A DNA stretch of 64,000 nucleotides, from the NCBI GenBank assembly GCA_016182045.1, contig JACOYE010000008.1, positions 64,502-128,501 of the forward strand, in the 5' to 3' direction. The notes under the pieces are model-generated. The model worked only from the letters and a program-made list of their open reading frames with translations. It was not told the origin of the DNA and ran no database searches. How positions within the stretch are numbered: the first letter of the stretch is position 1; every line of letters begins with the position of its first letter. Shown one piece after another: positions 1-64,000 of this stretch. Both the position numbers and the translations under genes were made by a program. The stretch comes from Candidatus Microgenomates bacterium (GTDB taxonomy: Bacteria; Patescibacteriota; Microgenomatia; Daviesbacterales; UBA10151).

Positions 1-106
1 GATCTAATGGTTATTCCTGGATTATTAAACACGGGCTTATCTACTCCATTTTTAAGGATATCTTTTAAAAGATCTAAATATTGGTATTCTTCATGTTTAG
101 GCCTAC

Positions 107-700
107 TCATACTTGCCTTTCTGCCTTTTTAGGTGAAACTCTCCCTTCCTGGTGTTGCCCTCTATATTTAACAGTTTTTCCCTCTATTTTATGAAAGATT
201 ATATTACAAATTCTTGCTCCCAGTTGTAGCTTGACAGGAAATGGGGATAAATTTGTCAGTCCCATTGTTAAAGCCCCTTTATAGCCCGGATCTGTCTTAG
301 AATTTAAAAGTAATAATCCTGATCTAAAAAGAGAGGTTCTGGTGTGGACTAAGGGCATCAAATCAGAAGGTGTATTTATTTCTTCCACAGTTTGGACTAA
401 ATAATATTCCCCCGGCTTGATTGCTATTTCCTGTATCTTTCCTTCCACAAATTCGGCCACCATTTTTGTTTCCACTCCCTTCCTATTCCCTAACACCTGT
501 CCACTGTCCACTTCTATAAAGGCTCCGCCTCTTATAATCTTATGCACTGATCCGAGTCTTAAATCTACTCCCACTCCTTCCGGATTTTCAAGCTCCCTTT
601 GACCTAAATTTCTAATTAAGCCATGCTTTTTTATTCTTTTGTGGACCTCATTAACTCCAAGTACACTCATAATATTGCAAGGGAGCGAAGTCACAATCAT
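107..700 (-). CDS. dCTP deaminase / dUTPase-family protein (paralog 1)
   Basis: 197 aa; beta-clip dUTPase/dCTP-deaminase-like motifs (…TDPGYKGALTMGLTN…), size typical of Dcd; tandem to a second Dcd-like gene. Confidence 0.55.
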   Translation of the reverse strand: MIVTSLPCNIMSVLGVNEVHKRIKKHGLIRNLGQRELENPEGVGVDLRLGSVHKIIRGGAFIEVDSGQVLGNRKGVETKMVAEFVEGKIQEIAIKPGEYYLVQTVEEINTPSDLMPLVHTRTSLFRSGLLLLNSKTDPGYKGALTMGLTNLSPFPVKLQLGARICNIIFHKIEGKTVKYRGQHQEGRVSPKKAERQV

Positions 701-710
701 AAAAGCAATT

Positions 711-748
711 TGAAACTTTTGTGTGCAGTCCTAATTCACAAAAGTTTC
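711..748. other. 12-bp perfect inverted repeat hairpin (GAAACTTTTGTG…CACAAAAGTTTC) between the two dcd-like genes
   Basis: read directly in sequence; 15-nt loop; sits in the 5' leader of the 107-700 gene and the 3' flank of the 828-1487 gene. Confidence 0.4.
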
Positions 749-827
749 ACATAATGAGACTAGAGAAAGAGTTCATGTTTCAGAATACTCTAGTCGAATG
801 GTGCTTTTTGATGTGACGAGCGACCCA

Positions 828-1487
828 TTATTTGTGACCATGACGAGCCGTAGCACCAGCCCGTTTTCCCATTAAATTTGAAACCTTAGGCATATCTGAT
901 CCGCCATACCTATTATTAGGACTCCTTTTGTAAGACCTCTCCACAGGAACTGCTAATTTTTCAAAAGAAAATGCACATATTGGGCTTCCCTCATAAATAA
1001 CCAGCTTCTTCCCCTTTAAGAAAGTCCCAAATTCCAAAACCGGATGTCCATCCCAACCAGGATCAAAACGGGCAGCAGTTGAGTGTACCACCACCCCCAG
1101 ACGCGCCAAAGATGATTTTCCGTGCAGATGGCCCACCACATCATTTGGCAGAGTTAATCTTTCTTTAGTTGTAGCTATTACAAAATCATGCTCAGTTAAT
1201 ATAAATGGCTGGCCAGGTTTTAATTCCACCAACCTCATCATTGATTCCATATCTTCTTTGGTGGCAAAACGAGTATCAATGGTATTTAAACCCTCATCGG
1301 TAAAAACCCGTAGCTTATTTCCCAAATGAAAATCAATTGTTACCTCATCAATCGCTTCTTCCCAATCTTTTGGAAGCGGGTCAATTTTAATAATCCCTTT
1401 TTTAATACACTCCTTAATAGCCCAATCAGGCAGGGTTCCCAAGATTTGATTGGCAGATAAATTCTTAGAAGCTTTGCTGGGTGGCAT
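828..1487 (-). CDS. dcd: dCTP deaminase (Dcd family, paralog 2)
   Basis: 219 aa; canonical Dcd motifs (…DFHLGN…, …DPGWDGHPVLEF…); C-terminal basic tail. Confidence 0.7.
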   Translation of the reverse strand: MPPSKASKNLSANQILGTLPDWAIKECIKKGIIKIDPLPKDWEEAIDEVTIDFHLGNKLRVFTDEGLNTIDTRFATKEDMESMMRLVELKPGQPFILTEHDFVIATTKERLTLPNDVVGHLHGKSSLARLGVVVHSTAARFDPGWDGHPVLEFGTFLKGKKLVIYEGSPICAFSFEKLAVPVERSYKRSPNNRYGGSDMPKVSNLMGKRAGATARHGHK

Positions 1488-1502
1488 ATCGGCTAGTTTA
1501 TA

Positions 1503-2750
1503 TTAAAGTCCGGAAAAATCCAAGGTGGCAAAATAGTCATCTACGGTTTCTGCCCTTCTGATTTGCCCTAAAGAACCATCTGCTTTCAATAACAGTTCTG
1601 CTGATCTGAGTTTTCCATTGTAGTTGAACCCCATGGCATAACCGTGGGCACCTGTATCATGTATCACAATAATATCCCCTATCTCTATTTTGGGTAGCTT
1701 TCTGTCTATGGCAAACTTATCATTATTCTCACATAAAGACCCCACCACATCATAAATATGATTTTGAGGATAATTTTCTTTCCCCAAAACAGTTTGATAA
1801 TGGTATGCTCCGTATAAAGCCGGACGCATCAAATTTGCCATGCAAGCATCCACCCCCACATAATCTTTATAAATATGTTTCTGGTGAAGGACTGTGGTTA
1901 CCAAATAGCCATATGGCCCAGTCACCATTCTTCCGCATTCAAAAACTATCCCCAAAGGATCCAAAGCATTTTTAACAATCATCTCTTCATAGAGTTTTTT
2001 AATCTTCTGGGAAACGTAACTTAAGTTCATAGGCTCTTGTTCTAGTTTATAGGGAATTCCTATTCCTCCCCCCAAATTAACAAATTCTAACTTTATTTCA
2101 ACTTCTTGGGAAATTTCTATGACCAGTTCAAATAACATTTTGGCTGTTTCAATTATTTGTTCTGGATTAAGTTCGTTTGAGACCACCATAGTATGTAATC
2201 CAAATCTTTTTGCACCTTTCTCTTTTAGGATTTTATATGCCTTAAATAATTGTTCTTTAGTCATACCATACTTAGCTTCGGCTGGATTACCAATAAACCT
2301 ATTCCCCTCTCTAGTTGGTCCTGGATTATATCTACAACATATCAACTTAGGTAATCCTGTAGCACTTTCCAAAAACTCAATATGAGAAATATCATCCAAA
2401 TTAATAATGGCTCCAAGTTTCTTGGCATACTGGTACTCTTTTGCCGGAGTCTCGTTAGAAGTAAACATAATTTCCTCCCCTTTAAGTCCTACTTTCTCTG
2501 CCAAAATTAGCTCCGGCAAAGAGCTACAATCAGTCCCCATACTCTCTTTCTTTAAAATCTTTAAAATATGGGGGTTTGGATTGGCTTTAACAGCAAAATA
2601 ATTTTTAAACCCGTCTATCCAGGAGAAGGCTTGGTAGAATTTTCTGGCATTTTCCCGAATTGCCTTTTCATCATAAATATGAAAAGGAGTAGGATAAATT
2701 TTAATAATTTCTTCTATCTGTTTCTTGGTAAACGGCAGACTCTTTTTCAT
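1503..2750 (-). CDS. lysA: diaminopimelate decarboxylase
   Basis: 415 aa; PLP fold-III decarboxylase motifs (FAVKANPNPHIL, GGGIGIPY), 3' end of a lysine operon. Confidence 0.9.
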   Translation of the reverse strand: MKKSLPFTKKQIEEIIKIYPTPFHIYDEKAIRENARKFYQAFSWIDGFKNYFAVKANPNPHILKILKKESMGTDCSSLPELILAEKVGLKGEEIMFTSNETPAKEYQYAKKLGAIINLDDISHIEFLESATGLPKLICCRYNPGPTREGNRFIGNPAEAKYGMTKEQLFKAYKILKEKGAKRFGLHTMVVSNELNPEQIIETAKMLFELVIEISQEVEIKLEFVNLGGGIGIPYKLEQEPMNLSYVSQKIKKLYEEMIVKNALDPLGIVFECGRMVTGPYGYLVTTVLHQKHIYKDYVGVDACMANLMRPALYGAYHYQTVLGKENYPQNHIYDVVGSLCENNDKFAIDRKLPKIEIGDIIVIHDTGAHGYAMGFNYNGKLRSAELLLKADGSLGQIRRAETVDDYFATLDFSGL

Positions 2751-3943
2751 GGTTTTAAATTTTTCTTTATGCTGTTTAGTGCCTTCTTAATATTTTCTCT
2801 GTGTCCAAAAGCGCTAAGTCTTAAATACCCCTCACCATTTTGACCAAATCCAGAACCGGGAGTTCCCACCACATGGGCTTGGTGCAAAAGCTTATCAAAA
2901 AAGCCCCAGGAGGTGAAACCATGTGGAATTTTGAGCCAAAGATAGGGAGCATTTTCTCCTCCAAAAACCTCAAATCCCATCTTGATCAAAGAAGTCCTAA
3001 TGATCCTTGCATTTCCCATATAATAATCAATTACTTTTTGGCATTCTCTTTGTCCATTTTTAGATAAAACTGTCAGTCCCCCTTCTTGAGCAATATTGGA
3101 AGCACCATTAAACATGGTGGTTTGTCTTCTATTCCACAAAGCATTGACTTCACCCTTCTTTGTACCATCTAAAACTAAATCCGTTGGCACCACTGTCCAA
3201 CCTAATCTTACTCCGGTAAATCCCGCCCACTTGGAAAAGCTATTAATCTCAATGGCGCAACTTTGACTACCAGCAATCTGATAAATACTTTTTGGCAAAC
3301 TTTTATCATAAATATATTCACAATACGCAGCATCAAAAATAATCACCGCCTTAAATTTGTTGGCATAATCTACAAAAGCTTTAAGTTGGGCCCTCCTCAT
3401 TACAGCTCCGGTGGGATTATTAGGACTGCAAAGATAAACTAGATCTACTTTTGTCTTGGGAGGAGAAGGAATAAAACCATTGCCTTGGGTACAGGGCATA
3501 TAGACAATCTTTTTTTTGTCTGCCAGGATATTGCTATCCACATAAACAGGATAAACCGGATCTGCCACAGCTACCACACTATCAGCAGCAAAAATAGATT
3601 GGATGTTGGCTGAATCCGGTTTTGCTCCATCACTGATAAAAATTTCCAATGGTTCAATATCCACTGCTAACTTTTTATACCGATCAGAAAGAGCCTCTCG
3701 AAGTCTCATATCGCCCTGTTCATCGCCATATCCTGTGTAAGTTTTAACATCAGCCAATTTTTTTACTCCATGTAACAAACCTTTGATAATGGTCGGGGGA
3801 AGAGGTTGAGTAGTATTACCAATCCCCAGTCTTAAAATTTCCACTCCCGGATTTTCTTCACTAAATACCTTGGTCCTCTTGGCTATTTCGGAAAACAGGT
3901 AATTTCCTGCCAATTTTTTAAAATTTTTATTTATAGTTGCCAC
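2747..3943 (-). CDS. dapL: LL-diaminopimelate aminotransferase
   Basis: 398 aa; class I aminotransferase fold, N-terminal NYLFSEIAKR typical of DapL; 4-bp overlap with lysA. Confidence 0.8.
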   Translation of the reverse strand: MATINKNFKKLAGNYLFSEIAKRTKVFSEENPGVEILRLGIGNTTQPLPPTIIKGLLHGVKKLADVKTYTGYGDEQGDMRLREALSDRYKKLAVDIEPLEIFISDGAKPDSANIQSIFAADSVVAVADPVYPVYVDSNILADKKKIVYMPCTQGNGFIPSPPKTKVDLVYLCSPNNPTGAVMRRAQLKAFVDYANKFKAVIIFDAAYCEYIYDKSLPKSIYQIAGSQSCAIEINSFSKWAGFTGVRLGWTVVPTDLVLDGTKKGEVNALWNRRQTTMFNGASNIAQEGGLTVLSKNGQRECQKVIDYYMGNARIIRTSLIKMGFEVFGGENAPYLWLKIPHGFTSWGFFDKLLHQAHVVGTPGSGFGQNGEGYLRLSAFGHRENIKKALNSIKKNLKP

Positions 3944-5010
3944 TAGACATATCCTTTTGCTTTCAAAAGTTCTGCTGTTAAAATTGCTCCACCTGCAGCC
4001 CCTCTAATGGTATTGTGTGAAAGCCCGACAAACTTAAATCCTTCCTCACTCTGCCTTAATCTGCCTGCAGCAATCCCCATACCATTACCTAAATTCCTAT
4101 CAAGCCTTGTTTGTGGTCTATCGTCTTCCTCAAAGTAGGTAATAAACGGGTTTGGAGCAGATGGCAAATTCAATTCATTTAAAGGATTGAACTTTTTCCA
4201 TTCTCTGATAATTTGTTTTTTGCTAATTTTTTTCTTAAAAGACACCGAAACTGATGCCATATGCCCATCCTCAAGCGGCACTCTGATACAAGTAGCGCTA
4301 ATACTTGGCCCGGCCAGTTCAACCTTGCCATCTACCAGTTTCCCCCAAATTTTTAAAGGTTCTTTCTCGCTTTTTTCTTCTTCACCACCAATAAAGGGAA
4401 TAATATTTTCTTCCATCTGGGGCCAACCTTTTAATGTTTTCCCGGCTCCTGATACTGCCTGTAAAGTAGTGACCACCACCTTTTTAATACCATACTTTAA
4501 TAAAGGACTCAGTATTGGTACATATGATTGGATAGAACAATTTGGTTTGACTACTATTAGTCCTTTTTCCCAACCACGGTTTTTCTTCTGTTTTAAGATT
4601 AACTTCAAGTGTTTCGGGTTTATCTCCGGCATAATCATCGGTACATCTTCAGTCCAGCGGTGGGCTGAGTTATTGGAAACCACCACCACATCCAAATCAG
4701 CAAACCTTTCCTCAATACTTCTGATTCTCTCTTTGTCCATATCCAAAGCTGAAAATACCAATCTTGTCTGGTTGGCAATTTTATGCAAATCTTTTTCCAC
4801 CGCTAATACCACCATTTTTTCCGCAGAATCAGGAATAGTCTCACTCATCACCCATCTATTTCTTACCGCATCCCCATATTGTTTACCTGCCGATTGGGGT
4901 GAAGCTGCCACTACCACTACTTCAAACCAGGGATGATAATTTAGCAGGGTGATGAATCTTTGACCAACCATTCCGGTGGCGCCTAATATGCCGACTGGTA
5001 TTTTTTTCAT
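3943..5010 (-). CDS. asd: aspartate-semialdehyde dehydrogenase
   Basis: 355 aa; N-terminal GATGMVGQ Rossmann motif, Asd-family length and context. Confidence 0.9.
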   Translation of the reverse strand: MKKIPVGILGATGMVGQRFITLLNYHPWFEVVVVAASPQSAGKQYGDAVRNRWVMSETIPDSAEKMVVLAVEKDLHKIANQTRLVFSALDMDKERIRSIEERFADLDVVVVSNNSAHRWTEDVPMIMPEINPKHLKLILKQKKNRGWEKGLIVVKPNCSIQSYVPILSPLLKYGIKKVVVTTLQAVSGAGKTLKGWPQMEENIIPFIGGEEEKSEKEPLKIWGKLVDGKVELAGPSISATCIRVPLEDGHMASVSVSFKKKISKKQIIREWKKFNPLNELNLPSAPNPFITYFEEDDRPQTRLDRNLGNGMGIAAGRLRQSEEGFKFVGLSHNTIRGAAGGAILTAELLKAKGYV

Positions 5011-5894
5011 ATCAGCTGGTGGGATTTTAGAACTGCTTTTAAACTATCCTTATTTTTCTCTTCCATACCTACTAAAGGCAATCTGAAAACTTCCTTGATT
5101 TTTCCCATTAAAGCCAATGCGGTTTTAACCGGGATGGGATTTGATTCAATAAAGTTGATATTCATCAAATCCAACCATTGATAATGCAATTTTTTGGCTT
5201 TCACAAAATCTCCGTTCAGCACAGCTGCCGTCAAATCAGACATGGCCTTTGGAACTTCGTTTGAAGCAACAGAAATAACTCCCACCCCTCCAACTGCCAT
5301 CAAAGGCAAGGTAAAAGCATCATCCCCTGACAAAACTGAAAAAGATGAAGATACACCTTTAATAATCTCCATCATCTGGGTAATATTACCTGAGGCCTCT
5401 TTCACCCCCACCACTTGTGGTACCTCGTTAGAAATTTTAATGGTGGTGGCAGCTAACACATTAGAACCGGTCCTGCCCGGCACATTATATAAAATGATTG
5501 GCAAATCCGTAGCCTTGGCTATAACTTTAAAGTGAGCCAAAAGGCCTAAAGGGGTAGGTTTATTATAGTATGGAGTAACATGCAAAAGGGCATCTGCCCC
5601 AGCTTGCTTGGCAATTTGGGAATAACCAATGGCCTTTTGCGTATCATTACTGCCAGCTCCGGCAATAACCGGCACTCTACCGTTTACTTCTTTGACCACT
5701 GTTTCCACCACCAATCTGTATTCATCCTGATCCAAAGTGACCGCTTCCCCGGTTGTCCCACAAGGCACTATCCCATCAATATGGCCCTTAATTTGCAACC
5801 GCACCAAATCCCTTAAGCTTTCCACATCAACTTTGCCATCTTCAAGAAATGGTGTCACCAGTGCTGTAATTGCTCCCTTAAATTTTTTACTCAA
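5007..5894 (-). CDS. dapA: 4-hydroxy-tetrahydrodipicolinate synthase
   Basis: 295 aa; DapA/NAL family (…GIVPCGTTGE…); overlaps asd by 4 bp. Confidence 0.9.
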   Translation of the reverse strand: MSKKFKGAITALVTPFLEDGKVDVESLRDLVRLQIKGHIDGIVPCGTTGEAVTLDQDEYRLVVETVVKEVNGRVPVIAGAGSNDTQKAIGYSQIAKQAGADALLHVTPYYNKPTPLGLLAHFKVIAKATDLPIILYNVPGRTGSNVLAATTIKISNEVPQVVGVKEASGNITQMMEIIKGVSSSFSVLSGDDAFTLPLMAVGGVGVISVASNEVPKAMSDLTAAVLNGDFVKAKKLHYQWLDLMNINFIESNPIPVKTALALMGKIKEVFRLPLVGMEEKNKDSLKAVLKSHQLI

Positions 5895-5897
5895 ATC

Positions 5898-6635
5898 TTA
5901 TTCACCCCCCTTAGTAAATACTTCATCAAAATTATAAAAACCTTTTTTGTCTTTGATGAACTCGGCTGCCAGAATCGCCCCTTGAGCAAAACCTCCTCTT
6001 CCGTGAGCTTGATGAGACAAGGTTATGGAATCAGCTGGACTGTCAAAAACTACTTGGTGGAAACCCGGATTTCTGCCTCCCCTGATTGAGGCAAAATGCA
6101 ACTCATCTTTCTCTATTTGCCTGTTGAGCTTTTCCGTTTGCAATCTCTCTTTGGCAGGGAAGGTGCCTAAAATCTCCTTGGCCAATCTTAAGGCTGTTCC
6201 TGAAGGGCTGTCTTTTTTGCCGGTGTGATGAACCTCAAAACCGTATACATCATAGCCGCCAAATTTGGCAAATAATTTAGAAGCGAAAGCTATTATCTTA
6301 AAAAATATATTGGCCCCAACTGAAAAATTCTGGGCATAAATTAAGCCAATTTTTTTAGCCTTGACTATTTTTTTAACCTGATCTATTTGATCATACCAAC
6401 CGGTTGTCCCAACCACCATATTTTTCCCCAAAGAGGCTACCTTTTTGATATTTTCCAAAACAACCTGAGGGTGGGTAAAATCTATCACCACATCAGCGCT
6501 TTTTATCCCCACCTCATCCCATTGGCCATTTGTTTGTTTAAGGCTTATGGAAACCACCTGATGTTTCCCATCATCACGAGTTAAACGTTCTACTTCTTTT
6601 CCCATGTTTCCGAAACCAATTAAAGCAATCTTCAT
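5898..6635 (-). CDS. dapB: 4-hydroxy-tetrahydrodipicolinate reductase
   Basis: 245 aa; MKIALIGFGNMG N-terminal NAD(P) site, DapB length. Confidence 0.85.
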   Translation of the reverse strand: MKIALIGFGNMGKEVERLTRDDGKHQVVSISLKQTNGQWDEVGIKSADVVIDFTHPQVVLENIKKVASLGKNMVVGTTGWYDQIDQVKKIVKAKKIGLIYAQNFSVGANIFFKIIAFASKLFAKFGGYDVYGFEVHHTGKKDSPSGTALRLAKEILGTFPAKERLQTEKLNRQIEKDELHFASIRGGRNPGFHQVVFDSPADSITLSHQAHGRGGFAQGAILAAEFIKDKKGFYNFDEVFTKGGE

Positions 6636-7982
6636 TTATTTTGAGGCAATTGTACCACTTTGTAGCAAATTTTGATGTAAATATTTGACAGCTTTCTTAA
6701 CTTGATCTGATTTTATAACAATGCTGATATTAATATTGGTGGCCCCCAAAGAAACCATTTTCGGCACGATTCGCCGGCTGGCTAAAATATCAAAAATATT
6801 TTTAATATTGCCTGAAGAATCTGTAATTTCTTCACCAATTAAAGAAACCATCCCGAAGTTTTCACCAACAGAAACATTGGCAAATTCAGAAAGTTGTTGC
6901 ACTGCTTTCTCCAAATTATTTCTGTTATCTAAAGTCACCGATACACTGACCTCGGATACTGAAACTAAATCTACAGAGATATTATATTTGGAAAAGGTTT
7001 GAAAAATTCTTGCCAAAAAACCTTTTTGCAAAAGCATCTCGGTAGAATAAATATTCACCAGGGTAATTTTTTTCTTAAAAGATATGGCTTTAATCTGTCT
7101 GCTAATTTTGTGGTTTGTGGTAATTAAAGTGCCTGACCGGTTGGGGTTGAAGGTGTTTAAAATTCTGACAGGAATGGCTGCTTTTATAGCAGGCGCTATA
7201 CATCTGGGATGTAAAATTTTTGCACCAAATGCTGCAAGCTCTGCTGCCTCTTTAAAAGATACCACCTGCAATGGTCTGGCATTTTTGACAATCCTGGGAT
7301 CGACAGTAAATATCCCGTCAACATCGGTCCAGATTTGAATTTCATCTACAGCCAGGCAAAAGCCAATAATTGCTGCTGAATAATCCGATCCACCTCTTCC
7401 CAAAGTGGTAACCTGGCCTTTTTTGGTGGTACCGATAAACCCCGTCACAACGGGCACTATGCCTTTTTTGACCAGGGGCATTAATATCTTTTTTATTTTT
7501 TTTCTGGTCGGCTCCAAAATAAACTCGGCAGAGCCAAAATTATCGTTTGTAACAATTAAATCTGTGGCAATTACTTGGGAAACATTTATTCCGTGGCTTT
7601 CTAGGGCATTTGCCAAAATAGCGGAGGACATAATTTCTCCAAATGATAATAATTTGTCCAATTTCTTTTTGTCCTCTGTTAAATCAAGTTTTGAAATCTC
7701 GGCAATTTTTTCATCAATAAATTCCTCCATAGTCTTTTGTCTGTTTTTATCTTTAAAAACCCTCTTTATTAGATTTTTATGTATCTCTCGTAATCTTTTC
7801 AACTCCGCCACTAATTTGGATTTAGAAAGTGAAGGTAGGGATAAAAGAAGATCTGTCACCCCGCTTAATGCCGAAACCACCAAAATGGGGTCCTTTTCTT
7901 TTTGATCTTTTACAATTTGACAAATTGTTAAGATCCTTTTCTTTGAGCTAACAGATGTGCCGCCAAATTTGGCAACTATCAT
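6636..7982 (-). CDS. lysC: aspartate kinase
   Basis: 448 aa; KFGGTSV amino-acid-kinase start, C-terminal ACT domains; first gene of lysC-dapB-dapA-asd-dapL-lysA. Confidence 0.9.
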   Translation of the reverse strand: MIVAKFGGTSVSSKKRILTICQIVKDQKEKDPILVVSALSGVTDLLLSLPSLSKSKLVAELKRLREIHKNLIKRVFKDKNRQKTMEEFIDEKIAEISKLDLTEDKKKLDKLLSFGEIMSSAILANALESHGINVSQVIATDLIVTNDNFGSAEFILEPTRKKIKKILMPLVKKGIVPVVTGFIGTTKKGQVTTLGRGGSDYSAAIIGFCLAVDEIQIWTDVDGIFTVDPRIVKNARPLQVVSFKEAAELAAFGAKILHPRCIAPAIKAAIPVRILNTFNPNRSGTLITTNHKISRQIKAISFKKKITLVNIYSTEMLLQKGFLARIFQTFSKYNISVDLVSVSEVSVSVTLDNRNNLEKAVQQLSEFANVSVGENFGMVSLIGEEITDSSGNIKNIFDILASRRIVPKMVSLGATNINISIVIKSDQVKKAVKYLHQNLLQSGTIASK

Positions 7983-7992
7983 ATGAAGCAGA

Positions 7993-8652
7993 TTATACCA
8001 AAGTTATAGGATATAAGCGATTTATTATTTCATTATGAATATCTTGAGGGGTTCTCATTCCTCCATTCCTCATACAATCTATCACCTGCCAATTTTCTTC
8101 TATTTCAGAAAGCTCAAAATAAATTTTGGCTGCTTTTTGTTCATGTTCCAAGCTTTTTTCGTGAATATCCACTTTATGATCTTTTAAAGCATTTTCTTGG
8201 CCCACTTTTGGATCCACTTTTAAAAGAATAGTCAAATCCGGTTTTGGCATACCATTAGTCTGATATTCCAGCTGATCTATCCATTCCATAAACTTCTCCC
8301 TTTTCTCCTCATTCATATTTGCTCCCAAGTGGGCTTTGGATGAGGCAATATATCTGTTGGCTATCACTAACTTACCTTCCTTTAGCCAACCAAAAATTGA
8401 ATCCCTAATAGTTTTTCTGTCAGAAGCATAAAGTTTTGCCATCTCGTATGGATCAATATCACTAATTTCTCCAAACTTTCCGGAAAGATAATCAGCAATC
8501 CTATCAGCATATTCATTTTTTCCATATTGAGGAAAACTGATTACCTCAAAGGGAATATTTTTTGAAAACAAATATTTCTTCAAAAGCTCAATTTGGGTAG
8601 TTTTCCCGGATCCATCAATTCCATCTATGACAAGTAATTCTCCTTTGCTCAT
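7993..8652 (-). CDS. tmk: thymidylate kinase
   Basis: 219 aa; P-loop IDGIDGSGKTTQ. Confidence 0.9.
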   Translation of the reverse strand: MSKGELLVIDGIDGSGKTTQIELLKKYLFSKNIPFEVISFPQYGKNEYADRIADYLSGKFGEISDIDPYEMAKLYASDRKTIRDSIFGWLKEGKLVIANRYIASSKAHLGANMNEEKREKFMEWIDQLEYQTNGMPKPDLTILLKVDPKVGQENALKDHKVDIHEKSLEHEQKAAKIYFELSEIEENWQVIDCMRNGGMRTPQDIHNEIINRLYPITLV

Positions 8653-10340
8653 TATTTAATTTTGCTTATCGCTTCCAGAAATGCAAGAAATAATGGATGG
8701 GGTTTTAGGGGTCTGGATTTATATTCCGGATGACCTTGTGTTCCCAGATAAAATGGATGTGCCTTTTGGGGAAGTTCAATAATTTCTGCCAGATTTTCTG
8801 CAACAGATCTGGCTGCAATAATCATTCCTCCCTTTTCAAAGTCTTGCGAAAAGTTGTTGTTAAACTCATATCTGTGTCTGTGTCTTTCAGAAGTCAACCC
8901 TTCAGCATTTTTTAGCTGCCCATACTTTTTATAAATCTCATATGCCTTTGTTCCCTTCGCAACCTGCGCATCCCAGGAACCTAACCTCATGGTTCCCCCA
9001 TAGGCCCTTTTGGCCATAAACTTTTTCTGTTTTGGCATTAAGGTTATTACCGGATGTTTAGTTTTCTTATCATTTTCCGTGGTATTGGCATCTCTCCACC
9101 CTATTACATCCCTGGCAAATCCAATAACTGCAAGCTGCATTCCATAACAAAGACCCAAATAGGGAATCTTTCTGTCTCTGGCGAAAGAAGCAGCAGCTAT
9201 CATCCCCTCCGCTCCTCGCTCACCCCAGCCTATTGGTACAATCAAACCGTCTGGGTTCCCAATAACTTCTTTTACACCTTCGATTCCTTCTTTCTTGTCC
9301 GCCATAGCTTTAGCGACGGCGGATTCTACCTTCTCCGCATCTACCCATTTTGTTTTAACGCCTATACCAATTTCCCAGCTGGCATGATCGATGGCATCAA
9401 AAAGGGCGGCATAAGAATCCCTAAGCTGATAATCTCCTGTGCCAAAATATTTACCAACTATGGCAATTTCTACTTCCTTTTCTTTTTTGGCCTTTATTTT
9501 CTCAACCAATTTTTCCCAAGGCTCTACATTGGGTTTTCTTACCTTTAACCCCAGTTTTTGAAGAATTCTTTGTTCAAGATTCTGCTTGTGCAAAACAAGA
9601 GGTATTTCATATACAGTTGGGAGGTCGGGATTGGAAATAATATCCTCTGGCATCATATTGCAAAAAAGGGCAAATCTTTCTCTTCTTCTTTGATCCAGAT
9701 ATTTTTCCGATCTGGCAATCACAAAATCTGGCTGAATTCCCAAAGAATTTAAGGTTCTAACAGAAAGTTGAGTTGGTTTGGTTTTAGGTTCTCCAAGGTG
9801 CGGAGGAGTTGGTACATAAGAAACATGGATGTGTAAAACATCACCCCTCTTTTGTAAAGTCATGATTCTGGATGCTTCGTAATAGAGAACGTTTTGATAT
9901 TCCCCTGCTGTTCCACCCAGCTCAATAATGACTATATCAGCTGATCTTTTTCTGCCCACATTATTAATGCGATCAATAATCTCGTTAGTGATATAGGGAA
10001 TTGCCTCAACATCTTCACCGTCATATTCAAACCTTCTTTCCCGATCTATTACCTCTCTGTATATTTGCCCCATGGTAACGAAGTTGTCTTTGCCCATATC
10101 TTCATCCAAAAATTTCTCATAAGATCCGATATCCATATCAGCCTCTGTCCCATCCTCGCAAAGAAAGGGGTCGCCATGTTCTATTGGATTAATTGTACCT
10201 GCATCTAAATTTAGATAATTTTCAAACTTGATAGGAGCAATTTTATATCCTGCGGATTTTAAAAGGAAAGCAATAGAGGCAGCTGTTGTACCTTTACCAA
10301 TACCCGAAATAACACCACCACTTACAAAAATGTATTTCAT
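8652..10340 (-). CDS. pyrG: CTP synthase
   Basis: 562 aa; synthetase N-domain (GGVISGIGKG) plus class I glutamine amidotransferase C-domain (GLCYGMQ). Confidence 0.95.
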   Translation of the reverse strand: MKYIFVSGGVISGIGKGTTAASIAFLLKSAGYKIAPIKFENYLNLDAGTINPIEHGDPFLCEDGTEADMDIGSYEKFLDEDMGKDNFVTMGQIYREVIDRERRFEYDGEDVEAIPYITNEIIDRINNVGRKRSADIVIIELGGTAGEYQNVLYYEASRIMTLQKRGDVLHIHVSYVPTPPHLGEPKTKPTQLSVRTLNSLGIQPDFVIARSEKYLDQRRRERFALFCNMMPEDIISNPDLPTVYEIPLVLHKQNLEQRILQKLGLKVRKPNVEPWEKLVEKIKAKKEKEVEIAIVGKYFGTGDYQLRDSYAALFDAIDHASWEIGIGVKTKWVDAEKVESAVAKAMADKKEGIEGVKEVIGNPDGLIVPIGWGERGAEGMIAAASFARDRKIPYLGLCYGMQLAVIGFARDVIGWRDANTTENDKKTKHPVITLMPKQKKFMAKRAYGGTMRLGSWDAQVAKGTKAYEIYKKYGQLKNAEGLTSERHRHRYEFNNNFSQDFEKGGMIIAARSVAENLAEIIELPQKAHPFYLGTQGHPEYKSRPLKPHPLFLAFLEAISKIK

Positions 10341-10430
10341 CTTGTTCGAAAATTGAGCAGAGGGGGATTTTCAGAGGCCCTTATTATAATAACAAATTTG
10401 ATTACAAGATTTCAAGTGGCAATTAAGTTA

Positions 10431-10512
10431 CGTCATTGCGAGGAGTCTTCGACGAAGCAATCTCTTCTTTTGGACTAGATTGCTTCGCCCCTTCGGGGCT
10501 GGCAATGACGGA
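10431..10512. repeat. GC-rich nested-hairpin element (outer stem CGTCATTGC/GCAATGACG, inner 10-bp stem CGAAGCAATC/GATTGCTTCG, CCCCTTCGGGG tetraloop hairpin)
   Basis: read directly; shares GAGTC..TCGAAG and GGCTGGC(G)AA motifs with GC-rich inserts in topA, def, fmt and the rplK-rplA spacer. Confidence 0.5.
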
Positions 10513-10513
10513 T

Positions 10514-10927
10514 TCAGCCTTGTCTGCCAACTTCAAGATGTAACTGCTTTTTCTTTTCTTCAAAGATAATGCGGTACCTGGGAAAAAAAGCTTCTCTACC
10601 TAAAAGGTTGAAGGAAACAAGATACTCCCTTGAAAAGACAATCGGGCAGAGAAAATTTATTCCAGCAATCTCAATCTCTACTTCATGAAGATAACCTTTG
10701 ATCCTACCACCTACACCACCTAGATACATTTCCTTACCTTTCTCTATAACAAGTCCTAAAGAATCTGCAACCTCTGCACGAAAAACGGAAATTGTTGCTC
10801 CGGAATCAACCAGGGCATAAAATTCTTTTTTCTTACCAGTAAACGCTAAGGCCAATGGAATAATTGGGAATGTATTTCCTAAAGAATCAGATTCATATGG
10901 AAATACGGGTGATACTATTTTGTGCAT
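10514..10927 (-). CDS. retropepsin-like (clan AA) aspartic protease
   Basis: 137 aa; ALVDSGAT catalytic Asp-Ser/Thr-Gly motif; size of bacterial/archaeal single-domain retropepsins. Confidence 0.7.
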   Translation of the reverse strand: MHKIVSPVFPYESDSLGNTFPIIPLALAFTGKKKEFYALVDSGATISVFRAEVADSLGLVIEKGKEMYLGGVGGRIKGYLHEVEIEIAGINFLCPIVFSREYLVSFNLLGREAFFPRYRIIFEEKKKQLHLEVGRQG

Positions 10928-11148
10928 GTGAACACTAGTACATATGGACCTTCATCTTTACGAGGAACTCTAAAGGCAGCTGGCACGGTTCCAGAGGGTC
11001 TTTTATCAGTTACAGGTCTGGTGATGAGAGGTTCAATATCTTTTATTGTATCACCAACCGCTATCACTCTATCCTTAAGTGGATCAATAACCACCCATTT
11101 CCCGGCAAATTTACCCATCTGTTTTGTTGAAACATTTATCTTTTTCAT
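10915..11148 (-). CDS. small DUF5678-like protein (GKWVVI…VIAVGDT motif)
   Basis: 77 aa from the ATG just after topA (longer ORF-track start overlaps topA); overlaps the retropepsin gene by 13 nt. Confidence 0.45.
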   Translation of the reverse strand: MKKINVSTKQMGKFAGKWVVIDPLKDRVIAVGDTIKDIEPLITRPVTDKRPSGTVPAAFRVPRKDEGPYVLVFTCTK

Positions 11149-11153
11149 AACAA

Positions 11154-13205
11154 CTATATCATACTTCCTGCTTTTGGTTTTGTCCAGGAGGCAAACTTGC
11201 AACCTGGCCAGTTTTTACAGCCGTAAAAAGTTTTCCCCCGTCTGGTATGTCTGATAATAATATCTCCACCATCGTCCGGACACTTTGCATCAATTTTTTC
11301 CTCCAAAGCCTCGGTATGCCTGCATTTGGGAAAGGTGGAGCAGGCCAAAAATTTGCCAAACTTCCCTATTCTTATAACTAACTCATTTCCACACTGAGGA
11401 CACTTTTTACCGGCAAGCTCAGGTACCAGTTTCATTTTTTCCGCCTCTTTAAATGTTAGTTCCAATTTTTTCTCAAAAGGCTGATAAAATTGTCTAATAG
11501 TTGGCTGCCACTCCCTTTCTCCTTTGGCTATCTCATCAAGATCATCTTCCATTTTGGCAGTAAATGAATAATCAACAATATCCGGAAAATATTCCACTAT
11601 AAAATCATTAACAGTAAAGCCTAATTCTGTTGGGACAAATTTTCTCTCTATTCTTTCCACATAATATCTTTCTTGAATAGTGGAAATAATTGGTGCATAA
11701 GTAGAGGGTCTGCCAATCCCTAATTCTTCTAACTTTTTGATAAGTGATGCTTCATTGTAACGGGGCGGCGGTTCAGTAAAATGCTGATTGGGCAAAAGTT
11801 GAATCAGGTTGAGAGGTTCATTTTCTGAGACTTTTGGTAATAATTTTTGCCCTGTATCTTTCTCTTCATCTTCCAACTTTTCTTTACCATAAAGTTTTAA
11901 CCAACCTTCAGATTTAATCACTGATCCAGTAGCTCTTAAAAGATAAGCATCAGCTGAAACATCAACGGTGGTTTGGTCTAAAATGGCCTCAGCCATCTGA
12001 CATGCCACAAACCTTTTCCAAATCAGATCATAAAGTCTAGCATGATCTTTATTCATACTTGATATTTGTCTGATGGCTTGAGACTGACGTCTGACATCTG
12101 TCACTCTGATCGCCTCATGTGCCTCCTGGACATTTTTAGATTTTGATTTATAGATTCTAGGCTTTAGGGGAAGATATGATTTACCCAAAAAATCTGCAAT
12201 ATATTTGCGGACAGAAGATATGGCTGAGGCAGAAATATTAACCGAATCGGTTCGCATATAACTTATCAGTCCATGTTCATAAAGGTTTTGAGCTATCATC
12301 ATGGTTTTTTTGGCTGAAAATCCCAGTTTATTGGAAGCAGCTTGTTGCAAAGTGGAAGTAATAAAAGGAGGGTAAGGGTAACGTCTGACTTCCTTTTGTG
12401 TAACTTTGGAAACCAAATACTCAGCCTTTTCCAAGTTTTCAACATGTTCGTCTGCCTCTTCTTTGTTCTTTATCTCCAGTTTCTTACTGTTTTGCTCAAT
12501 TAACATGGCGATGAAACTGTTACCTGTACCTCCTCGAGTCTGAGCGACCGATTCGGTCTGAGACTCACGGTCGAAGACCTCGGAGTCGAAGACCTGTACC
12601 CTATCACCTGTTAACTCTGCTTCTATACTCCAATACTCCACCGGTCTAAAGATTTTTATTTCCCGTTCTCTTTCCACAATTAATCTGAGTGCCACTGACT
12701 GAACCCGTCCGGCAGACAAACCTTTCTTAATTTTTTGCCAAAGTAAAGGAGATAATTTATAACCCACTAATCTATCCAGAATTCTTCTGGCAACCTGTGC
12801 ATCTACTAGTTTGAGATTTATTCCTCTAGGATTCTTAAATGCTTCTTTTATTGCTTCTTCAGTTATTTCATGAAAGACAACCCTATTGACGGAATTTCGA
12901 ATTTGCGAACTCTTTAGGAGTTCGCTTATGTGCCAGGCTATTGCCTCACCTTCCCGATCCGGATCTGTGGCCAGCCACAAAGTGTCAGCGCTTTCTGCCA
13001 CCTTTTTCAACTCATTGACAACCTTTCTCTTATCTCGTGGTATCACGTACTGAGGTTCAAAATTATGTTCCACATCCACTCCAAATTCAGACTTTGGCAG
13101 ATCTCTCACATGACCCATTGAGGCCTCAATTTGATATTTGTCACCTAAAAACTTCTGCAGAGTGCGAGCCTTTGTTGGTGATTCCACTATTACCAGATTA
13201 TTCAT
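11154..13205 (-). CDS. topA: DNA topoisomerase I
   Basis: 683 aa; TOPRIM N-terminus (VIVESPTKARTL), catalytic core, C-terminal Zn-ribbon repeats (CPQCG…, CPDDGG…). Confidence 0.95.
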   Translation of the reverse strand: MNNLVIVESPTKARTLQKFLGDKYQIEASMGHVRDLPKSEFGVDVEHNFEPQYVIPRDKRKVVNELKKVAESADTLWLATDPDREGEAIAWHISELLKSSQIRNSVNRVVFHEITEEAIKEAFKNPRGINLKLVDAQVARRILDRLVGYKLSPLLWQKIKKGLSAGRVQSVALRLIVEREREIKIFRPVEYWSIEAELTGDRVQVFDSEVFDRESQTESVAQTRGGTGNSFIAMLIEQNSKKLEIKNKEEADEHVENLEKAEYLVSKVTQKEVRRYPYPPFITSTLQQAASNKLGFSAKKTMMIAQNLYEHGLISYMRTDSVNISASAISSVRKYIADFLGKSYLPLKPRIYKSKSKNVQEAHEAIRVTDVRRQSQAIRQISSMNKDHARLYDLIWKRFVACQMAEAILDQTTVDVSADAYLLRATGSVIKSEGWLKLYGKEKLEDEEKDTGQKLLPKVSENEPLNLIQLLPNQHFTEPPPRYNEASLIKKLEELGIGRPSTYAPIISTIQERYYVERIERKFVPTELGFTVNDFIVEYFPDIVDYSFTAKMEDDLDEIAKGEREWQPTIRQFYQPFEKKLELTFKEAEKMKLVPELAGKKCPQCGNELVIRIGKFGKFLACSTFPKCRHTEALEEKIDAKCPDDGGDIIIRHTRRGKTFYGCKNWPGCKFASWTKPKAGSMI
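12531..12591. repeat. GC-rich in-frame insert inside topA (coding …FDSEVFDRESQTESVAQTRGG…) flanked by 9-bp direct repeat ACCTGTACC
   Basis: sharp local GC rise; contains CTGAGCGACCGA and GGAGTCGAAG, both also present in the rplK-rplA spacer. Confidence 0.45.
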
Positions 13206-13288
13206 TGTTACTATTGTTACATTGTTACATTGTTAAAAACAATTCAACAATTTAGCAATGAAACAATTTTACTGGTGTTGTCAAGATC
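13206..13288 (-). promoter_or_regulatory. topA leader/promoter region with ATTGTTAC x4 and inverted AACAAT/AATTGTT repeats; TTGACA on minus strand at 13276-13271
   Basis: read directly from sequence. Confidence 0.35.
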
Positions 13289-13543
13289 TTACTCAAAATC
13301 ACTATCCAAAACTTGAGGATTAACTTTCTCCAACTCTGCCTCCAAATCAGTAGCGGAATCAAACTGAAAAGTTTTGGGGGCGTTGGGGGTGGGGATGGGT
13401 GTTGGAGCTTTAGAAACAGTAGCAGATGATTGACTGGCAGGGCTAACTAAATTAGCTTTCCACCCCAGGGGTGCAAACCTAAATAATAAAAATCCCAAAA
13501 CTATAAAAACTATAATAATTATAGTTATTATTTTTTTATTCAT
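13289..13543 (-). CDS. hypothetical membrane-anchored small protein
   Basis: 84 aa; N-terminal TM helix, Pro/Thr-rich linker. Confidence 0.35.
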   Translation of the reverse strand: MNKKIITIIIIVFIVLGFLLFRFAPLGWKANLVSPASQSSATVSKAPTPIPTPNAPKTFQFDSATDLEAELEKVNPQVLDSDFE

Positions 13544-13561
13544 AATTCATAATTCTTAATT

Positions 13562-13924
13562 CTATATTGCCTTTCCCACCTCATTTTTAGCCCTTAATAC
13601 TTTCCCCTTTAAAGTAATCAGACTGGATTTAAGACTACCAACAGAGGAAAATTTTTGGGCCCGATGAAAGGCAATTGCCTCGGCAGCATAAGTTATCCAA
13701 TAATCAGCAGTTTCTATGGGTGTATCCACATTCCCAAAAGCCACTCTGGTTTCCAAAATCCCTTTTCTATTTCTTACCTCCTCCATAATAGCCGCCATTC
13801 TTACCACATCTTCCTCAAACCTGTCACAAACTTTTTGATTAACACCATCAAGGCTAGTAAAGGCAGACGCTTTAATAGGATATAAAAACAAAACAATAAT
13901 TAGAATAAAAATCCACTTTCTCAT
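13562..13924 (-). CDS. hypothetical secreted protein
   Basis: 120 aa; signal peptide (…YPIKASA|F). Confidence 0.4.
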   Translation of the reverse strand: MRKWIFILIIVLFLYPIKASAFTSLDGVNQKVCDRFEEDVVRMAAIMEEVRNRKGILETRVAFGNVDTPIETADYWITYAAEAIAFHRAQKFSSVGSLKSSLITLKGKVLRAKNEVGKAI

Positions 13925-13988
13925 AGATATCTATCTTATACTATTATCAAACTTTGGATAAACAAAATTTATTAATCGATAGTATAAT

Positions 13989-14012
13989 GTCTACCCCATA
14001 CTTTGAACGATC
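13989..14012. promoter_or_regulatory. perfect 24-bp palindrome AACTTTGAACGATCGTTCAAAGTT upstream of the Clp-like gene
   Basis: read directly; ACGATCGT core also occurs in the flanks of the PaaX-like gene at 18742-19245. Confidence 0.4.
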
Positions 14013-14067
14013 GTTCAAAGTTTGTCCAAAATTCAGCTTGATAATTTCATTGAAAAAAAGCTGAAAC

Positions 14068-16578
14068 TCACGAAAGGATACTTATATCCACTCTAAAAGA
14101 TTGTCCTTTTAGAAGTTTATTTTCCAAAATTAGTCTGGAAAGTTTGGCTTCTAAGGTATCTTGGATTAAACGGCGCAAAGGCCTTGCTCCCAATACTGGA
14201 TCAAAGCCACGTTTTGCTAACTCTGAAATCAGATTACCCTCAAATTCCACCAAATATCCTTTTTCTTTAAGTTGCGCTTGCAACTCACTAAGTTTTAAAG
14301 TAACAATCTTTTGTAAATCTTCCTGAGATAGTGGCTTAAACAAAACTACATCATCAAAACGGTTGATTAGCTCTGGTTTGAAGATTTGTAACAGCTCATC
14401 ATTAACTTGTTTATCAAGCTGCTCCAGCGTTTGTCTCGCCTCCAACCCTTTAGCAATAGTGATGGAGGCAGCATTTGAAGTAGCAATGATGATGGTATTG
14501 GTAAAATCAACTGTCCTGCCTGCTCCATCAGTTAATCTGCCATCCTCCAAAACTTGTAAAAATAAGGTCAAGATTTTTGGATCTGCTTTTTCAAACTCAT
14601 CCAATAAAAGTAGTGCATATGGTCTGCTTCTGACAGCTTCGGTTAACTGCCCTCCCTCTCCTGAGGAACCAATTAGCCTGACTACTGATTCTGGATTTTG
14701 ATATTCAGACATATCAAATCTTAAAAAAGCCCCAGATGTTTTAAAATAAACTTGGGCTAAAGTCCTTGCCAATTCTGTTTTACCAACTCCGGTTGGACCC
14801 ACAAATAAAAATGACCCAATTGGCCTTGCCTCCTCCCTAAGTCCTGTGACAGATCTTCTTAAAGAATCTGAAACTAGCTTAACTGCCTGCTCTTGATTAA
14901 CCATCCTTTCATGAATTCTTTCTTCCAATTTTAAAAGTTTGTCTTTGTCAACCTTTCCCAAATCCATTAAGGGAATCTGGGTTCTTGAGGAAACAACTTC
15001 TCTGACAACCTCACTGGTTACCCACCCACTAATGGGTCTTGTTTGAGCTTCTTTTAAAACCGAAATTGCAGAATCAGGTAAAACTCTATCATGGATTATT
15101 TTAGAGGAAAGCTCCAAGGCTGCCTTGATTGCCAGAAAGCTTACTTTAATTTTTTCTCTTCTCTCAAAAGCTACGCTTCTTATTTGCAAAATATTTAATG
15201 TGTCCTCCCTCGTAGCAGGCGGAAGCTCTATTTTTCTAAAAATTCTTGCGAAACTGCCATTTCTTTCTAAAACTTTTGCATAATTTTCAGGCTCTGTGGT
15301 ACCAATAAACTGAAAGGTGTCTGATTCCAAGAATGGTTGCATCAAAGAATAAAGATTGAGCTCCTTACCCACCTCCCCCATTCCCAGCTCATGAATTTCC
15401 TCTATCACAATAATGACATTTTGGGCAAATTCTACCTCTTCAAAAATTGTTTTTATTCTTTCTGCCAGTAGTCCCTGAGTTGTCATACCTGATAAAAGTT
15501 TTGTTAAATCCAAAAGCACCAATCTTTTGGTTGCCACACTAGACGGAGCATCCCCCAAAACTATCTGTTTTGCCAAATGGCGGATTAAAGCAGATTTGCC
15601 TGCACCAGGCAGAGCAACCACTATGACATTTTTCCCTGTTTTTTGGGACAAAATATTGACAATCTCCTCCACCACACCGTTAGATCTTATAAAGGTAAAA
15701 TCTTTGAATTCTCCTTTGGCTGCTTTTTTGGTTAAATCCTCTCCCACGGAATCCAACACCGGAGTAGGTACGCCCAGCCACCCCCTATTTACACCTTTTA
15801 GGTGACGCACCACAAAATCATCATCCCAAAGCCAAACTTTTCTCCAAACTTCTCTTTTCTTCTCCAAAAAATTTAAAGCCTCCTCAATATCGGAAAACTT
15901 TAAATCAAGTTTAAGTAACATTGAGTCAATGTTGGGAATTTGTTTTAATGCTGCCACAAAAAAATGTCTTGGGGTAATATATTGAGCCCCGGTTTTTTTA
16001 GCCAGTTCAAAAGCCAAAAACCCCACTTTTTCTAAATCCGCTATTTCCCATTCCGGAAAATTTGTCACCTCAAGCTCTAAAGTGGACAAAAGATTCCCAA
16101 CCTCAGGATCAGTCAGTAGCTTTTTAAAACTTAAGTCTTGCCTTTTTACTTTTGATGCTAGCCAAAGATTATCTTTATTTACCTGCCAGACCTTTTTGTG
16201 AGGATTTAGGCTGATATGAAGACCAAATAAACCAGTTCCTGATAAAAATAAAATCCAGCTAATAAGATGCGGTTTATCTAATAAAGCAAGCAGTGGCAAC
16301 AAAAACCAATATAAGGCAATTAAAAAAACGAGGATGGAGGCAAGGGCAAAAGCAAAAAGACCAATCAAGATTCTACCTATTCTGAAAAGGAAACTTAAAG
16401 TTCGTCCCACAATTGTGGCATCATGGAAAAGAGGCACAAATAAAAGTTTGATCATTAAACCTACCGCCAAATCCTCCTCCAAAAACAAAATCAAATTTTT
16501 CCATGTTCTTATAAAGGTATTTGAAGCCTCTATGTACCAAAATTGTATTAGGTGAGCGGGTAAAGTCAGATATTTCAT
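14068..16578 (-). CDS. membrane-anchored Clp/Hsp100-family double-AAA+ ATPase
   Basis: 836 aa; about 130-aa N-terminal multi-TM region, Clp_N-like repeat, AAA-1 (GAGKSA Walker A) and AAA-2 (GPTGVGKT Walker A, LLLLDEFEKA Walker B, sensor region). Confidence 0.8.
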   Translation of the reverse strand: MKYLTLPAHLIQFWYIEASNTFIRTWKNLILFLEEDLAVGLMIKLLFVPLFHDATIVGRTLSFLFRIGRILIGLFAFALASILVFLIALYWFLLPLLALLDKPHLISWILFLSGTGLFGLHISLNPHKKVWQVNKDNLWLASKVKRQDLSFKKLLTDPEVGNLLSTLELEVTNFPEWEIADLEKVGFLAFELAKKTGAQYITPRHFFVAALKQIPNIDSMLLKLDLKFSDIEEALNFLEKKREVWRKVWLWDDDFVVRHLKGVNRGWLGVPTPVLDSVGEDLTKKAAKGEFKDFTFIRSNGVVEEIVNILSQKTGKNVIVVALPGAGKSALIRHLAKQIVLGDAPSSVATKRLVLLDLTKLLSGMTTQGLLAERIKTIFEEVEFAQNVIIVIEEIHELGMGEVGKELNLYSLMQPFLESDTFQFIGTTEPENYAKVLERNGSFARIFRKIELPPATREDTLNILQIRSVAFERREKIKVSFLAIKAALELSSKIIHDRVLPDSAISVLKEAQTRPISGWVTSEVVREVVSSRTQIPLMDLGKVDKDKLLKLEERIHERMVNQEQAVKLVSDSLRRSVTGLREEARPIGSFLFVGPTGVGKTELARTLAQVYFKTSGAFLRFDMSEYQNPESVVRLIGSSGEGGQLTEAVRSRPYALLLLDEFEKADPKILTLFLQVLEDGRLTDGAGRTVDFTNTIIIATSNAASITIAKGLEARQTLEQLDKQVNDELLQIFKPELINRFDDVVLFKPLSQEDLQKIVTLKLSELQAQLKEKGYLVEFEGNLISELAKRGFDPVLGARPLRRLIQDTLEAKLSRLILENKLLKGQSFRVDISILS

Positions 16579-16742
16579 TTGGCTCTTATCAAATTACCAT
16601 CAACTTCAATCTCACTTTTTGGCTCCTTTTGATGAATTTATATTTGAGGACAAAGTAAGGAAGGCTACAATTAAGTACAACTGCTAAAGATATGAACAGT
16701 ATGACAATTTTATTCATTACCTTAAATATTACCAAATTTTTC

Positions 16743-17828
16743 CTATCTACTACAGTAATTGCCCCCACCCATACTTATAATCACTCCGGCGATCTCCATC
16801 TTAAGCAAGATGGCCGAGATTTTGGCAGAAGAGAAATTTAACATTCTGCCAATTTCATCAATATGTCTGGTTTCATTTTTTAATGCTTCCAGTACTTTCT
16901 TCTCTTCTTCAGATAACTCCTCCTCAGTTTGAACTCTGAACTTTGCACTTTGAACTTGATTTATCCCCAACTCATCAAGGACTTCTGTGGGCTCAAAAAC
17001 CGCTCTTGCTCCTTCTTTGATTAAATCTATTGGGCCTTTAGATAGGCTGGAAGTAACTGGGCCTGGGACAGCAAAGACATCACGGCCTTGCTCTAAAGCT
17101 AGTCTGGCGGTGATTAAGGAACCGGAATCCTCTGCTGCCTCGGTTACCAATACTGCTAAAGATAATCCGGAAATAATCCTATTTCTTGAGGGAAAATTTC
17201 CCGGCATTGATGGGTAATCTGGAGGAAATTCAGAAATAAGGGCACCCTGACTACTGATTATTCTTTCTGCCAATTGACTGTTTTCCGGAGGAAAAATTTT
17301 ATTTAATCCTCCACCTAAAACAGCAATTGTTCGCCCCCCTTCCTCAAGGGCTTTCTGGTGAGACTTTGTATCAACTCCTCTGGCCAAACCTGAAACAATG
17401 GTTAACCCTGCGCCAATAAGCTCTTTAACAAACTGCTCAGTGACAACCTTACCATATCCGGTCATTTTTCTTGTTCCCACCACTGCTATGGCTTTTTCAT
17501 CCTCAGGCAAAACTTCACCTTTATAATATAGAACAATCGGTGGATCATAGATTTGTTTTAAAAGCTTCGGATACTCTTCATCATAAATGGTCATCCATTT
17601 GATACCCGATCTTTGGATCAATCCTGCATAACTTTCTGGCTCCAGTTTCTTACGAGTTTCCACTAAAAGTTCTGTGGTGTTTTTTGGGATACCAATTTCC
17701 AAAAGCTCTCTCGGGTTTACCTCCCAAGCCAATTTTGGATCTTTAAAATAATCTATGATGGCTTTAAGTCTAATCGGCCCCAAACCATCTATGGAATGTA
17801 GCGCTAAAAGATAAGAAATATTATTCAT
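16743..17828 (-). CDS. dprA: DNA processing protein DprA
   Basis: 361 aa; Rossmann-like DprA core, C-terminal wH domain. Confidence 0.85.
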   Translation of the reverse strand: MNNISYLLALHSIDGLGPIRLKAIIDYFKDPKLAWEVNPRELLEIGIPKNTTELLVETRKKLEPESYAGLIQRSGIKWMTIYDEEYPKLLKQIYDPPIVLYYKGEVLPEDEKAIAVVGTRKMTGYGKVVTEQFVKELIGAGLTIVSGLARGVDTKSHQKALEEGGRTIAVLGGGLNKIFPPENSQLAERIISSQGALISEFPPDYPSMPGNFPSRNRIISGLSLAVLVTEAAEDSGSLITARLALEQGRDVFAVPGPVTSSLSKGPIDLIKEGARAVFEPTEVLDELGINQVQSAKFRVQTEEELSEEEKKVLEALKNETRHIDEIGRMLNFSSAKISAILLKMEIAGVIISMGGGNYCSR

Positions 17829-18736
17829 TTTATGTTTTTTAGATGTTCTCTTGCTATAAAAAATGATGTTATCAAAACTATGATACCACCAACTATTTGG
17901 GTGGAGTTTAGACTTTCTCTAAATAAAAAATATGCAAAAGGTGCACCAACTAAAGGCCCTAGGCTTCTTAAGGCAGACACAATCCAACCTTTAACAGTTT
18001 TTAAAGATACAAACCATAAAGTTAAGCTGAATATAAAAAATATTATGGTGGCTAAAATTAGATAAATCCATCCTAAAGCTTGAGACCAAACAGTGGGGTT
18101 TGAGAAGATGATGGCAAAAGGCAAAATCACCATTCCGCCACTCAGAAGCATTAAACTATTAGTTTGAGTTGCTCCTAAATTTTTGGCGAGTTTGGTGGCA
18201 GGAAAATATGATAGAGCAAAAAACATCATTGCCATGATAATAAACAGGTCCCCTAGCTGAGTCCTTCCTAAACTTCCCAACTTACCTCCCGTTGAAAGCA
18301 GAATAGCACCGAAAATATGCAAACTAAGCAATGCTAAATGTTTTGGTCTTACTTTCTCTCTTGCAAAAACCCAATACCAAAAAAGCACAAAATATGGTTC
18401 GGCTTTGGTAAAAAAGATGGCCTTAATTGAGTCTGTTAAGCTTAACCCTATGGAGAATGATAATTGCCCTAAAATTTGTCGGGAAATTATCAGAAAGATC
18501 AAGTCTTTATGATGTTTTTTTATTTGCTGAAGACTTAGTTTGGTTCCTCTTATGAATAGGGTGGTTAGCAGGATTGCTGCTGCCAAAAGTGGGCCAAAAC
18601 TTGCTGTGATAAATGGATTTAAAAGTTTGACCGCCCCGCCTCCGAAAACAGTGGCAATGCTTGAGGCAAAAGGTGAAAGTACAGCAAAGATTAATCCCCA
18701 ATGATGTGGTTTCATTTTGTTTCCGATCGTAAACAT
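17825..18736 (-). CDS. DMT/EamA-family membrane transporter
   Basis: 303 aa; about 10 predicted TM helices, duplicated EamA-like halves. Confidence 0.65.
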   Translation of the reverse strand: MFTIGNKMKPHHWGLIFAVLSPFASSIATVFGGGAVKLLNPFITASFGPLLAAAILLTTLFIRGTKLSLQQIKKHHKDLIFLIISRQILGQLSFSIGLSLTDSIKAIFFTKAEPYFVLFWYWVFAREKVRPKHLALLSLHIFGAILLSTGGKLGSLGRTQLGDLFIIMAMMFFALSYFPATKLAKNLGATQTNSLMLLSGGMVILPFAIIFSNPTVWSQALGWIYLILATIIFFIFSLTLWFVSLKTVKGWIVSALRSLGPLVGAPFAYFLFRESLNSTQIVGGIIVLITSFFIAREHLKNIK

Positions 18737-18741
18737 TTTGA

Positions 18742-19245
18742 TTAGAAATCCATATTATCTGATTCAATCACCATTACCCAGTCTTTTATCCCTAGTTTTT
18801 TTATAAAATCCCTGAGGGCTTGGGTACAGTTTTTCTTAGTTATCCAAACACTTTTTTGTAGCTGTTTAAAACCTAACCATTTTAGTTTATACCTTAATAG
18901 ATCGCGCGCTACTCTTCTTTTCTCCGGAACATCCCATATCACTATTCTCCATTTTCCATCCCACGGCTCATCAATTAATTTCATTTTTGTCCAAAGAGCC
19001 TTATCTCTTCCTGAATCTGTTAATCTAACAACCAATTCCTTATCATCAATTAGCTCAACAAATCCATTCTCTCTCAACCTTTTAAGAGCAAGTGCAAGGG
19101 TTGATTTCTTAAGTGGTCTGTCCCACCAACCGTAATAGGCGTAAAGATGCGGCTTATATGCAAAATGTTCAAATCTAATATACCCATCAACAGACTTCTC
19201 TAGAGTCAGAAGAACGAAATTAGTAAGGCTTTTTTTAGTAAACAT
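18742..19245 (-). CDS. PaaX-family-like transcriptional regulator (short form)
   Basis: 167 aa; N-terminal wHTH, C-terminal WDGKWRIVIWDVPEKRR…LGF…LQKSVW matching the PaaX C-terminal signature; paralog of 28111-28614. Confidence 0.6.
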   Translation of the reverse strand: MFTKKSLTNFVLLTLEKSVDGYIRFEHFAYKPHLYAYYGWWDRPLKKSTLALALKRLRENGFVELIDDKELVVRLTDSGRDKALWTKMKLIDEPWDGKWRIVIWDVPEKRRVARDLLRYKLKWLGFKQLQKSVWITKKNCTQALRDFIKKLGIKDWVMVIESDNMDF

Positions 19246-19289
19246 GTAATCATAGTATTCACGATCGTAAATAGTTTGTCAATATAATG

Positions 19290-21164
19290 TTATTCCCCTA
19301 AACTCCTTCCAGAATCTGTAGCCTGAGGATAGATATCCTTAATTAAATTATTTTTATCCTCGGAAAGATACCATCTTAAAGCTTCTTTTACTATTGGCGC
19401 TGCAACAGATGATCCTTCTCCTCCTCCCTCTATTAAAACCGTCATGACAATTTTGGGATCATCGACCGGAGCAAAAGAGGTGTACCAAGCATGAGTTCTA
19501 TCTTTAGGATCACCATATTCTGCAGTTCCTGTTTTACCGGCTGTTTCTATTGGGAAAGTAAAAAAGGGCCAGGCCGTTCCCCCTGATTTTGCAGCTTCTT
19601 TTAAACCTTCTTTAATGACAGACACATCACTCTTGGGGACAATACCCTTAAGCAGTATCTGGGGTTTAAACTCTTTTAAAACTTTTCCTCCGCTTTCTAC
19701 CCTTTTTAAAAGCTGCGGCTTAAAAAGTGAACCATCAGCCGAAACAAAGGATGTTACACCTAATATTTGTAAGGGGGTTGTCAGAATAAATCCCTGACCG
19801 ATACTAAGATGCAAGGTATCTCCGGGATACCAGGGTAGATTAAGTGCTTTTTGTTTCCAAGCTTCATCCGGCACTAAGCCGGTCTCCTCACCCGGCAAAT
19901 CTATCCCCATTGTTTGCCCCAGTAATAATTTCTTAGACCAATCAATCAAACCTTGCTCACCTATGGTCTGACCGACTCTATAAAAGTAGGTATCATTGGA
20001 ACGTTTCAAAGCTTTAATCAAATTAACTAACCCTTCAGTTTTACCATACTGATTAAAGTACCAATTGGAAAATCTGAAAGTTCCCAGATAAATTACCCCG
20101 CTGTCTTCAAAAACTGTTTGGGGGGTAATCTTACCGGAGGATAAAGCAGCCAAGGCAGAAACTATCTTAAAAGTAGATCCGGGAGGATATGTCCCTGCTA
20201 TGGCTCTATTTAAAATTGGAGAATTAGGATGAGAAAAAATTCTATTTATTTCTCCCTCATCTATTCCCCTGGTAAATAAATTAGGATCAAAGGTGGGAAA
20301 AGATAGCAATGCCAAAATCTGACCACTGGCTGGTTCCATAGCCACAACAGCCCCACAACAGCTATTAACCTTAATCAGTGTTTCCAGGGTTTTTTGGTAG
20401 ACTTTATCTTGCAGATCGGCATCAATCGCCAGATAAATATTTTGTCCTGAAATAGGGGGTGTCTTGCGAAGGGTTCTAATTTTCACCCCTTTAGAATCTA
20501 CCTCTATAATTTCTCCTCCATCTGCACCTCTTAGCAAACTTTCATATTGAGCTTCTATGCCGGAGAGACCTATTCTGTCTCCCATCCTATATCCTTTAAA
20601 CTGTCCACTTTTCAGTTGATCTTGAGAGATTTCTCCCACGTATCCTAAAATATGAGCTGTTTTCTCCCCCATCGGATAATTTCTGACACTGTCTATCTCC
20701 AGACTTTGAGCTCTGGGATCATCGTTAACCTCAAACTCCAAGGCCTCCTCTCTGGAAATGAGCTTAGCCCTCTGAGTAGTCTCATCAAATAATCTAAAGG
20801 CCGGCGAATTGGCAGCCAATATTTTTCCATTGCGATCAAAAATGACTCCTCTAGGTGCATGAATTACTTTCACCCCAATCCTGTTACCATCAGCCAGTTC
20901 CCGGTTATCTTTACCTTTGACTATTTGTAAATGGAAAAGGCGCATTAAAATAATGGCAAAAATTACCAAACATACACTCAGTATTAAGATCGTTCTAAAA
21001 GGGGAAGACACAAGCTTTGTCTGTTTAAATTCACTCCCAAAATTAGGCAGCAGGTAATCTGTCCAATTACTATCTTCATTTTTATTTTTTACCTTTTTGC
21101 TGGGGAAGCTAACTTTGGCTAGTTCATCCCGGAAAGCATAACCTAACGATTTTTTTCGGACCAT
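19290..21164 (-). CDS. mrdA: penicillin-binding protein 2 (class B PBP transpeptidase)
   Basis: 624 aa; N-terminal TM, dimerisation domain, STFK/SxN/KTGT transpeptidase motifs; downstream of mreC-mreD. Confidence 0.85.
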   Translation of the reverse strand: MVRKKSLGYAFRDELAKVSFPSKKVKNKNEDSNWTDYLLPNFGSEFKQTKLVSSPFRTILILSVCLVIFAIILMRLFHLQIVKGKDNRELADGNRIGVKVIHAPRGVIFDRNGKILAANSPAFRLFDETTQRAKLISREEALEFEVNDDPRAQSLEIDSVRNYPMGEKTAHILGYVGEISQDQLKSGQFKGYRMGDRIGLSGIEAQYESLLRGADGGEIIEVDSKGVKIRTLRKTPPISGQNIYLAIDADLQDKVYQKTLETLIKVNSCCGAVVAMEPASGQILALLSFPTFDPNLFTRGIDEGEINRIFSHPNSPILNRAIAGTYPPGSTFKIVSALAALSSGKITPQTVFEDSGVIYLGTFRFSNWYFNQYGKTEGLVNLIKALKRSNDTYFYRVGQTIGEQGLIDWSKKLLLGQTMGIDLPGEETGLVPDEAWKQKALNLPWYPGDTLHLSIGQGFILTTPLQILGVTSFVSADGSLFKPQLLKRVESGGKVLKEFKPQILLKGIVPKSDVSVIKEGLKEAAKSGGTAWPFFTFPIETAGKTGTAEYGDPKDRTHAWYTSFAPVDDPKIVMTVLIEGGGEGSSVAAPIVKEALRWYLSEDKNNLIKDIYPQATDSGRSLGE

Positions 21165-21168
21165 ATAA

Positions 21169-21615
21169 TTAAACCTTAAGCTTTATATCCTTTCTGGCAA
21201 CAAATCTTTCTTCCCATATTCTGACCAAATATAAAATGGGTAAAGAAAGCAGACTTTCCAGCAAAACTTGTGGCATCAATTCAAAAGAGTGCTGAGTAAT
21301 TAACCAAACTGTTGCCTTATTTAAAGAAAGCAAAATAAAGCTTATCGGCACTATTGTCAAATAATTTGTGGCAAAGGGCGATCTTGATAAACCTTGAGTT
21401 ATTTGAACAATTAATAAATAAACTACACTTTGAAGACCCAAAGGATCAAGATTGAGGTGAGAAATAAATAACCCGAATGTAAACGCCAAATAAAGATTTG
21501 ATTTTTCGGCTTTGATATAGGCGCGGCAAATTAGAATTATTAAAACCAGATTAATGGGCAATATGGTTGATTGCAAAAAAGAGGCTAATATTAAGATGGC
21601 GATTAGGGTCTTCAT
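21169..21615 (-). CDS. mreD: rod shape-determining protein MreD
   Basis: 148 aa polytopic membrane protein between mreC and PBP2. Confidence 0.55.
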   Translation of the reverse strand: MKTLIAILILASFLQSTILPINLVLIILICRAYIKAEKSNLYLAFTFGLFISHLNLDPLGLQSVVYLLIVQITQGLSRSPFATNYLTIVPISFILLSLNKATVWLITQHSFELMPQVLLESLLSLPILYLVRIWEERFVARKDIKLKV

Positions 21616-21621
21616 GCTATT

Positions 21622-22410
21622 CTATTCGATAATCACAAATACCAATTCTAAATCTCTTATATCAAAAACCGCCCCAACTTTAGCTTGTTTAAAAACCTCA
21701 TTTTCTCGTTCCAAAACCTCTGTCACGCTACCCAAAATTAGTCCTCTTGGTAAATACCCCTCCGTCCCTTCTGTATAGACTAAATCACCCACTTTGATAT
21801 TTTCCTCATGCAAGATTTTATCCAATAAAAGTTCCAATCCAAACTGGCCTACCAGTATCCCTTTTGCCCTGCCTTCCAACCCTTGGGAAAAAGCTGCCAC
21901 TTTAGAGTCGGGATCAGCCAGAAGTTGGATACTGGCACCATTTTGTGAAACTTGAAAGATCCTACCAATATAGTTATCTTTAAAAACAACCGCCTGACCA
22001 ATCTTTATCCCGGAAGATAAACCCTTGTCAATTTTTAAATACCTTCCCAAACCGATTGGCCGGGCCGGCAATAAATTATAAGTTTTGGGGTCTATGACCT
22101 GCTGCTGTGACAGTAATGCCTCTATTTCTGCCAATTTTTTTCTTAAAGTGGCATTCTCGGAAATTAACTGTCCAATCTGTTCTTTTAAAGCTGAGTTTTG
22201 CTGGGCGGCAAACCTGGCGGAAAAGATAAAGTAAAATTGTTTACCTACCAGCTGGCTATTTCTATAAAGACCAAATGAGATGGGATTAGTAATATAAAAG
22301 GTCACTGCTTTAGGCCAGTTTAAAAATTGCCAGCCATCTAAAGCCAAAATTAATAAACTTAGAAGCGTAAGAGTCAGAAATGCTTGTAAATTAGGAAGAA
22401 TTTTACTCAT
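21622..22410 (-). CDS. mreC: rod shape-determining protein MreC
   Basis: 262 aa; N-terminal TM, coiled coil, beta-rich C-domain. Confidence 0.75.
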   Translation of the reverse strand: MSKILPNLQAFLTLTLLSLLILALDGWQFLNWPKAVTFYITNPISFGLYRNSQLVGKQFYFIFSARFAAQQNSALKEQIGQLISENATLRKKLAEIEALLSQQQVIDPKTYNLLPARPIGLGRYLKIDKGLSSGIKIGQAVVFKDNYIGRIFQVSQNGASIQLLADPDSKVAAFSQGLEGRAKGILVGQFGLELLLDKILHEENIKVGDLVYTEGTEGYLPRGLILGSVTEVLERENEVFKQAKVGAVFDIRDLELVFVIIE

Positions 22411-22475
22411 TATTAGGCTAATTTATACCACACTATTGAAATAATTTCCCCCACAAGTTATATTCTATTAAACTT

Positions 22476-23231
22476 ATGTCCAACACCTTTTTAGACAAAT
22501 TAACTCTCAAATGGAAAGACGGTAAATTTGTCTGTGTGGGATTGGACTCGGCTGATCTGAAACTTAATAAATCTGTTATTGATCAAACTTTTGATTTAGT
22601 TTGCGCTTATAAACCTAACTCTGCATTTTATGAGGCAGCCGGTGCAAAGGGTTGGGAATCCCTTAAACAAACCATTAATTATGTTCATCAAAAAGATTCC
22701 TCTATCCCTGTAATTTTGGATGCTAAAAGAGGCGATATTGGTAATACTAATGAGGAATATACGAAAGCCGCATTTGATGGTCTGGGAGTTGATGCTGTAA
22801 CTGTTCATCCATATCTTGGCAAAGAATCCTTGGAGCCTTTCTTGAAAAGATCGGACCGCGGGGTTTTGGTGCTGGTTAAAACATCCAATCCCGGTGCAGG
22901 TGAATTTCAGGATCTTAAGATTGAGGGAAAACCATTATATCAAGTTGTGGCTGAGCATGTTAAGAGTTGGAATACTAATAATAATGTAGGGGTAGTTGTA
23001 GGCGCAACTTATCCTGAAGAGCTAAAAAAGGCCAGGGAAATTGTTGGGGATATGCCAATCTTAATTCCCGGAATAGGCGCGCAAGGTGGAGAGGTTAATA
23101 TGCTTAAAAATGGATTGGACAGCAATAGGGCAGGAATTATTGTTTCATCCTCCAGGGCAATAATCCTTGCAGATAACCCAAGGGGTGCTACGCTTAAACT
23201 GCACCAGCAAATTCAGGAGGCGCTAAAATGA
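22476..23231 (+). CDS. pyrF: orotidine 5'-phosphate decarboxylase
   Basis: 251 aa; DAKRGDIGNT active-site motif. Confidence 0.9.
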   Translation: MSNTFLDKLTLKWKDGKFVCVGLDSADLKLNKSVIDQTFDLVCAYKPNSAFYEAAGAKGWESLKQTINYVHQKDSSIPVILDAKRGDIGNTNEEYTKAAFDGLGVDAVTVHPYLGKESLEPFLKRSDRGVLVLVKTSNPGAGEFQDLKIEGKPLYQVVAEHVKSWNTNNNVGVVVGATYPEELKKAREIVGDMPILIPGIGAQGGEVNMLKNGLDSNRAGIIVSSSRAIILADNPRGATLKLHQQIQEALK

Positions 23232-23872
23232 ATACTTCAGAACAGGTTGCCAAAATTCTTCTTGAGTTAAATGCAATTACCCTACGTCCCCAAAAACCAT
23301 TTAGATATGCTTCAGGTATTTTAAGTCCTGTTTATACTGACTGTAGGGTATTAATGGCTTATCCTGATAAAAGGAGACAGATTACGGATTTATATATAGA
23401 TACTATCCAAAAATCCAAAGTGCAATTTGAGGTGGTGGCGGGGACTGCCACAGCCGGCATACCCCACGCCGCCTGGATTGCTGATAAGTTAAATTTACCC
23501 ATGGTATATGTCAGGGGGAAAGCTAAAGACCACGGTAAGGAAAATTTAATGGAGGGAATCATCAAGTTTGGACAAAAAGCCATTGTGATTGAGGATTTGG
23601 TGTCCACAGGTGAAAGCGCCATTAATAGTGTTAATGCTATAAGAGCAGCTGGAGGAGAAATTTCCCATGTTTTTTCCATCATCACATATGGGATGAAAAT
23701 TGCTGAGCAAAATTTTAAGAATAATGGTCTAAAATTAGTCTCTTTAACTAATTTTGGGGATGTGGTAAAAATTGCTCAAAAGATGAACTATATAAATAAG
23801 GAAGAAATGGCCACTGTTTTGCAGTGGACCAAAGATCCACCTTCCTGGGGTAAACGCATGGGATTTGAATGA
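23228..23872 (+). CDS. pyrE: orotate phosphoribosyltransferase
   Basis: 214 aa; PRPP-binding motif (IVIEDLVSTGES); 4-bp overlap with pyrF. Confidence 0.9.
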   Translation: MNTSEQVAKILLELNAITLRPQKPFRYASGILSPVYTDCRVLMAYPDKRRQITDLYIDTIQKSKVQFEVVAGTATAGIPHAAWIADKLNLPMVYVRGKAKDHGKENLMEGIIKFGQKAIVIEDLVSTGESAINSVNAIRAAGGEISHVFSIITYGMKIAEQNFKNNGLKLVSLTNFGDVVKIAQKMNYINKEEMATVLQWTKDPPSWGKRMGFE

Positions 23873-24105
23873 TTAAGGTTTTTAGAAAACTAAATCTTGA
23901 TAAAGATGAGCTAGGAGCACTATCTAAATTCATGGTTGATGTAGCAAAGGGTATTTTAGGTGCTCCTCTTATTATTTATCTGGTTTCTGGTTTTTCACTA
24001 CTTGTTTTATTGATCATATTTTTGATAGACTTAGCAGTAGTCACTTTATTTTTAATTGGAGCATTGCAGATCCATCGAGTAGCTAAAAGGAGGTCACATG
24101 GATGA
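23869..24105 (+). CDS. hypothetical small membrane protein
   Basis: 78 aa, two TM helices; a further ~49-aa TM ORF follows at ~24102-24248. Confidence 0.3.
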   Translation: MIKVFRKLNLDKDELGALSKFMVDVAKGILGAPLIIYLVSGFSLLVLLIIFLIDLAVVTLFLIGALQIHRVAKRRSHG

Positions 24106-24254
24106 AAAAACTTTAGGAGCAATAATGATTGCTGTTGTATATCCTCTCATGATTTTGTCAGTTGCCTGGGGATTTATTTTACTTCTTCAATGGTCTGAAA
24201 AATCTAGACGTTCTTCAAAAAGAGTTGAGCACAGAATAAGAAAATAATACCCAT

Positions 24255-25337
24255 CTATAGCTTAGCTTTTATTTCCTGAGCCAAATTTGGATTCCACATA
24301 GCGCCTGTTGCTGATTGGACTATATCTGCTCCCGCTCTTCTATATTCAAAATAATCCTCAGGTGTCATCACCCCTCCTACTCCCACAATGGCAAAATCAC
24401 TGTTCAATTTTTCTCTGATTATTTTCAACCTTTTTACCATATCCAACCCTGCCCACTTAATCCCTGCCCCACAAATACCAGCAGATAATCTCCCTGGACC
24501 GGGTAAGGCTTGTTCTCCCCTTTCATTAACCACTGGACTGGGAATAGTGTTGATGGCAGAAATACCATCAACGTACTGAGCTATTCTTTTTATAATATCT
24601 TCTAATAAATCCTGTTGAGCGGAGGAAAAGTAACCCATTTTTGCCAAAAGTTTAGTATCTCCCAATACTTTTCTGACCTTTTTACAAATGCTCTCCACTG
24701 CCTCTTTTGAATAACACAAAATACCTTCTGAGGCCACATTTGGACAAGATAAATTAACCTCAATTACTTTTACTCCAGTCTCTTTGGCTAATTTTGCTGC
24801 AAGAGCAAAATCATCATAATAATCTTCAGCACTAAATCCCTCTTTAATGGTTCCCACAACAGAGGCTATTAAAAGCTGTCCCTTGCCTTCGGCTTCAACT
24901 GCCTTTTTCATATCTTCTTGCCAAATACTAGCATCTGGTGAAGGATTACCAAAAGAGTTGGTAATACTAATCTTTAATAAACTATCTGGAGCCTTTAAGC
25001 TTGCCTTAAGAGGCTTTTTAGTTTTTTCCAAAGTTAAATCACCCTCAGTTTCCACAAATAAAACATTAGGCCAATCATTTACCGGAAATTTAACAGACCT
25101 TCTGGTTTTATAATGAATCACATCAAAACATTTTTCAAAAGCAGCCTTACAAAATTTGGAATTTAAAAGAGGGCCTGAAGGAATTCCAAAAGGGGTATGT
25201 ATTTTAAAACCTAAAAAATCATACTGAGGTTCACCAACTTCCCTTAAATCTTTTCCGTCTGCAAAAGATCCATATGGCCCCTGATCATAATTCTCTTCAT
25301 AGCTCTTTGTTGGATCGTAAAAAGGCGTCTTTAACAT
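24255..25337 (-). CDS. pyrD: dihydroorotate dehydrogenase
   Basis: 360 aa; TIM-barrel DHOD motifs (…NLSCPNV…, GGV/GI FMN site). Confidence 0.85.
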   Translation of the reverse strand: MLKTPFYDPTKSYEENYDQGPYGSFADGKDLREVGEPQYDFLGFKIHTPFGIPSGPLLNSKFCKAAFEKCFDVIHYKTRRSVKFPVNDWPNVLFVETEGDLTLEKTKKPLKASLKAPDSLLKISITNSFGNPSPDASIWQEDMKKAVEAEGKGQLLIASVVGTIKEGFSAEDYYDDFALAAKLAKETGVKVIEVNLSCPNVASEGILCYSKEAVESICKKVRKVLGDTKLLAKMGYFSSAQQDLLEDIIKRIAQYVDGISAINTIPSPVVNERGEQALPGPGRLSAGICGAGIKWAGLDMVKRLKIIREKLNSDFAIVGVGGVMTPEDYFEYRRAGADIVQSATGAMWNPNLAQEIKAKL

Positions 25338-25972
25338 CAGGAGTATTTTAGCACTTTTAATAATTCTTCTAAATCATCAATTACAAAATCAGGATTGCTC
25401 TTGGCAATATTTTTTCCACCAAAACCATAAGTTACCCCCACGGTTTTAACACCTGCATTTTTACCCATTTCTATATCTGCTGTAGCGTCACCCACCATCA
25501 AGGCATTGTCAGGTTTAATATTTAATTTCTTTAAAGCTATAATCACTCCTTCAGGATGAGGTTTAGGATTTGAGACTTGATCACCGGTAACAATAACATC
25601 AAATAAATCCTCATTCATCCCTGAGGCCTTTAAGGTCTTTGAGGTATTTTTCATTCTACTGGTGACAACACCAATTTTAAAACCTAAATTTTTTAATTTT
25701 CTTATGACAGAAATAATAGAGGGGAAACTTTTTATCAAATGAAAACGTTCTTCCTGAAAACTGATATGTGTATCAACTAAACTCTTGTGGTCACCTTTTG
25801 GTGCTATAGTTTGATAAATCACTTCCAACCCATGTCCAATCAATGGAGCCAATGCTTCTCTTTTTACAACTTCGAGTTTGTGAAAGGACAAGGCATATTC
25901 ATAAGCCTGATATATAAATTCAGCCGTATCAACCAAAGTTCCGTCTAGATCAAAAAGGACAGCCTTTTTCAT
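25337..25972 (-). CDS. HAD-superfamily hydrolase (phosphatase-like)
   Basis: 211 aa; DLDGTLVD motif I, typical HAD IA organisation. Confidence 0.8.
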   Translation of the reverse strand: MKKAVLFDLDGTLVDTAEFIYQAYEYALSFHKLEVVKREALAPLIGHGLEVIYQTIAPKGDHKSLVDTHISFQEERFHLIKSFPSIISVIRKLKNLGFKIGVVTSRMKNTSKTLKASGMNEDLFDVIVTGDQVSNPKPHPEGVIIALKKLNIKPDNALMVGDATADIEMGKNAGVKTVGVTYGFGGKNIAKSNPDFVIDDLEELLKVLKYS

Positions 25973-26257
25973 TTTTTAGTATGCATCTTTAACCATTTTG
26001 TTTTAAGAATTCATATAAAACAGCCAGAGCAGTTCTTTTATTACCATCTAAGAACGGATGGTTTAATATCATAGAATGAAAAAGTCCTTAATAATCTTCT
26101 GCTGGTAGAAAATTGCTTGCTCTGCGGTTACATATTTTACCTTATTCATCTTTTGGCAAGCTCCTTAAGAACCGGCCTATACTCTTTGATAAATTCCTCG
26201 ACAGAAACAACAAACTCAGGAGTGATACCGGAGGATTTTTCACCGCCTTTCTTTTAT

Positions 26258-26322
26258 GTTATAATCGTTTACGATTACATCGTTCACTTCTTGTAACGTG
26301 AACGTTATAACATAATTATAAT
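26258..26322. ncRNA. structured AT-rich element, copy A (outer stem GTTATAA/TTATAAC enclosing two hairpins; followed by TATAAT)
   Basis: shares the conserved blocks GTTATAATCG / CGATTACATCG / TTCTTGTAACG / GTTATAAC with copy B at 59278-59343; stems differ in sequence but stay complementary. Confidence 0.45.
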
Positions 26323-26335
26323 ACATTTAGAGACT

Positions 26336-27397
26336 TCACCTCAACCCTCCTGTTACCTTAACTTTAGAAAGAAGATCCAAATTCTCCAATACCTCCCCAC
26401 AGCCTCTGACCACAGTTGTGAGCGGATCATCCGCCAAATAAACCGGGATCTTTGTTTCCTCTGCCACCTTTTTATCCAAACCCCCAAGGAGTGCTCCCCC
26501 CCCTGCTAAAAATATTCCCCTCTCCACTATATCTGTTAACAACTCAGGAGGAGTTTCTTCTAAAACTTCTTGGATAACTTGGACAATTTGTGTAACTGTG
26601 GGAGTTAAAGCTTCTCTTATTTCATTAGCCGATACTTTGATGGATTTAGGCAAGCCCGATGCCAAATCACGGCCACGGATAACTGTGGCCATATCATCTT
26701 TACCGTTTAAAGGATAAGCAGAACCAATTTCTATCTTGACCTCCTCGGCAGTTTTTTCCCCAATTAACATGCCATAGCGGGTCCTCATATAATTTACGAT
26801 ATCCTCATCTAACTCATCCCCGGCCACCCTTAAGGATCTATTGATTACCATTCCACCCAAGGAAATGACAGCTATCTCACAAGTGCCTCCTCCGATATCT
26901 ACAATCATCACTCCTTCCGGATCTTCAACCGGAAGGTTGGCTCCTATGGCTGCGGCCATCGGTTCTTCAATCAAAAAAGCCTGCCTGGCACCGGCCACCA
27001 AACAAGCATCCTGAACAGCTCTTCTTTCTACTTCTGTCACCCCTGAGGGAATTCCCACCACCACCCGAGGCTTGGGGATTTTTGGCATGAAGAATCCCCC
27101 TGAGGGTGTTTGATGAACTTTATGGATAAAATAACGGAGCATAGCCTCAGTTGTATCAAAATCGGAAATGACCCCATCTCTTAAAGGTCTGACAGTCTCA
27201 ATGGCAGCTGGGGTTCTTCCCAGCATTCTTTTGGCCTCCCCTCCTATGGCCAGGATCTGTCTGGTTTTTTTATGGAGGGCCACCACAGTCGGTTCTCTGA
27301 TGATAATCCCCTTGCCTTTAACTAAAACTAGGGTATTAACTGTGCCTAAATCTATTCCTATATCATGTGTGAAATATTTCCAAAAGGGGCCTAACAT
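26336..27397 (-). CDS. mreB: rod shape-determining protein MreB
   Basis: 353 aa; actin-fold ATPase motifs (GIDLGT, DIGGGT). Confidence 0.95.
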   Translation of the reverse strand: MLGPFWKYFTHDIGIDLGTVNTLVLVKGKGIIIREPTVVALHKKTRQILAIGGEAKRMLGRTPAAIETVRPLRDGVISDFDTTEAMLRYFIHKVHQTPSGGFFMPKIPKPRVVVGIPSGVTEVERRAVQDACLVAGARQAFLIEEPMAAAIGANLPVEDPEGVMIVDIGGGTCEIAVISLGGMVINRSLRVAGDELDEDIVNYMRTRYGMLIGEKTAEEVKIEIGSAYPLNGKDDMATVIRGRDLASGLPKSIKVSANEIREALTPTVTQIVQVIQEVLEETPPELLTDIVERGIFLAGGGALLGGLDKKVAEETKIPVYLADDPLTTVVRGCGEVLENLDLLSKVKVTGGLR

Positions 27398-27498
27398 GAG
27401 GGAAGTTTAACATAAGAACTTGTCTATCCACAATAACTTACATAGATTTTTAAGATAGTAGGTGATAAAATTTCCTAAGTTTATTTTACAACTATATA

Positions 27499-28077
27499 AT
27501 GAGTAGCCCAGAGAGAAAGGTCATACAGGTAACAAAATTTCTTGCTCAAGAAACTGGCGACATTAGGGGCAAGTTAACCTGCTATCCCACTTCAATAGTC
27601 AATGCTGCTATTGCATTAGAAGTGGTGACTACTGAAGAAGCTCGGATAGCCCACACGGAAATTATTAACCAATTAATAACTATTCCAGACCTTTGGAATG
27701 GTCCAGTGCAAATAATCCGAGCACAGGATACAAGAATTGCAGATATAATTGAAAACTATTTACCGATTAGACTAGGTGTTGATGATTCAGAAATTGGGCG
27801 TTTGATGAACGTCCCAAGAACATATACTCAAATCTATCAGAACCTTCTTGAAAGAAGACAAGCGCATGTAATAATAGTTCCCGATAGGGCTCATGCTTAT
27901 GCAGTTATCGGGGCTAGACAAGAAGGCTTAGCATATATTGACCCGTTTGATCCCTATACAATTCATGTCGGTTCTGAGGAGTGGTTTAAGAAAAATTTTC
28001 AACCAGACAACGATGGATGTTTTGGTACCACTCCTGTCCGGCAACGAGTTAGGGTATTAGGTGTTTATGAGACATGA
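27499..28077 (+). CDS. hypothetical protein (possible papain-like Cys/His fold)
   Basis: 192 aa; ordered Cys (…LTCYPTS…), His (…RAHAYAV…), Asp (…YIDPFDP…) spacing; no confident family. Confidence 0.4.
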   Translation: MSSPERKVIQVTKFLAQETGDIRGKLTCYPTSIVNAAIALEVVTTEEARIAHTEIINQLITIPDLWNGPVQIIRAQDTRIADIIENYLPIRLGVDDSEIGRLMNVPRTYTQIYQNLLERRQAHVIIVPDRAHAYAVIGARQEGLAYIDPFDPYTIHVGSEEWFKKNFQPDNDGCFGTTPVRQRVRVLGVYET

Positions 28078-28080
28078 GGA

Positions 28081-28109
28081 TACATTTTTACGACGGCCGT
28101 CAAATAATG
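28081..28109. repeat. 29-bp direct repeat TACATTTTTACGACGGCCGTCAAATAATG (left copy)
   Basis: identical copy at 28617-28645; the two copies exactly bracket the PaaX-like gene. Confidence 0.7.
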
Positions 28110-28110
28110 A

Positions 28111-28614
28111 CTAGCGTCCGACATTATCTGATTCTAAAACAATTACCCAATCCTCTATTCCCACACTTTTTATAAATTCCCTTAAAACTTTTGTACAGTT
28201 TTTCTTAGTTGCCCAAACACTTTGTTGCCAATGAATAAAACCCCACTTCTTGAGGCTATCCCTCAATAAATTTCTTGCCTGTCTTCTTTTCTCAGGAACA
28301 TCAAATATGACTAGTCTCCACTTTCCATCCCACTTCTCATCTGACAGCTTAATACTTTCCCAAATAGCCTTTTGTCTTCCGTGATCTGTCAGCCGATATG
28401 CCAATTTTTCATCGCTGACAAAATCAATCATTCCTCTTTCCCTTAATCTTTTAACAGCCTGAGCAAGTGAGGCTTTTTTTAATGGTCTATCCCAACCAGC
28501 ACCCCATGCATAGGAGTATGAATGGTGGATTAAATCATCATATCTTACATATCCATCTATAGATTTTTCTAATGTAAGAAGAATAAACTTGGCGATACTA
28601 TTTTTTGTCCCCAT
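28111..28614 (-). CDS. PaaX-family-like transcriptional regulator (short form), paralog 2
   Basis: 167 aa; same architecture as 18742-19245 (…WDGKWRLVIFDVPEKRRQARNLLRDSLKKWGF…QQSVWA…). Confidence 0.6.
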   Translation of the reverse strand: MGTKNSIAKFILLTLEKSIDGYVRYDDLIHHSYSYAWGAGWDRPLKKASLAQAVKRLRERGMIDFVSDEKLAYRLTDHGRQKAIWESIKLSDEKWDGKWRLVIFDVPEKRRQARNLLRDSLKKWGFIHWQQSVWATKKNCTKVLREFIKSVGIEDWVIVLESDNVGR

Positions 28615-28616
28615 AA

Positions 28617-28645
28617 TACATTTTTACGACGGCCGTCAAATAATG
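28617..28645. repeat. 29-bp direct repeat (right copy)
   Basis: exact match to 28081-28109. Confidence 0.7.
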
Positions 28646-28693
28646 TCAACTTGTTTATAAATATAATGTTTGCTAGGATAATCTAAACATATT

Positions 28694-30733
28694 ATGCTTG
28701 ATAAGACTATTACATATTCCTTTTATCTCTTATTTTTCCTAACTCCTCTTTTTTGGACTTCCTTAAATTACGAACTGTTTGAGTATAATAAGATGTTTCT
28801 TACTTATGGATTAACTGTAATCATTGTCGGGGCATGGATTCTAAAAACGATAAACGATAAACGATTAACTTTTAAGCGCACTCCCTTGGATATTCCTCTT
28901 CTACTTTTTTTGGGAGCTAACATTTTTTCCACCATTCTTTCTATTGATACTCACATATCAATTTGGGGCTATTACTCAAGACAAAACGGCGGTCTTTTAT
29001 CTTTGATTGCTTATCTTCTACTCTACTGGGCATTTGTTTCAAATATGGATCTTAAAAAATCTTTGAATCTTTTAAAAGCAGCTTTCTTATCTGGTTTTAT
29101 TATTTCTCTATATGGCATTTTGGAACACTTCGGGGTGTCTCCTTCTTGTGTAATTCTAAGAGGTGAGTTTAATGCCTCATGTTGGGTGCAAGATGTCCAG
29201 GCCAGAGTGTTTGCTACCTTGGGCCAACCAAACTGGATGGCTGCCTATTTGGCCATGCTTATTTTTCCTGCCCTTTATTTCCTCCTCACATCCAAAAGCC
29301 GCATACTACATACTACATACTACATACTACTGATTATTATGTACCTGGCTTTTACCTTCACCTATTCCAGAGGACCAACATTAGGATTAATTGGTGGATT
29401 AGTGGTTTTTATTGGCCTTTATTTTATTCAGAATACTCGGAAAACTCAGAAAGACAGCGAATCAGTGTATCAGAGAATCCGATTATCTGAATTTCTGATT
29501 TCTCAGATATTCCGAGTCCTTCTGAGTTTTCTGGCAATTAACCTCCTTTTTGGGTCTGCCTTAACCAACTTCAGGTTAGTTTCCAAATTTGCCGCACCTG
29601 CCAGACCCGCTATCGCCCTTCCCGCCACAAACACTACTCAGCTTGAAACAGGAGGAACAGAATCCGGCCAGATCCGTTTTATAGTCTGGCAAGGAGCTCT
29701 AGAGATTTTCAAACACTACCCATTATTTGGTTCAGGAGTAGAAACCTTTGCCTATTCTTATTACCAATTCAGACCTGCCGAACACAATCTTACCTCAGAA
29801 TGGGACTTTCTCTATAACAAAGCGCATAACGAATACCTTAATTATTTGGCAACAACCGGAATCTTAGGTCTTAGCGCTTATAGTATAATCATTATAACTT
29901 TTATAATCTTTATACTAAAAAAGTTCAAAAAAGGGAATCTGCTGATTTTAAGCCTCCTTGCTAGCTACATTAGCTATCTAATCTACAACTTCTTCCTCTT
30001 TTCAGTAGTCACGATCGCCATCTTTTTCTATCTTTTCCCAGCCATTGCTTTCGTGGCCATAGACTCCACAAAGCCACTGAAATTTTCTCGACTTCTCACT
30101 TCTCACTTCTCACTTCTCACTTCCTACCTCTATCGTCGTACCTTCTATACCAAAATCGCCAAAGCTTTAGTCATTCTTTCTACCATCTACCTTCTATTTT
30201 CCATCTTCCAGCTCTGGTATGCCGATACCCGTTTTGCCAAGGGACAGAGAGCCTCGGAATTAGGCAATCCAGGACGAGCTTATAATTTACTGACCGAGGC
30301 TTTACAATTAAATGGTAATGAACCATTTTACAGAAGCGAACTTTCCTTTGCTGCAGCAGCTTCGGCTATAGCTCTTGAGGATTCCGAGGCCACCCTATCC
30401 GCAGCCCTAAAAGATGAGGCAATCAGAGAAATAGAGCTGGTCCTTAAAAATAGTCCCCAAAATGTCTCTTTTTGGCGGACAGCCATCAGAACCTATTTTG
30501 AGTTATCAGGCTTGGATAAAAATTACACTGATAAAACTCTTCAGGCTTTAGATCAGACAATCAAGCTGGCCCCAACTGATCCAAAACTATACTACAACAA
30601 GGCTTTAATACTCCAAACAATCAACAAAACTCAAGAAGCCATTAAGTCTTTGGAGAAAGCAATTGAGCTAAAACCGAACTATCAGGAAGCCATCCAGCAG
30701 CTTGAGGAAGCAACTTCATCAGCAAAACCATGA
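28694..30733 (+). CDS. O-antigen ligase/polymerase (Wzy)-like polytopic membrane protein with C-terminal TPR repeats
   Basis: 679 aa; ~12 TM helices with a large periplasmic loop, C-terminal TPR-like helices; contains three internal repeat/IR segments. Confidence 0.65.
   Translation: MLDKTITYSFYLLFFLTPLFWTSLNYELFEYNKMFLTYGLTVIIVGAWILKTINDKRLTFKRTPLDIPLLLFLGANIFSTILSIDTHISIWGYYSRQNGGLLSLIAYLLLYWAFVSNMDLKKSLNLLKAAFLSGFIISLYGILEHFGVSPSCVILRGEFNASCWVQDVQARVFATLGQPNWMAAYLAMLIFPALYFLLTSKSRILHTTYYILLIIMYLAFTFTYSRGPTLGLIGGLVVFIGLYFIQNTRKTQKDSESVYQRIRLSEFLISQIFRVLLSFLAINLLFGSALTNFRLVSKFAAPARPAIALPATNTTQLETGGTESGQIRFIVWQGALEIFKHYPLFGSGVETFAYSYYQFRPAEHNLTSEWDFLYNKAHNEYLNYLATTGILGLSAYSIIIITFIIFILKKFKKGNLLILSLLASYISYLIYNFFLFSVVTIAIFFYLFPAIAFVAIDSTKPLKFSRLLTSHFSLLTSYLYRRTFYTKIAKALVILSTIYLLFSIFQLWYADTRFAKGQRASELGNPGRAYNLLTEALQLNGNEPFYRSELSFAAAASAIALEDSEATLSAALKDEAIREIELVLKNSPQNVSFWRTAIRTYFELSGLDKNYTDKTLQALDQTIKLAPTDPKLYYNKALILQTINKTQEAIKSLEKAIELKPNYQEAIQQLEEATSSAKP
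29303..29330. repeat. (ATACTAC)x4 perfect heptanucleotide tandem repeat inside the Wzy-like CDS
   Basis: read directly; unit length is not a multiple of 3. Confidence 0.85.
29437..29534. repeat. ~100-bp imperfect inverted-repeat (MITE-like) element inside the Wzy-like CDS
   Basis: termini CGGAAAACTCAGAAAG / CCTTCTGAGTTTTCTGG (14/16 complementary), internal TCAGA/TCTGA palindromes; encodes the hydrophilic stretch …NTRKTQKDSESVYQRIRLSEF…. Confidence 0.4.
30084..30127. repeat. (TTCTCAC)n heptanucleotide tandem repeat (4 perfect + degenerate units) inside the Wzy-like CDS
   Basis: read directly; the same repeat occurs inside fmt at 31863-31897. Confidence 0.85.
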
Positions 30734-30993
30734 AAAAGCTTGGTAGAATCATTGCCGAATCCAGATTTAAGAATAGGCCTAAAAATATCGCCTATGAATT
30801 CCAGCAATATGGAGTATACCTTGCAGAATCATTAAATGATACCAAACATTATTCTTTATACATCAAACTGGCCAAAGAAGTGGATAGAAAAATTTTGGAA
30901 GAAGCGCTAAATTTTACAAAGGAGTATTATGGTGCCAAATCCAAAGCTAAAGTATTTATGTGGAGATTGACGCAATTAAGGAAAACTGGCTAA
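30730..30993 (+). CDS. hypothetical protein
   Basis: 87 aa ORF overlapping the Wzy-like stop and the def 5' region; no recognisable family. Confidence 0.3.
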   Translation: MKKLGRIIAESRFKNRPKNIAYEFQQYGVYLAESLNDTKHYSLYIKLAKEVDRKILEEALNFTKEYYGAKSKAKVFMWRLTQLRKTG

Positions 30994-31013
30994 ATTTCTG
31001 TTACAATTCCCTC

Positions 31014-31580
31014 ATGCTTCAAGTAATTAAAGCGCCTGATTCAAGGCTGCGGGTCAAGACAACGGCTGTCAAAAAGATTACTCCTGCTTTAATTAATACC
31101 CTGAAAGAGATGATTAAACTGACCAAAACTTTTAAAGAGCCAGAAGGGGTAGGTTTGGCCTCCACTCAGATAGGTTTGGATGAGAGCTTTTTTGTGGCTC
31201 GCCTCGATGAGTCGGCCCGCCTAGACGCGAGGCTGGCGAAGCGGGCCAAAGATGGTCAAAGATTTATGATGGTGATTAATCCCAAAGTTATATCTATGGG
31301 CAAGCGCAGCAAAAAATACTTTGAAGGTTGTCTGTCCACCCCCAATATTTGGGGTGAGGTCAAAAGAGCTACCCAACTTAAGGTTTCTTATCAGGATGAA
31401 AATGGAAAGATGATCACTAAATCCTTAAAAGGTGTACCTGCCTGGATATTTCAACATGAGATTGACCATCTAAATGGCATTCTTTTCCAGGATAGAGTTT
31501 TGGAGCAAAAGGGTAAGTTTTATAAGTTTACTGGTAAAGATAAAACCGGCACAGATATGTTTGAGGAGGTGACAATTTGA
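31014..31580 (+). CDS. def: peptide deformylase
   Basis: GVGLASTQIG, EGCLS, HEIDHLNG motifs; start placed at MLQVIKAPD (ORF track extends to 30960); carries a GC-rich in-frame insert. Confidence 0.85.
   Translation: MLQVIKAPDSRLRVKTTAVKKITPALINTLKEMIKLTKTFKEPEGVGLASTQIGLDESFFVARLDESARLDARLAKRAKDGQRFMMVINPKVISMGKRSKKYFEGCLSTPNIWGEVKRATQLKVSYQDENGKMITKSLKGVPAWIFQHEIDHLNGILFQDRVLEQKGKFYKFTGKDKTGTDMFEEVTI
31196..31250. repeat. GC-rich palindromic in-frame insert in def (GGCCCGC…GCGGGCC; coding …ARLDESARLDARLAKRA…)
   Basis: read directly; local GC far above the AT-rich surroundings; lies between the conserved Def blocks. Confidence 0.45.
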
Positions 31581-32521
31581 GTATAATTTCCAAACTCAAT
31601 ATGAAAACATTACAACAACCACAAGTTTGGCCCAAGCTTTATGAAACTATTCTGATTAAGGAGGAGATTAAAAAATATTTACATAAGATGCCAAGACACA
31701 ACATAGAAATTGTTTTTTGGGGCTCTGATCCATGGTCTGTCTATGTTCTGAAAGCCTTAGAGGATAATTTTGATGTCAAGGCTATAGTTACTGCTTCGGA
31801 TTCATCTGTAGCAAATTATTTTAAAGGTCCAATCCTAACTCCTGAAAAGCTAGACCATGACTTTCTCACTTCTCACTTCTCATTTCTCACTTCTGATCTA
31901 TTTATAGTTGCCTCCTATGGCAAAATAATTCCACAATCCATCTTAAACATTCCAAAATTCGCAAGTTTAAATGTCCATCCATCACTACTCCCCAAATACA
32001 GAGGTTCATCTCCGGTACCGGCCACCATTCTTATGGGAGACAAAATTACAGGAGTAACCATTATTAAGATGGATGCTAAAGTGGATCATGGGCCGATTGT
32101 TTCTACAAAAGAAATTAGCTTAACAGGACAGGAAAATTCCCTATTTTTGATCAATAAATTATTTCAACTCGGAGCAGATCTGTTAGTAAAAATAATACCG
32201 GATTATATGACAGGCAAAATAAAATTAATGCCCCAAAATCACCTAAAAGCCACATATTGTGAAAGGCTAACCAGAAACAGTGGTTATTTTAAAATTGATA
32301 ATCCTCCATCACCTGAGAAACTGGATAGAATGATCCGGGCATATTATCCCTGGCCGGGAGTTTGGACCCGCTTTCGCCCTTCGGGCTCCAGCGGGCAAGC
32401 CAAAATAGTAAAATTCCTACCAGGTGGGCTACTTCAAATGGAGGGTAAAAAAGCTATATCTTACCAAGACTTCCTCAACGGCTACCCAGATTTTCCGATC
32501 AAAGAGCTTCTCAAAGTATGA
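31577..32521 (+). CDS. fmt: methionyl-tRNA formyltransferase
   Basis: formyltransferase N-domain (NVHPSLLPKYRG) and C-domain; a later start at MPRHNIEIVFWG (31688) is possible; 4-bp overlap with def. Confidence 0.85.
   Translation: MSIISKLNMKTLQQPQVWPKLYETILIKEEIKKYLHKMPRHNIEIVFWGSDPWSVYVLKALEDNFDVKAIVTASDSSVANYFKGPILTPEKLDHDFLTSHFSFLTSDLFIVASYGKIIPQSILNIPKFASLNVHPSLLPKYRGSSPVPATILMGDKITGVTIIKMDAKVDHGPIVSTKEISLTGQENSLFLINKLFQLGADLLVKIIPDYMTGKIKLMPQNHLKATYCERLTRNSGYFKIDNPPSPEKLDRMIRAYYPWPGVWTRFRPSGSSGQAKIVKFLPGGLLQMEGKKAISYQDFLNGYPDFPIKELLKV
31863..31897. repeat. (TTCTCAC)n heptanucleotide tandem repeat inside fmt
   Basis: read directly; encodes …LTSHFSFLTS…, as the Wzy-like copy encodes …LTSHFSLLTS…. 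Confidence 0.85.
32351..32400. repeat. GC-rich palindromic in-frame insert in fmt (CCCGCTTTCGCCCTTCGGGCTCCAGCGGG; coding …RFRPSGSSGQA…)
   Basis: read directly; TTCGCCCTTCGGGC core resembles the 10431-10512 element. Confidence 0.45.
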
Positions 32522-32994
32522 AATTCTTCCAGATAAGCTTCGACGTCTGAAATCACAGAGCTTTGTCTTGCTGCATCCATATCAAAACCTGATCTTAGGA
32601 ATCCTGCCCTGCAAATACGTTTAGCTGCATCATATAGTGGAGAAAAAATTGCATTTGCTAAAGGCAAAGAATTAATTCCACTCCTCCTCACATAATCTAC
32701 ATATCTATGATTGTAGGTGGGGTCCAAATAAAACTCTAAAGCTTCATAATCTCTCCGTGCTGCTCCAATATGATTTGCGGCAGTCATTTCTAAGAAAACT
32801 CCAAGCACATCTCGTGTGGTACCCCTGATAAGATGTTTATTCGACAAGCTTTCTATAATATCTCTATTAATGGATCTGGCAACCCGTCTGGCTTGATATC
32901 CTACCATCAAAGATCGTATTCTTTCATTTGATTTAATCAAAAATACTTCAATAGACTCAGGTATTATCATTTTAGTAAAGAAATCAAACAGCAA
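32482..32994 (-). CDS. hypothetical protein
   Basis: 170 aa, Arg-rich helical, no confident family assignment. Confidence 0.4.
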   Translation of the reverse strand: MLFDFFTKMIIPESIEVFLIKSNERIRSLMVGYQARRVARSINRDIIESLSNKHLIRGTTRDVLGVFLEMTAANHIGAARRDYEALEFYLDPTYNHRYVDYVRRSGINSLPLANAIFSPLYDAAKRICRAGFLRSGFDMDAARQSSVISDVEAYLEEFHTLRSSLIGKSG

Positions 32995-33217
32995 TACTTG
33001 TTGGAATCACGTTAGGAGTTATTAAGGGTTTCTTTACTATCCTTAAACATTTAGTACAGTATTTTTTACCCAAAAAGGTGTGCAAATTTACTTTTTGGAC
33101 TCTTTTGTGAATTGGGGCACGCAAAGCCCAAACTCCCCCCGCTCCTGAGGAACCTTTCTTATGTCTGGAGAAAGCCACTATTTTTTTACCTTTTCCGCAT
33201 CTTGAACAGATTAACAT
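32984..33217 (-). CDS. rpmB: 50S ribosomal protein L28
   Basis: 77 aa; C..C…NLH…C.KC Zn-ribbon L28 pattern; carries a GC-rich in-frame insert encoding GSSGAGGVWALRAP (33114-33151). Confidence 0.55.
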   Translation of the reverse strand: MLICSRCGKGKKIVAFSRHKKGSSGAGGVWALRAPIHKRVQKVNLHTFLGKKYCTKCLRIVKKPLITPNVIPTSIAV

Positions 33218-33235
33218 ATGTGATAATATAACATA

Positions 33236-33874
33236 ATGAACCCGGAATTTCTAGCCATATCTATTGTAATCCTGCTTTTTTCAGTTATTGTCCATGAGGT
33301 GATGCATGGACTGATGGCCAAAAGATTTGGAGATCATACGGCAGAACAGGCTGGTAGACTGACCTTAAATCCTATTCCCCATATTGATCCAGTGGGAACC
33401 ATTCTACTACCGGCACTGCTAATCTTATCTGGCTCCCCCATTCTTTTTGGCTGGGCCAAACCAGTTCCTGTCAACCCTTTAAATTTTTCCAACCTCAGAC
33501 GAGGAGAGCTTTTTGTTTCTGCAGCCGGAATTTTGGCCAATTTTGGCCTGGCCATCTTTGCTGCCGCAATCTTCCATATCCTAAATGCCTTACCTCAAAC
33601 TTTTCCATTTTTGTTAGGGGCTCTTCTTCGTTTTGCAGTGACAATTAATTTAGTTTTGGGAGTATTTAATCTATTCCCCATTCCTCCTTTGGATGGATCA
33701 AAAGTACTGCTTTCCCAGCTTCCTTATAATCTGGCAAAACAATATCAAAAAATAGAGCCTTACGGAATTTTGATTTTGTTAGTTCTACTGATGGTCCCCT
33801 TTGGCAGCTCATCATTATTACAAACAATTTTGCGATTTTTTGTGGGAATTTTAAGTAAGCTTTTGGGATTTTAA
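33236..33874 (+). CDS. site-2 protease-family (M50) zinc metallopeptidase
   Basis: 212 aa; HEVMHG in TM1 and NLFPIPPLDG motif. Confidence 0.75.
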   Translation: MNPEFLAISIVILLFSVIVHEVMHGLMAKRFGDHTAEQAGRLTLNPIPHIDPVGTILLPALLILSGSPILFGWAKPVPVNPLNFSNLRRGELFVSAAGILANFGLAIFAAAIFHILNALPQTFPFLLGALLRFAVTINLVLGVFNLFPIPPLDGSKVLLSQLPYNLAKQYQKIEPYGILILLVLLMVPFGSSSLLQTILRFFVGILSKLLGF

Positions 33875-34242
33875 GATTCTAAAGAGGATTTAAGCTCAAC
33901 TTTGCCAAAAAATTTCAGTTTCAGAAGTTTTTGATCGTTTGTCAGAAAAATATCGCATTCTGCTTCAGTTGCAGAATGGAGCTGAATATTATCTTCAAAA
34001 TCAGATGTGGGTCCACCTAAAGCCTTAACGGTCAATTCAGTATCAAAAGAAACCAATTTAAAAAATCTATCTATATCAGCCAGACGTTCATCCGGGATTT
34101 TGTACTTATAGAGATAGGTAAGAATATGCACTGATAAGGGTGAGAGGTACAAATCATGAATGCGCAGCTTCTTACTATCAATGGATTTACGTTTCTCCAC
34201 CAAGTCTATGAAGATATTAGCATCAAGAAAGATCTTTGCCAT
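33871..34242 (-). CDS. vapC: PIN-domain toxin VapC
   Basis: 123 aa; FLDANIFID…LTND acidic residues. Confidence 0.8.
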   Translation of the reverse strand: MAKIFLDANIFIDLVEKRKSIDSKKLRIHDLYLSPLSVHILTYLYKYKIPDERLADIDRFFKLVSFDTELTVKALGGPTSDFEDNIQLHSATEAECDIFLTNDQKLLKLKFFGKVELKSSLES

Positions 34243-34486
34243 ATTTTTCCATCATGTGCTTTCTGTAGACTCTTTCACGATCCTTTCTAGATATTATTTT
34301 TTTAGGCTTGATATTGTCTAAGAACTTCTCAAATGCGTCTGGATCAAATGGTTTTGGTTCATATGTAGGTAGAATTTCTCCAATCACCTTAGAGCGATGG
34401 ATCAAACGCAGGGTACCCCCTTCTTTAAGGGTATGAACAACCTTACTTGATTTTGTTCTAAGTTCAGTGGTAGTGATATATTGCAT
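34223..34486 (-). CDS. type II antitoxin (Phd/YefM-like), partner of VapC
   Basis: 87 aa; overlaps vapC start by 20 nt; N-terminal ITTTELRTKSSKV pattern. Confidence 0.65.
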   Translation of the reverse strand: MQYITTTELRTKSSKVVHTLKEGGTLRLIHRSKVIGEILPTYEPKPFDPDAFEKFLDNIKPKKIISRKDRERVYRKHMMEKYGKDLS

Positions 34487-34601
34487 ACCTTTTAAATGTA
34501 CACTTGAATATACATTTTGTCAATACTTGTTTGTAGGGACCACATTGTAGGAACCACAAAGTTAACACATTACTAAGGAAGTTAAGTAAGTTTTTAGGCT
34601 T

Positions 34602-36119
34602 TTAAATTGGATAGGCTTCAATTTCTGGATGGCTTAGAACATACTCAATCATCGCTCCGATAACCCAACTGTTAATACGAACATCAGATATTCGTTTATC
34701 TCTATGAGTACGAATCAGCCATTCGTGAATCTGCTTTGGAGTAGTAAAACCAAGGCCAGCTGCTTCCTTAATCCTATTCCTTATTAAAAGAACCTCAGAC
34801 TTAAACTTTACTTCCACTGTTTGTCTGGCTATTTGTCTTTCAAATAGTAAATTAACTTGACTCTTAATACCTTCCTGTTCAAGTAGTTGCTCTAGTTTAT
34901 ATCCAAGTTTCTCTCCCAATTTAACTACTCCCTTTACACCTATGCCACGTATGTCAGCTAAATCTTTTATTGAAAAATTTAATAGCTCAACCAGTGTTGT
35001 TTCTTCTGGAAGCAAACCCTTAATAAGAAAGGGTATCTTTTGATTCAGCTCTCTTTGTATAGAATTGTAAACACGAGTAGAAAGTCCAAGCTCAGATAGC
35101 CGTATGCTCCCTAACAATTCCATATGTTCAGGACTCAGTATAATTTCTGATATCAGATTGTTAAGCTTTGGCCGAGATTCCCACTCATCAAGCAACCTCT
35201 GTCTTTCCAACCCTTTTTGCTGCTCCTCTTTTTTCCTTCTCCTTTCTTCCTCCTCTTGTTGCCTGTAATATTTATCGGCCATCTTTTTAAGTTCATTACC
35301 CAATTCACCACGGGCTTTTTGGGATAGAGTAACATCTTGAAGGTTAACCTTAACCAAATCATCTAAAGAGTGTATGGATATGTTTGCTACTTCCTCTTTT
35401 GTTGTGTCGGAAAGATCAAGATTTCTAACAGACAAATAAGGAAATTTGGGGAGATCTTTCATAAAGACTGCTCCAAGAAACTCCCGTCCCAAATTTTCCT
35501 CAGGTAAACTAAGGTAACCAGTTAAATCTTCCCAATGGGAACGGGATCGAAGATGCCACAAGGCTTTGGCTTCAATTACACGAATCCCTTCTCTTCCAAT
35601 CTTGCGCCCCATATGCTCAGGACTACCAATTTCTTTAAGTGTTCTTCTGATGCCATCATCAAGCCCAAGACGAAGTCTTAATACTCTTTGTTCTCTTTCA
35701 GGTAATGTGGCGACCTTCTCCCCAACCGCACCGACAATTTCACCCTCACTCTCTGGAGGAACTGGATACTGTTGTTCGCCGAAAGCAGCTTCCAAAACTC
35801 GTGCATGCGGAGTCAGCCTCTGTCCTTCAAGATACTCCTTAAGTCTTTCTCTAACCCGAAACTTATTGGCAAATGAGGAAAGTTGATCATCAGGAAGAGA
35901 CAGAATCTCATAAACTATAGTTATATTTCTACCTTGTAATTCGGATAGTAAAGCTTTATTTGCTGGCCATAAGGTTTCTAGGAGCTTACTAAATGTTGTT
36001 TTTGGCCTCAAACGTCCTCCCAAACCAGAAATCTCAGAGATAAGAGTAAAGCCGATACTATCCTTTGGAACCATCTCTATAATGGGTATCCACTGCAGTT
36101 TTTGTTCTACTAAATTCAT
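34602..36119 (-). CDS. hypothetical multi-domain protein: sigma-70 region-4-like HTH + Glu/Arg/Lys coiled coil + repeated helix-hairpin-helix (RNAP alpha-CTD-like) modules
   Basis: 505 aa; …TLPEREQRVLRLRLGLDDGIRRTLKEIGSPEHMGRKIGREGIRVIEAKAL… resembles sigma region 4; HhH-like …LSTRVYNSIQ…, …IKDLADIRGIG…. Confidence 0.45.
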   Translation of the reverse strand: MNLVEQKLQWIPIIEMVPKDSIGFTLISEISGLGGRLRPKTTFSKLLETLWPANKALLSELQGRNITIVYEILSLPDDQLSSFANKFRVRERLKEYLEGQRLTPHARVLEAAFGEQQYPVPPESEGEIVGAVGEKVATLPEREQRVLRLRLGLDDGIRRTLKEIGSPEHMGRKIGREGIRVIEAKALWHLRSRSHWEDLTGYLSLPEENLGREFLGAVFMKDLPKFPYLSVRNLDLSDTTKEEVANISIHSLDDLVKVNLQDVTLSQKARGELGNELKKMADKYYRQQEEEERRRKKEEQQKGLERQRLLDEWESRPKLNNLISEIILSPEHMELLGSIRLSELGLSTRVYNSIQRELNQKIPFLIKGLLPEETTLVELLNFSIKDLADIRGIGVKGVVKLGEKLGYKLEQLLEQEGIKSQVNLLFERQIARQTVEVKFKSEVLLIRNRIKEAAGLGFTTPKQIHEWLIRTHRDKRISDVRINSWVIGAMIEYVLSHPEIEAYPI

Positions 36120-36164
36120 ACTTACCCTATAGTTTACTGAACTTTGTTCCTGAAGTCAAGGACA

Positions 36165-37346
36165 TTAAGGTTTTAGAAAATGTTTTTGGCGGACTACAAA
36201 AATTAAGGTCACAAAAAGAATTAAAGCAGAGAAAGTAAACGGAGAATGATATCCAAAGGTGGAAAAAATCCATCCACCCAAAAGGGGGCCTAAAATCCTG
36301 CCCATGCTCTCAAAAGCAGATGAGACCCCCATGGTAGTTCCCTGCCCTTCTTTAGTTTCCTTGGAAATTAAAGAGCCAATGGTTGGTCTTGATAATCCAG
36401 AACCTAAAGCAAAACCAACCATCAAAAAGCCCATGGCAAGTGCTATTTTAGAAAAAGGCATCAAAAGCAGTGTCACAGCCATAATGGCAATTCCCAAAAT
36501 CACTGTCTTATGCTCACCTATGATACCAGCCACCCTATAAACAAGCATGCTTTGCACAAAAGCTGACATCAAACCCATGCCGCTAAAAAATATGCTAATG
36601 GTGGTGGTGTTTATCCCTAAAAATTCATATCCAAAAAGGGGCACTGCCACCTCATTATTAGACAAAGCAAAGGACCAAAGAAAGATTAAAATAAAAAGAG
36701 AGCTTAATTCTCCTTTTAGACCCTGATACATCTTATTGAAATTTAAAAAGCCCTCTTTGATGATCAACTTTTCCCTCTTTTCAGTCAGCGATTCAGGCAA
36801 TAAAAACTGAACAGACATGAAATTGACGGCAGCCATCAAGCTTGCGGCAAAGAATGGGAAAGAAATAGTGATATTTGATAAGAATCCTCCAATTGCCGGA
36901 CCAAAAATAAATCCCAGGGCCAAAGATGCCCCTAAATTACCCATGCCCTTAATTCTTTCTTCTTTAGTGGTTACATCCGCCACATAAGCTTGAGCAACAG
37001 ACAGTGATGCCCCGGAAAAGACCCCTTGTAAAAATCTGGAGACAAAAAGCCACAAAAGATTTTGGGCAAAACCAAAGACCAAAAATGTTACACTCAAACC
37101 TGCCAGAGAAGTCAAAATGACCGGTTTTCTGCCAAATCTATCGGAAAGCCTGCCCCAAATGGGAGAAAATAAAAATTGACCAATGGCAAAAGAGGCTGCC
37201 AAAAAGCCGATGGTGCTTTCCGAGGCATTAAAGTGCTTGGCATAAAAAGGTAAAAGCGGAAAAACCATGCCAAACCCCACAATATTTATAAAAATAGTTA
37301 AATAAATAAAAAATAATGGAGGTCTATCCTTGAAATATCTGAGCAT
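36165..37346 (-). CDS. MFS transporter
   Basis: 393 aa; 12 TM helices, GRLSDRFGRK loop motif. Confidence 0.8.
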   Translation of the reverse strand: MLRYFKDRPPLFFIYLTIFINIVGFGMVFPLLPFYAKHFNASESTIGFLAASFAIGQFLFSPIWGRLSDRFGRKPVILTSLAGLSVTFLVFGFAQNLLWLFVSRFLQGVFSGASLSVAQAYVADVTTKEERIKGMGNLGASLALGFIFGPAIGGFLSNITISFPFFAASLMAAVNFMSVQFLLPESLTEKREKLIIKEGFLNFNKMYQGLKGELSSLFILIFLWSFALSNNEVAVPLFGYEFLGINTTTISIFFSGMGLMSAFVQSMLVYRVAGIIGEHKTVILGIAIMAVTLLLMPFSKIALAMGFLMVGFALGSGLSRPTIGSLISKETKEGQGTTMGVSSAFESMGRILGPLLGGWIFSTFGYHSPFTFSALILFVTLIFVVRQKHFLKP

Positions 37347-37402
37347 AATTTTGAAATTTAGTTTGGTTTGGTATAAACTATTATATTACCAACTTAATTA
37401 CT

Positions 37403-38938
37403 ATGCCTGAATCATTATCTGTAACTCCAGAAGACCCTCCTCCCTTATCATCCGAGCTTAGATTGGCCCTAGAGATTTCTGAAGATGAATCCAACAATGA
37501 GATAATTCATAAAGCAATTGTCCGTCAGATAGTTAAAAGTGATCTTCTTACTACACTTCTATCTATTGCTGATGATCTTGAGATTGATCAATTATCACCT
37601 GAACACATTCCTCCCTCAATTTATAAAGCCATGCAAGATACCTCTTTGGAGATCCCTAAAAGGAGTGAGGAGGAGTTTAGTTTCCCATCCTCTTCAGAAC
37701 AAGATTTGGAAATTGCCCAATACAGTACCTATAGTGCAGAGTCTTTTAAAAGGCAGGCAGAAGAAACTAAAAACCTTTTAGAAAAAGAAAGATATCAAAT
37801 TATGGCAGCTGAGGCAAGGCTTATACCCACAATCTTCGTAGATGGCATGGTACGTGAGACATTAGACAAAGGGGGTAATGAGGGTTGGGATGGTAACAAA
37901 ATAAAAGTAAAAGAGGATGGATTACCGCTTTCTCAACTTAGAAGGCAATATTTTACCGGCACAATAGACAACTTGAGTGATTATGATGCTTTTAAAAAGG
38001 CTGTGGAAGGATCTTCTTTATCACCAATGGCAGAATTAATGCTTGATTTATATAAAAAGCTCAAAGCATTCGGAATAGACTCATTTCAGGATTTTTTCAA
38101 CATGATGGGACAGGATAAAGTATCAGTAAAGACACGCTCAGAGTGGGCTGTGAGTTTTTTCCAGGAAGATAACAATCAGGAAATACTTGAGGAGAAAATA
38201 AAGGAATTGGTAAAAGAGGGAGGTATTCCCGAAGTTCATCAGCAAACCTTTGCCGCTTTTGCCTTGGCAGCAAGATTACTTGATGAGGAAGATGGAAGAG
38301 AAATTTTGGAACCTAAGGAAATGCTTAAAAGGATCGCAGAAAAAGAAGGGATTAAATATGATGATGAAGATGTTCGATTTTTAGGAAATCAGCCAGTAGC
38401 CATCCCCTCAACAGCCCTATTAGCTCTAATAGATGCAGAAGGAAAAAGTGCGGTAGGCGCAACACTTTTACTACCTGAGGGTATGATATCAAGACATGTT
38501 ACCCACGAAGTTGCACATATTATACACGGATTGTTCATTAGAAAAATATCTCCTTTACTGGCTGCAAAGCTACCATCCCAGGCAGCTGAACGGATTGCCA
38601 CCTATTTAGAGTATAAATATGGTGGAGGGTTCACCCGTTATGCCCGATTGTCCGCTTCAAGATATGTTCTCTTAACTGAAGCCCAACTTGCTCATATTGA
38701 TGAGCTGGATGCGGCTTGTGAATCTGAAAATTTAGAAGAAATAGAGAGGATACTAAGGGACTCTCTGAAGACACCAACAGAGAACATGGAAAAAACCTTT
38801 GGAGAAACAGTTGCAGGCGAAACTTATGGTTATCCATTTGGCATTTTAGGCCTGTATGCTCATGCCAGTAGCCTGGTAGAGGGTGATCTGTTAAAACCAT
38901 TAACGCAGATTATAAAAGAAGCAATAACAATCACTTAA
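37403..38938 (+). CDS. hypothetical acidic protein with an HExxH motif (possible zincin-like domain)
   Basis: 511 aa; …VTHEVAHIIHG… at residues ~355-365; otherwise unrecognised. Confidence 0.45.
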   Translation: MPESLSVTPEDPPPLSSELRLALEISEDESNNEIIHKAIVRQIVKSDLLTTLLSIADDLEIDQLSPEHIPPSIYKAMQDTSLEIPKRSEEEFSFPSSSEQDLEIAQYSTYSAESFKRQAEETKNLLEKERYQIMAAEARLIPTIFVDGMVRETLDKGGNEGWDGNKIKVKEDGLPLSQLRRQYFTGTIDNLSDYDAFKKAVEGSSLSPMAELMLDLYKKLKAFGIDSFQDFFNMMGQDKVSVKTRSEWAVSFFQEDNNQEILEEKIKELVKEGGIPEVHQQTFAAFALAARLLDEEDGREILEPKEMLKRIAEKEGIKYDDEDVRFLGNQPVAIPSTALLALIDAEGKSAVGATLLLPEGMISRHVTHEVAHIIHGLFIRKISPLLAAKLPSQAAERIATYLEYKYGGGFTRYARLSASRYVLLTEAQLAHIDELDAACESENLEEIERILRDSLKTPTENMEKTFGETVAGETYGYPFGILGLYAHASSLVEGDLLKPLTQIIKEAITIT

Positions 38939-38950
38939 TTTTTGGTGCAC

Positions 38951-38982
38951 TTGACAAACCCATTAGTTAGTACTAATATAAA
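38951..38982 (+). promoter_or_regulatory. sigma70-like promoter (TTGACA …17-18 nt… TAATAT) ahead of a ~360-nt non-coding stretch and tRNA-Thr
   Basis: read directly. Confidence 0.35.
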
Positions 38983-39357
38983 ATTATCCTAAAGGACATT
39001 TAAAGTAGATGGCCTAAAGGATGACTGCCCAAAAGGCATCCCTACCTTGCACGTTAATAGCCGAAGATATTTTTCCTCCACTGTTTGTTAAGTCTTGGGT
39101 TGATCCGAAGTTGGCATCCTTGTACCGTCTGGTACAGGATCCCACAGGATTCCCACTTTTTTCCCAGGGGGAAAAACTTCTGCCAACGGCTAGCGTAGGG
39201 AGTTATTATAATTTTTTGGACAAATTCTAAAAACTGGTGACTGCAAATTATAGACAGGTTGCAGATTTGTCCAATTACTTCAATCTCGTTCCCGGTTTTT
39301 TTGTGATAGAATTTATTTACAAAGTTATACAGCAATTTTCAAGAGGATTCTTCCTTT

Positions 39358-39430
39358 GCCGACGTAGCTCAGCGGTTAGAGCACTTGTTTTGTAAACAAG
39401 GAGTCGTGGGTTCGATTCCCACCGTCGGCT
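39358..39430 (+). tRNA. tRNA-Thr (anticodon UGU)
   Basis: cloverleaf folded by hand: acceptor GCCGACG/CGTCGGC, D-arm GCTC/GAGC, anticodon loop TTTGTAA, T-arm GTGGG-TTCGATT-CCCAC; no encoded CCA. Confidence 0.9.
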
Positions 39431-39467
39431 CAGAATTTAAAATCTCGAGTTCGGTTCTGATTCAGAA

Positions 39468-41390
39468 TTACTCTTCTTCTTGCTCCATACCTTTAAGTGT
39501 GAAACCTACTGCATTATTAATCTTATGCTTTCTTGTTGATAATCTACGCCGATTTAATTGACCAAGCAAATTATAGCATATTTTTGCAGTATGATTTCTA
39601 ATTAACTCTACTGCCTTTAAGGGATCCTCTTCAGAACCACCTTGAGGTTCTGGAATTACTGCATCTATTAAGTTGAGTTCTAACTGATCTTTTGCGGTGA
39701 TACGCATGCTTTCCATAGTCATCACTAATTTATCCAGACTAGGATTAGCTTCATTATATAAAATAGTAGTGGCAGAATTTGGTTCAGCCACGCTGGCCCA
39801 TGAATTCTCAGTCATAGCTAAATAATCAGCGATAGGCGTTGTTGCCAATCCGCCACCGCTACCCAAAGCACCTATGACATAAGCTATTGTTGGAGGCTGA
39901 TAAGAATTTGTTTTTAGAATTGTGTCGGATATTTTTCTTGATTGATCATCAATTTCAGCATCAAGAGTAGGCTTTGCCCCTAAGGTATCAGTTAAAAAGA
40001 GAGCCGGTATTCCCCTTCTTTCCCCTAGATCTAGCATTCTTTGAACATAAAGATAATCAGGTGGAGCTGGACTGGCGGGAATTTTCACAATTCTTCCATC
40101 ACTCATGCGTTGATAAGATGGTTGGTTACCTATTACCAGAAAAGGTTGTTCTCCAAGCTTGGCTAAGGCCGCTATAATAGCTGGATAATGTATGACATCA
40201 TTCTCCACCTCCACGCTATATAGAGGAACAACATCTGTGAAACCGTTTGTTAAAATGTACTCTGTGTCCGGTCTTCTTGGATCCGATTTAGTGATCATAT
40301 ATCTATCATATAAACTTTTATTATCTTTTCGCTGCTCTAATCTTACTTCACCATCAATATATCCATCACTTTGATCATCAAACACTGGAGTAAAAAAGCC
40401 CTTCTTATCAAAAGGATAACGCCCTCTTCTGGGGGATTTTATTGGAGGTAAATCTAATAGACTTTGTCTTACCTTTCCACCCCTAGATTTTTCTATATTA
40501 GCATCCATTTTTAAAAACCTCTCCAGCCATTGAATGAGCGCCTCTTTATCTTCAATAATCATATCAATTGTCCTATTCCTAAATCCTGCTTCTGCGCTTT
40601 GTGCTCCTTCTGGAACTGGCTCATAGGTATAGCTTTCAATTACTCTTGGACCTGTAAAACCAAAATTAGTTCCTCTTACGGCAACTGCCACATCTGCCCT
40701 AGGAATTACGCTGGCTGATAAACCTCCCCAAACTTGATGCAATAAAACAGCAATGAAGGGCCTTTTGGCTTCTTGCTTAAACTTTTCCAGTGAATGTACA
40801 GTCCTGGTCATCTGTAAAAGAGCGGGTATGTTTTCTTGTTGCCTTGCGCCTCCAGAAGAGAAGATACCAACTAACGGTTGTTTCTTTCTGCCTGCCAATT
40901 CAGCTGCCAGTTTTATCTTTTCTCCTACTACCGCTCCAAAAGAACCTGCAAAAAAGTTCCAATGGGTTGCAACTTCTATGAACCGATTTCTTCCTAGGTT
41001 TCCCTCACCATAAGAAGCTGCCTCAGTGTGACCTTTTTCTTCCTCTTTTTTAAGCTTCCCTTCATAAGTTTCTATCTCCCCGTTTGCCAGTTTCCGTATT
41101 ACTCCAATGACATCTTTCACTATTTGAATATGCCCATTTCTCTCTCGAAAACCTGTTCTTGCTTTAAAATCAGCAAGCAAATTCCCAGGATCAATTTTTG
41201 GTCTATCTTTTAGGATGGAATCATAAGGATTTAATTGTCCGTTAGTTGTTTCAAATTCTGGTACTGGTAGAGGTACATGAGGTTTTCGGCCATTGCTAAG
41301 AATCTTAATTGCTCCTCTAGGAAGATAGCCTGCATTATCTATTAAAGCTTGCTCATAGGAAATAACTTCTTTACCTTCGGATTGACTCAT
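39468..41390 (-). CDS. acyl-CoA/acetyl-CoA carboxylase carboxyltransferase (fused beta- and alpha-type domains)
   Basis: 640 aa; two crotonase-fold CT domains (…SSGGARQQE…GFTGPRVIE… and …GALGSGGGLA…); no biotin carboxylase or BCCP nearby. Confidence 0.65.
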   Translation of the reverse strand: MSQSEGKEVISYEQALIDNAGYLPRGAIKILSNGRKPHVPLPVPEFETTNGQLNPYDSILKDRPKIDPGNLLADFKARTGFRERNGHIQIVKDVIGVIRKLANGEIETYEGKLKKEEEKGHTEAASYGEGNLGRNRFIEVATHWNFFAGSFGAVVGEKIKLAAELAGRKKQPLVGIFSSGGARQQENIPALLQMTRTVHSLEKFKQEAKRPFIAVLLHQVWGGLSASVIPRADVAVAVRGTNFGFTGPRVIESYTYEPVPEGAQSAEAGFRNRTIDMIIEDKEALIQWLERFLKMDANIEKSRGGKVRQSLLDLPPIKSPRRGRYPFDKKGFFTPVFDDQSDGYIDGEVRLEQRKDNKSLYDRYMITKSDPRRPDTEYILTNGFTDVVPLYSVEVENDVIHYPAIIAALAKLGEQPFLVIGNQPSYQRMSDGRIVKIPASPAPPDYLYVQRMLDLGERRGIPALFLTDTLGAKPTLDAEIDDQSRKISDTILKTNSYQPPTIAYVIGALGSGGGLATTPIADYLAMTENSWASVAEPNSATTILYNEANPSLDKLVMTMESMRITAKDQLELNLIDAVIPEPQGGSEEDPLKAVELIRNHTAKICYNLLGQLNRRRLSTRKHKINNAVGFTLKGMEQEEE

Positions 41391-41580
41391 CGCCTTCAGA
41401 CTATACCTTAATTACTAAGTTTAGTCAATTATTGGCTTACACAGGGTTCATCACATGACACATATCCGAAGGTATTAAAAAAACATTTATTAGCAGAGAC
41501 AAAAGACCCAGAATTAAAGGAGGGTTTAAATAACATTATCAATAAACTACCCTCCCAAAATACCGAATATTGGACAATTT

Positions 41581-41910
41581 TTATTCTTTCCTTAAATATT
41601 TCGGTACTGGTAAGCCTACATGGGCTAAGTTTGCCACAATATTACCCACCAAGGTGGCAGCAATAAGAACAAATGATGCCGGCACTATAAATGCCAAATC
41701 TGGCTGAGCCACTCCAACCAGCTCAACTACGGCAAATACGAATACATAAGGTAATACTGCATCATGTAGGTAGTGGGCCACCTTTGACAACCTAAAGGTA
41801 TTTTTGGCCAATGATACTCCCACCCCAACTAACCAGTCAGCCATCACTAAAAGCACTATAAAGCGCATAAAATCAGTTTGAAAAAGAGGCAACGGATCCA
41901 AATCTCTCAC
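41581..41910 (-). CDS. holin-like small membrane protein (phage holin / toxin-secretion holin family-like)
   Basis: 109 aa; 3 TM helices, …DWLVGVGVSLAKNTFRLSKV… resembles holin signature. Confidence 0.5.
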   Translation of the reverse strand: MRDLDPLPLFQTDFMRFIVLLVMADWLVGVGVSLAKNTFRLSKVAHYLHDAVLPYVFVFAVVELVGVAQPDLAFIVPASFVLIAATLVGNIVANLAHVGLPVPKYLRKE

Positions 41911-42000
41911 CCCCTTTCTTTAATAGTTAACTTAAGCATTACATGTAAATTAGGAGGTTGTCAAATATCTCGCTCTTAAGTCCCACCGAAACTATACTTG

Positions 42001-42447
42001 TTATTTGCTCATCCTAAAATACGGGCTGGGGTCAATAAATCCCAAATAGCCATTGTATAAATCGGGCTTTTTTAATTTAATGCCAAAATGGAGGTGTTCA
42101 CCAAAAGCAGCACCTGTCTTCCCTGAGAGCCCAACCACTTCCCCAATCTTGACCTTATCACCAACACTTACTTTGGATGATTGAAGATGAGCATAAATAC
42201 TGATACCCCAGGGGTGTTGGAGAGTAACAGATATCCCCCACTCCCCACTGTCAGAGGACTGGATGACTTTTCCTCGATCAGATGATAAAACTTCAGTTCC
42301 CTCTGACAGTCCATAATCTATCCCATGATGACCTTTGATACCCCATTGGGCAAATTTCTTTTTGATTTCTTTATTATCCGATTGATCCCCAAAGGGAAAA
42401 GTAACCGGAAAAAAACCATTAAAAGGCAGTCTAAGTTTAAGTTTCAT
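42001..42447 (-). CDS. M23-family metallopeptidase (LytM/lysostaphin-like)
   Basis: 148 aa; HHGIDY…, …YAHL…, …GEHLHF… zinc-ligand motifs. Confidence 0.8.
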   Translation of the reverse strand: MKLKLRLPFNGFFPVTFPFGDQSDNKEIKKKFAQWGIKGHHGIDYGLSEGTEVLSSDRGKVIQSSDSGEWGISVTLQHPWGISIYAHLQSSKVSVGDKVKIGEVVGLSGKTGAAFGEHLHFGIKLKKPDLYNGYLGFIDPSPYFRMSK

Positions 42448-42491
42448 TTTGTCTCAATATAGCATACTTTAAAGTATGCTAAAATCTTTGT

Positions 42492-42507
42492 AGCGCCGAC
42501 GTAGCTT
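42492..42507 (+). other. 16-bp duplicate of the 5' end of tRNA-Thr (AGCGCCGACGTAGCTT)
   Basis: exact direct repeat of 42553-42568; the upstream copy does not continue as a tRNA. Confidence 0.4.
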
Positions 42508-42558
42508 TAGATAGTTATTACACGAAGTGGAACTATCGCAAGATACGTCAAGCGAAGC

Positions 42559-42633
42559 GCCGACGTAGCTTAGTGGCAAAGCACTTCATTGGTAATGAAG
42601 AGAGCGCGGGTTCGATCCCCGCCGTCGGCTCCA
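42559..42633 (+). tRNA. tRNA-Thr (anticodon GGU), CCA encoded
   Basis: acceptor GCCGACG/CGTCGGC, anticodon loop TTGGTAA, T-arm GCGGG-TTCGATC-CCCGC, 3' TCCA. Confidence 0.9.
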
Positions 42634-42652
42634 TTGTGATATATTTGAATTA

Positions 42653-42856
42653 ATGCTAAAAACTTTTAGGAAAAAGCACAAATATCTATATTATCTTTTG
42701 CTGGGAATAGCGCTGGTTTTGTTTTGGAGAGGTTTTTGGGGACTGATGGATTTATATCTTTTTCCCCAAAATCAGTTCTTAAGTTATCTTCTTTCCATAG
42801 CAGGAGCCCTAATGGTGTTATTTTTCACCCACTCCTGGACTAACTTAAAAGAATAG
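42653..42856 (+). CDS. hypothetical small membrane protein
   Basis: 67 aa, two TM helices, between tRNA-Thr and rpmG. Confidence 0.3.
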   Translation: MLKTFRKKHKYLYYLLLGIALVLFWRGFWGLMDLYLFPQNQFLSYLLSIAGALMVLFFTHSWTNLKE

Positions 42857-42871
42857 GATATACTTCCCCCT

Positions 42872-43045
42872 ATGGCTAAAAAAGGTAAAAGACAATTATT
42901 TATTTTACAGTGTTCTGTTTGTAAAAACAGGAATTATACCAGTTCGAAAAACCCCACAAACAGTAAAGATCGGCTTATATTGAACAAATTTTGTAAACAC
43001 TGCCGCCGACAAACCGAACATACTGAAGTTAAAATTGGAAAGTAG
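42872..43045 (+). CDS. rpmG: 50S ribosomal protein L33 (Zn-ribbon type)
   Basis: 57 aa, below the ORF-track size cut-off; MAKKGKR…CSVCKNRNY…KFCKHCRRQTEH…. Confidence 0.8.
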   Translation: MAKKGKRQLFILQCSVCKNRNYTSSKNPTNSKDRLILNKFCKHCRRQTEHTEVKIGK

Positions 43046-43174
43046 TTACGTTTTTGCGAAGGTCCTTATTTTTTGCTGCGTTTTTCCTTTTTCCAAAGAG
43101 TGGGGGCAACAACTATAGAGATGGCCAGTAGTATGATTGCTAAAATTAGATAGAAAGATTGTAATTCACTCATA

Positions 43175-43396
43175 TTATTTCCTTATCAGAATCATGCTCA
43201 GTAATAAGAATGCTGCTGTTAGTACTAATCCTAATGTTAGGTCAAATACATTAAACTTGTCAACTCTGAATATGTTTGGTATTACTAATGACGCTACAGA
43301 AACCAAAGATAAATTAGATAAAAACTCAGATAGCCTATCTAATTGTTTATCATTCAGCTCAGGAATAATATCCATCTTTGTTATATAATACATCAT
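43175..43396 (-). CDS. hypothetical small membrane protein (doubtful)
   Basis: 73 aa ORF; 3' end runs into tRNA-Trp; a ~35-aa TM ORF also lies at ~43076-43183 (-). Confidence 0.2.
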   Translation of the reverse strand: MMYYITKMDIIPELNDKQLDRLSEFLSNLSLVSVASLVIPNIFRVDKFNVFDLTLGLVLTAAFLLLSMILIRK

Positions 43397-43463
43397 ACAA
43401 AGGGGTGTAGCTCAGTTGGTAGAGCACTGGTCTCCAAAACCAGCGGTCGGAGGTTCGACTCCT
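43391..43463 (+). tRNA. tRNA-Trp (anticodon CCA)
   Basis: acceptor AGGGGTG/CGCCCCT (one G-U), anticodon loop CTCCAAA, T-arm GGAGG-TTCGACT-CCTCC, discriminator G. Confidence 0.9.
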
Positions 43464-43482
43464 CCCGCCCCTGCTTTTAAAT

Positions 43483-45483
43483 TTATAGTTTGTTTAATCT
43501 GTATATATCTTTTCTATATCGTACATCTAATATTTCAAATGTTCTGCTACCATTATCAGAATCCAATTCTCTAAGTAAAACTCTTGCTCCTTTTGGTACG
43601 GTACAACCAATTACGAGTTTAAATCTTGGTGTACCATCGTGGCTAGGAGTTCTTAAAGGTCCCCATTTTGCACCAGTTCCCTTTTCGTTATACTCTCTTA
43701 TAGCATTCCCAATTATCTCTTTATCAACGCTTGACACATGTCTTAACAAATCATCTAATTTTTCATCTTCCGGTATAACAATTTGATGTTTGATACCTGG
43801 ACGCTCAGATAACTGAGCAAAAGATAAGTTGATAAAAGAAGTTGGGGATGCCTGTTGTCTTTGCTCAGACCTAACTTCCTTTCTCAATCCATAGATGGAA
43901 TCAACAAATCTTTCTCTTTTTATTGGTTGACTTGGTTGAACAACTACTGTTGAACCTGATTTTGTGGAAATTCCATATTCCTCTTCTACTTGCTGGCGCA
44001 ATACCCAAAGAATATTCATTGTCTTCACCATTAACTCATCCTGAAACATCTTAACTTCCTCCTCATCCTCAATTTTCGGGTCATCTAAAATGTTCCATTC
44101 GATGGTATTATTTGATGTGTCTACGATGAGTGCGACTTCTGCTTCCTCTCCTGTGTCGCTTTCATAATTTAATATGCAGGCAAATCTTTTAGGATTATAC
44201 TGATCAAAACCCACTATTAAACTCTGAGGGGGATATAAATTACCCCAATTAATTTTTTCTGGATCAATTTCATAATCTCTTTGAAATGCCACCTTTGGCA
44301 ACTTTGCCAGAATGGCCCAAAATTGACTTGTTGAGGGAATCACCTCCTTAAATCTATCAGGCATGGGAGTAGTATCCAAAAAAGTAGGCATATCATCTTT
44401 AGTTACTATTTTAAATTGGGAAGCTTCCTGAGCATATTCCATTATTGAATCTATCAAAAGTTGGTAAAAAGTATCTTCCTTTCCTTCTTTTATCATTTTT
44501 TGAGATCGACGATATATATCAAAGATAGAATCGTATCTATTCAAGCCCATGATCTGCAAAGTTAGTATTCGGATAGTCTTATTATCTAATCGTAGTTTCT
44601 CTTCAAAATAAGTTTTTAGTTCAAAATATCCAGGAGAATTAGGATTAAATAGTATGGACTTAACTGCTTTCTTTATCTCAATCACCTTATCACAAAGTAA
44701 TTTCGACATCTTAGCTGCTTCTCTTAGAAGTGGCGGTAGTTGAGGTGAAATATCAACAAATTCTAGGCCATCTGTTGTTGACATAGAACCGATTGTATTT
44801 GGTAAAACCCCAATTGCTTGCTTAGTCATGTTGGGAAAGGCAGCCTTTGGGTAGGATTGGTTTTGTTGGAAAATTTCATCTGAAGCTTGCTGGTAAGAAC
44901 CGGGATTAACATCACCATCAACTAAAGCTGCTTTAAGTAGAAAGTCTAAATAAGGTATTGGTGAAGTTCTCTTGCTGTGGAAATTAACAAAGTCTCTTAG
45001 AGAAATTCCATTTATCTCGATTGTGTTGACTATAAAGTTCCCAAAAGACATTAATGGAGCCAGTACATTAAATTTTTCTTCAAATTGATTTCTTTTAGAT
45101 AATCTTTGTAATTCCTGAACTACTGTTTCGTTGACCAGTCCTGCTCCTGCCACTAAACCGTGGGTAGTTTGAACCATTCCCACGGTTAGTCCCACACCAC
45201 CAAATCTATTAAATTCAGATGCCAATTGTGTACATAAAGTGTTGAGTTCATCCAATTTTTGGGTTAAATTCCAGAATCTTTTTTCATCTTGATCGCTTAA
45301 AAAAAATGGTCGGAAATAAGCAGTTTTTACAGCATCAACAAATGACTCATATTCTCTGTTGCGTTCCCCCTCATCATATAAAGGTGGGGTTGTAGGACGT
45401 TTTGCTAACTCATCCAAGCCCGTTATGATGTTTGTCTTGTCTTGCTCCTTCATAAGTCCATATTTTAACATACCTGAAGTCAA
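43483..45483 (-). CDS. large hypothetical protein with a C-terminal RelE/ParE-like toxin-fold domain
   Basis: 666 aa; last ~90 aa (…PRFKLVIGCTVPKGARVLLRELDSDNGSRTFEILDVRYRKDIYRL) match RelE/ParE (…YRLRVGDYR…ILRVGHRKDIY); N-terminal ~570 aa unrecognised. Confidence 0.6.
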   Translation of the reverse strand: MTSGMLKYGLMKEQDKTNIITGLDELAKRPTTPPLYDEGERNREYESFVDAVKTAYFRPFFLSDQDEKRFWNLTQKLDELNTLCTQLASEFNRFGGVGLTVGMVQTTHGLVAGAGLVNETVVQELQRLSKRNQFEEKFNVLAPLMSFGNFIVNTIEINGISLRDFVNFHSKRTSPIPYLDFLLKAALVDGDVNPGSYQQASDEIFQQNQSYPKAAFPNMTKQAIGVLPNTIGSMSTTDGLEFVDISPQLPPLLREAAKMSKLLCDKVIEIKKAVKSILFNPNSPGYFELKTYFEEKLRLDNKTIRILTLQIMGLNRYDSIFDIYRRSQKMIKEGKEDTFYQLLIDSIMEYAQEASQFKIVTKDDMPTFLDTTPMPDRFKEVIPSTSQFWAILAKLPKVAFQRDYEIDPEKINWGNLYPPQSLIVGFDQYNPKRFACILNYESDTGEEAEVALIVDTSNNTIEWNILDDPKIEDEEEVKMFQDELMVKTMNILWVLRQQVEEEYGISTKSGSTVVVQPSQPIKRERFVDSIYGLRKEVRSEQRQQASPTSFINLSFAQLSERPGIKHQIVIPEDEKLDDLLRHVSSVDKEIIGNAIREYNEKGTGAKWGPLRTPSHDGTPRFKLVIGCTVPKGARVLLRELDSDNGSRTFEILDVRYRKDIYRLNKL

Positions 45484-45667
45484 TAATCAAACCTATAGTG
45501 ATTTGGGGTAGAAGCGACTAGCTAACTAAATCTTGATTTTCCCTATAATAACTTCCAACATAGTTTATCAGGGCGTGCATAAATAACATAGCTGACGAAC
45601 TCAAGAAAATAATTAAGCAAAGAAGCTGTAGGTGGAGCGATAGCCAAAGCAATGGGAGAAATAATTT

Positions 45668-46066
45668 TTACCAGACTACATTCAAACCGTAATCTTTGTA
45701 GTCAGTAAAATCCTGGTCTTGAGTGAGTAAATAGTAATCTTTACTGATAGCTTGCCAGGCCAGCATACAATCAAATGGGTCTTTGTCTCCAAATTTAGGC
45801 AGTTTATAAAAAGAAGCTGCTATTTCTGCATCCAACTTTAAGATCTCAAAACCGCTATCCTTGGCAACGAACGGCAGTTTATCCGGCAATATACCTATCA
45901 AATCGAGTTTTCCAAGTGAATATTTAAGAGAGATTTCCCAAAAAGTTATGGCGCTGACCATTTTTGTTAACTGCGGATCAGACAAAATATCTCTGACTTT
46001 TTTGGTAATTTTTTTGGAAGAAAATAAAACGTACAAAAATGTATGTGTGTCAACAAGATAATTCAC
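45668..46066 (-). CDS. vapC: PIN-domain toxin VapC (second copy)
   Basis: 132 aa; LVDTHTFLY…TQDQDF acidic residues. Confidence 0.8.
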   Translation of the reverse strand: MNYLVDTHTFLYVLFSSKKITKKVRDILSDPQLTKMVSAITFWEISLKYSLGKLDLIGILPDKLPFVAKDSGFEILKLDAEIAASFYKLPKFGDKDPFDCMLAWQAISKDYYLLTQDQDFTDYKDYGLNVVW

Positions 46067-46299
46067 GATTTTAAAAAATCCTCATCTGTCAATTTAAAAC
46101 TACTGTGTATTTTAAAAGAAGCTTTACCTTCTAACAATCCTATTTTAAACTTTGTTTGCTTAAGATTCTGATATGGCACTAGTGCAGCTACCTTTTTTTT
46201 GTTTTTGCCATAGGTGATACCAATACTCTCGCCTTTGAGCACTTTCATCAACACTTCAGAGAATTTTGATTTAAACTGTCCTACAGTCATTTGATACAT
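46063..46299 (-). CDS. type II antitoxin (Phd/YefM-like), partner of the second VapC
   Basis: start placed at MYQMTV (ORF-track start 46338 lies inside the operator palindrome); 4-bp overlap with vapC. Confidence 0.6.
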   Translation of the reverse strand: MYQMTVGQFKSKFSEVLMKVLKGESIGITYGKNKKKVAALVPYQNLKQTKFKIGLLEGKASFKIHSSFKLTDEDFLKS

Positions 46300-46322
46300 A
46301 TTAGATACAATTAAACAACTTT

Positions 46323-46339
46323 CTTGACAACTTGTCAAG
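46323..46339. promoter_or_regulatory. perfect palindrome CTTGACAACTTGTCAAG (operator/-35 of the antitoxin promoter; TTTAAT -10 at 46315-46310 on the minus strand)
   Basis: read directly; promoter geometry gives a leaderless antitoxin transcript. Confidence 0.5.
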
Positions 46340-46420
46340 TTATTTTTTCCAGGTTTAAGTCCTGGCGCCCATGCTTGACAGAACTTGACAGAAAGAGAAT
46401 AAACATATTAAATAATTGGC

Positions 46421-47017
46421 GTGAGAAAAGAGCTAATATTAATAGGTCTAGTTCTAGTCAGTATAGTTGTAGTTTCTGCCATTGGCATCTTTCTTTCAAG
46501 AAGAACAAATCCAACTCCCTCTCCCACCCCAAATTCAGGATTAACACTTACCAACCAATTTTTACCCGAGGTCAATACTCAAACCAACTATCCTACTGAG
46601 GTAGGTCCTGATTGGGAAACATACGAAAATACTAAATACGGTTATTCCATCAAATATCCGCCTTTTTGGGCCACCATAATTAATGTCACTCCCACATCTG
46701 GCAAGGAAACTTTGGAAACAGCCACCAGTTTGGATATTTTTGATTCCGCTGCTCAAAAAAGCTATCCGGATGGAGTGATGACCATCCAATACTTATCCAC
46801 TGCGCCCTCCTCGCCTGCCTCCTTTTCCCGATCAGAAATCACTTTAAACGGCCTCAAGGTACAAAAATTTGCGGGTACTGAAGATAACCTTCATATAGAA
46901 ATATATCTTATTCCTTCCGGTGATGACGTTATTGAAATAGAATTCAGATATCTTCCAGAAGATGCTATTGTCCAAACCTTTACCGCCATGCTACAAACCT
47001 TCCAACCAACCAAATAA
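46421..47017 (+). CDS. hypothetical secreted/membrane-anchored protein
   Basis: 198 aa; N-terminal TM anchor, Pro/Thr-rich linker. Confidence 0.45.
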   Translation: MRKELILIGLVLVSIVVVSAIGIFLSRRTNPTPSPTPNSGLTLTNQFLPEVNTQTNYPTEVGPDWETYENTKYGYSIKYPPFWATIINVTPTSGKETLETATSLDIFDSAAQKSYPDGVMTIQYLSTAPSSPASFSRSEITLNGLKVQKFAGTEDNLHIEIYLIPSGDDVIEIEFRYLPEDAIVQTFTAMLQTFQPTK

Positions 47018-47019
47018 TA

Positions 47020-47745
47020 TTAAAAATTAACTCTGATTCTGGCAGATTGAATTTGAATCTCCACCCCCTCTGTGCTTTTAATCTGTAGGGTATATGTCTT
47101 TTTGCCGGAGGGCAAGGTAAAATTGTAGGTGGTCTGCCAACCAAAAGCATCTGAGGTGGTGGAAACTTCCCCCTTGATAGCGCTGGTGTCTGTCACATTA
47201 AATAACCTGGCGTAGGCAGTACCTGACTTTTGGGTCAGTCTAAAATTGACTTCCAGCTGCATGTTGGCATACCCCGGGTATTCAGCTGGATCAATAGTGA
47301 CCAGATAATTAGCATTGCTTGTCCAATCTCTATCTCCACCTCCACCCCCCGAGCCTAAAGGAATATAAGCTGTGGCAGACTTTGAGCTGGTTGATTGGGT
47401 AGTAGTTTCCCCTTTTTCTAAATTTGACACTCTCACTTTAAGCTCTGTGACTACCGCTTCAACTCCTTTTAGTCTTTGATCAAGATTTTGACTTAGGGGG
47501 GCAGCTTTCAGATCGTTAACCTCAGAAACTAAATCGGTGACAGTTTTTTCCAGAGCCTTAACATTATCCTCCACCGAAGCCTCAGGCAAAGTTTTCGGCA
47601 CTTCAATAGGTTCGTCGAAAACTTCCTTAGTAGTTTGGGAAGAAGCAGGAGAAACCACATTGGAACTGGAGACAAAGAATCTAAAATAAATTAGCCCTCC
47701 AGCCAAAACCAAAACCACCAAAAGGGGGAGCAGGATTTTTAACAT
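47020..47745 (-). CDS. hypothetical secreted/membrane-anchored protein (coiled coil + beta-rich C-domain)
   Basis: 241 aa; N-terminal TM anchor; convergent with the previous gene. Confidence 0.45.
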   Translation of the reverse strand: MLKILLPLLVVLVLAGGLIYFRFFVSSSNVVSPASSQTTKEVFDEPIEVPKTLPEASVEDNVKALEKTVTDLVSEVNDLKAAPLSQNLDQRLKGVEAVVTELKVRVSNLEKGETTTQSTSSKSATAYIPLGSGGGGGDRDWTSNANYLVTIDPAEYPGYANMQLEVNFRLTQKSGTAYARLFNVTDTSAIKGEVSTTSDAFGWQTTYNFTLPSGKKTYTLQIKSTEGVEIQIQSARIRVNF

Positions 47746-47842
47746 AATCTAACAATAACAACTTTAAAACAATCTTTCAAATGAAGAAGTAGCTTAGCTG
47801 TCTCTCTTTACACATCCCCAAACTCTAGGTTAAGATAAAATT

Positions 47843-49135
47843 ATGCCCCTGAAGCCAGAACCAAAACATGATCATGGAATTTTAAAATTCCCTCAAGGTT
47901 TCCTATGGGGAGCAGCCACCTCTGCCCACCAGGTGGAGGGTAATAATGTCCATAATGACTGGTGGGCATGGGAGCAGGGCAAGCCCTTTGACTTACGCTC
48001 AGGGCAAGCCTGCGATCAGTATCATCTCTATGAACAGGATTTTGATCTGGCCAAATCCTTAAATCACAATGCTCACCGCTTATCCATTGAATGGTCAAGG
48101 ATAGAACCTCATGAAGGTCAGTTCAATGAGAAGGAAATTGAACACTACAAAAAGGTCTTAAAAGCCTTAAAGCAGCGCGGTTTCACGGTGATGCTGACCC
48201 TTTGGCACTTTACCCTACCAAAGTGGGTGGCAGATGAGGGAGGCTGGGAAAACGGCCAAACTGTTAAGTATTTTGAGAGATTTGTGCGCAAAATTGTACC
48301 GGAGATTGCAGACTATGTTGACTTATGGGTGACCATCAATGAACCGGGTGTTTATATTTATGAAACTTATATAGCCAGGCAGTGGCCTAATGCCAAAAGG
48401 AGTCTTTGGGGACAAATCAAATCCTTTCTTAATTTGGCTTCGGCCCACAAAAAGGTGTACAATTTTTTGCATCAAAGTTTCCCGGCGGGCAAACCAGTCG
48501 GTATGGCCAACAATATCCTATCTTTTGAACCTTATCACAAACACTCCATCATAGAACAACTGGCTGTTTCCTTAAATGATATCTTTATCAATCATTTATT
48601 CTATTTCTTAACAGGCAAGACTCATGATTTTTTGGGAATAAATTACTACTTTCACGTCCGTTTTAAACACAGAATGCTACTGCCTCAAGCCGTAAACACC
48701 ACGGCTCAAACTCATGACATTTCCGATTTAGGCTGGGAGGTTTTTCCGGAAGGTATTTTTGATGTTTTAACCGATCTGTCTGATGATCTGCCCATTTATA
48801 TTACAGAGTGTGGCATAGCTTCCACCAATGATGATAGAAGAAATAGGTTTTTAATCACCTATTTGCAGGAAGTGGCCAGAGCCATCAAAGTGGGGGTAAA
48901 TGTGAGAGGCTTTTTCTATTGGTCTTTGATTGATAATTTTGAATGGCAGATGGGATTTGAACCCAGATTCGGCCTTGTTGAAGTAGATTATCAAACACAG
49001 CAAAGAATCATCCGTCCTTCTGCCAAAGTTTATGCTGAGATTATTGCCAGAGGGGGCATCCCTCATAATTTGATGCGGTTTATCGGACACACAGTTACAG
49101 CTAAAGAAGTTCTGGCCAGAAAATCCCATCCATGA
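47843..49135 (+). CDS. GH1-family beta-glucosidase
   Basis: 430 aa; FLWGAATSAHQVEG N-terminal signature, TINEPGV acid/base, YITECG nucleophile region. Confidence 0.85.
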   Translation: MPLKPEPKHDHGILKFPQGFLWGAATSAHQVEGNNVHNDWWAWEQGKPFDLRSGQACDQYHLYEQDFDLAKSLNHNAHRLSIEWSRIEPHEGQFNEKEIEHYKKVLKALKQRGFTVMLTLWHFTLPKWVADEGGWENGQTVKYFERFVRKIVPEIADYVDLWVTINEPGVYIYETYIARQWPNAKRSLWGQIKSFLNLASAHKKVYNFLHQSFPAGKPVGMANNILSFEPYHKHSIIEQLAVSLNDIFINHLFYFLTGKTHDFLGINYYFHVRFKHRMLLPQAVNTTAQTHDISDLGWEVFPEGIFDVLTDLSDDLPIYITECGIASTNDDRRNRFLITYLQEVARAIKVGVNVRGFFYWSLIDNFEWQMGFEPRFGLVEVDYQTQQRIIRPSAKVYAEIIARGGIPHNLMRFIGHTVTAKEVLARKSHP

Positions 49136-50973
49136 ATCATATCCCTTTTACCATTCTTGCATACTTTTTAAACAGTGTCTCAGTCACCATTAACAAACTG
49201 ATCTTGGTTAAATCCCTGATCGATCCCCTAATTTATATCTTCTACATCAGTTTAGTCTCTCTTTTGGCCATACTGATCCTGCCTTTTACCAAAATACCCT
49301 CTCCTTTAGTGTTTATCTTATCATCCCAGTCAACTTTGCTTTGGACTGGGGGAGCATATTTTATGTTCAAGGCCTTAAGGTCGGGTCAAGTCCAAAGAGT
49401 CATCCCGGCAATTGGTACCCTCACCCCTTTAATTTTACTGATGATGACCTCCTTCACGGAAAAACTGTCCCTTAATCAAATTTGGGCAGTGGGATTTTTA
49501 ATTGCCGGACTTATCTTTTTAACCATGGGCGACTGGAAGGGCAAACTCACTCTTTGGGAAATTGCTTTTGAGGTAATCTCCTCATTCCTTTTTGCCATCT
49601 CATATATCCTTCTTCGCCAAGCTTATCTTCTGGAGAATTTCCTGACAGTTTTGGTGTGGTCCAGACTGATCTTGGTGCCTCTGGGGTTGGTCATCTTGTT
49701 AACTCCCCTCTTAAGAAGAAAAATTTTTCAGTCGGGCTCTCATCCTCTGTCTCTGGCCGGCAAGATGGGGCTTATTTTTATTGTTGGACAAATCTTCGGT
49801 GGCGCCTCAGAACTACTTTTAACTTTCTCTATCTCTCTTGCTAATCCTGCCTTGGTCAACTCCCTTCAGGGCACCCAGTACATCTTTCTACTTATCTTTG
49901 TTTTGGTTTTATCCAAAAAATTTCCCGATGTATTTAAAAAAGAACGTGCCCTTTTCTTTTTGGCCAAGCTGGTCGGTATCGTTTTAATAGTATCCGGTCT
50001 TTATATCTTGGCTTTTTCTCCTACCAGCGGCACCGCAAAGGTTGACCAATTACCCAAATGGGGCTTAAGCTTTTCTCCCAGATATGCTAAGTCTCTGGGA
50101 CTTGATCCTGAGATCGTCTATCTTAATGTGCTTAATGAGCTGAAGGTGAAAAGATTAAGGCTGCCTGTTTATTGGGATGAAGTGGAAATTTACCCGGATC
50201 AGTTTAACTTCTCCGCTTTAGACTTTTACCTTAATGAGGCTTTAAAGAAAAAGGTGGAGATAATCTTGGTGGTGGGATATAAACAGCCCAGATGGCCGGA
50301 ATGCTACCCACCTTCCTGGGTCAATAGTTTAACCGGTTCGGAAAAGAAGATGAGAGTTCTGAAACTTTTAAAGGGGGAAATTTTATATTTCAAACAATTT
50401 ACCAATATCACTACCTGGCAGGTGGAGAATGAGCCTCTTTTTAACTGGGGCATTTGTGACCCTGAGCTTAGGGATGGGCAATTCCTCAAACAGGAAATTG
50501 ATTTGGTTAAAGCTCTCGACCAAAGACCCATTTTAATAACAGATGCCGGGGAGTTATCTTTGTGGATCGATCCCATCAAATTGTCCGATCTTTTCGGCAC
50601 CACACTTTACAGGCAGGTTTGGTCCCCCTACTTTGGGCAGCTAACTTATCCCTTACCGCCGATCTTTTATACCTTAAAGGATAATTTGGTTCGCATCTTC
50701 TCCGCAAATAAAGACAGCACGACCATCATCTCCGAACTTCAGGCAGAACCCTGGTTGGCCCGGGGTGTCACCATCACCGAGGTCAGTGCAGCAAAGCTTA
50801 ATAAACAGCTGCCTATCAACAAACTTAAAGGCAATTTTGAATATGCCAAAGAGACCAATTTTCCTCAAATTTATTTGTGGGGAGCGGAATGGTGGTATTA
50901 TATGGAGAAACAAGGCTATCCCCAGTACCTGGAATATGCCAAGACAATTTTTAGTAATGATTCACAAAATTAG
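49132..50973 (+). CDS. fusion protein: DMT/EamA-like 10-TM domain + C-terminal TIM-barrel glycoside hydrolase (GH5-like)
   Basis: 613 aa; C-domain …VYWDEVE…, …WQVENEP… (GH5-type NEP acid/base), …ITDAGE…. Confidence 0.55.
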   Translation: MNHIPFTILAYFLNSVSVTINKLILVKSLIDPLIYIFYISLVSLLAILILPFTKIPSPLVFILSSQSTLLWTGGAYFMFKALRSGQVQRVIPAIGTLTPLILLMMTSFTEKLSLNQIWAVGFLIAGLIFLTMGDWKGKLTLWEIAFEVISSFLFAISYILLRQAYLLENFLTVLVWSRLILVPLGLVILLTPLLRRKIFQSGSHPLSLAGKMGLIFIVGQIFGGASELLLTFSISLANPALVNSLQGTQYIFLLIFVLVLSKKFPDVFKKERALFFLAKLVGIVLIVSGLYILAFSPTSGTAKVDQLPKWGLSFSPRYAKSLGLDPEIVYLNVLNELKVKRLRLPVYWDEVEIYPDQFNFSALDFYLNEALKKKVEIILVVGYKQPRWPECYPPSWVNSLTGSEKKMRVLKLLKGEILYFKQFTNITTWQVENEPLFNWGICDPELRDGQFLKQEIDLVKALDQRPILITDAGELSLWIDPIKLSDLFGTTLYRQVWSPYFGQLTYPLPPIFYTLKDNLVRIFSANKDSTTIISELQAEPWLARGVTITEVSAAKLNKQLPINKLKGNFEYAKETNFPQIYLWGAEWWYYMEKQGYPQYLEYAKTIFSNDSQN

Positions 50974-51128
50974 TTCCATTTAGTTAATCTGACATTATTT
51001 GATATTATTTGATACTAAAAGAGATACTTTATACGCACATAAGAATTATTTAAAATAAGCTTGCTGATTCAGTTCGCTATTCTTGCCCGGATCAAAGTCA
51101 AATCTTTTGTTTAACCAAAGAGTCAATC

Positions 51129-53390
51129 ATGGCAAGGAAAAGAGCAGGCACAACCAGTTTAACACCTTATCCTCTCAAGGTTGTCCTTCTTTTGATTCAA
51201 TTTATCCTGGTTAAGATTGGTTCCATACCCCTAAATATTGTTAAGTCTTTTATTAACATTATTAATATCTTTATAAAATCACTTCTTAATTTGAAATTAT
51301 CTCGCCACCGTGGCCGGCCCAGAACTACTCCCTTTATTCCCTTTTATTTAAGAAGGCTGAATAAAAATATTTGGGCCAAAATCCCATTGAAAATTAAAGC
51401 CTCTTTTGCCTTTATCATTTTGGTAACCTTAGTCTTTTTATACACCTCATTCATCTTAACTGCAGCATACCAGCTTCCCTCTCCTGACAGGTTGATCACT
51501 CCCCAGCAACCACTCACCACCGAGTTTTATGATCGAAGTGGAAAATTGCTTTACCGTCTTTATGAAGGCAGAAACCGCTACTTAGTCAAACTGGAAGATT
51601 TACCTGTCTTTCTTATTCAAGCCACCATTGCCATTGAGGACAAAAACTTTTACCGCCATCCCGGGTTTGATCCATTGGCCATAGCCAGAGCAGTCTATTA
51701 TAATGTCGCCCAAGGCTACCAAGAAGGAGCATCGACCATCACCCAACAACTGATCAAAAATAGCCTGCTGACGCCCGAAAAGACTATTTCCAGAAAAATT
51801 AAAGAGATCATATTGGCTTTTTGGGCGGAAAGGATCTATTCCAAAAATCAAATTCTTCAGATGTATTTTAATGAAGCTCCGTACGGTGGGCCTGCCTGGG
51901 GCATTGAAGCTGCCTCGCAAACTTATTTTGGTAAAGGGGCCAAAGATCTAGATCTTTCGGAAAGTGCTTTTTTGGCAGGACTACCTGCCTCCCCCACCCA
52001 GTTTTCCCCTTATGGTACAAACCCAACTCTTTCAAAAATCAGGCAGGAACAGGTTCTACAAAGAATGCTGGAAGAAGGATATATAACCCAAACCCAAAAA
52101 GAGCAGGCTTTAAGTCAGCCTTTGGCCTTAAGGCCGCCTGTTAACAATATCCAGGCTCCTCACTTTGTATTTTATGTACGAGATTTATTGGCTCAAAAAT
52201 ATGGACTGAGGGTAATATCTCAAGGGGGACTTAAAATCCAAACCAGCCTGGATTTGTCCTTACAACAAGAGGTGGAAAAAATTGTCTCTTCCGAAATTGA
52301 CAAATTATCTGCTTTAAATGTCAAAAATGGGGCTGCCATGGTTTTGGATGCCAAAACAGGCCAGATTTTGGCTATGATGGGATCAAGAGATTACCGTTAT
52401 CCCGGATTTGGCAACTTTAATGTTACCTTGGCCATCAGACAGCCAGGCTCATCTATCAAACCTATCACCTACGCTACTGCATTTAAAAAGGGATTCTCGC
52501 CCGGAAATACCATCTTAGATACCCCAGCTGTTTTTAAGGATCAATGGGGTAATTCTTATGCACCTGTAAATTATGATGGCAGATTCAGAGGCCCTGTCTC
52601 TATCCGTCAAGCTTTGGCCAGCTCATTTAATGTGCCGGCTGTCAAAATGCTTGCCACAATTGGCCTGGATAGCATGATTCAAACAGCCAAAGATTTGGGG
52701 ATTACCACTTTTGATGATTCTTCTCGCTTTGGTCTATCCTTAACTTTGGGTGGAGGGGATGTCAGGATGATTGATATGATGGGGGTTTATGCCACCCTTT
52801 CTCAACTGGGAGTTTACAAAAAACCTACTCCAATTATTAAAGTTACAGATTCTTCCGGCAATATCTTGGAGGAGTACAAAGATGAGGGCAAACAAGTTCT
52901 AGAAGAAGGTGTTGTCTATCTTATTACCAATATCTTGTCCGATGATCGGGCCCGCAGTTTAGCTTTCGGATCCAATTCCCTTCTTAATTTAGGACCAAAC
53001 GTGGCTGTTAAAACCGGTACTTCTGATAAGAAAAGGGATAATTTGACTTTTGGATACACAACTGATTTTGTGGTTGGGGTTTGGGTTGGTAATCCTGATA
53101 ACTCCCCCATGAATCCCCAACTGACCTCTGGTATTACCGGTGCTGCTCCGATTTGGAATAAGATTGCCAAAATAATGCTTTCCAAAATTCCGAGTAAAGC
53201 ATTTACTCGACCGGAGGGAATTATTGAAATTTCGGTTGATGGCAGAAAAGATTTGGCTATTGCCGGAAATATTCCCAAAGGTTTGGTTAGGGTCAAACCT
53301 GAAGGTGACAAACTGATCTTCTCGGACTCTTTCTCCTCTTATGCCACTTCCTCAGCCCAAGCTGCCATAAAAAATGGACTTACCAATTAA
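51129..53390 (+). CDS. class A penicillin-binding protein (bifunctional GT51 transglycosylase / transpeptidase)
   Basis: 753 aa; GT51 motifs (IAIEDKNFYRHPG, …TITQQL…), transpeptidase SSIKP / SFN / KTGT. Confidence 0.85.
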   Translation: MARKRAGTTSLTPYPLKVVLLLIQFILVKIGSIPLNIVKSFINIINIFIKSLLNLKLSRHRGRPRTTPFIPFYLRRLNKNIWAKIPLKIKASFAFIILVTLVFLYTSFILTAAYQLPSPDRLITPQQPLTTEFYDRSGKLLYRLYEGRNRYLVKLEDLPVFLIQATIAIEDKNFYRHPGFDPLAIARAVYYNVAQGYQEGASTITQQLIKNSLLTPEKTISRKIKEIILAFWAERIYSKNQILQMYFNEAPYGGPAWGIEAASQTYFGKGAKDLDLSESAFLAGLPASPTQFSPYGTNPTLSKIRQEQVLQRMLEEGYITQTQKEQALSQPLALRPPVNNIQAPHFVFYVRDLLAQKYGLRVISQGGLKIQTSLDLSLQQEVEKIVSSEIDKLSALNVKNGAAMVLDAKTGQILAMMGSRDYRYPGFGNFNVTLAIRQPGSSIKPITYATAFKKGFSPGNTILDTPAVFKDQWGNSYAPVNYDGRFRGPVSIRQALASSFNVPAVKMLATIGLDSMIQTAKDLGITTFDDSSRFGLSLTLGGGDVRMIDMMGVYATLSQLGVYKKPTPIIKVTDSSGNILEEYKDEGKQVLEEGVVYLITNILSDDRARSLAFGSNSLLNLGPNVAVKTGTSDKKRDNLTFGYTTDFVVGVWVGNPDNSPMNPQLTSGITGAAPIWNKIAKIMLSKIPSKAFTRPEGIIEISVDGRKDLAIAGNIPKGLVRVKPEGDKLIFSDSFSSYATSSAQAAIKNGLTN

Positions 53391-53415
53391 GATATGATAT
53401 AAAGATTCGACTCTT

Positions 53416-54567
53416 ATGATGAGTCGCATTGAAGCAAAAGGGGGATCTTCCTCCTTGATTAGGTCAATTCAAGCAGGTCTTGGAAGAGGACTTAATTTGA
53501 TAGGTGCCTGGAAAGGATCTCTTTTGAATTCGGAGATTGCTCATACGGTTCTACTCCCCTCTCAACCAAATATTTCAAAATATATACAACAAGTGGAAGC
53601 AGAAGAGGTTATCCTCAATCAGGGAAGTATTGAAATTATAGAAAGATTGGTTGGGCATCCTTTAGATCGAGGGCGGTACCGACAATTGAAACAACTTTTG
53701 GGTGGTAAAAAATCCAACTATCAAAGGATGGAAAAAGACGCTGTTGTTGAAGTCAGACTAATAGATGGTGTGGATATTGCCCGCATTCCCTCTCTTTTCC
53801 CTTTTCCTGAAGAGTTACCCAAAGTAGTAGCTATTACCAGCTTTGACTATTTACTGTCCGATGTTTATCTACATCATTCATTCTCAACTGTAACTTTGGG
53901 AGGTGAACCATTATCTTTATGGGATGATGAGGGTAAAGCATATCCACCTGATGATCTTTTAAAAGATTCTATTGAAGCACTCTATCCAGGAGATTCTATA
54001 AAATTTTCCAACGGTGATGGCTTAACTATGACCACAACAATACTGCCAATACAAGAAGGCAAGCCTATGCCACAATTTGTTTTGGCAGTTGAAAAAAATA
54101 GGGCAGCAAATTTCCAAGCTACAATTGCTGAAGCAAGAAGGAGAGATCTTGCAATCTTATGGAAGGTAAAAGAAGCACATTTGGGGCTGATGGAAGCGCT
54201 ATTTTGGCGAGACCTGAACGATCCGACAAAGCGGGTTTTCATTCAAGATAGAAGCGGCAATCAAACCACCTTTGATAATAAGGAGCTAGGACGATTCCGG
54301 TTTGCCCGCGAAATTGTGCATGGAACATTTGATAGCGTGATTGAATATACCAGAGGAGACCTCGAAGAAGAGTGGCAAAAGGATATGCAGGCTATTAAAA
54401 CGAATGATCCTTTTCCCCGCCACTTTAGACTGCTCACTGTTGGGATTGGTGATAATTATGAAACAGGAAGATCCCTTGCGAAGTACGCTTTGGCTAAAGT
54501 TGAAGGTAAATACATCATCCAGTGTCCACCAGTGGCAGTGACATTTTCTTATAACCAAACTAGATAG
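53416..54567 (+). CDS. hypothetical protein
   Basis: 383 aa; no recognisable family. Confidence 0.45.
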   Translation: MMSRIEAKGGSSSLIRSIQAGLGRGLNLIGAWKGSLLNSEIAHTVLLPSQPNISKYIQQVEAEEVILNQGSIEIIERLVGHPLDRGRYRQLKQLLGGKKSNYQRMEKDAVVEVRLIDGVDIARIPSLFPFPEELPKVVAITSFDYLLSDVYLHHSFSTVTLGGEPLSLWDDEGKAYPPDDLLKDSIEALYPGDSIKFSNGDGLTMTTTILPIQEGKPMPQFVLAVEKNRAANFQATIAEARRRDLAILWKVKEAHLGLMEALFWRDLNDPTKRVFIQDRSGNQTTFDNKELGRFRFAREIVHGTFDSVIEYTRGDLEEEWQKDMQAIKTNDPFPRHFRLLTVGIGDNYETGRSLAKYALAKVEGKYIIQCPPVAVTFSYNQTR

Positions 54568-54583
54568 CTATTTCGGGTCCTCT

Positions 54584-54612
54584 TGACAATCTAATTGGCA
54601 TCTATTACCATT
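54584..54612 (+). promoter_or_regulatory. sigma70-like promoter (TTGACA-17-TACCAT) placing the TSS at the ATG of the next ORF (leaderless)
   Basis: read directly. Confidence 0.35.
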
Positions 54613-54618
54613 GGGAAA

Positions 54619-54921
54619 ATGTCAAATCCAGAAACAGGGTTTCAAGATGGTGATGATGGTGATTTAAATTTTGCAGAAGCTCTTGAACGATATCTCTCCC
54701 TTCCAGGTGATGAACCTCCAAAAGATCCTAGTGAGCCCGGTCCAACAAGGGTGGAGAAATTACCTGCCGGAAATTTTAAAACAAATCCAGATCGATTTTC
54801 TGTACGCCCGGGTGGTGATATCACCAGAAGGAAAATAACAGGAGGCCCTAGTAGAATAAGACCAGGTATACCTCATCGCCTAAGGCGAGATAGAGGCAGG
54901 CAAAATTCTTTTGATTATTAG
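54619..54921 (+). CDS. hypothetical Pro/Gly/Arg-rich protein
   Basis: ATG-initiated form of ORF 54595-54921; GC-rich; no family. Confidence 0.35.
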   Translation: MSNPETGFQDGDDGDLNFAEALERYLSLPGDEPPKDPSEPGPTRVEKLPAGNFKTNPDRFSVRPGGDITRRKITGGPSRIRPGIPHRLRRDRGRQNSFDY

Positions 54922-54933
54922 AATTGGAACATT

Positions 54934-55335
54934 TTAATTTAACACCACCCAGCCTCTTAAATCCTTTTTGGGGATTTTTACAGGTGAGGTAATAAAGCGG
55001 GAAGATTCTCCGATAAAGATTAAGGTACCGTAGCGGGAGTCCGCCTTTTTCTTCCAGTAGGTTTCATCTACAGCCAGTCTCTTTCCATATTTTCCCCTGA
55101 TTTCCCTAATATCCCCTAAATCCAGCCCATCATAAAAGATCACTTTTTTTACTCTAAATTGGCCAATTATATCTCCTCCTGAAGGTTTTATATAAACCAG
55201 ATCTCTGGCAGAAATTTGTCCGAAAGGAGGATCACGTCTTTTAGAAAATCTACTTTCTATAGTCTTTTTACCGGAAAGTATTAAACTCCCCCCTTCCCCC
55301 TTAAAAATAGCCAGATGTTTCCCCATTTGGGGCAA
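54934..55335 (-). CDS. ASCH (PUA-like) domain protein
   Basis: 133 aa; …HLAIFKGEGGSLILSGKKTIESRFSK… matches the ASCH N-terminal pattern. Confidence 0.45.
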   Translation of the reverse strand: MPQMGKHLAIFKGEGGSLILSGKKTIESRFSKRRDPPFGQISARDLVYIKPSGGDIIGQFRVKKVIFYDGLDLGDIREIRGKYGKRLAVDETYWKKKADSRYGTLIFIGESSRFITSPVKIPKKDLRGWVVLN

Positions 55336-55387
55336 TTATAGCATTAAGTAATGACTTGTAAATCTATCTAATCTACTATAGAATCTG

Positions 55388-55909
55388 TTGCAAATGGCAG
55401 AGACTCCATGGAGAAATACTTCGCTTCTTTCTAGGGAAAGAGAGGTCGCAATGAATCCTTCGGATAACCATCATCCAACTCCCCTGCTTGACCATACTCA
55501 ACCACTTACCTTTACTCCTGAGGATGCCTTATATCTGGGGCAGTTGCTTCTCGTTGATAGATTCGGGGAGAAAGAGTGGCAACTAAAACAACTAAAAATA
55601 AATTTATCTGAGTTGGAGCGAATGAAAATTAGAGCTTTGGTGGAAAGACCAGGGGATATTAATATTGACGCTTATTTTGATCCTGAAGGATATTTTAACT
55701 CGCAATGGAAAGGTAGAATACCCGATTTATTAACCCGCTTTGCCGCATTTAATGCTGATGAGCGTCAAGTTTTTTTGGAAAATAATCAAAATGCCCAATT
55801 GATGCTGGGACCTTTATCTCATCTTTCTTTAGGAGAACTGCGATTTTGGCACCAGATCTCGCATAATGATCTTGAATTGGATAGACGTACTAATGAATCT
55901 TCACGCTAA
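55388..55909 (+). CDS. hypothetical protein
   Basis: 173 aa; no family. Confidence 0.4.
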   Translation: MQMAETPWRNTSLLSREREVAMNPSDNHHPTPLLDHTQPLTFTPEDALYLGQLLLVDRFGEKEWQLKQLKINLSELERMKIRALVERPGDINIDAYFDPEGYFNSQWKGRIPDLLTRFAAFNADERQVFLENNQNAQLMLGPLSHLSLGELRFWHQISHNDLELDRRTNESSR

Positions 55910-55945
55910 ATCCAAAGTTGTTTTAAACCCTATCCCTACCCTATT

Positions 55946-56392
55946 TTATTTGGAAGTATCAACAGAACCATTTTCTGTATGTCCATTAGATGAAAACTGT
56001 CCATTCTTATTAAAGACAATGTGCTCCATTTGTCTCATGAGCTGTTTTGCCATAGGATATACAGGGAGATAAACATCGTTTAGTATAACACCTGTCCAGC
56101 ATCCTACCCGTTCAATTATGTCCTTAAATTCTTCTTCTTTAATCTTATCCTGCTCAGTAATATCACCGCCAGCAGCTACACGATCCCACCCTTTTGCTAA
56201 AGCAATTACGTTCTCAAGTACTTCTTCTCTCCGATGTGGCTTAGATCCATTTTGATATGGCCATTCGTTATATGACTCTTCTGAACTTTGTTTCTCTAAT
56301 TCTATGCTGGCCAAAGACCGATTAATACCTTCTTTATTCTCTGTACGCATAGTACCCATATGAGCACCTATCTTTACTATAGGATAATACAA
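55946..56392 (-). CDS. hypothetical protein
   Basis: 148 aa; no family. Confidence 0.4.
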   Translation of the reverse strand: MYYPIVKIGAHMGTMRTENKEGINRSLASIELEKQSSEESYNEWPYQNGSKPHRREEVLENVIALAKGWDRVAAGGDITEQDKIKEEEFKDIIERVGCWTGVILNDVYLPVYPMAKQLMRQMEHIVFNKNGQFSSNGHTENGSVDTSK

Positions 56393-56489
56393 TTATACTC
56401 CCTCTTGTCAAGAAATGCAAATTTAGTAGGTTTTTATATGATGTAATACGAATTTTGAGACCTTTTAAAAAGCCCAAAATGGAGGATAT

Positions 56490-56780
56490 TTGTTGTATAC
56501 TATAAGTATGACTGAGTTAGCGAAATTTTATCCATCAGAACAAAACTTGGGGAAGAATTGCAGTTTTTGGGATTTGAAAGGAAGATTTGCCGGTTGCAAC
56601 TTTCCTAGAGTAGAAATGCAGGGAAGAACCAGTTGCGAGAGGATGATTGATGATGTGTGTTTATTACTAAAAGACGGTCGCAGACCCTCCAGTTTAACTG
56701 AGGAGCAAATCAGAGAATTAAAGTTGAGAATACCTAAGTTTGATGAAAAACACTATATTCCCCCTGGGGATATTTCCTGA
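56490..56780 (+). CDS. hypothetical Cys-containing small protein
   Basis: 96 aa; C…GC…C…C spacing could bind metal. Confidence 0.35.
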   Translation: MLYTISMTELAKFYPSEQNLGKNCSFWDLKGRFAGCNFPRVEMQGRTSCERMIDDVCLLLKDGRRPSSLTEEQIRELKLRIPKFDEKHYIPPGDIS

Positions 56781-56808
56781 ATCCACTGATATTTAGTATA
56801 ATTTATGA

Positions 56809-57264
56809 ATGGAAAGTTCTGAAGTACCAAGTAAAGGAATTAAAGGACTGGAAAAAGTTAAAAGAGGGCTTTCAGAGCTGGGAAACTATTTTAAGGAAAC
56901 ATTCGGTGTAGGTCCTGATAAAGTACCTGCTGAAAAAATTGATCAAGCAGCAGTGGCCAAAGTAATTCTTTATGACACCTTGGCAGAGGGTATGCGTTTG
57001 GGAGATCATTCCCAAATCCCCTTCTCTTTAACTACCCTGCTTGACAACATGGGCCATGTAGTCATGTCCCCAACAGATAATCCCAGAGAGAAATTTCCAG
57101 ATGAATATTTGGCAGTTAGAAGGCAGCTTGATATATTGGTGGGGGACAACATTTTAGTAATTGTTCCTCTTAAGGAACCTGACTCTAATGGAGAAAGACT
57201 TTATTATCAAGTTGTTAACAAAGATGCCTTAAAGAAGATTGCTTCAAAACAATCTCAAAAGTGA
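56809..57264 (+). CDS. hypothetical protein
   Basis: 151 aa; no family. Confidence 0.4.
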   Translation: MESSEVPSKGIKGLEKVKRGLSELGNYFKETFGVGPDKVPAEKIDQAAVAKVILYDTLAEGMRLGDHSQIPFSLTTLLDNMGHVVMSPTDNPREKFPDEYLAVRRQLDILVGDNILVIVPLKEPDSNGERLYYQVVNKDALKKIASKQSQK

Positions 57265-57290
57265 GGGCGGTAACCTTAGTTCTCGACTGC

Positions 57291-57318
57291 TTGACAAAAC
57301 TATAGTATGTGATACTAT
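57291..57318 (+). promoter_or_regulatory. sigma70-like promoter (TTGACA-16-TACTAT) ~12 nt upstream of the FabD-like ATG
   Basis: read directly. Confidence 0.4.
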
Positions 57319-57330
57319 GGTAGCCTCATT

Positions 57331-58335
57331 ATGGTAGAAACAGCAACACTAAAAAGACCTGCCTCATCAACTGCTGAGTCTTTGGAAATACCAGCTGCCA
57401 TTCTTTTCCCAGGACAAGGACTTCCACCAAAAGAGATTTGTTCCTACTATCAATTATTAACTGAACTAAATCCTGCCTTAACCACAAGGTATCTATCTTT
57501 GGCCCAGCAAGCACTGGAAAAAATCTCAGGTTCCCCCAGTTTTAACATTGAGACAGCTTTAAAAGATGCATCTTCACCTGATTTTAGAAAAACCTCCTTT
57601 GTCCAACCGGTAGTGTATTCTTTAAGTGTGCTCGCTTATGAAATAATGCGACCCAGATTAAGAGAGAGGAATATTATTCCCGATGTTATGGCCGGACACA
57701 GCCTTGGTGAATATTCTGCCATGACCGCGGCAGGTGTTTTTCCCTTCGAGGAAGGAATTGAAATTGTCACCTATAGAGGTAAGGTTATGCAAGAAGCTTG
57801 TGATGAGAATGAAAGTAGTCTAACCAGCATCAGCGGTCTAAATTTAGAAACGGTTCGAGATGAGATTTGCTTCCAAACTGGGGCAGAAATAGCTTTAGTT
57901 AATGCTCCTGATTTAATAGTGGTTGGTTCCCGTCCTGATCAAATTCCAAAAATTAAGGCAGTGGCTGATCAAATAGCAGGACAAAGTGTGAGGGTTGTAA
58001 CACTTGAGACAGCGGGAGCCTTCCATACACCTTTTATGATACCAGCGGCCGTAAATCTGGCAAGATTTTTAGCAAATTATGAATTTACCGATCCGCAATA
58101 CCGATTCGTCAATAATTATACAGGAGGTTTAGTAGAAAGCGGTGTAACTTTACGTGATCATTCATCAGAGAGTATGACCAGGCCAGTTTGGTGGGCTAAA
58201 TCTTTACAAACTATGAAAGAGTTAGGGAGTAAGACCTTTTTAGAATCAGGCCCAGGTGTGTCACTGAAACAAATAAATAAGAGAAATGGTATTGGAGAGG
58301 ATCAAACCAAAAACATAGTTGATATTTCCCCATAA
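57331..58335 (+). CDS. fabD: malonyl-CoA:ACP transacylase-like acyltransferase
   Basis: 334 aa; ILFPGQG and GHSLGEYSA motifs. Confidence 0.75.
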   Translation: MVETATLKRPASSTAESLEIPAAILFPGQGLPPKEICSYYQLLTELNPALTTRYLSLAQQALEKISGSPSFNIETALKDASSPDFRKTSFVQPVVYSLSVLAYEIMRPRLRERNIIPDVMAGHSLGEYSAMTAAGVFPFEEGIEIVTYRGKVMQEACDENESSLTSISGLNLETVRDEICFQTGAEIALVNAPDLIVVGSRPDQIPKIKAVADQIAGQSVRVVTLETAGAFHTPFMIPAAVNLARFLANYEFTDPQYRFVNNYTGGLVESGVTLRDHSSESMTRPVWWAKSLQTMKELGSKTFLESGPGVSLKQINKRNGIGEDQTKNIVDISP

Positions 58336-58357
58336 CTTTTGTTATACTTGACAAAGT

Positions 58358-58381
58358 GGGTCGAATAATCGACCCTTTTTT
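58358..58381 (+). terminator. Rho-independent terminator-like hairpin GGGTCGA-ATAA-TCGACCC + TTTTTT
   Basis: read directly; 22 nt after the FabD-like stop, 6 nt before secE. Confidence 0.5.
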
Positions 58382-58386
58382 AATAA

Positions 58387-58581
58387 ATGCCCAACATTAT
58401 TTCATTTTTTAAAGAAGTTAGGGAAGAGTTAAATAAGGTGGCCTGGCCCACCAGGGAACAAACTGTCCGCTATACCATTTTGGTGGTTTTAGTAGCAGTT
58501 GTGGTGGGATTATTCTTAGGAGGCCTGGATTATATCCTAACTGCTCTCACCTCTTTTATATTAGGAAAATATGGACGATAA
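58387..58581 (+). CDS. secE: preprotein translocase subunit SecE
   Basis: 64 aa; amphipathic N-term (KEVREELNKVAWPTREQ) + single TM; immediately upstream of nusG. Confidence 0.75.
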   Translation: MPNIISFFKEVREELNKVAWPTREQTVRYTILVVLVAVVVGLFLGGLDYILTALTSFILGKYGR

Positions 58582-59275
58582 GAATCAGAACAACTCAGAA
58601 AACTCAGATAAATCAGAAGATCAGATTGTCACTGAGTCAGAAAGCCAGAACGAGCAAGTATCTGACACTCTGGTTTCCTCTGATACCTCTGATTCTTCTG
58701 GCACACCGAGTCCTTCTGAGTCTTCCGAAAAACCAACCAAACCTGACAATCCCAATGCCAAATGGTATGTAGTCCATACCTATTCCGGGCATGAAAATAA
58801 AGTGGCAGCCACCTTAAAGCAAAGAATTGAATCGGAACATTTGGAAAATAAAATTTTTGAAGTATTAGTACCCATGCAGGATAAAATTGAGATCAAATCC
58901 GGTAAAAAGATGACTGTCAAGGAAAAAATCTTTCCCGGTTATATTCTGGTAAAAATGCTCCTGGATGATCAATCCTGGCTGGCGGTCAGAACTACCCAGG
59001 GAGTGACTGCCTTTGTGGGCATGGGTAATAAACCCACTCCTATTTCCGATCAGGAAGTGCAAACCATAGTTAAGTTTACTCAAGAGGAAGCCCCAACTTT
59101 CAAACAAGTGTTTGCTACCGATGATACTGTTAAAATAATAGACGGTCCGTTTGCCGAGTTTATCGGAAAAGTGGATTCTGTAGATCAGGAAAAAGGAAAG
59201 GTCAGGGTTCTGGTCTCCATATTTGGTCGCGAGACACCAGTGGAATTAGATTTTTTGCAAGTGCAGAAAATATAA
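58571..59275 (+). CDS. nusG: transcription termination/antitermination factor NusG (with ~60-aa acidic Ser/Asp-rich N-terminal extension)
   Basis: NGN domain (KWYVVHTYSGHENKV) and KOW domain (…GKVDSVDQEKGKVRVLVSIFGR…). Confidence 0.9.
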   Translation: MDDKNQNNSENSDKSEDQIVTESESQNEQVSDTLVSSDTSDSSGTPSPSESSEKPTKPDNPNAKWYVVHTYSGHENKVAATLKQRIESEHLENKIFEVLVPMQDKIEIKSGKKMTVKEKIFPGYILVKMLLDDQSWLAVRTTQGVTAFVGMGNKPTPISDQEVQTIVKFTQEEAPTFKQVFATDDTVKIIDGPFAEFIGKVDSVDQEKGKVRVLVSIFGRETPVELDFLQVQKI

Positions 59276-59277
59276 CC

Positions 59278-59343
59278 GTTATAATCGCTCTGCGATTACA
59301 TCGCGACGCTTCTTGTAACGCGTTGCGTTATAACAATTATAAT
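59278..59343 (+). ncRNA. structured AT-rich element, copy B (same architecture as 26258-26322), directly upstream of rplK
   Basis: conserved blocks as in copy A; stem sequences CGCGACGC/GCGTTGCG (one G-U, favouring + strand RNA) replace CGTTCAC/GTGAACG of copy A. Confidence 0.45.
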
Positions 59344-59356
59344 AATTATACTAAAA

Positions 59357-59785
59357 ATGGCAGGAAAAAAAGTAAAAACTTACATTAAATTAAACATCCC
59401 GGCAGGCTCAGCTACTGCTGCTCCTCCTGTGGGACCTGCCCTGGGTCAGCATGGTTTACCTATCATGGAGTTTGTCAAGGCCTTTAATGAGAGAACAGCC
59501 GACAAACAGGGTAATATTTTGCCGGTGGTGATCACGGTTTATGAAGATAGGACCTTTTCATTTATCACCAAAGAACCACCTGTTGCGGAAATGGTTAAAA
59601 AAACTTTAGGATTGGAAAAAGGCTCAGGCAGGGCCCTAAAAGAACCTGTGGGTGAACTTACAAAAGAGCAGGTAAAAGCTATAGCTGAAGCTAAAATGCC
59701 GGATTTGAATACCAAAGATATTGAAGCTGCCACAAAAATTGTGGAAGGTACAGCCAAAAGTATGGGGGTAAAGGTGACTCCGTAG
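59357..59785 (+). CDS. rplK: 50S ribosomal protein L11
   Basis: 142 aa; [11 protein letters not shown] signature. Confidence 0.95.
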
Positions 59786-59818
59786 GAGTCATCCTGAGCG
59801 ACCGAAGGGAGTCGAAGG
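59776..59818. repeat. GC-rich hairpin-containing spacer between rplK and rplA (GACTCC-GTAG-GGAGTC; CTGAGCGACCGA; GGAGTCGAAG)
   Basis: shares two 10-12-mers with the topA in-frame insert. Confidence 0.45.
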
Positions 59819-59822
59819 ATTT

Positions 59823-60692
59823 ATGGGTAAAACTAAAATTAAGGTTATTGATGCATCTCAGCCTGAGGTTGAGAAAAAGAAAGCCTCTAAAAAGGCAGAA
59901 AAACAGACGATAGAAGATAGAAAATCGAAGGTAGTGGTAGAAGATAGAGAATCGAAGATAGAAGAAAAAGAAAAAGTCCATCCTCAGCCTTCTACTATCA
60001 AAAAACCATCTTCTACCATCCATCATCCATCGTCAAAAAAAGTTAGATCCAAGAAATACCAGCAAGTTATAAAAGACCTGGACAGGACTAAATCCTATAC
60101 CCTCCCCGAGGCAGTTGACATGGTCAAAAAATTAAGCTACGCTAAATTTAATGCCACCTTAGAGGCTCATATAAACACCGCGCAAACGGGTCTACGTGGT
60201 CTGGTCTCCCTGCCCTATGCATCCGGGAAGAAATTACGCATCTTAGCCTTCGGTAAAGGCGCTGAACAATCGGGCGCAGATTTAGTTGGGACTGATGAGA
60301 TAATTGAAAGAATTAGTCAGGGAAAGGTGGATTTTGACTTAATTATAACCACTCCTGAGTGGATGCCCAAGTTGGCCAAAGTGGCCAAAATTTTAGGACC
60401 CAAGGGCTTGATGCCCAATCCCAAAAACGGCACTATCACTCCGCCAGCTGGCGGATCAGCTGACGGATTAAAGAAGGCAATTGAAGGATTTCAGGCCGGA
60501 AAAACCGAGTACAAAACCGAGTCTAAAGCTCCTGTTGTCCACCTTGCCCTGGGAAAATTAAGCCAGCCCACTGATGAACTTTCTCAAAATATCCAGACTC
60601 TTCTTCAAACTATTGGCAAAACCAGAATTAAAAAAGTCTCCCTTGCCCCCACCATGGGCCCATCTGTTAAGCTTGATCTTACAACCATCTAA
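59823..60692 (+). CDS. rplA: 50S ribosomal protein L1 (with ~55-aa Lys/Glu-rich N-terminal extension containing a short tandem repeat)
   Basis: 289 aa; L1 core from …KKYQQVIKDLDRTKSYTLPEAV…; repeat GAAGATAGARAATCGAAG x2 at 59921-59975. Confidence 0.9.
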   Translation: MGKTKIKVIDASQPEVEKKKASKKAEKQTIEDRKSKVVVEDRESKIEEKEKVHPQPSTIKKPSSTIHHPSSKKVRSKKYQQVIKDLDRTKSYTLPEAVDMVKKLSYAKFNATLEAHINTAQTGLRGLVSLPYASGKKLRILAFGKGAEQSGADLVGTDEIIERISQGKVDFDLIITTPEWMPKLAKVAKILGPKGLMPNPKNGTITPPAGGSADGLKKAIEGFQAGKTEYKTESKAPVVHLALGKLSQPTDELSQNIQTLLQTIGKTRIKKVSLAPTMGPSVKLDLTTI

Positions 60693-60756
60693 GATTTCCC
60701 TTCTCAATTTCGGGTCATTGACAAACTAGCTTATAATCTGATAGTCTTTCCGCAAC

Positions 60757-61206
60757 ATGCCATTTGTAGAATTAGCATTAGCCTTAGCACCAGAATATGG
60801 TGCTGCCTACATGAACGAAAGAAAGTCTTCAAGTGCTGAAACTGCCAAAAGCCATCATCGATTTGTAAGCAAAGTTAGAGAACATACGGGAGAGTTGCTT
60901 ATAGCAGCAGGCTTTGTAGCTGCTGCCGCTTTTGGCTTGGGTTCAATTAAAAATGCTGAAGCAGGGGGTAAAATTAACCCAAACGCTACTGAATACGATG
61001 AAACGTGTGCTGTATTTGAGCAAATATATCCTGGAAATGTTGTGGTAAATAATGGTGGTTTTTATGACCAATTATTCGTTTTCTACGAGGATGGTAAGAA
61101 TCAAGGTCGTCTTTGGGCATCTCCAGATTTTAACACAAGACGCTTTCAGAATTTAATAATTTTGCTGGGTGTTACTGAAGAAGATTGTGGTGGAGTTCAA
61201 CTGTAA
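60757..61206 (+). CDS. hypothetical protein
   Basis: 149 aa; sits between rplA and the subtilase where rplJ would be expected. Confidence 0.4.
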   Translation: MPFVELALALAPEYGAAYMNERKSSSAETAKSHHRFVSKVREHTGELLIAAGFVAAAAFGLGSIKNAEAGGKINPNATEYDETCAVFEQIYPGNVVVNNGGFYDQLFVFYEDGKNQGRLWASPDFNTRRFQNLIILLGVTEEDCGGVQL

Positions 61207-61320
61207 CGCGTATGATTTCCTAATTTGATGCAGCTTTCAGAACGCTTCTAAAAAGTACTCTCAATATCCATAAGCTTTTGGCCTCTACACATTTGACAAA
61301 TTCGGTCAGTATTATGAATA

Positions 61321-63225
61321 ATGGATATAGGCATTTTTATGAAATCGGGTTTTTCTTCAGTAATACTTATCTTTCTTTCATCCTTAGGGATTTTGGCCTA
61401 TATCCTACTTTCTTCTTCAGCCTCTTTTAAAGAGGAACTTTTTGGCACCCTTTATCCCAAGCCTTCCTCCAAAGCAATAGGAAAAGCCGAATCTGTTGCA
61501 GATGAGGTGATTGTCAAGTTTAAAGAAGGCACGGATGAGGGCAAAAAAGACAATATCAGAAGAAAACATAATCTTTCCAAAGTGGGAATCATCCCCAAAA
61601 TTGAGGTGGAAAGACTAAAAGTTGCCCCTCCGCTGAAAGAGGCCACAATTGAGCAGCTCAAAAATGATCCCAATGTTCTATTTGCTGAGCCAAATTATCT
61701 TGTTTATCCGGCAGTACTCAAAGGACCAGCCAAGATAGAACCTAATGATCCAAATCTGGCAACTCAGTGGGGAATGTTTAAAATCAGGGCAGCAGATACT
61801 GATACAGAAAATCCCGGCGCCTGGTCTGTGACTAAAGGAAGCAGATCAGTAAAAATTGCCATTTTGGATACAGGCATTGATGAGCGCCATGAGGATTTAA
61901 AAAGGCATGTTGTCTCAAGTGTCAATTTTGCAGATAGTCCCACCACAGATGATATCTGCGGTCACGGTACTGCTGTGGCCGGAGTGGCAGGGGCCTTAAC
62001 TGACAATAGAAGAGGTATCGCCTCTGTGGGATATGACACTTCTTTAATGAATGTGAAGGTACTGGGAGATGGTGATGGAGAAGGTCGCTGTTTGGCTGAC
62101 ACCGCCAGAGTTGCCAATGGTATTGTCTCAGCAGTTGATAATGGCGCCAAGGTGATTAATATGAGCTTGTCTCATCCAGTGGAATCTGCTCTTGAGGAAG
62201 TTGCCATTGATTATGCCTTCAGTCAGGGAGCTGTGTTGATTGCTGCGGCAGGAAATGAGAATACAAGCGATCCAACCTATCCTGCTTTCTACGATAATGT
62301 CATTTCTGTGGCTGCCACAGATTCAAATGACCAAAAAGCAGGATTCTCAAATTATGGCACATCGGTCGATGTGGCAGCCCCGGGCAGCAATATTTACTCA
62401 ACCAAAAAAGGTAACAGTTATGATTACTTCTCCGGCACATCAATTGCCGCACCTTCTGTTTCAGGACTGGCTGCCTTAATTTGGGCCAAGGGAGATTGTG
62501 TCACAAATACCTGTGTCATAAATCAAATTCAGTCAACCTCAGACCCAATAGCAGGCACAGGCAGTTTATGGGTTTGGGGTAGGGTTAACGCATATAGGGC
62601 TGTCACCCAAACCCCTCCTATTATCAAACCTTCCCCTCCACCAATTCAGCCAGCTGACACTGCTTCAGATACCTTTACCAGAGCCAATAATCCCGAATCT
62701 TTGGGTACTACCGAGGTTGGAGGAAAAACATGGACTACGCTTTCCGGCAGATGGGGTATTGATAACAATCAAGCCTACACCTCTGATTCCTGCCAAGACA
62801 TTATCCCCGGTTATTCTGTAGTGGACTGGGGTAAATCAGACGGGATTCTCCAGGTCAAATTGACCACTAACCCCCAAGGCACCAGAATTCCCTTTAGGCT
62901 TTCGGATACTGACAATTTGTATTATGTTTTAACAGAACCCAGATTCCCCGGTGATGTACCAGCTTACGGTCTTTGGAAAAAGGTTAAACCCCAAGGTCAA
63001 CCTTTTGCCCTGGAAACTTTTTTGACCAGATCATCGGGGATCACACCAGCTGATGGCGACATCATCAAATTACAACTTAACGGTTCAAGCATTAAGGTTT
63101 ATGCTAATGGCAATTTAATAATAGATGTTTCTGACAACGCTCTTTCCGGCACTAAATACGGTCTTGGTTACTTTGCCTGTGGCAGTCCGGTCTCTCATTT
63201 TGATGATTTCCTAATCACTCCATAA
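61321..63225 (+). CDS. subtilisin-like serine protease (S8) with N-terminal anchor, I9-like propeptide and C-terminal beta-rich domain
   Basis: 634 aa; catalytic triad motifs DTGID, HGTAVAG, GTSIAAPSVSG. Confidence 0.85.
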   Translation: MDIGIFMKSGFSSVILIFLSSLGILAYILLSSSASFKEELFGTLYPKPSSKAIGKAESVADEVIVKFKEGTDEGKKDNIRRKHNLSKVGIIPKIEVERLKVAPPLKEATIEQLKNDPNVLFAEPNYLVYPAVLKGPAKIEPNDPNLATQWGMFKIRAADTDTENPGAWSVTKGSRSVKIAILDTGIDERHEDLKRHVVSSVNFADSPTTDDICGHGTAVAGVAGALTDNRRGIASVGYDTSLMNVKVLGDGDGEGRCLADTARVANGIVSAVDNGAKVINMSLSHPVESALEEVAIDYAFSQGAVLIAAAGNENTSDPTYPAFYDNVISVAATDSNDQKAGFSNYGTSVDVAAPGSNIYSTKKGNSYDYFSGTSIAAPSVSGLAALIWAKGDCVTNTCVINQIQSTSDPIAGTGSLWVWGRVNAYRAVTQTPPIIKPSPPPIQPADTASDTFTRANNPESLGTTEVGGKTWTTLSGRWGIDNNQAYTSDSCQDIIPGYSVVDWGKSDGILQVKLTTNPQGTRIPFRLSDTDNLYYVLTEPRFPGDVPAYGLWKKVKPQGQPFALETFLTRSSGITPADGDIIKLQLNGSSIKVYANGNLIIDVSDNALSGTKYGLGYFACGSPVSHFDDFLITP

Positions 63226-63275
63226 TAAATAATCGGCCAGTTGACAAGGTTAAATATTTGTGTGAACAATAAATT

Positions 63276-63731
63276 ATGAGCAAAAAACAAGGGGGTTTTT
63301 CTACAATAGGTTGGATGCTTATTGCAATAGCTGGTCTTTTGGCCTTTGTTTTACTTTCCTCAACAGCTCCCCTCAACAACTTACTGTTTAGTAAACTTTA
63401 CCCTAAACCTGCCTCTGAGGCAGCTCCTCCACAAAAAAGTTTTTCTGCCACTCTTACTTTAGATCCCAATCCTGCGGAATGTTGTGGTACCTTTGTTTCT
63501 TCAACTGGTTCTGGATATTACCCCTCAGCTGATGCCTACATAAATATCCTCACTCCTAAATCAACCTATGTTTATACCAGATTTACCAGTTCTTCTGGCA
63601 CCCTTTCTTTTACATTTAATACTGCAGAGCCTGGTACCTACTCTGTTAAGGTTTATCAGAAAAAACCAAAAGGCGGTAAGCTTGTCCAGATGTCTGAAAC
63701 TCCTTTGGATGTAGTTCAGCTATCACCATAA
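63276..63731 (+). CDS. hypothetical secreted protein sharing the subtilase N-terminal motif
   Basis: 151 aa; N-terminus …QGGFSTIGWMLIAIAGLLAFVLLSSTAPLNNLLFSKLYPKPASEA… parallels subtilase …KSGFSSVILIFLSSLGILAYILLSSSASFKEELFGTLYPKPSSKA…. Confidence 0.45.
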   Translation: MSKKQGGFSTIGWMLIAIAGLLAFVLLSSTAPLNNLLFSKLYPKPASEAAPPQKSFSATLTLDPNPAECCGTFVSSTGSGYYPSADAYINILTPKSTYVYTRFTSSSGTLSFTFNTAEPGTYSVKVYQKKPKGGKLVQMSETPLDVVQLSP

Positions 63732-63745
63732 TAATATGCCAAAGG

Positions 63746-63876
63746 TTTTTGATAACCAAACGAGACTTGGTGATGATTCTACAGTACTTGCCACTTTAGG
63801 CAAAACCAGAATCAAGAAGATCAGACTTACCCCTACCATAGGCCCCTCAGTTAAGGTGGATCTGGGAAGTATTTGA
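63746..63876 (+). pseudogene. duplicated 3'-end fragment of rplA (encodes …LGKTRIKKIRLTPTIGPSVKVDLGSI*)
   Basis: close match to the genuine rplA C-terminus …IGKTRIKKVSLAPTMGPSVKLDLTTI* (60600-60692), including a 14-nt identical run GGCAAAACCAGAAT. Confidence 0.6.
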
Positions 63877-63940
63877 ATTTCGTAAAACAATGAGTAGTTT
63901 TTTAGAAAAATGGATATTGGGTAGAAACATAAGTTGGGCT

Positions 63941-63966
63941 CTTGACAGAATATCTTATAAAATGTT
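63941..63966 (+). promoter_or_regulatory. TTGACA…TATAAAAT promoter-like motif heading the region where rplJ would resume
   Basis: read directly; similar cTTGACAa motifs precede many genes in this window. Confidence 0.3.
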
Positions 63967-64000
63967 ACAAGAAGATCATGTCCGTAATAGAAATTGATTT

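Follow-up and report, generated by a model that had tools for sequence, protein, structure and literature searches.

The 64,000-nt window analysed here (39% GC) comes from a genome of Candidatus Daviesbacteria (Microgenomates, CPR) that carries short hairpin-forming repeats of a superfamily common to Rickettsia palindromic elements. An earlier note had proposed that seven GC-rich segments of the window form a single family of such palindromes, several of them inserted in frame into essential genes. All seven lie where it had placed them, and six are GC-rich relative to the window, the Wzy-like segment being purine/AT-rich. Two of the seven are genuine copies (A and F), one is decayed (topA), three are inserts without family assignment (def, fmt and Wzy) and one (rpmB) is refuted. 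The proposal is thus partly confirmed, and two smaller inserts must be added to the features that it listed:

9294 to 9323, minus strand: in-frame pyrG insert of 10 aa (SAVAKAMADK) with the hairpin TCCGCC-GTCGCTAAAGCTAT-GGCGGA; not in the earlier list
10431 to 10510, strand unassigned: element A, two hairpin units in a complete head-to-head dimer
12522 to 12608, minus strand: lineage-specific in-frame topA insert of ~25 aa, GDRVQVFDSEVFDRESQTESVAQTRGG
29437 to 29534, plus strand: Wzy-like insert, ~66 nt extra, an inverted repeat with 23-nt arms
31209 to 31253, plus strand: in-frame def insert, ESARLDARLAKRAKD, with a core of 76% GC and the stem GGCCCGC/GCGGGCC
32375 to 32395, plus strand: in-frame fmt insert of 7 aa (RPSGSSG), GC-rich hairpin CCCGC…GCCC-TTCG-GGC…GCGGG
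33114 to 33151, minus strand: rpmB segment, no element; ancestral Gly/Ala-rich coding sequence
59774 to 59822, plus strand: the whole lineage-specific rplK-rplA insertion, ~50 nt
59788 to 59820, plus strand: element F, a lone unit between rplK and rplA with the sequence GTC-ATCCT-GAGCGACCGAAGGGAGTCGA-AGGAT
60438 to 60461, plus strand: in-frame rplA insert of 7 aa (PPAGGSA), 16-nt palindrome TCCGCCAGCTGGCGGA; not in the earlier list

The family consists of palindromic repeats of the form GTCAT…ATGAC. Its basic unit is a hairpin with a (C/T)GTC tag, a stem starting with AT, a loop in which a GC-rich hairpin may be nested, and a tail of 3 nt, and two head-to-head units produce the GTCAT…ATGAC dimer of 54-116 nt. 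Over 1.84 Mb, a strict unit grammar returned 30 units against about 7 in shuffles, and in the window it matched only the left and right arms of A, and F. With 3 units in 64 kb, the window is sparsely populated. Among 23 short units in relatives, the tag is TGTC in 18 and CGTC in 1 and the tail is CCA in 13 and CTA in 7; by eye, the stems are mostly of 8 bp starting with AT and the loops mostly of 4-6 nt, as in TGTC-ATTCCCGC-GAAA-GCGGGAAT-CCA from Daviesbacteria relatives. In ten heterodimers, picked without use of within-arm pairing, a perfect 5-bp stem is kept in 19 of the 20 arms (ATCCT/AGGAT versus ATTCT/AGAAT), and the arms mismatch one another at the same stem positions. The conserved structure is the hairpin unit. 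On each strand, two of the three frames of the element are open, a frame being closed only by the TGA of A-TGA-C, and all intragenic copies preserve the frame of their host gene.

When scored against a library, made up of family copies found in other genomes (background mean 8.65, sd 1.26, 99th percentile 12.5), F (24) and A (18.5) stand out, while the topA, def, fmt, rpmB and Wzy segments score 9.5-11. The intergenic palindrome at 10431 is a bona fide family member. It lies 4 nt past the stop codon of an aspartyl-protease-like ORF (10514-10927, minus strand) and upstream of pyrG, and it reads CGTC-ATTGC…GCAAT-CTC, a spacer, and AG-ATTGC…GCAAT-GACG, with the CGTC tag on both arms. Its region (10425-10518) folds into a three-way junction with z values of -4.8 and -5.7 on the two strands (z refers throughout to dinucleotide shuffles). 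A aligns over 80 nt with a dimer element of L037; the closest relative, L116, lacks it in the orthologous spacer.

The unit in the rplK-rplA spacer is also a bona fide family member by library score and grammar, and it is identical at 27 of 29 positions to a unit in a distant CPR locus (L062); the hairpin potential of the spacer is modest (z -2.4). The whole insertion is made up of the hairpin GACTCC-GTA-GGAGTC, which includes the rplK stop codon TAG, followed by F, whose 3' end GAAGGA sits in Shine-Dalgarno position, 5 nt ahead of the rplA ATG. The closest relatives, L112 and L115, have no such spacer, their rplK and rplA genes overlapping by 8 nt; the junction holds a different dimer in L113 and an AT-rich palindrome in L114. 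The insertion has uncoupled two overlapping genes, and it now provides both the stop codon of rplK and, in GAAGGA, a putative ribosome-binding site for rplA.

The topA insert is lacking in L002-L008 and in E. coli TopA, where residues 229 and 230 are contiguous. It shares an exact 12-mer and a collinear 10-mer with F, giving a chain score reached in 0 of 300 Markov simulations, and this is the sole inter-site similarity above noise. Most of the motif sharing quoted earlier is at chance level (BLAST E 10-22 for TTCGCCC..TTCGGG and GGCTGGC.AA). At exactly the codon position of the insert, L116 (79% identical) carries a canonical 84-nt heterodimer, and among 120 Daviesbacteria TopA proteins 24 have inserts at this site and 28 at a second hotspot, many with VIASEAKQS…PRNDG-type signatures. 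The segment forms no significant hairpin (z -1.4/0.0), its similarity to the library from outside the window is at background level, and parts of it resemble a local tandem duplication (TCGAAGACCT twice). Because of its similarity to F and its position, we assign it to the family, where it is best seen as an antisense-oriented unit that has decayed and carries an internal duplication. A 9-bp direct repeat had been reported to flank this insert, but its copies are 70 bp apart, no multiple of 3, and by our estimate chance alone would yield about 20 such repeats in 64 kb; it is therefore not a target-site duplication. In all, the window has an intact dimer (A), a lone unit (F) and a decayed copy lying in frame (topA).

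The two inserts missed earlier extend this picture. The pyrG insert is lacking in L001 (84% identical) and L002, and its hairpin is identical at 21 of 23 positions to one nested in an element of L093, with similar copies in an intergenic region of L028 and in L062. Of 30 Daviesbacteria L1 proteins, only that of the window has the rplA insert, whose hairpin is dispersed in the def loop of L089, in unit loops of L097 (two copies) and in two other genes of L115. The sequences of both recur in other CPR genomes as dispersed modules or nested unit loops, although the rplA insert could alternatively be a 12-nt tandem duplication (CAGCTGRCGGAT twice). It is tempting to extend the latter idea to all intragenic inserts, which would then have arisen by local slippage or tandem duplication in tolerant loops, leaving the intergenic A and F as the only family members. 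Indeed, there is a 15-nt tandem repeat in topA (TCGAAGACCTCGGAG/TCGAAGACCTGTACC), an ARLD…ARLD repeat in def and CAGCTGGCGGAT/CAGCTGACGGAT in rplA, some L1 relatives have 3-4 aa at the rplA site, and the hotspots could be mere permissive loops. However, other genomes have near-identical copies of the rplA and pyrG hairpins within unrelated genes and between genes, the topA insert and F share 22 collinear bases 47 kb apart, and intact dimers occupy the very same codons in relatives. Moreover, GC-rich inserts in AT-rich surroundings are not expected from local duplication, and we consider this origin unlikely.

The def, fmt and Wzy segments are harder to place. The def insert is lacking in 9 of 13 relatives, and the remaining ones have different hairpin inserts in the same loop, which is an insertion hotspot; its hairpin is modest (z -2.0), its library score (9.5) is background, and the ARLD repeat suggests a partial local duplication. 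The fmt insert (z -1.2, library score 11) is common to L082, L084 and L085 only, other relatives having W-NGK there. The inverted repeat of Wzy is strong (z -3.6), and the loop/TM region around it is another insertion hotspot: the insert is lacking in the minimal orthologues L088 and L091, and the same loop holds a GTCAT…ATGAC dimer in L097 and other palindromic inserts in L094 and L096. It resembles the 5' region of nusG (58580-58728) and probably represents a different sequence family. In the library comparison none of the three segments showed significant similarity to the repeat family; they are lineage-specific inserts, GC-rich or palindromic, of the same general kind in recurrent hotspots, their membership being unproven. 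The idea of one family at seven places is unsupported; these three have no demonstrable membership, and rpmB is ancestral. Hairpin potential is strong in A and Wzy and modest in the spacer and def, but none is seen in topA, fmt or rpmB, and ortholog alignments bear out the in-frame extra sequence in topA, def, fmt and Wzy, not in rpmB.

For rpmB, an inserted element is ruled out: HKKGSSGAGGVWALRAP is invariant in 14 relatives, the region aligns without gaps to D. radiodurans L28, and hairpin potential is nil (z 0.0). Here it is true that a GC-rich island is ordinary coding sequence (Gly/Ala/Pro/Arg codons) with generic hairpin potential and chance motifs, and one might suspect the same of the others. 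The window has 21 40-nt islands of at least 65% GC, mostly plain coding sequence, the library scores of def, fmt, topA and Wzy equal background, and inter-site BLAST E-values are mostly 1-30. As a global explanation, however, this is refuted by the A and F matches and the ortholog alignments: A and F lie outside coding sequence, and their matches to copies elsewhere stand far above background; in topA, def, fmt, pyrG, rplA and Wzy the segments are extra sequence confined to the lineage. Relatives have canonical dimers at the same sites. In addition, an unbiased scan of 34 genes found window-specific inserts of at least 4 aa only in pyrG, topA and def, all of them GC-rich (52-76%, against 40-42% in the host genes). 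That chance and coding bias account for the whole is highly improbable.

Another possibility is that these are functional cis-acting RNA or DNA structures under selection, not selfish repeats, with candidate roles as mRNA 3' stabilisers or terminators, translational operators of the L11-L1 operon or intragenic pause sites. The position of A just past a stop codon is typical of REPs thought to act on RNA (PMC3733652), the stop codon of rplK and the Shine-Dalgarno sequence of rplA come from the spacer insertion with F, within-arm stems covary, and 42 nt at the fmt hairpin match L082 and L084 exactly in a gene otherwise 65% identical. On the other hand, the closest relatives lack A and F at the orthologous positions, so that neither is a conserved regulator. 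Rfam gives no match even at E<=10, A is not followed by a T-run, the fmt hairpin of L085 has lost 2 of 5 outer pairs without compensation, and relatives differ in copy density, with 0 to 5.4 copies per 10 kb. We regard selected structures, in any of these roles, as very unlikely.

Relatives carry canonical dimers in frame in fmt (54, 75, 87 and 90 nt, as well as single units), topA (75 nt in L037, besides that of L116), nusG (L114), L1 (as N-terminal extensions) and the Wzy loop. Elements are present in some lineages and missing at the same site in close relatives, and the same protein loops and gene junctions have been struck by different copies in different lineages; in the fmt tree, which is poorly resolved, recurrent gain is inseparable from one gain with many losses. 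In the Daviesbacteria lineage, hairpin repeats thus lie recurrently in frame in loops of essential proteins, so that the comparison with Rickettsia holds for the lineage and for part of the window, not for a seven-site family.

The Rickettsia palindromic elements RPE-1 to RPE-8, reportedly described by Ogata et al. in 2000 and 2002, are likewise palindromic and in frame in conserved, often essential genes of a small genome, add predicted hydrophilic peptide segments and vary in presence among close relatives. RPE-1, however, is longer, at about 100-150 bp, and shows no sequence relationship, the link to the CGTC superfamily concerns only RPE-4 and RPE-6 among RPEs, and the hosts differ, a free-living or episymbiotic CPR bacterium against an intracellular alphaproteobacterium. 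In the REP/REPIN-RAYT system, GTAG-tagged REPs are mobilised by REP-associated tyrosine transposases. Here too, short hairpin units form inverted doublets, are non-autonomous and are presumed to depend on single-strand hairpins for their movement, and no target-site duplication is evident in our comparisons of filled and empty sites. In contrast, the Daviesbacteria tag is GTC(AT), the copies are far more diverged mutually than REPINs within one genome, and neither a RAYT nor any other transposase was found among 20 small ORFs of the window. The Coxiella burnetii QMITEs (PMC5896051) are an example of MITE insertions in coding sequence, and are similarly small, non-autonomous inverted-repeat elements in genes with consequences for protein evolution; MITEs, however, have IS-derived terminal inverted repeats and usually target-site duplications, neither of which is seen in the Daviesbacteria repeats.

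The closest match is the CGTC-tagged REP superfamily (Di Nocera, De Gregorio & Rocco 2013, BMC Genomics 14:522), which includes Rickettsia RPE-4/RPE-6 and Neisseria dRS3 and is reported in Proteobacteria, Chlorobi, Bacteroidetes, Spirochaetes and Thermotogae, not in CPR (PMC3733652); we found no published account of such elements in CPR. Both groups share the (C/T)GTC tag, a stem starting with AT, the CCA/CTA tail, a predominance of head-to-head dimers, many of them heterodimers, a location near gene 3' ends, in-frame intragenic copies encoding 20-30 aa, and no known associated transposase gene. Compared by textual definition, the short units of the A and F family in relatives fit the superfamily, stem and loop lengths included (PMC3733652). 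By contrast with its 8-9 bp stems and 4-5 nt loops, A, F and many copies in relatives have 5-bp stems, 12-35-nt loops (17-20 nt in the window copies) and nested hairpins, and F departs further with its AGTC tag and TTT tail.

We therefore favour, as the probable explanation, a sparse population in the window of non-autonomous hairpin-forming repeats of the CGTC-tagged REP/RPE type. Copies would spread in trans by a single-strand, hairpin-dependent mechanism, the candidates being template switching at forks and an HUH/tyrosine-type transposase whose gene lies elsewhere. Selection would purge intragenic insertions unless they are in frame, free of stops and located in surface loops or termini, and substitution and slippage would afterwards degrade the survivors to hydrophilic, GC-rich stretches. 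Since the topA, def and rplA inserts have tandem-like parts, slippage could have created some of them, not merely modified them.

The window contains repeats of the CGTC-REP/RPE-like kind: one head-to-head dimer (A, intergenic), one single unit (F, in the rplK-rplA spacer), one in-frame copy, probably decayed, and two hairpin mini-inserts. The set is completed by three inserts at hotspots, whose origin is uncertain, and by a false positive in rpmB. The repeats belong to a known kind of element but form a new, long-loop variant of it, in a phylum for which we found no prior report. A unit is a hairpin with a (C/T)GTC tag, a stem starting AT, a loop and a 3-nt tail. The nearest relatives of the window are Candidatus Daviesbacteria MAGs, with TopA identity of up to 79%; L-numbers denote loci from other genomes. 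The host genes and elements lie as follows:

8652-10340, minus strand, pyrG
9294-9323, pyrG insert of 10 aa (SAVAKAMADK), missing from L001 (84% identical) and L002
10431-10510, element A
11154-13205, minus strand, topA
28694-30733, plus strand, Wzy-like gene
30960-31580, plus strand, def
31577-32521, plus strand, fmt
32984-33217, minus strand, rpmB
58571-59275, plus strand, nusG
59357-59785, plus strand, rplK
59823-60692, plus strand, rplA
60441-60461, rplA insert of 7 aa (PPAGGSA), window only

The earlier note had proposed a family of short GC-rich palindromes sharing motifs, several of them inserted in frame into essential genes. Its observation is confirmed in part and its interpretation supported in part. 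All seven segments that it described, in A, topA, def, fmt, rpmB, the rplK-rplA spacer and the Wzy-like gene, were found in place. GC-rich islands are common in the window, since 21 stretches of 40 nt reach 65% GC against an overall 39%, most of them plain coding sequence. Hairpin potential, measured as a folding z-score against dinucleotide shuffles, differs widely between the sites (Table).

Table. Folding z-scores and library scores of the seven sites.
Site; folding z; library score
A; -4.8 / -5.7; 18.5
Wzy inverted repeat; -3.6; 9.5
F, rplK-rplA spacer; -2.4; 24
def; -2.0; 9.5
topA; -1.4 / 0.0; 10
fmt; -1.2; 11
rpmB; 0.0; 9.5

The proposed motif sharing held between topA and the rplK-rplA spacer only, the other site pairs giving E values of 1-30 when each segment was compared with the window by word-7 BLAST. 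These two sites have the exact 12-mer CTGAGCGACCGA and the collinear 10-mer GGAGTCGAAG in common, a chain score reached by none of 300 first-order Markov simulations of the window. None of the GC-rich 9- to 12-mers is over-represented in the window and no k-mer family emerges, so the family is not definable from the window alone. Alignment with orthologues bore out in-frame extra sequence in topA, def, fmt and the Wzy-like gene but not in rpmB, where HKKGSSGAGGVWALRAP is invariant in 14 relatives and aligns gap-free with its counterpart in D. radiodurans L28. In an unbiased scan of the 34 window genes with relatives, only pyrG, topA and def had window-specific inserts of 4 aa or more, with a GC content of 52-76% vs 40-42% for the host gene. 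The inserts of pyrG and rplA are not listed in the note.

It is in the relatives that the repeat family can be defined. Five fmt orthologues (L081, L083, L096, L097 and L100) carry an in-frame insert 3' of KFLP that reads VTLSEAKG…AAQNDR, …SRIRGNDN or VILRPKAEGS…IVQNDK and that is, at the DNA level, a 54-90-nt palindrome GTCAY…RTGAC; a single hairpin occupies the same insertion site in L093 and L094. An inverted-repeat search with GTCAY/RTGAC termini uncovered more copies in CPR loci, the window's A included. When folded, every dimer shows an outer and an inner stem together with arm hairpins. A loose hairpin grammar (GTCAY plus a 6-bp stem) was non-discriminating, with 125 matches vs approximately 98 in shuffles, and was therefore abandoned in favor of a stricter grammar and a test of similarity to a library. 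The strict unit grammar, GTCAY-NNN-SA…RA-N'N'N'-AT, detects 30 units in 1.84 Mb vs a shuffle mean of approximately 7, and it has exactly three matches in the window: the left arm of A (10432-10461), its right arm (10479-10509) and F (59788-59820). In local alignments against a library of family copies from other genomes only (background mean 8.65, sd 1.26, 99th percentile 12.5), F and A score 24 and 18.5, respectively (Table). F is identical to a unit of L062 at 27/29 positions, though TopA of L062 is only 45% identical. These three solid units in 64 kb compare with a very uneven density of 0 to 5.4 per 10 kb in relatives (samples of 2.6-22 kb). A possible degenerate single unit, AGTC-ATCCT…AGGAT-AAT, lies at 38986-39025 (minus strand), between the ORFs at 37403-38938 and 39054-39335; it is matched by the loose grammar only and may be due to chance.

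The conserved structure is the unit hairpin. Relatives contain at least 14 dimers, 10 of them C/T heterodimers, identified without use of within-arm pairing. Perfect 5-bp stems are kept in 19/20 heterodimer arms, one arm having ATCCT/AGGAT and the other ATTCT/AGAAT, and the arms mismatch one another at those very positions. In a MAFFT alignment of the units, the 3' stems of the ATTGC and ATYCT types are one column out of register.

These features invite comparison with the CGTC-tagged REP superfamily, using its textual definition (Di Nocera 2013; PMC3733652). There, an unpaired terminal tag CGTC, often TGTC and in a variant CCTC, precedes a stem of 8-9 bp that starts with two A-T/T-A pairs, a loop of 4-5 nt and a 3-nt unpaired tail with consensus CCA (PMC3733652). 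The elements form mostly head-to-head dimers, often heterodimers, with many copies per genome; intragenic copies encode 20-30 aa, and a dedicated transposase is absent (PMC3733652). Short units that fit this definition are common in the relatives, for example TGTC-ATTCCCGC-GAAA-GCGGGAAT-CCA. Their tags are TGTC in 18/23 and CGTC in 1/23, their tails CCA in 13/23 and CTA in 7/23, and their stems mostly 8 bp starting with AT; loops are mostly 4-6 nt, as in L015, L037, L038, L062, L083, L093, L094 and L097. The window copies share the tag (CGTC on both arms of A, the variant AGTC in F), the AT start of the stem, which all copies have, and, in A, the head-to-head arrangement. In contrast, their stems are only 5 bp (ATTGC/GCAAT, ATCCT/AGGAT), and their loops span 17-20 nt with nested hairpins. 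Their tails are CTC, CTA and TTT. The window copies, together with many in relatives, constitute a long-loop variant with 5-bp stems and loops of 12-35 nt, often enclosing a nested GC-rich hairpin.

RPE-like behavior, that is, in-frame insertion into conserved protein genes and absence from orthologues, is seen in topA, pyrG and rplA of the window, and in fmt, topA, nusG, L1 and Wzy of relatives. The link to the RPE-1 to RPE-8 sequence families is indirect, through the published equation of R. conorii CGTC-1 with RPE-6 and CGTC-4 with RPE-4, Neisseria CGTC-1 being dRS3 (PMC3733652). The REP/REPIN-RAYT system differs, with a GTAG tag as against (C/T)GTC here; no RAYT-like ORF was found among the tested ORFs, nor a Y1/HUH transposase domain in 20 small window ORFs. 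The CGTC superfamily was reported from five phyla, CPR not among them (PMC3733652). The literature searched held no report linking REP or RPE elements to CPR/Patescibacteria, and queries with sequence motifs and pseudo-peptides (AFAGMT, FAQNDK and others) returned nothing relevant, Di Nocera 2013 being the sole relevant paper.

Element A lies 4 nt past the stop of an aspartyl-protease-like ORF, upstream of pyrG, and is absent from the orthologous spacer of the closest relative, L116, which has a different simple hairpin there. At the rplK-rplA junction, the two genes of L112 and L115 overlap by 8 nt (…GGTGGGTAAAACT…), and the window has approximately 50 extra nt made up of a hairpin with a new rplK stop codon, followed by F, whose 3' GAAGGA occupies the Shine-Dalgarno position for the new ATG. 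The same junction carries a different CGTC-type dimer in L113 and an AT-rich palindrome in L114. An L1-binding leader or another known RNA was considered for this spacer; that reading is unsupported because Rfam gives no match, and the spacer is also missing in the closest relatives. Across the window, only three tRNAs passed the gathering threshold of the Rfam covariance scan, and none of the sites was matched even at E<=10.

The topA insert adds 25 residues, with a predicted peptide that includes VQVFDSEVFDRESQ, where residues 229/230 of E. coli TopA are contiguous; L002-L008 have topA without it. In L116 (79% identical), a canonical 84-nt heterodimer, GTCATCCTGAACGAAGTGAAGGATCTC…GAGATTCTTCGGCTTCGCCTCAGAATGAC, sits exactly between EAELT and F(V/I)A(I/M)LIEQNSKKLEIKNKEE, the position of the insert in the window. 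Read antisense, the window's insert is GAGTC-TGAGCGACCGA-[31 nt]-GGAGTCGAAGAC, an F-like unit that lacks the ATCC/GGAT stem and has internal duplications. Moreover, inserts of 6 aa or longer occur at this site in 24/120 Daviesbacteria TopA proteins and at a second site near residue 418 in 28/120, many with the signatures SSSVIASEAKQS…EIATS, ILNEVKDLSRMRDS… or …QTPRNDG. The L116 dimer, the F-like antisense sequence and the recurrence of TopA inserts lead us to read, with moderate confidence, the window's insert as a decayed family copy. TopA of L116 has a second GC-rich insert, DDSPRFAQSDAEGVGEAGE, at residues ~440-460 (11300-11400 region), in an acidic GKExEEE loop; this loop has no insert in the window and is variable in many of the 120 proteins.

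The two mini-inserts recur elsewhere. The pyrG hairpin matches one nested in the L093 element at 21/23 positions, and similar copies are present in L062 and in intergenic DNA of L028. Similarly, the rplA insert contains a 16-nt palindrome, TCCGCCAGCTGGCGGA, that L089 has in its def loop, L097 in the unit loops of two elements and L115 in two unrelated genes; a 12-nt tandem duplication could alternatively explain the rplA insert.

For def, fmt and Wzy, similarity to the family library does not exceed background, and at each site different lineages carry different hairpin inserts. The def insert comprises about 15 residues (ESARLDARLAKRAKD) in the variable loop that separates the GxGxAAxQ motif from EGCLS; these residues are missing in most relatives, several of which have other inserts there. 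The Wzy-like gene has approximately 66 nt that its minimal orthologues, L088 and L091, lack. In fmt, seven residues (RPSGSSG) follow the conserved PWPGVWT and are common to L082, L084 and L085 only. A 42-nt stretch including this insert (32360-32401) is identical to L082/L084, the rest of the gene being approximately 65% identical, and no exact match in the 4.6-kb Wzy-def-fmt-rpmB region is longer. Segment exchange in the recent past and nucleotide-level constraint are both possible explanations. L085 has 5 differences within the stretch, none compensatory. Insert-bearing sequences are scattered in a neighbor-joining tree of Fmt that is too poorly resolved to judge their monophyly.

Other palindromes were seen nearby. 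An inverted repeat with 30-nt arms (59935-60018, rplA codons ~38-66, z -4.0) in the L1 N-terminal extension encodes VVEDRESKIE…PSTIKKPSSTIHH. Its AT-rich palindrome is also present in the L1 genes of L112 and L113, inside L037 topA (10349-10396) and within or beside intergenic DNA in L115, a dispersal that makes it a second palindromic family, also in coding sequence. NusG is extended at its N-terminus by about 55 aa rich in Ser, Glu and Asp (58580-58728, codons ~4-53), an extension missing in the closest relatives L112 and L115; its DNA is partly palindromic (z -2.7) and resembles the Wzy inverted repeat, with CCGAGTCCTTCTGAGT in common. L114 NusG has a different extension, with a GTCATTGCGAG…AGAGTGAC dimer.

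How might such elements spread? They are polymorphic for presence at orthologous sites, and identical loops and junctions are used recurrently by insertions. Reading frames remain intact; on each strand one of three frames is closed, by the TGA of ATGAC. No target-site duplication is evident in filled-vs-empty comparisons. The 9-bp direct repeat noticed around the topA insert was rejected as such a duplication, as its 70-bp spacing would shift the frame and its occurrence is expected by chance. Mobilization in trans, dependent on single-strand hairpins, would fit this picture; purifying selection would then spare only in-frame insertions in loops, and copies would later decay through substitution and slippage. 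It is tempting to speculate, although we consider it unlikely, that hairpin mini-elements form an active, targeted system in Daviesbacteria, and probably in other CPR lineages too. GTCAT units, together with the PPAGG palindrome and the pyrG-type hairpin, would then be delivered repeatedly, in different lineages, to the same few essential-gene codons: the two TopA sites, fmt KFLP|LLQ, the def loop, the rplK/rplA junction and the N-termini of L1 and NusG. Such delivery would imply that an undescribed enzyme integrates the modules with site or structure specificity, or that a templated mechanism linked to replication is at work. Under this reading, some embedded hairpins may in addition be maintained as nucleotide sequence for a role in the mRNA, one example being the fmt hairpin with its 42 identical nt in genes that are 65% identical.

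CPR/Patescibacteria genomes are small, streamlined and usually called repeat-poor. The presence of REP/RPE-type repeats in them widens the range of an old superfamily to a bacterial radiation that is both very deep and very large. As the repeats recurrently add peptide segments to TopA, Fmt, Def, PyrG, L1 and NusG, they are a concrete source for some of the lineage-specific insertions and N-terminal extensions of these Daviesbacteria proteins. For annotation, the elements yield spurious small ORFs and can mislead ortholog alignment and structure prediction; the peptides …FAQNDK and …SLRMT are presumably products of such ORFs. They also shift gene starts and break translational coupling, as in rplK-rplA. 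In addition, insertions that recur at the same codons form a natural data set for studying how hairpin repeats lacking a known transposase move. Finally, their occurrence in CPR would support the view of these repeats as ancient (PMC3733652).

Three further observations concern the rest of the window. Paralogous 167-aa proteins at 18742-19245 and 28111-28614 (both minus strand) contain a PaaX central Cas2-like domain (E 4e-25 and 6e-22), and no CRISPR array was noticed alongside them. The 11-12-mer GCCGACGTAGC(T) starts both tRNA-Thr genes (39358 and 42559); a third copy at 42495-42505, 64 nt upstream of the second gene, may be a tRNA 5' fragment. Just upstream of the tRNA-Thr at 42559, a phage-holin-family ORF adjoins an M23 peptidase ORF (41581-42447, minus strand), a pair that could be the remnant of a lysis cassette.

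Follow-up and report, generated by a model that had tools for sequence, protein, structure and literature searches.

A very small, previously undescribed, probable insertion element of Microgenomates (CPR) bacteria that targets TATAA, the core of promoter −10 boxes

The REP and REPIN sequences are imperfect palindromes of 20–40 nt with compensatory variation in the stem, and their HUH enzyme (RAYT) recognises single-stranded DNA. Integron attC sites are defined for recombination by their folded single strand and not by their sequence; over a length of 57–141 nt they combine paired boxes at the ends with bulged bases and a central spacer that stays unpaired. The "mobile promoters" reportedly described by Matus-Garcia and co-workers in 2012 are promoter segments which recur identically before unrelated genes. 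The members of the IS200/IS605 family adjoin the 3′ side of a constant AT-rich pentamer, which is TTTAT or TTCAT for the ISGst elements, carry a similar motif at their own 3′ end, have a fixed orientation and show scarless empty sites (PMC10055086). The Correia elements of Neisseria are small non-autonomous repeats which are mostly found just upstream of genes, which create or carry sigma-70 −10-like boxes at their ends, form hairpins when transcribed and can be nested by insertion (PMC10969869). The palindromic elements of Rickettsia (RPEs) are selfish DNA that survives in frame inside conserved genes of a reduced genome (PMC10969869).

Within the stretch of 64,000 nucleotides of Candidatus Microgenomates DNA analysed here (the window) two look-alike sequences, copy A and copy B, are probably copies of a dispersed, non-autonomous, orientation-specific mobile insertion element of Microgenomates (CPR) bacteria. 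This degree of confidence applies to the identity as a mobile insertion element and not to the specific single-strand mechanism that we suggest below. The element is very small, previously undescribed and targets TATAA, the core of promoter −10 boxes. It consists of a core T-CG-var1-CGATTACATCG-var2-TTCTTGTAACG-var3-CG-T of 41–44 nt between two direct copies of TATAA; therefore, 45–49 nt are gained per insertion. An earlier note had placed both copies correctly and had recognised the blocks GTTATAATCG, CGATTACATCG, TTCTTGTAACG and GTTATAAC, which follow each other in identical order in copies A and B. The gene context is also as it had been described: copy A lies near the genes of MreB, HAD and DHO_dh, and copy B lies between those of NusG and L11, with SecE and L1 as further neighbours. 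The limits of both elements were corrected (Table 1). The supposed outer stem, GTTATAA/TTATAAC, consists of the nearly self-complementary target repeated in the same direction and is not a demonstrated helix.

Table 1. Positions of the two copies, their parts and the adjoining rplK sequence in the window (bit scores are from a covariance model built including both copies)
Feature	Position	Strand	Remarks
Copy A element (TATAA + core + TATAA)	26260–26310		corrected limits
Copy A 5′ TATAA	26260–26264	+	target copy or element-adjoining motif; sequence checked
Copy A core, 41 nt, short-stem class	26265–26305	+	73.5 bits; alignable with 32 other distinct copies
Copy A hairpin H2	26281–26304	+	CGTTCAC 26281–26287, loop TTCTTGTAAC 26288–26297, GTGAACG 26298–26304
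Copy A 3′ TATAA, second target copy	26306–26310	+	next base C, giving TATAAC
Copy B element (TATAA + core + TATAA)	59280–59333		corrected limits
Copy B 5′ TATAA	59280–59284	+	4 nt past the nusG stop codon; single in the empty allele of L001
Copy B core, 44 nt, long-stem class	59285–59328	+	82.2 bits
Copy B hairpin H2	59302–59327	+	CGCGACGC 59302–59309, loop TTCTTGTAAC 59310–59319, GCGTTGCG 59320–59327
Copy B 3′ TATAA	59329–59333	+	sequence checked
Native rplK promoter-proximal sequence	59334–59356	+	C AATTATAAT AATTATACT AAAA; outside the element; ATG at 59357
Candidate hairpin H1, copy B	59282–59298	+	TAATCGC-TCT-GCGATTA
Candidate hairpin H1, copy A	26262–26277
Alternative fold Hm	59291–59305		copy A: 26270–26284
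Alternative fold H3	59313–59333		copy A: 26291–26310

The element is not confined to two copies, as had been thought, but forms a dispersed family that is found before unrelated genes, before a tRNA and antisense inside open reading frames. An exact 21-base pattern, GATTACATCG-N3-10-TTCTTGTAACG, recovered 14 real loci in a set of 185,579 genomes, one per species, and a further 38 real loci in metagenomes. In total the family comprises 57 copies (55 beyond the pair in the window) with 33 distinct sequences at ∼40 sites, and its hosts are Daviesbacteria, Levybacteria and the sources of groundwater contigs. That the two internal blocks do not vary results in part from the search pattern, but this pattern included neither the 5′ flank xATAATCG nor the 3′ flank CGTTATAA, and both are conserved in all loci found with it; xATAA directly precedes the core in 57 of 57 copies. 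Identical element sequences occur at different loci. The metagenome-assembled genomes contain one or two exact-pattern copies each, including contigs of 0.3–1 Mb, and the window has two in 64 kb. This low apparent copy number per genome is unlike that of burst-type MITEs and counts against a mobile element.

That the element is inserted DNA is shown by empty and filled alleles, by in-frame insertions in conserved genes and by arrays in which one TATAA is shared. Only two empty sites were obtained at the nucleotide level. In the closest relative (L001, L11 94% identical) the rplK site is empty and TATAA is present once; the alignment with copy B has ∼93% identical flanks and a clean gap of 49 nt, which corresponds to the core of copy B plus one TATAA. 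In six further relatives (L11 85–90% identical) the nusG–rplK spacers are unrelated. Thus, the sequence is not a conserved leader or promoter element of the L11 operon. The TATACT / AATTATAAT stretch is also present in L001, where the element is missing; the two sequences agree except for two substitutions and an indel of 1 nt in the run of A that precedes the ATG. Hence the stretch up to 59343–59356 is native rplK promoter sequence and does not belong to the element. Copy B is a lineage-specific insertion between nusG and the promoter boxes of rplK. The second empty site concerns a gene of the GCS2 family (L033), which contains an in-frame insertion of 48 nt or 16 codons that is absent in five homologues (65–89% identity). 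Here the filled allele CTTTTATAA|TCG...GCGTTAAAA|TCACT and the empty allele TTTTTATAG|TCACT differ by exactly 48 nt, that is the 43-nt core plus 5, which excludes a duplication of TA, for which 50 nt are predicted. Together with the GCS2-family gene there are four such contexts within open reading frames, in all of which the element is antisense and read in the sole stop-free frame; one was recovered from three independent metagenomes, and one class-1 copy reaches 48 nt by two extra nucleotides. The arrays are head to tail with periods of 45, 47 and 48 nt and one TATAA common to adjacent units. A heterologous array upstream of murE combines one long-stem and one short-stem unit.

On one strand the pairing of hairpin H2 (arms CG+var2 and var3+CG, loop TTCTTGTAAC) is conserved through many different stem sequences. 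It is 98% paired across the 33 distinct copies, with two-sided changes at four pairs and five pair types at one position, and in a diverged family member the stem is wholly different and the pairing kept. Copy A has seven Watson–Crick pairs in a helix that is backed by the family-wide covariation, and copy B has eight pairs, one of which is G·U on the plus strand. The suggestion that such G·U pairs favour the plus strand extends to the family: over 22 distinct arm combinations we counted 144 Watson–Crick pairs, 14 G·U and 2 A·C, and the mismatches are nearly all G·T on one strand. RNA and single-stranded DNA fit this asymmetry equally well. Thus, the variable segments keep their pairing, as had been claimed, in H2, whereas H1 lacks independent support: a single pair covaries in it, linked to class, and A·C mismatches occur three times. 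The RNAalifold consensus is Hm+H3, which excludes H1+H2 and is nearly equal to it in energy. For copy B, the minimum free energy is reached by H1+H2 in the 57-nt element but not in an 81-nt window. A single long hairpin is the minimum-free-energy fold of copy A and is 90% paired overall, but it fails in the variable part, where var1:var3 is unpaired in 27 of 33 copies (columns 12–48). Both ends of the element overlap in the alternative folds, an observation which counts against a mobile element.

With most promoter copies a leaderless ATG follows the 3′ TATAAT after 6–11 nt, or a tRNA after 9 nt; in the window leaderless promoters are common and Shine–Dalgarno motifs rare. A sense gene start follows within 25 nt at 17 sites, compared with 4 divergent ones. 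The neighbours are unrelated (AAA/DUF4143, CofD, response regulator, Mur ligase, Obg, ManC-like, CofE-like, PBP1, amidohydrolase, L11 and tRNA-Ile). Four Mur-ligase genes in different genomes have the element at the same position, which could also mean long retention for a function and in this respect speaks against mobility. The 5′ box is preceded by the TGn of an extended −10 in 8 of 33 copies, reads TTGACA-17-TATAAT at locus L004, and in copy A is promoter-like on the plus strand (TGtTATAAT with TTTTCA 17 nt upstream), so that a transcript start inside the element is plausible; overall, the −35 signal upstream of it is weak. Copy A is an orphan insertion: it lies between mreB and a decayed phd/doc pair, faces against both flanking genes and has no open reading frame start downstream on the plus strand.

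These promoter-like features raise the question whether the element is a cis-regulatory RNA, that is a structured 5′ leader or small RNA which is transcribed from the 5′ TATAAT box and in which H2, possibly switching with Hm/H3, controls stability, termination or translation of the downstream gene. The conserved pairing with G·U on the sense strand only, the predominance of the sense orientation before genes, the extended −10 and occasional −35 motifs, the two nearly iso-energetic and mutually exclusive folds resembling a switch and the recurrence at Mur-ligase genes would all suit such an RNA. Nevertheless, we regard it as improbable, and an RNA-level role as a 5′ leader, although conceivable, cannot be the primary identity of the element, nor is the small RNA or regulatory leader of the earlier note supported in this role. 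The rplK site of the closest relative and of the six others lacks the element, the downstream genes have no common function, the mRNA of genes with antisense copies would bear the mispaired complement, copy A is directed against its neighbours, and tandem arrays exist; moreover, there is no matching Rfam family, no terminator-like T run and, overall, only a weak −35 signal before the 5′ box. The promoter-proximal location and two similar inverted repeats (palindromic boxes TTATAATCG-N4-CGATTACAT and CTTGTAACG-N4-CGTTATAAT) three helical turns apart, with centres ∼32 bp from each other and each overlapping a −10-like box, would suit a duplex operator or promoter module through which a transcription factor controls a regulon. 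We consider such a module very improbable, since the spacers of an operator should vary freely, which disagrees with the complementarity of var2 and var3, their compensatory changes and their strand-specific wobble, and since the genes are functionally unrelated, copies occur inside open reading frames and in arrays, and close relatives miss the site.

A conventional MITE, mobilised as double-stranded DNA by a DDE transposase, differs from our explanation in mechanism only, as the identity as a mobile element is common to both. In this case TATAA would be a true 5-bp target-site duplication and the ends imperfect terminal inverted repeats (TCG-var-CGATTACA / TGTAACG-var-CGT). The added length equals the core plus 5 at both empty sites, the 5′ and 3′ TATAA decay about equally among the aligned distinct copies, the ends are roughly inverted and allow the long hairpin, and the behaviour is like that of Correia elements and RPEs (reviewed in PMC10969869). 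We nevertheless think it unlikely, as the predicted var1:var3 pairing fails and var2:var3 is conserved instead, the mismatch asymmetry is strand-specific, and every copy is oriented alike with respect to the asymmetric target; furthermore, duplex synapsis should be hard for two transposase-binding ends ∼12 bp apart, and no parent IS is known. Finally, a chance resemblance of two AT-rich promoter-like sequences has next to no probability. The 10-mer GTTATAATCG alone is no rarer than chance and the region is rich in TATAAT-like boxes, whereas for CGATTACATCG, even with one mismatch allowed, 0.23 occurrences were expected in the window and two were found. A covariance model that had been built including copies A and B gave 82.2 bits for copy B, 73.5 bits for copy A and 18 bits for the next match over 64 kb. 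These scores and the 55 further copies, all with unsearched conserved flanks, already refute chance.

Of the known systems, the palindrome-associated transposable elements (PATEs) of IS200/IS605 with their HUH/Y1 TnpA share several traits with the element: they are short, non-coding and strand-asymmetric, have conserved hairpins with variable stems and scarless empty sites, and always lie in fixed orientation 3′ of a pentanucleotide, here TATAA, with a motif of this kind also at their own 3′ end. Unlike in PATEs, the whole element of 41–44 nt is far shorter than the described pairs of left and right ends, its adjacent and terminal motifs are identical and its candidate hairpins overlap each other. 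Pfam searches of the window and a crude scan for motifs over 441 kb of collected loci revealed neither tnpA nor any other transposase, HUH enzyme or recombinase, a result which counts against a mobile element. Correia elements resemble the family in their position upstream of genes, −10-like box ends, insertion into one another and hairpin folding, but these MITEs have 100–200 bp, long true inverted repeats, a TA duplication and >100 copies per genome, in contrast to a core of 41–44 nt, an indel length that excludes duplication of TA, failing inverted-repeat pairing and few copies. RPEs are likewise inserted in frame within conserved protein-coding genes, but they have ∼100–150 bp, no sequence similarity and no tie to TATAA or promoters, whereas most copies here are intergenic and promoter-proximal. 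REPs share the short imperfect palindrome with compensatory stem variation; they differ by a 5′ GTAG-type tetranucleotide, tens to hundreds of copies, a location mostly after genes and frequent inverted doublets, and their insertion at a fixed pentanucleotide or inside open reading frames is not reported. The long-hairpin drawing is superficially similar to attC, but the terminal boxes do not fit RYYYAAC / GTTRRRY, integrase and cassette array are missing, the insertion sites are dispersed and nothing in attC corresponds to var2:var3, the helix with the best support. Like mobile promoters, the same short promoter-associated sequence stands before non-homologous genes; that category is descriptive and without a mechanism, whereas here insertion boundaries, target and conserved structure are defined.

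As the most likely mechanism we tentatively suggest an IS200/IS605-like single-strand insertion. A trans-acting enzyme would recognise the folded top strand as single-stranded DNA and insert it 3′ of TATAA, comparable to the "peel-and-paste" elements of IS200/IS605 and their gene-less derivatives. In this case the element itself would encode the terminal TATAA, with the flanking one as its adjacent motif, so that what looks like a target-site duplication would not have to be a true one. To our knowledge, a core of 41–44 nt is far below the size of any functional IS200/IS605 end pair, and this counts against our explanation. A copy within an open reading frame would survive only by adding a number of nucleotides divisible by three and by being read in the single stop-free (antisense) frame. 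Given that the −10 hexamer has TATAA as its core and that TTGACA-17-TATAAT promoters 5–9 nt before the ATG are common in this lineage, we infer that the element lands preferentially in −10 boxes. The original upstream part of the promoter would remain with the 5′ TATAA, and the 3′ TATAA would retain the correct distance to the start codon; as promoter parts and spacing are kept in this way, the insertion would be tolerated.

The element described in the earlier note is present in the window in two copies, A and B, with the same blocks in the same order at the positions claimed and with the gene context reported there; the boundaries were corrected (see the table). The 11-mer CGATTACATCG is found at two places only in the window, with 0.23 occurrences expected when one mismatch is allowed, and the 10-mer GTTATAATCG on its own is not unusual there. 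A covariance model run on the 64 kb scored only copies B and A, with 82 and 73 bits respectively, the next best match reaching 18 bits. Copy A is plus-oriented and its flanking genes are on the minus strand, so that it faces against both neighbours. The interval from copy A to the HAD gene contains remnants of a phd/doc toxin–antitoxin module, namely a 27-aa ORF with the Fic/Doc motif HPFLDGNKRT, a 26-aa ORF resembling the Doc N-terminus and a C-terminal antitoxin-like frame without start, all assigned by eye.

Further copies were collected by scanning two collections with the exact pattern GATTACATCG-N3-10-TTCTTGTAACG. One genome per species (185,579 species) yielded 15 loci, 14 of them real, and a metagenome collection 39 loci, 38 of them real; three chance matches had no flanking feature at all. 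The titles of the real genome loci name mostly Daviesbacteria, one Levyibacteriota, one "Microgenomates group" and three automated "Gammaproteobacteria". Including the window, there are 57 copies with 33 distinct sequences at ∼40 sites, spread over many MAGs and contigs, all with a core of 41–44 nt and the common plan xATAAT-CG-var1-CGATTACATCG-var2-TTCTTGTAACG-var3-CG-TTATAAx. In this plan the two internal blocks are invariant because the search pattern demanded it, which is not so for the conserved 5′ ATAATCG and 3′ CGTTATA. With the covariance model we detected in addition a diverged member, TTTATAATCGCAAGATTACATCTTGCTTTTGTAACTTAAAGCAAGTTATAAA, and, upstream of a Mur-ligase gene, an interrupted unit that directly adjoins an intact one. 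Searches of viral contigs, phage records and plasmid records gave no copy. The element is unusually small, specific for the −10 core, low in copy number per genome (two copies in the 64-kb window) and spread across Microgenomates lineages. Two interrupted copies were noticed, one (at L008; L numbers denote loci from other genomes and metagenomes) with 28 nt in place of the G in the conserved loop (TTCTT[...]TAACG) and one (L029) with 17 nt inserted in var3. A second short repeat, AGAAAACCG(C/T)GGACT(T/C)A(C/A)AAATC(C)GCGGAAGTT followed by TATAA, adjoins the element at two unrelated loci; at L021 it truncates the third unit of an array, and read on the opposite strand it has a terminator-like GC stem followed by TTTTCT.

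Features of the window and of loci from other genomes and metagenomes discussed in the text
Feature	Position	Strand	Remark
Copy A	26265-26305	plus	41-nt core
Copy B	59285-59328		44-nt core
nusG	58571-59275		5′ neighbour of copy B
rplK	59357-59785		3′ neighbour of copy B
mreB	26336-27397	minus	neighbour of copy A
HAD hydrolase / dihydroorotate dehydrogenase pair		minus	other side of copy A
phd/doc remnants	25989-26243	minus	between copy A and HAD gene
TTGACA-17-TATAAT-like promoters	18742, 28111, 39468, 57331, 60757, 61321, 63276		examples
PaaX_M/Cas2-like gene	28111..28614	minus	167 aa
Its direct repeats	28080-28109 + 28616-28645		30/30 identical; palindrome core GACGGCCGTC
PaaX_M/Cas2-like gene	18742..19245	minus	167 aa
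Its direct repeats	18712-18740 + 19250-19278		76% identical; palindrome core CGATCG
Wzy-type ORF	28694-30733		window orthologue of L032
rplK-like stretch in Wzy-type ORF	29892-29921		TTATAACTTTTATAATCTTTATACTAAAAA
Promoter-proximal region of rplK	59328-59357		30 nt
L1-like segment	63793-63863		71 nt
rplA 3′ end	60609-60679		77% identical to L1-like segment
PNPase tail	L027	antisense	only stop-free frame
Wzy-type membrane protein	L032	antisense	71% identical to window ORF
Helical protein	L057	antisense	family by eye
Diverged member	L021 714-765		
Interrupted copy	L008 6388-6455		conserved loop
Interrupted copy	L029 4158-4228		var3
Second short repeat	L011 ∼291-325	minus	upstream of element
Second short repeat	L021 1145-1185		
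Hairpin Hm			var1 end + CGAT, loop TAC, ATCG + var2 start
Hairpin H3			TTGTAACG..CGTTATAA

The L11 protein of the window has an identical counterpart in a "Candidatus Microgenomates bacterium", and by homology search its nearest relatives are Daviesbacteria. In the closest relative compared (L001, with an L11 94% identical to that of the window) the end of nusG and the promoter-proximal boxes of rplK are the same and the element is missing, and its alignment with the region of copy B contains a single clean gap of 49 nt between flanks that are ∼93% identical. In six further relatives (L11 85–90% identical) the nusG–rplK spacers are unrelated. Copy B is therefore a lineage-specific insertion and not a conserved leader of the L11 operon. 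A cis-regulatory RNA or ribosomal-protein leader of the Rfam collection was likewise rejected, as the element is absent from the rplK site of relatives and no model matched: only tRNAs of the window reached a gathering score, and permissive thresholds gave noise, the best sub-threshold match having 21 bits against a cut-off of 90, with no family fitting the element. An intrinsic terminator, for which a GC-rich stem with a T run behind it would be expected, was not detected by a scan of copy A or B either; neither copy has a terminator-like T run, and the stem is followed by TTATAAT. Since the native boxes AATTATAAT and AATTATACT are still present downstream of the insertion, the effect of copy B on rplK is probably mild. 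The promoter-proximal region of rplK is 87% identical to a 30-nt stretch in the Wzy-type ORF of the window, and the orthologue of this ORF at L032 has an 8-residue insertion exactly at this stretch; the likeness could be due to chance in AT-rich I/F/L codons or to a TATAA-rich hot spot. A stretch near the end of the window, downstream of a subtilase gene, resembles the 3′ end of rplA and may belong to a second L1-like coding segment.

The second empty site lies within a protein-coding gene. At L033 the element is located antisense inside a gene of the GCS2 family, and the protein has exactly 16 extra residues that are missing from five homologues (65–89% identity). The filled allele, ...CTTTTATAA/TCG...GCGTTAAAA/TCACT..., and the empty allele at L058, ...TTTTTATAG/TCACT..., differ by exactly 48 nt, that is, the 43-nt core plus 5. 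Presence/absence polymorphism is thus seen as a 49-nt indel (copy B and L001) and as a 48-nt or 16-aa indel (L033 compared with L058 and the five homologues), and the element is inserted DNA. Three more ORFs have the antisense element in their sole stop-free frame (see the table). For the first of these, the other PNPase genes compared are too diverged at the tail to show an empty site, and for the Wzy-type gene the comparison with the window orthologue is uninformative concerning a clean indel, as the element lies in a variable loop. The insertion in the Wzy-type gene, a short-class unit with two extra bases (48 nt), is the same one in three independent metagenomes. A protein search with the encoded peptide, the short query being tripled, gave no match at an E-value ≤10 to further in-frame insertions.

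The element also occurs in head-to-tail arrays with periods of 45, 47, and 48 nt, in which adjacent units have one TATAA in common; one array mixes units of different classes and hence arose by separate insertions. Identical element sequences are found at different loci. The neighbours comprise genes for AAA/DUF4143, CofD, a response regulator, a Mur ligase, Obg, a ManC-like nucleotidyl transferase, a CofE-like ligase, PBP1, an amidohydrolase, L11, and tRNA-Ile, and because the downstream genes are unrelated we rejected a regulon. In four genomes (L007, L017, L008, and L011) the element is found 6–7 nt before the ATG of a Mur-ligase gene, assigned by Pfam for L007 and by N-terminal similarity for the other three; the stem classes differ and at L008 the element is a two-unit array. 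These copies could mark a repeatedly hit hot spot or an old retained insertion.

The boundaries of the inserted unit follow from the bases at its edges. The core is preceded by xATAA in all 57 copies and in a single orientation, x being T in most distinct sequences and G or C in three; the base preceding ATAA varies, as does the one before that. All copies have a T directly after the 5′ TATAA and CGT on the 3′ side, where the base that follows TATAA is variable. This defines the core as T-CG...CG-T and the repeat as TATAA, and at both indels (48 and 49 nt) the added length is the core plus 5. A duplication of TA as in IS630 or Correia-type elements would predict indels of 50 and 51 nt and is rejected. 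What the earlier note took for an outer stem is this direct repeat; the self-complementarity of TTATAA gives it the look of an inverted one. The ends of the element itself are roughly inverted (TCG..CGATTACA and TGTAACG..CGT), with the variable parts unpaired.

Shine–Dalgarno motifs are few and mostly weak, preceding 11 of the 57 genes in the window, and many genes have TTGACA-17-TATAAT-like promoters that end 5–9 nt before the ATG. With −10 boxes at this distance the mRNAs would be leaderless or near-leaderless, which suggests that such mRNAs are widespread in this Microgenomates genome. In most promoter copies of the element the 3′ TATAAT precedes the start codon ATG of a real gene by 6–11 nt, in the remainder by up to 22 nt, and it precedes a tRNA-Ile by 9 nt. 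The 5′ box is preceded by the extended −10 motif TGn in 8 of the 33 distinct copies (∼2 expected) and occasionally by a perfect −35 box at 17 nt, as at L004. The excess of −35 boxes 16–18 nt upstream of the 5′ TATAAT is weak (9 of 40 sites with ≤2 mismatches), and thus the 5′ box is not generally a complete promoter. The internal TTCTTG and TTGTAA were dismissed as −35 boxes for the 3′ box, as their spacing of 9–13 nt is wrong for sigma-70. At gene starts the sense orientation (17) exceeds the divergent one (4), which is expected if the orientation of the element is fixed relative to TATAA, since the −10 box itself is oriented. We infer that −10 boxes are where the element inserts; the upstream half of the promoter would remain with the 5′ copy and the 3′ copy would preserve the native distance to the start, making the insertion tolerable. 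Two paralogous PaaX_M/Cas2-like proteins of the window are encoded by genes that are each bracketed by direct repeats, the upstream repeat overlapping the gene's own TTGACA/−10 promoter; these repeats may represent cassette boundaries or an autoregulatory operator present in duplicate, one at either end.

Selection on structure had been read from both hairpins of the two copies. This holds for the second hairpin (H2), and the first (H1) lacks independent support. On the alignment of 33 sequences H2 is formed by CG+var2 pairing with G+var3+G around the loop TTCTTGTAAC; it is 98% paired and has both-sided changes at four pairs, one position being AU 14, GU 12, UA 4, GC 1, and UG 1 times. When the partner is shifted by 1–3 columns, the overall pairing of the tested fold H1+H2 falls to 13–42%. 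The 22 distinct arm combinations of H2 contain 144 Watson–Crick pairs, 14 G·U, 2 A·C, and 6 other mismatches. H2 is thus selected on the plus strand as drawn, and the remark that a G–U pair favours this strand holds more generally. H1 has one covarying pair only, which tracks the two classes (CGT..ACG and CGC..GCG), and three A·C mismatches.

Other folds were considered as well. A single long hairpin is the minimum-free-energy fold of copy A; across the family, 27 of 33 copies lack a pair at columns 12–48 and no copy has one at columns 13–47. Given this unpaired variable middle, we rejected the long hairpin as the conserved fold. The RNAalifold consensus consists of the hairpins Hm and H3, which are mutually exclusive with H1+H2, have zero unpaired cells at columns 15–27 and 11–31, and are about equal in energy to H1+H2. 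In the diverged member at L021 the pairings var1:var2 and var2:var3 are both kept with a wholly different stem (GCAAG/CTTGC/GCAAG). The robust statement is therefore an X–X′–X arrangement whose middle segment is able to pair with either neighbour, and only the helix of X′ with the 3′ X, namely H2, has covariation beyond the split into two classes.

Among known elements, those nearest to ours are gene-less IS200/IS605 derivatives, Correia elements, Rickettsia palindromic elements, and REP/REPIN sequences. Correia elements are promoter-bearing MITEs upstream of genes, and Rickettsia palindromic elements make in-frame insertions (PMC10969869). Like MITEs in general, our element is small and non-coding, has dispersed copies and is polymorphic for presence and absence. 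REP/REPIN sequences do not fit, as the element lacks GTAG, has a low copy number and has copies within ORFs. Neither is it an integron attC site: its ends are TATAAT...GTTATAA instead of RYYYAAC...GTTRRRY, the sites are dispersed and the window contains no integrase. IS200/IS605 transposons recognize an adjacent motif such as TTTAT, insert downstream of it without target duplication, excise without scar and have gene-less derivatives (PMC10055086). The element resembles them in the pentanucleotide that adjoins it and is found again at its 3′ end, in empty sites compatible with scarless excision and in its one-strand hairpins. As in PATEs, which are derived from IS200/IS605, insertion occurs 3′ of a fixed pentanucleotide in one orientation, and H2 represents a strand-specific subterminal hairpin, with H1 and Hm as candidates for the hairpin of the left end. 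A full-text literature search found no paper on MITE-like elements in CPR bacteria.

Taken together, the element is inserted DNA with a fixed target and in a fixed orientation, and its conserved hairpin is strand-specific; having no coding capacity, it is presumably mobilized in trans. Concerning the mechanism, we give a single-strand process like that of IS200/IS605 a sizeable minority of the probability, by analogy with the features just listed. On the other hand, no HUH enzyme was found: Pfam revealed no transposase among all 57 predicted genes of the window, and a motif scan of 441 kb of loci, each ≤15 kb, detected no HUH/IS200-TnpA protein. In addition, the element is far smaller than the described pairs of IS200/IS605 ends and its candidate hairpins overlap. 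The main mechanistic rival is a MITE of the DDE type that makes a genuine 5-bp duplication. The empty alleles at L001 and L058 have a single TATAA/TATAG and fit a true duplication as well as an adjacent motif with an identical terminal motif. The DDE-type MITE leaves the pairing of var2 with var3, the strand asymmetry, and the fixed orientation unexplained. The element could at the same time act at the RNA level, as a 5′ leader with H2, which would account for the G·U pairs as well. Such a role is not the primary identity of the element, because there are antisense copies within ORFs, the neighbours are unrelated and orthologous sites such as those at rplK are empty. A leader, small RNA, or cruciform, as suggested originally, is not the best explanation.

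We consider it possible but unlikely that the element is the smallest self-contained bacterial mobile unit yet, a folded single strand of 41–44 nt inserted by an enzyme of CPR bacteria in one orientation exactly at the −10 core TATAA. In that case the −10 box would be regenerated on both sides, so that promoters would be rewired and not killed, a leaderless gene would gain a structured leader of ∼45 nt, and the X–X′–X arrangement of var1, var2, and var3 with its two exclusive folds might be co-opted as a promoter-proximal switch. 

The genomes of CPR/Patescibacteria are tiny. An element of this size that homes to the core of the −10 hexamer would push down the size range of mobile DNA. Its insertions would be tolerated, the box being restored at a suitable distance from the start codons of leaderless genes, and they can also lengthen conserved proteins by 16 residues. 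For annotation, copies should not be labelled as L11 leader or small RNA. The mobilizing enzyme, once identified, could reveal a new minimal system of single-strand DNA insertion, and the element would offer a simple handle on the rewiring of promoters and 5′ leaders in these uncultured bacteria.

Follow-up and report, generated by a model that had tools for sequence, protein, structure and literature searches.

The stretch of DNA analysed here (64 kb of an uncultured, ultra-small bacterium, referred to as the window) contains TACATTTTTACGACGGCCGTCAAATAATG exactly two times, at 28081-28109 and 28617-28645, with no occurrence expected from shuffled sequence. This perfect 29-bp pair had been reported in a first-pass annotation and was found where it had been placed, only that the exact repeat is 1 base longer than TACATTTTTACGACGGCCGTCAAATAATG and measures 30 nt (28080-28109 and 28616-28645). 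The two 30-nt copies are in direct orientation with perfect identity and form the sole perfect repeat of that length within the window, in which no multi-copy, regularly spaced repeat family or repeat array was detected. They enclose an open reading frame on the minus strand (REG28; 28111-28614), which encodes 167 amino acids. The 504-bp gene fills the interval between the repeats, as previously noted, leaving 1 nt between the ORF and each copy. The copy ahead of the start codon (UP; 28616-28645, minus strand, core CGGCCG at 28630-28635) is the proposed autoregulatory operator, and the copy past the stop codon (DN; 28080-28109, minus strand, core CGGCCG at 28094-28099) is a proposed second operator.

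The UP copy adjoins the divergent Wzy gene. On the other side u192 and REG28 converge, and the DN copy takes up the 33 nt that separate their stop codons. The earlier suggestion that the repeats flank both divergent promoters thus applies to the UP copy, which lies in the promoter of the regulator itself next to Wzy, but not to the DN copy, which is not promoter-like; the terminator scan called no terminator there. No target duplication was visible outside the 30-nt repeats, the flanking bases (GAGG... and ...TCAAC) being different. Among the ten neighbouring genes scanned were MreB, Wzy/TPR, PBP2, EamA, DprA and ClpC, and neither cas1 nor other cas genes. No paa genes were found among the neighbours of REG28 or its paralog REG18, no restriction-modification genes adjoin, and no recombinase gene lies adjacent.

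The paralog REG18 (18742-19245, minus strand, 167 aa) is 59% identical to REG28 and has related flanks as first described, which are centred on CGATCG. Its UP site (19248-19281, minus strand, core CGATCG at 19262-19267) is within the REG18 promoter. Its DN site (18710-18743, minus strand, core CGATCG at 18724-18729) has the REG18 stop codon in the left arm, and both candidate start codons of EamA (18736 and 18715) fall within this site. A third paralog was not found within the window. The window also holds one orphan dyad. A perfect palindrome had been claimed at 13989-14012, but it is found at 13999-14022, where the sequence departs from the quoted 24-mer by one mismatch. Perfect symmetry is seen for a 22-mer, ACTTTGAACGATCGTTCAAAGT (14000-14021). 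This candidate third operator comes after the stop codon of ClpC and ahead of the start of two small proteins of secreted or membrane type, and matches the REG18 UP site at 22 of 30 positions or more. An orphan CGATCG dyad was found in the same intergenic spot in the related genome of L103/L104, and L106 has an orphan site (position 3977) ahead of a HAD hydrolase gene. Such sites at other promoters are as expected of an ordinary transcription factor.

Both proteins matched the PaaX_M domain PF20803 (E = 6e-22 and 78 bits for REG28, 4e-25 and 88 bits for REG18; cut-off 24 bits), while the whole-protein TIGR02277 scores of 37.4 and 36.0 bits were below the equivalog cut-off of 264.55. No PaaX_C domain was matched at E <= 1 in either protein, and the protein ends with a Cas2-like domain at residue 167. 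The AlphaFold2 model of REG28 (pLDDT 83.8) showed no domain beyond this one. The top Foldseek match of the model was E. coli PaaX (PDB 8a39), with 3kfw and 3l09 also matching, and Cas2 chains were structurally matched by the C-terminal domain. The Cas2 model TIGR01573 scored 27.6 bits for REG28 and 18.2 for REG18 against a cut-off of 24.5, the Pfam Cas2 score was 23.5 against 23.8, and Cas2 models of PADLOC matched as well. A family-invariant Asp105 and a Q-x-S-V motif correspond to Cas2 hallmarks, and E. coli PaaX retains the hallmark motifs D-x-P-E and Q-x-S-V-W less well than the proteins described here. Profile searches gave PaaX_M, Cas2 and weak HTH matches only, without any transposase or recombinase domain, and across the family no HUH or DDE catalytic motif is conserved and no His or Tyr is invariant. 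REG28 is a truncated PaaX-like regulator, consisting of a winged helix and a Cas2-like domain without the ligand domain. The initial label 'PaaX-like' was thereby borne out by the PF20803 matches and the best fold match to 8a39, and the public NCBI label 'CRISPR-associated endonuclease Cas2' is most likely wrong for REG28.

A sigma-70-like promoter with 10 of 12 consensus matches was found for REG28 on the minus strand at 28620-28649, reading TTGACA-18-AAAAAT (or TTGACA-17-TAAAAA). It ends 5-6 nt ahead of the ATG at 28614, and no Shine-Dalgarno sequence is visible ahead of the gene. REG18 has the promoter TTGACA-17-AATACT (19282-19254), which ends 8 nt ahead of its ATG. Because the promoters end 5-8 nt ahead of the ATG, the mRNA of both genes is predicted to be leaderless. 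The UP copy of REG28 lies inside the promoter and occupies the spacer and the -10 region, and a site filling a TTGACA-N17/18-(-10) promoter fits PaaX-style autorepression. The DN copies have no promoter elements, as the stop codon stands where the -35 element would be, and one ortholog group has TACAAA as the -10 of the DN copy versus TACATT in the UP copy. This loss of promoter elements fits a pure binding site.

At E <= 0.001 the family counts 3709 cluster representatives, and at E <= 1e-10 it counts 565. Its members are found chiefly in candidate-phyla-radiation bacteria and often go under the name Cas2 in public records. Across 92 loci (26-90% identity) from Daviesbacteria and other candidate-phyla bacteria, 76 have a dyad of 30-48 bp ahead of the start codon and another just past the stop codon, most of them with a core of the CGATCG or CGGCCG type. 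The dyad CA-N9-CG[AG][TC]CG-N9-TG was present both upstream and downstream in 23/24 close loci, and in most close homologs the UP site is centred about 18 nt ahead of the ATG and the DN site 14-16 nt past the stop codon. Since the bracket recurs in about 80% of the 92 loci and in many genomes, it is a family trait and not a local accident, and chance or local duplication was ruled out as its source. In the literature searched, we found no paper tying PaaX to Cas2 or to Patescibacteria and none describing such brackets.

The two sites of a locus were found to resemble each other. Identity between UP and DN was at least 24/40 in 74 loci and in the two window genes, whereas the null distribution from mismatched loci had its 95th percentile at 23 and its 99th at 26. 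In an independent test with 24-nt windows 54/86 loci were above the 99th percentile. Outside the core, identity was 72% within a locus versus 43% between loci, and the own partner was the best-matching site in 14 of 23 loci. The core hexamer is the same in both sites in 52/65 pairs and different in 13, and among close orthologs the central dinucleotide shifts in step in both copies. The direct orientation fits better than the inverted one in 42 loci and worse in 11; several pairs are 39-40/40 identical, and those of L079 and L080 are perfect in inverted orientation. UP and DN are spaced by about 520-650 bp. Specific bases are kept in the sites (the CG..CG core and the outer CA/TG), and the arms vary in sequence across loci while the dyad symmetry persists.

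Strong dyads were largely found at these genes, with 59 at their ends and 9 elsewhere in 414 kb (0-1 in shuffles). The gene beyond the DN site was co-directional in 40 loci and convergent in another 14, and 19 loci had no such gene nearby. As the orientation of the next gene varies, the DN site is independent of the downstream context. Several genomes have more than one paralog, and the closed genome CP066688.1 (820,589 bp) has at least three. The sites differ between paralogs of one genome and follow the adjacent gene. Site divergence tracks the DNA-binding domain only weakly, with a partial rank correlation of 0.24 for the N-terminal DNA-binding domain and 0.09 for the C-terminal domain, in closer pairs only. 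A residue code in the recognition helix for the central dinucleotide was also considered; column 48 was suggestive in six orthologs, but this was contradicted by L001 and the code was rejected.

At two loci the whole unit of site, gene and site was found to be present or absent between related genomes. The REG28 unit is missing from the L103/L104 genome, whose homology with the window begins again at 28645/28646, where the UP repeat has its outer end. In L107, L108 and L110, PBP2 and DprA are 1-25 nt apart without a unit, whereas the clade-mate L016 is occupied. The gaps at the empty loci measure 50 nt (L103, lacking a CGNNCG core), 25 nt, 1 nt and 2 nt. No leftover single site was found in them, so the repeats are neither a duplicated target nor an excision scar, and both possibilities were ruled out. 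The movable cassette that had initially been offered as an alternative is thus supported in part, by the presence and absence of the unit, but excision from repeat to repeat is not supported.

Homology breakpoints were observed at the outer edges of the sites in four comparisons (REG18 with L105, L020 with L021, L014 with L017 and L016 with L037); homology of the window with L105 stops at the outer edge of the REG18 DN site. REG18 looks horizontally exchanged, being 85-90% identical to the copies of L103 and L105 where the host genes are 60-70% identical. The REG18 lineage stays after PBP2 across genomes with proteins 58-72% identical. Near-identical units in differing contexts were not found, and pairs with at least 93% identity have common flanks wherever comparable. 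All five strain-level contigs encoding exactly u192 or exactly REG28 are occupied in the same arrangement, with no deletion variant among them. Adjacency to tRNA genes is frequent in the Daviesbacteria loci, but the tRNA has its 5' side towards the unit and the wider family shows no enrichment, and this adjacency was rejected as an integration signal. These data point to a unit of site, gene and site that is gained, lost and exchanged by genomes as a whole.

The site bound by PaaX is a long palindrome, TGATTC-N27-GAATCA, and PaaX is a repressor of its own promoter, from which it excludes RNA polymerase (PMC9493321). With this precedent, and with a bracket that recurs family-wide, copies that co-vary per locus and dyads nearly confined to the ends of these genes, the operator reading proposed in the first-pass annotation appears to be the best-supported explanation on comparative evidence. 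We consider it probable, with moderate confidence, that the repeats are two operator copies of the encoded protein, the UP copy serving autorepression and the DN copy being a second operator, in a self-contained module. We infer from the sequences and from the analogy with PaaX that the encoded protein binds the sites. The Cas2-like domain would be of the dimerisation type and the protein would bind as a dimer. At the UP copy the bound dimer would exclude RNA polymerase and so exert negative autoregulation, as PaaX does at its Px promoter, and transcription would fire at or beside the ATG and give a leaderless mRNA.

The DN copy, which starts 1 nt past the stop codon, would belong to the gene unit and not to the neighbouring gene. 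As a second operator it may act by looping, cooperating with the UP copy through a DNA loop of ~540 bp, by forming a protein roadblock that shields the regulator gene against read-through, or in both ways. Within the window, such a roadblock would separate the convergent transcripts of u192 and REG28, between which there is no intrinsic terminator. The likeness of UP and DN would be kept by selection for binding and by sequence copying (gene conversion); perfect identity at asymmetric positions (30/30 to 40/40) and a shared orientation are unneeded by a symmetric dimer, so copying would be required besides selection for binding. Other points also speak against the operator reading: site divergence follows the DNA-binding domain only weakly, a regulator with nearly all of its sites at its own gene is unusual, and presence or absence of the unit, breakpoints at the edges and horizontal exchange are equally expected of the ends of a mobile element.

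The sites could accordingly mark the two ends of a small module that is mobile or exchangeable, with the winged-helix/Cas2-like protein binding both, like a transposase at terminal repeats. A palindromic site would serve as an end in either orientation, direct or inverted, and the upstream end would double as promoter. The whole units present or absent, the edge breakpoints, the apparent exchange of REG18, the perfect copies (including the inverted ones of L079 and L080), the genomes with multiple paralogs and the Cas2 hallmarks Asp105 and Q-x-S-V are all in line with this. However, a transposase or recombinase domain was not found, near-identical copies in differing contexts and a visible target duplication outside the repeats are lacking, the paralogs of the window are just 59% identical and have different sites, the position of the REG18 lineage after PBP2 is kept, the strain-level contigs are all occupied, and the tight boundaries might merely reflect a compact genome. 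We regard this explanation as rather unlikely. It is a good deal more doubtful that the units are a new class of minimal, self-contained selfish or exchangeable modules in candidate-phyla-radiation bacteria, inserted, lost or swapped whole, in which a protein with a Cas2-like domain binds and possibly processes both palindromic repeats of 30-48 bp. Such modules would tie Cas2-fold proteins to palindromic repeats that resemble CRISPR repeats but stand outside CRISPR systems. Mutual recombination of the repeats, as Xer/dif-type sites or as a long target-site duplication between which the gene is excised or inverted, would agree with the direct and perfect repeats of the window, with arms around a 6-bp centre as in dif or lox sites, with a centre that is the same in both copies in 52/65 loci, as strand exchange requires, and with the inverted L079 and L080 copies. 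We find it extremely unlikely, as the empty loci have no single leftover site, the cores differ in 13/65 pairs, the two copies of a pair agree at only 72% of the positions outside the core on average, no recombinase gene adjoins and the strain-level contigs include no deletion variant.

The palindromes could also act as RNA hairpins in termination, in mRNA stabilisation or in hiding the start codon of the next gene. The dyad symmetry retained while the arms change, the DN copy directly after the stop codon, the very stable folds predicted for distant members (L076: -33.9 kcal/mol, z = -10) and a weak excess of G-U-type (137) over A-C-type (102) dyad mismatches would suit such a role. In the window, however, the predicted folds of the DN copies are not better than those of shuffled sequence (z = -0.63 for REG28 and +0.70 for REG18), no T-tract follows, no terminator was called at the sites and no Rfam family matched, and on these grounds the hairpin or terminator reading was rejected as exceedingly improbable. 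Moreover, particular bases are conserved and not pairing alone, and in the close family the predicted transcription start comes after the UP copy, which would thus stay untranscribed. Binding of the sites by another host factor, or their origin as a by-product of duplication local to this genome, is very unlikely. The cores are generic palindromic hexamers (CGATCG, CGGCCG, CTATAG), and binding by the encoded protein itself is deduced indirectly, which leaves room for another factor. But recurrence in ~80% of the loci and in many genomes argues against local duplication, no restriction-modification genes adjoin, and paralog-specific sites within one genome cannot be explained by a single shared host factor.

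The preferred operator reading and the family-wide pattern point to an undescribed self-contained regulatory module of site, gene and site. Gene regulation is almost unstudied in candidate-phyla-radiation bacteria, the main hosts of the family. If the bracket is an operator pair, the Cas2 label can be corrected and each member gains a predicted site, a promoter and a likely leaderless start. It would also be a new autoregulatory layout, with a regulator gene fenced by its own operators, which may insulate the gene inside very compact operons. If the units are instead mobile, they would rank with the smallest known autonomous modules and involve a Cas2-fold protein and repeat-like ends.

In comparison with known systems, the C-terminal domain resembles Cas2 in its matches to Cas2 models (TIGR01573 for REG28, PADLOC) and structures, and the repeats around REG28 have, at 30 nt and partly palindromic in direct orientation, the size of CRISPR repeats. 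However, Cas2 stands alone as a protein of about 90-100 aa, and its gene has cas1 and a CRISPR array as neighbours, whereas here the domain is fused to a winged helix in a protein of 167 aa. Only two repeats are present, which enclose a gene rather than spacers, and there is no array in the window, no Rfam CRISPR match and no cas1 among the ten neighbours scanned. Many insertion sequences have an upstream end that doubles as promoter, and REP/RAYT systems have many dispersed palindrome copies per genome and a HUH-Tyr nuclease. The units share with both a gene for a DNA-binding protein bounded by copies of a palindromic site, a promoter in the upstream end and presence or absence as a whole. 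They differ from insertion sequences in that no DDE/HUH domain was detected, no identical copies were found in differing contexts and no target duplication is visible, and from REP/RAYT in that there is a single orphan in the 64 kb, strong dyads away from the gene ends number 9 in 414 kb and no His/Tyr is invariant.

LacI O1/O2/O3, lambda CI OL/OR and the flanking sites of phage 186 CI are auxiliary operators that work with DNA looping. Looping and roadblock repressors likewise pair a promoter operator with a second one placed a few hundred bp off (about 520-650 bp here), but in the present family, where looping or roadblock would be the presumed action, the second putative operator always abuts the stop codon of the regulator itself and the bracket holds the regulator gene only. 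The closest resemblance in fold is to PaaX, the phenylacetyl-CoA-responsive repressor of E. coli and Pseudomonas, with which the proteins share an N-terminal winged helix followed by a Cas2-like domain, and PF20803. Both have long dyad operators (TGATTC-N27-GAATCA for PaaX, putative dyads of 30-48 bp here), and the UP copy is placed as for the autorepression of PaaX by polymerase exclusion. In contrast to PaaX, REG28 has 167 aa without the C-terminal helical domain PaaX_C that binds phenylacetyl-CoA (TIGR02277 score of 37 against the cut-off of 264), REG28 and REG18 are not in or beside a paa cluster, their mRNA is predicted to be leaderless, and a second putative operator right after the stop codon is the rule throughout the family.

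The first-pass annotation had described a PaaX-like regulator gene bracketed by perfect 29-bp direct repeats. The window indeed contained exactly two copies of the 29-mer (28081-28109 and 28617-28645), with none expected by chance. The full exact repeat was 30 nt (28080-28109 and 28616-28645) and was the sole perfect direct repeat of such length across the 64 kb. The bracketed ORF (REG28) lies at 28111-28614 on the minus strand, encodes 167 aa and is 1 base away from each copy. Its paralog REG18 (18742-19245, minus strand) is 59% identical to REG28 and has CGATCG-centred sequences on both flanks, in line with the earlier description; no third paralog was found in the window. The source-genome sequence examined was 64 kb, and other genomes were covered by flanks of at most 10 kb. 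A heptamer, TTCTCAC, was seen in four tandem copies at 30093-30120 and 31863-31890, in two plus-strand genes (Wzy/TPR and a 314-aa ORF), within a 64-nt repeat of 77% identity.

The PaaX-like assignment held, as both proteins matched PF20803 (PaaX central Cas2-like domain) with E = 6e-22 and 4e-25. REG28 and REG18 also matched Cas2 models weakly, and profile searches detected no PaaX_C domain in either. Against TIGR02277 (PaaX) the score was 37 bits with a cut-off of 264, and therefore they are not PaaX orthologs. The AlphaFold2 model (pLDDT 83.8) consisted of a winged helix-turn-helix, a linker helix and a beta-alpha-beta-beta-alpha-beta domain. Its top match among solved structures was E. coli PaaX (8a39), with Rv0674 and 3l09 ranking next, and its C-terminal domain was matched by Cas2 chains. 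Both proteins come from a Microgenomates/Daviesbacteria bacterium. A threshold of E <= 0.001 gave 3709 cluster representatives for the family and one of E <= 1e-10 gave 565, with proteins mostly of 165-200 aa. Database records frequently name such proteins 'CRISPR-associated endonuclease Cas2', which likely stems from a TIGR01573 score just above the cut-off. Winged-helix/Cas2-like fusions bearing this name in public records included the product of window 28111-28614 and the proteins P0001, P0030, P0034, P0073, P0343 and P0372. No CRISPR array or cas1 was seen near REG28 and these proteins in the sequence examined. Because of the winged-helix fusion and the missing array, these proteins are most likely misannotated under that name.

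Loci of relatives were taken from genomes (22) and metagenomes (80), and start codons of distant homologs were assigned by rule. Of the 24 close loci, 23 had a dyad, CA-N9-CG[AG][TC]CG-N9-TG, on either side of the gene. The upstream copy (UP) was typically centred 18 nt 5' of the ATG and the downstream copy (DN) 14-16 nt 3' of the stop, with the stop codon inside its left arm. The centres were a median of 580 bp apart across loci and 536-538 bp in the window. Core positions aside, the paired sites of a locus were 72% identical versus 43% between different loci, and in 14 of 23 loci a site had its own partner as top match. When 24-nt windows were tested, 54 of 86 loci exceeded the 99th percentile of the mismatched-locus null. 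Paired dyads were identical at 24 or more of 40 positions in 74 of 92 loci and at both window genes (null: 95th percentile 23, 99th 26). Both nulls contain related loci and are thus conservative. Several additional loci had degenerate site pairs. Among distant members long perfect palindromes were found (about 48 bp in L076), some with other cores (CTATAG, CATATG, CAATTG). Strong dyads were nearly restricted to the ends of regulator genes, with 59 located there and 9 elsewhere in 414 kb (0-1 in shuffled sequence). Some loci had three sites; around the single regulator genes of L093 and L094, 3 or 4 cognate palindrome copies were counted instead of 2.

The UP copies contain promoter matches on the gene strand, TTGACA-18-AAAAAT for REG28 (28649..28620) and TTGACA-17-AATACT for REG18 (19282..19254). 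Both finish 5-8 nt ahead of the ATG, and no Shine-Dalgarno sequence was found ahead of either gene. With the promoters so placed, the dyad takes up the spacer and the -10 region, and a leaderless mRNA is predicted, which agrees with the constant 18-nt spacing among close relatives. Canonical PaaX recognises a long dyad (TGATTC-N27-GAATCA) and is autorepressive, keeping RNA polymerase off its Px promoter (PMC9493321). From its position and the analogy with PaaX, we infer that the UP copy is an autoregulatory operator. Many Daviesbacteria units (site-gene-site) have tRNA genes about 55-110 nt upstream (L002, L006, L010, L011, L015, L017, L018, L020, L027, L032 and L040), namely Leu-CAA, Trp and Thr, Pro and Arg, or Arg-TCG. 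These are mostly divergent from the unit, so that the putative UP operator lies in promoter sequence common to both; a Thr-Thr-Trp tRNA cluster encloses the unit in L002 and L006.

The DN copy of REG28 occupies the entire 33-nt gap between its stop codon and that of u192, a convergent 192-aa ORF (27499-28077). It is not promoter-like, since the stop codon region stands in for a -35 element, and no terminator was found at it. The RNA fold of the DN copies was no better than that of shuffles (z = -0.63 for REG28, +0.70 for REG18). At REG18 the DN copy contains both candidate start codons of EamA, and at junctions with a co-directional next gene it takes up all of the junction. The gene beyond the DN copy was co-directional in 40 loci, convergent in 14 and not close in 19. 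As it is present whatever its downstream neighbour, the DN copy belongs to the regulator unit, and homology between the window and L105 ends at its outer edge. We infer a putative second operator, which may loop to the UP copy, block transcriptional read-through, or both.

Direct orientation gave the better fit for the site pairs of 42 loci and the poorer fit for those of 11, with no difference in 12, and several pairs were identical at 39-40 of 40 positions. Asymmetric cores, such as CGACCG, mostly point in the same direction in both copies. In close orthologs the central dinucleotide varies by genome (AT, AC or GC) and is identical within each pair. In L079 and L080 DN is the exact reverse complement (40/40) of UP, asymmetric positions included, unlike the direct copies of most loci. 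Since a symmetric dimer needs neither such identity nor such orientation, gene conversion or comparable copying likely acts besides selection. The perfect 30-mer in the window is the extreme of this trend; in L001, which holds a REG28 ortholog, the copies are just 25/40 alike.

The repeats had alternatively been proposed to make the gene a movable cassette. This stood in so far as occupancy by the whole unit differs between genomes at two loci. The genome of L103/L104 keeps MreB and Wzy and lacks the REG28 unit; an unrelated small ORF, u177, is at the place of u192, and the empty locus is a 50-nt gap without a site. Homology between the window and L103 restarts at the outer boundary of the UP copy (28645/28646). 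The MreB-Wzy stretch is a variable island: L103 carries an unrelated 177-aa gene there, and L001 small toxin-antitoxin-like genes, MNT/HEPN-like ones among them. For u192 there was no Pfam or PADLOC match, and neither L103 nor L001 had a counterpart. The REG18-type unit lies between PBP2 and DprA in many other genomes. In the Daviesbacteria genomes L107, L108 and L110 these genes are separated by 25, 1 and 2 nt and neither a unit nor a site is present, and by host genes the occupied L016 clusters with the empty L107 and L110. In the pairs L020/L021, L014/L017 and L016/L037, homology breaks off at the outer edge of the UP site. REG18 is 90% identical to its L103 copy and 85% to its L105 copy, and host genes are 60-70% identical. 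The REG18 and EamA tract, from about 19270 (UP site) to about 17770, has 90-97% nucleotide identity to L103/L104, with the flanking PBP2, DprA, ClpC and TopA merely about 60-73% identical. As judged from sequence, this points to a recent horizontal exchange or recombination with the REG18 UP site as upstream edge. The neighbourhood of the REG18-type unit gathers small accessory modules: in L105 the pyr/mreC region is interrupted by two toxin-antitoxin pairs, RHH-PIN and MazE-PIN (1321-1967 and 4464-5143), and the window and L103 have this region without them.

Genomes thus gain, lose and exchange site-gene-site as one discrete unit. A role of the repeats as mutual excision partners or as a duplicated target was rejected, there being no site in the empty loci. 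That they are the active ends of a mobile module is unlikely: the post-PBP2 position of the REG18-type unit is conserved over deep divergence, the arrangement was occupied in 5/5 strain-level contigs, no identical copies were found in differing contexts, and profile searches found no transposase or recombinase. A bolder version, in which a Cas2-like protein binds and possibly processes the repeats bounding its own gene, appears more improbable still.

A perfect palindrome had also been reported at 13989-14012. It stood as a 22-mer at 14000-14021; the earlier coordinates and the 24-mer did not, the latter lying at 13999-14022 with 1 mismatch. The palindrome has a CGATCG core, agrees with the REG18 UP site in at least 22 of 30 positions, and lies in the gap that separates the ClpC stop codon from two downstream genes for small signal-peptide/transmembrane proteins (13562-13924 and 13289-13543). 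L103/L104 has an orphan CGATCG dyad at the equivalent intergenic spot, and L106 has orphans ahead of a HAD hydrolase gene and in a region homologous to u120/u84. Such orphan sites are the traces expected of an ordinary transcription factor with a few extra targets, or could be relics.

In a literature search we found no description of a second operator copy abutting the stop codon as a rule, of concerted evolution of the site pair, or of the unit behaving as a module. Membership in Cas2 failed on architecture and context, and membership in the PaaX equivalog failed on score, C-terminal domain and gene context. The unit would operate as a PaaX-type autorepressor does, judged by its fold, operator geometry and promoter placement.
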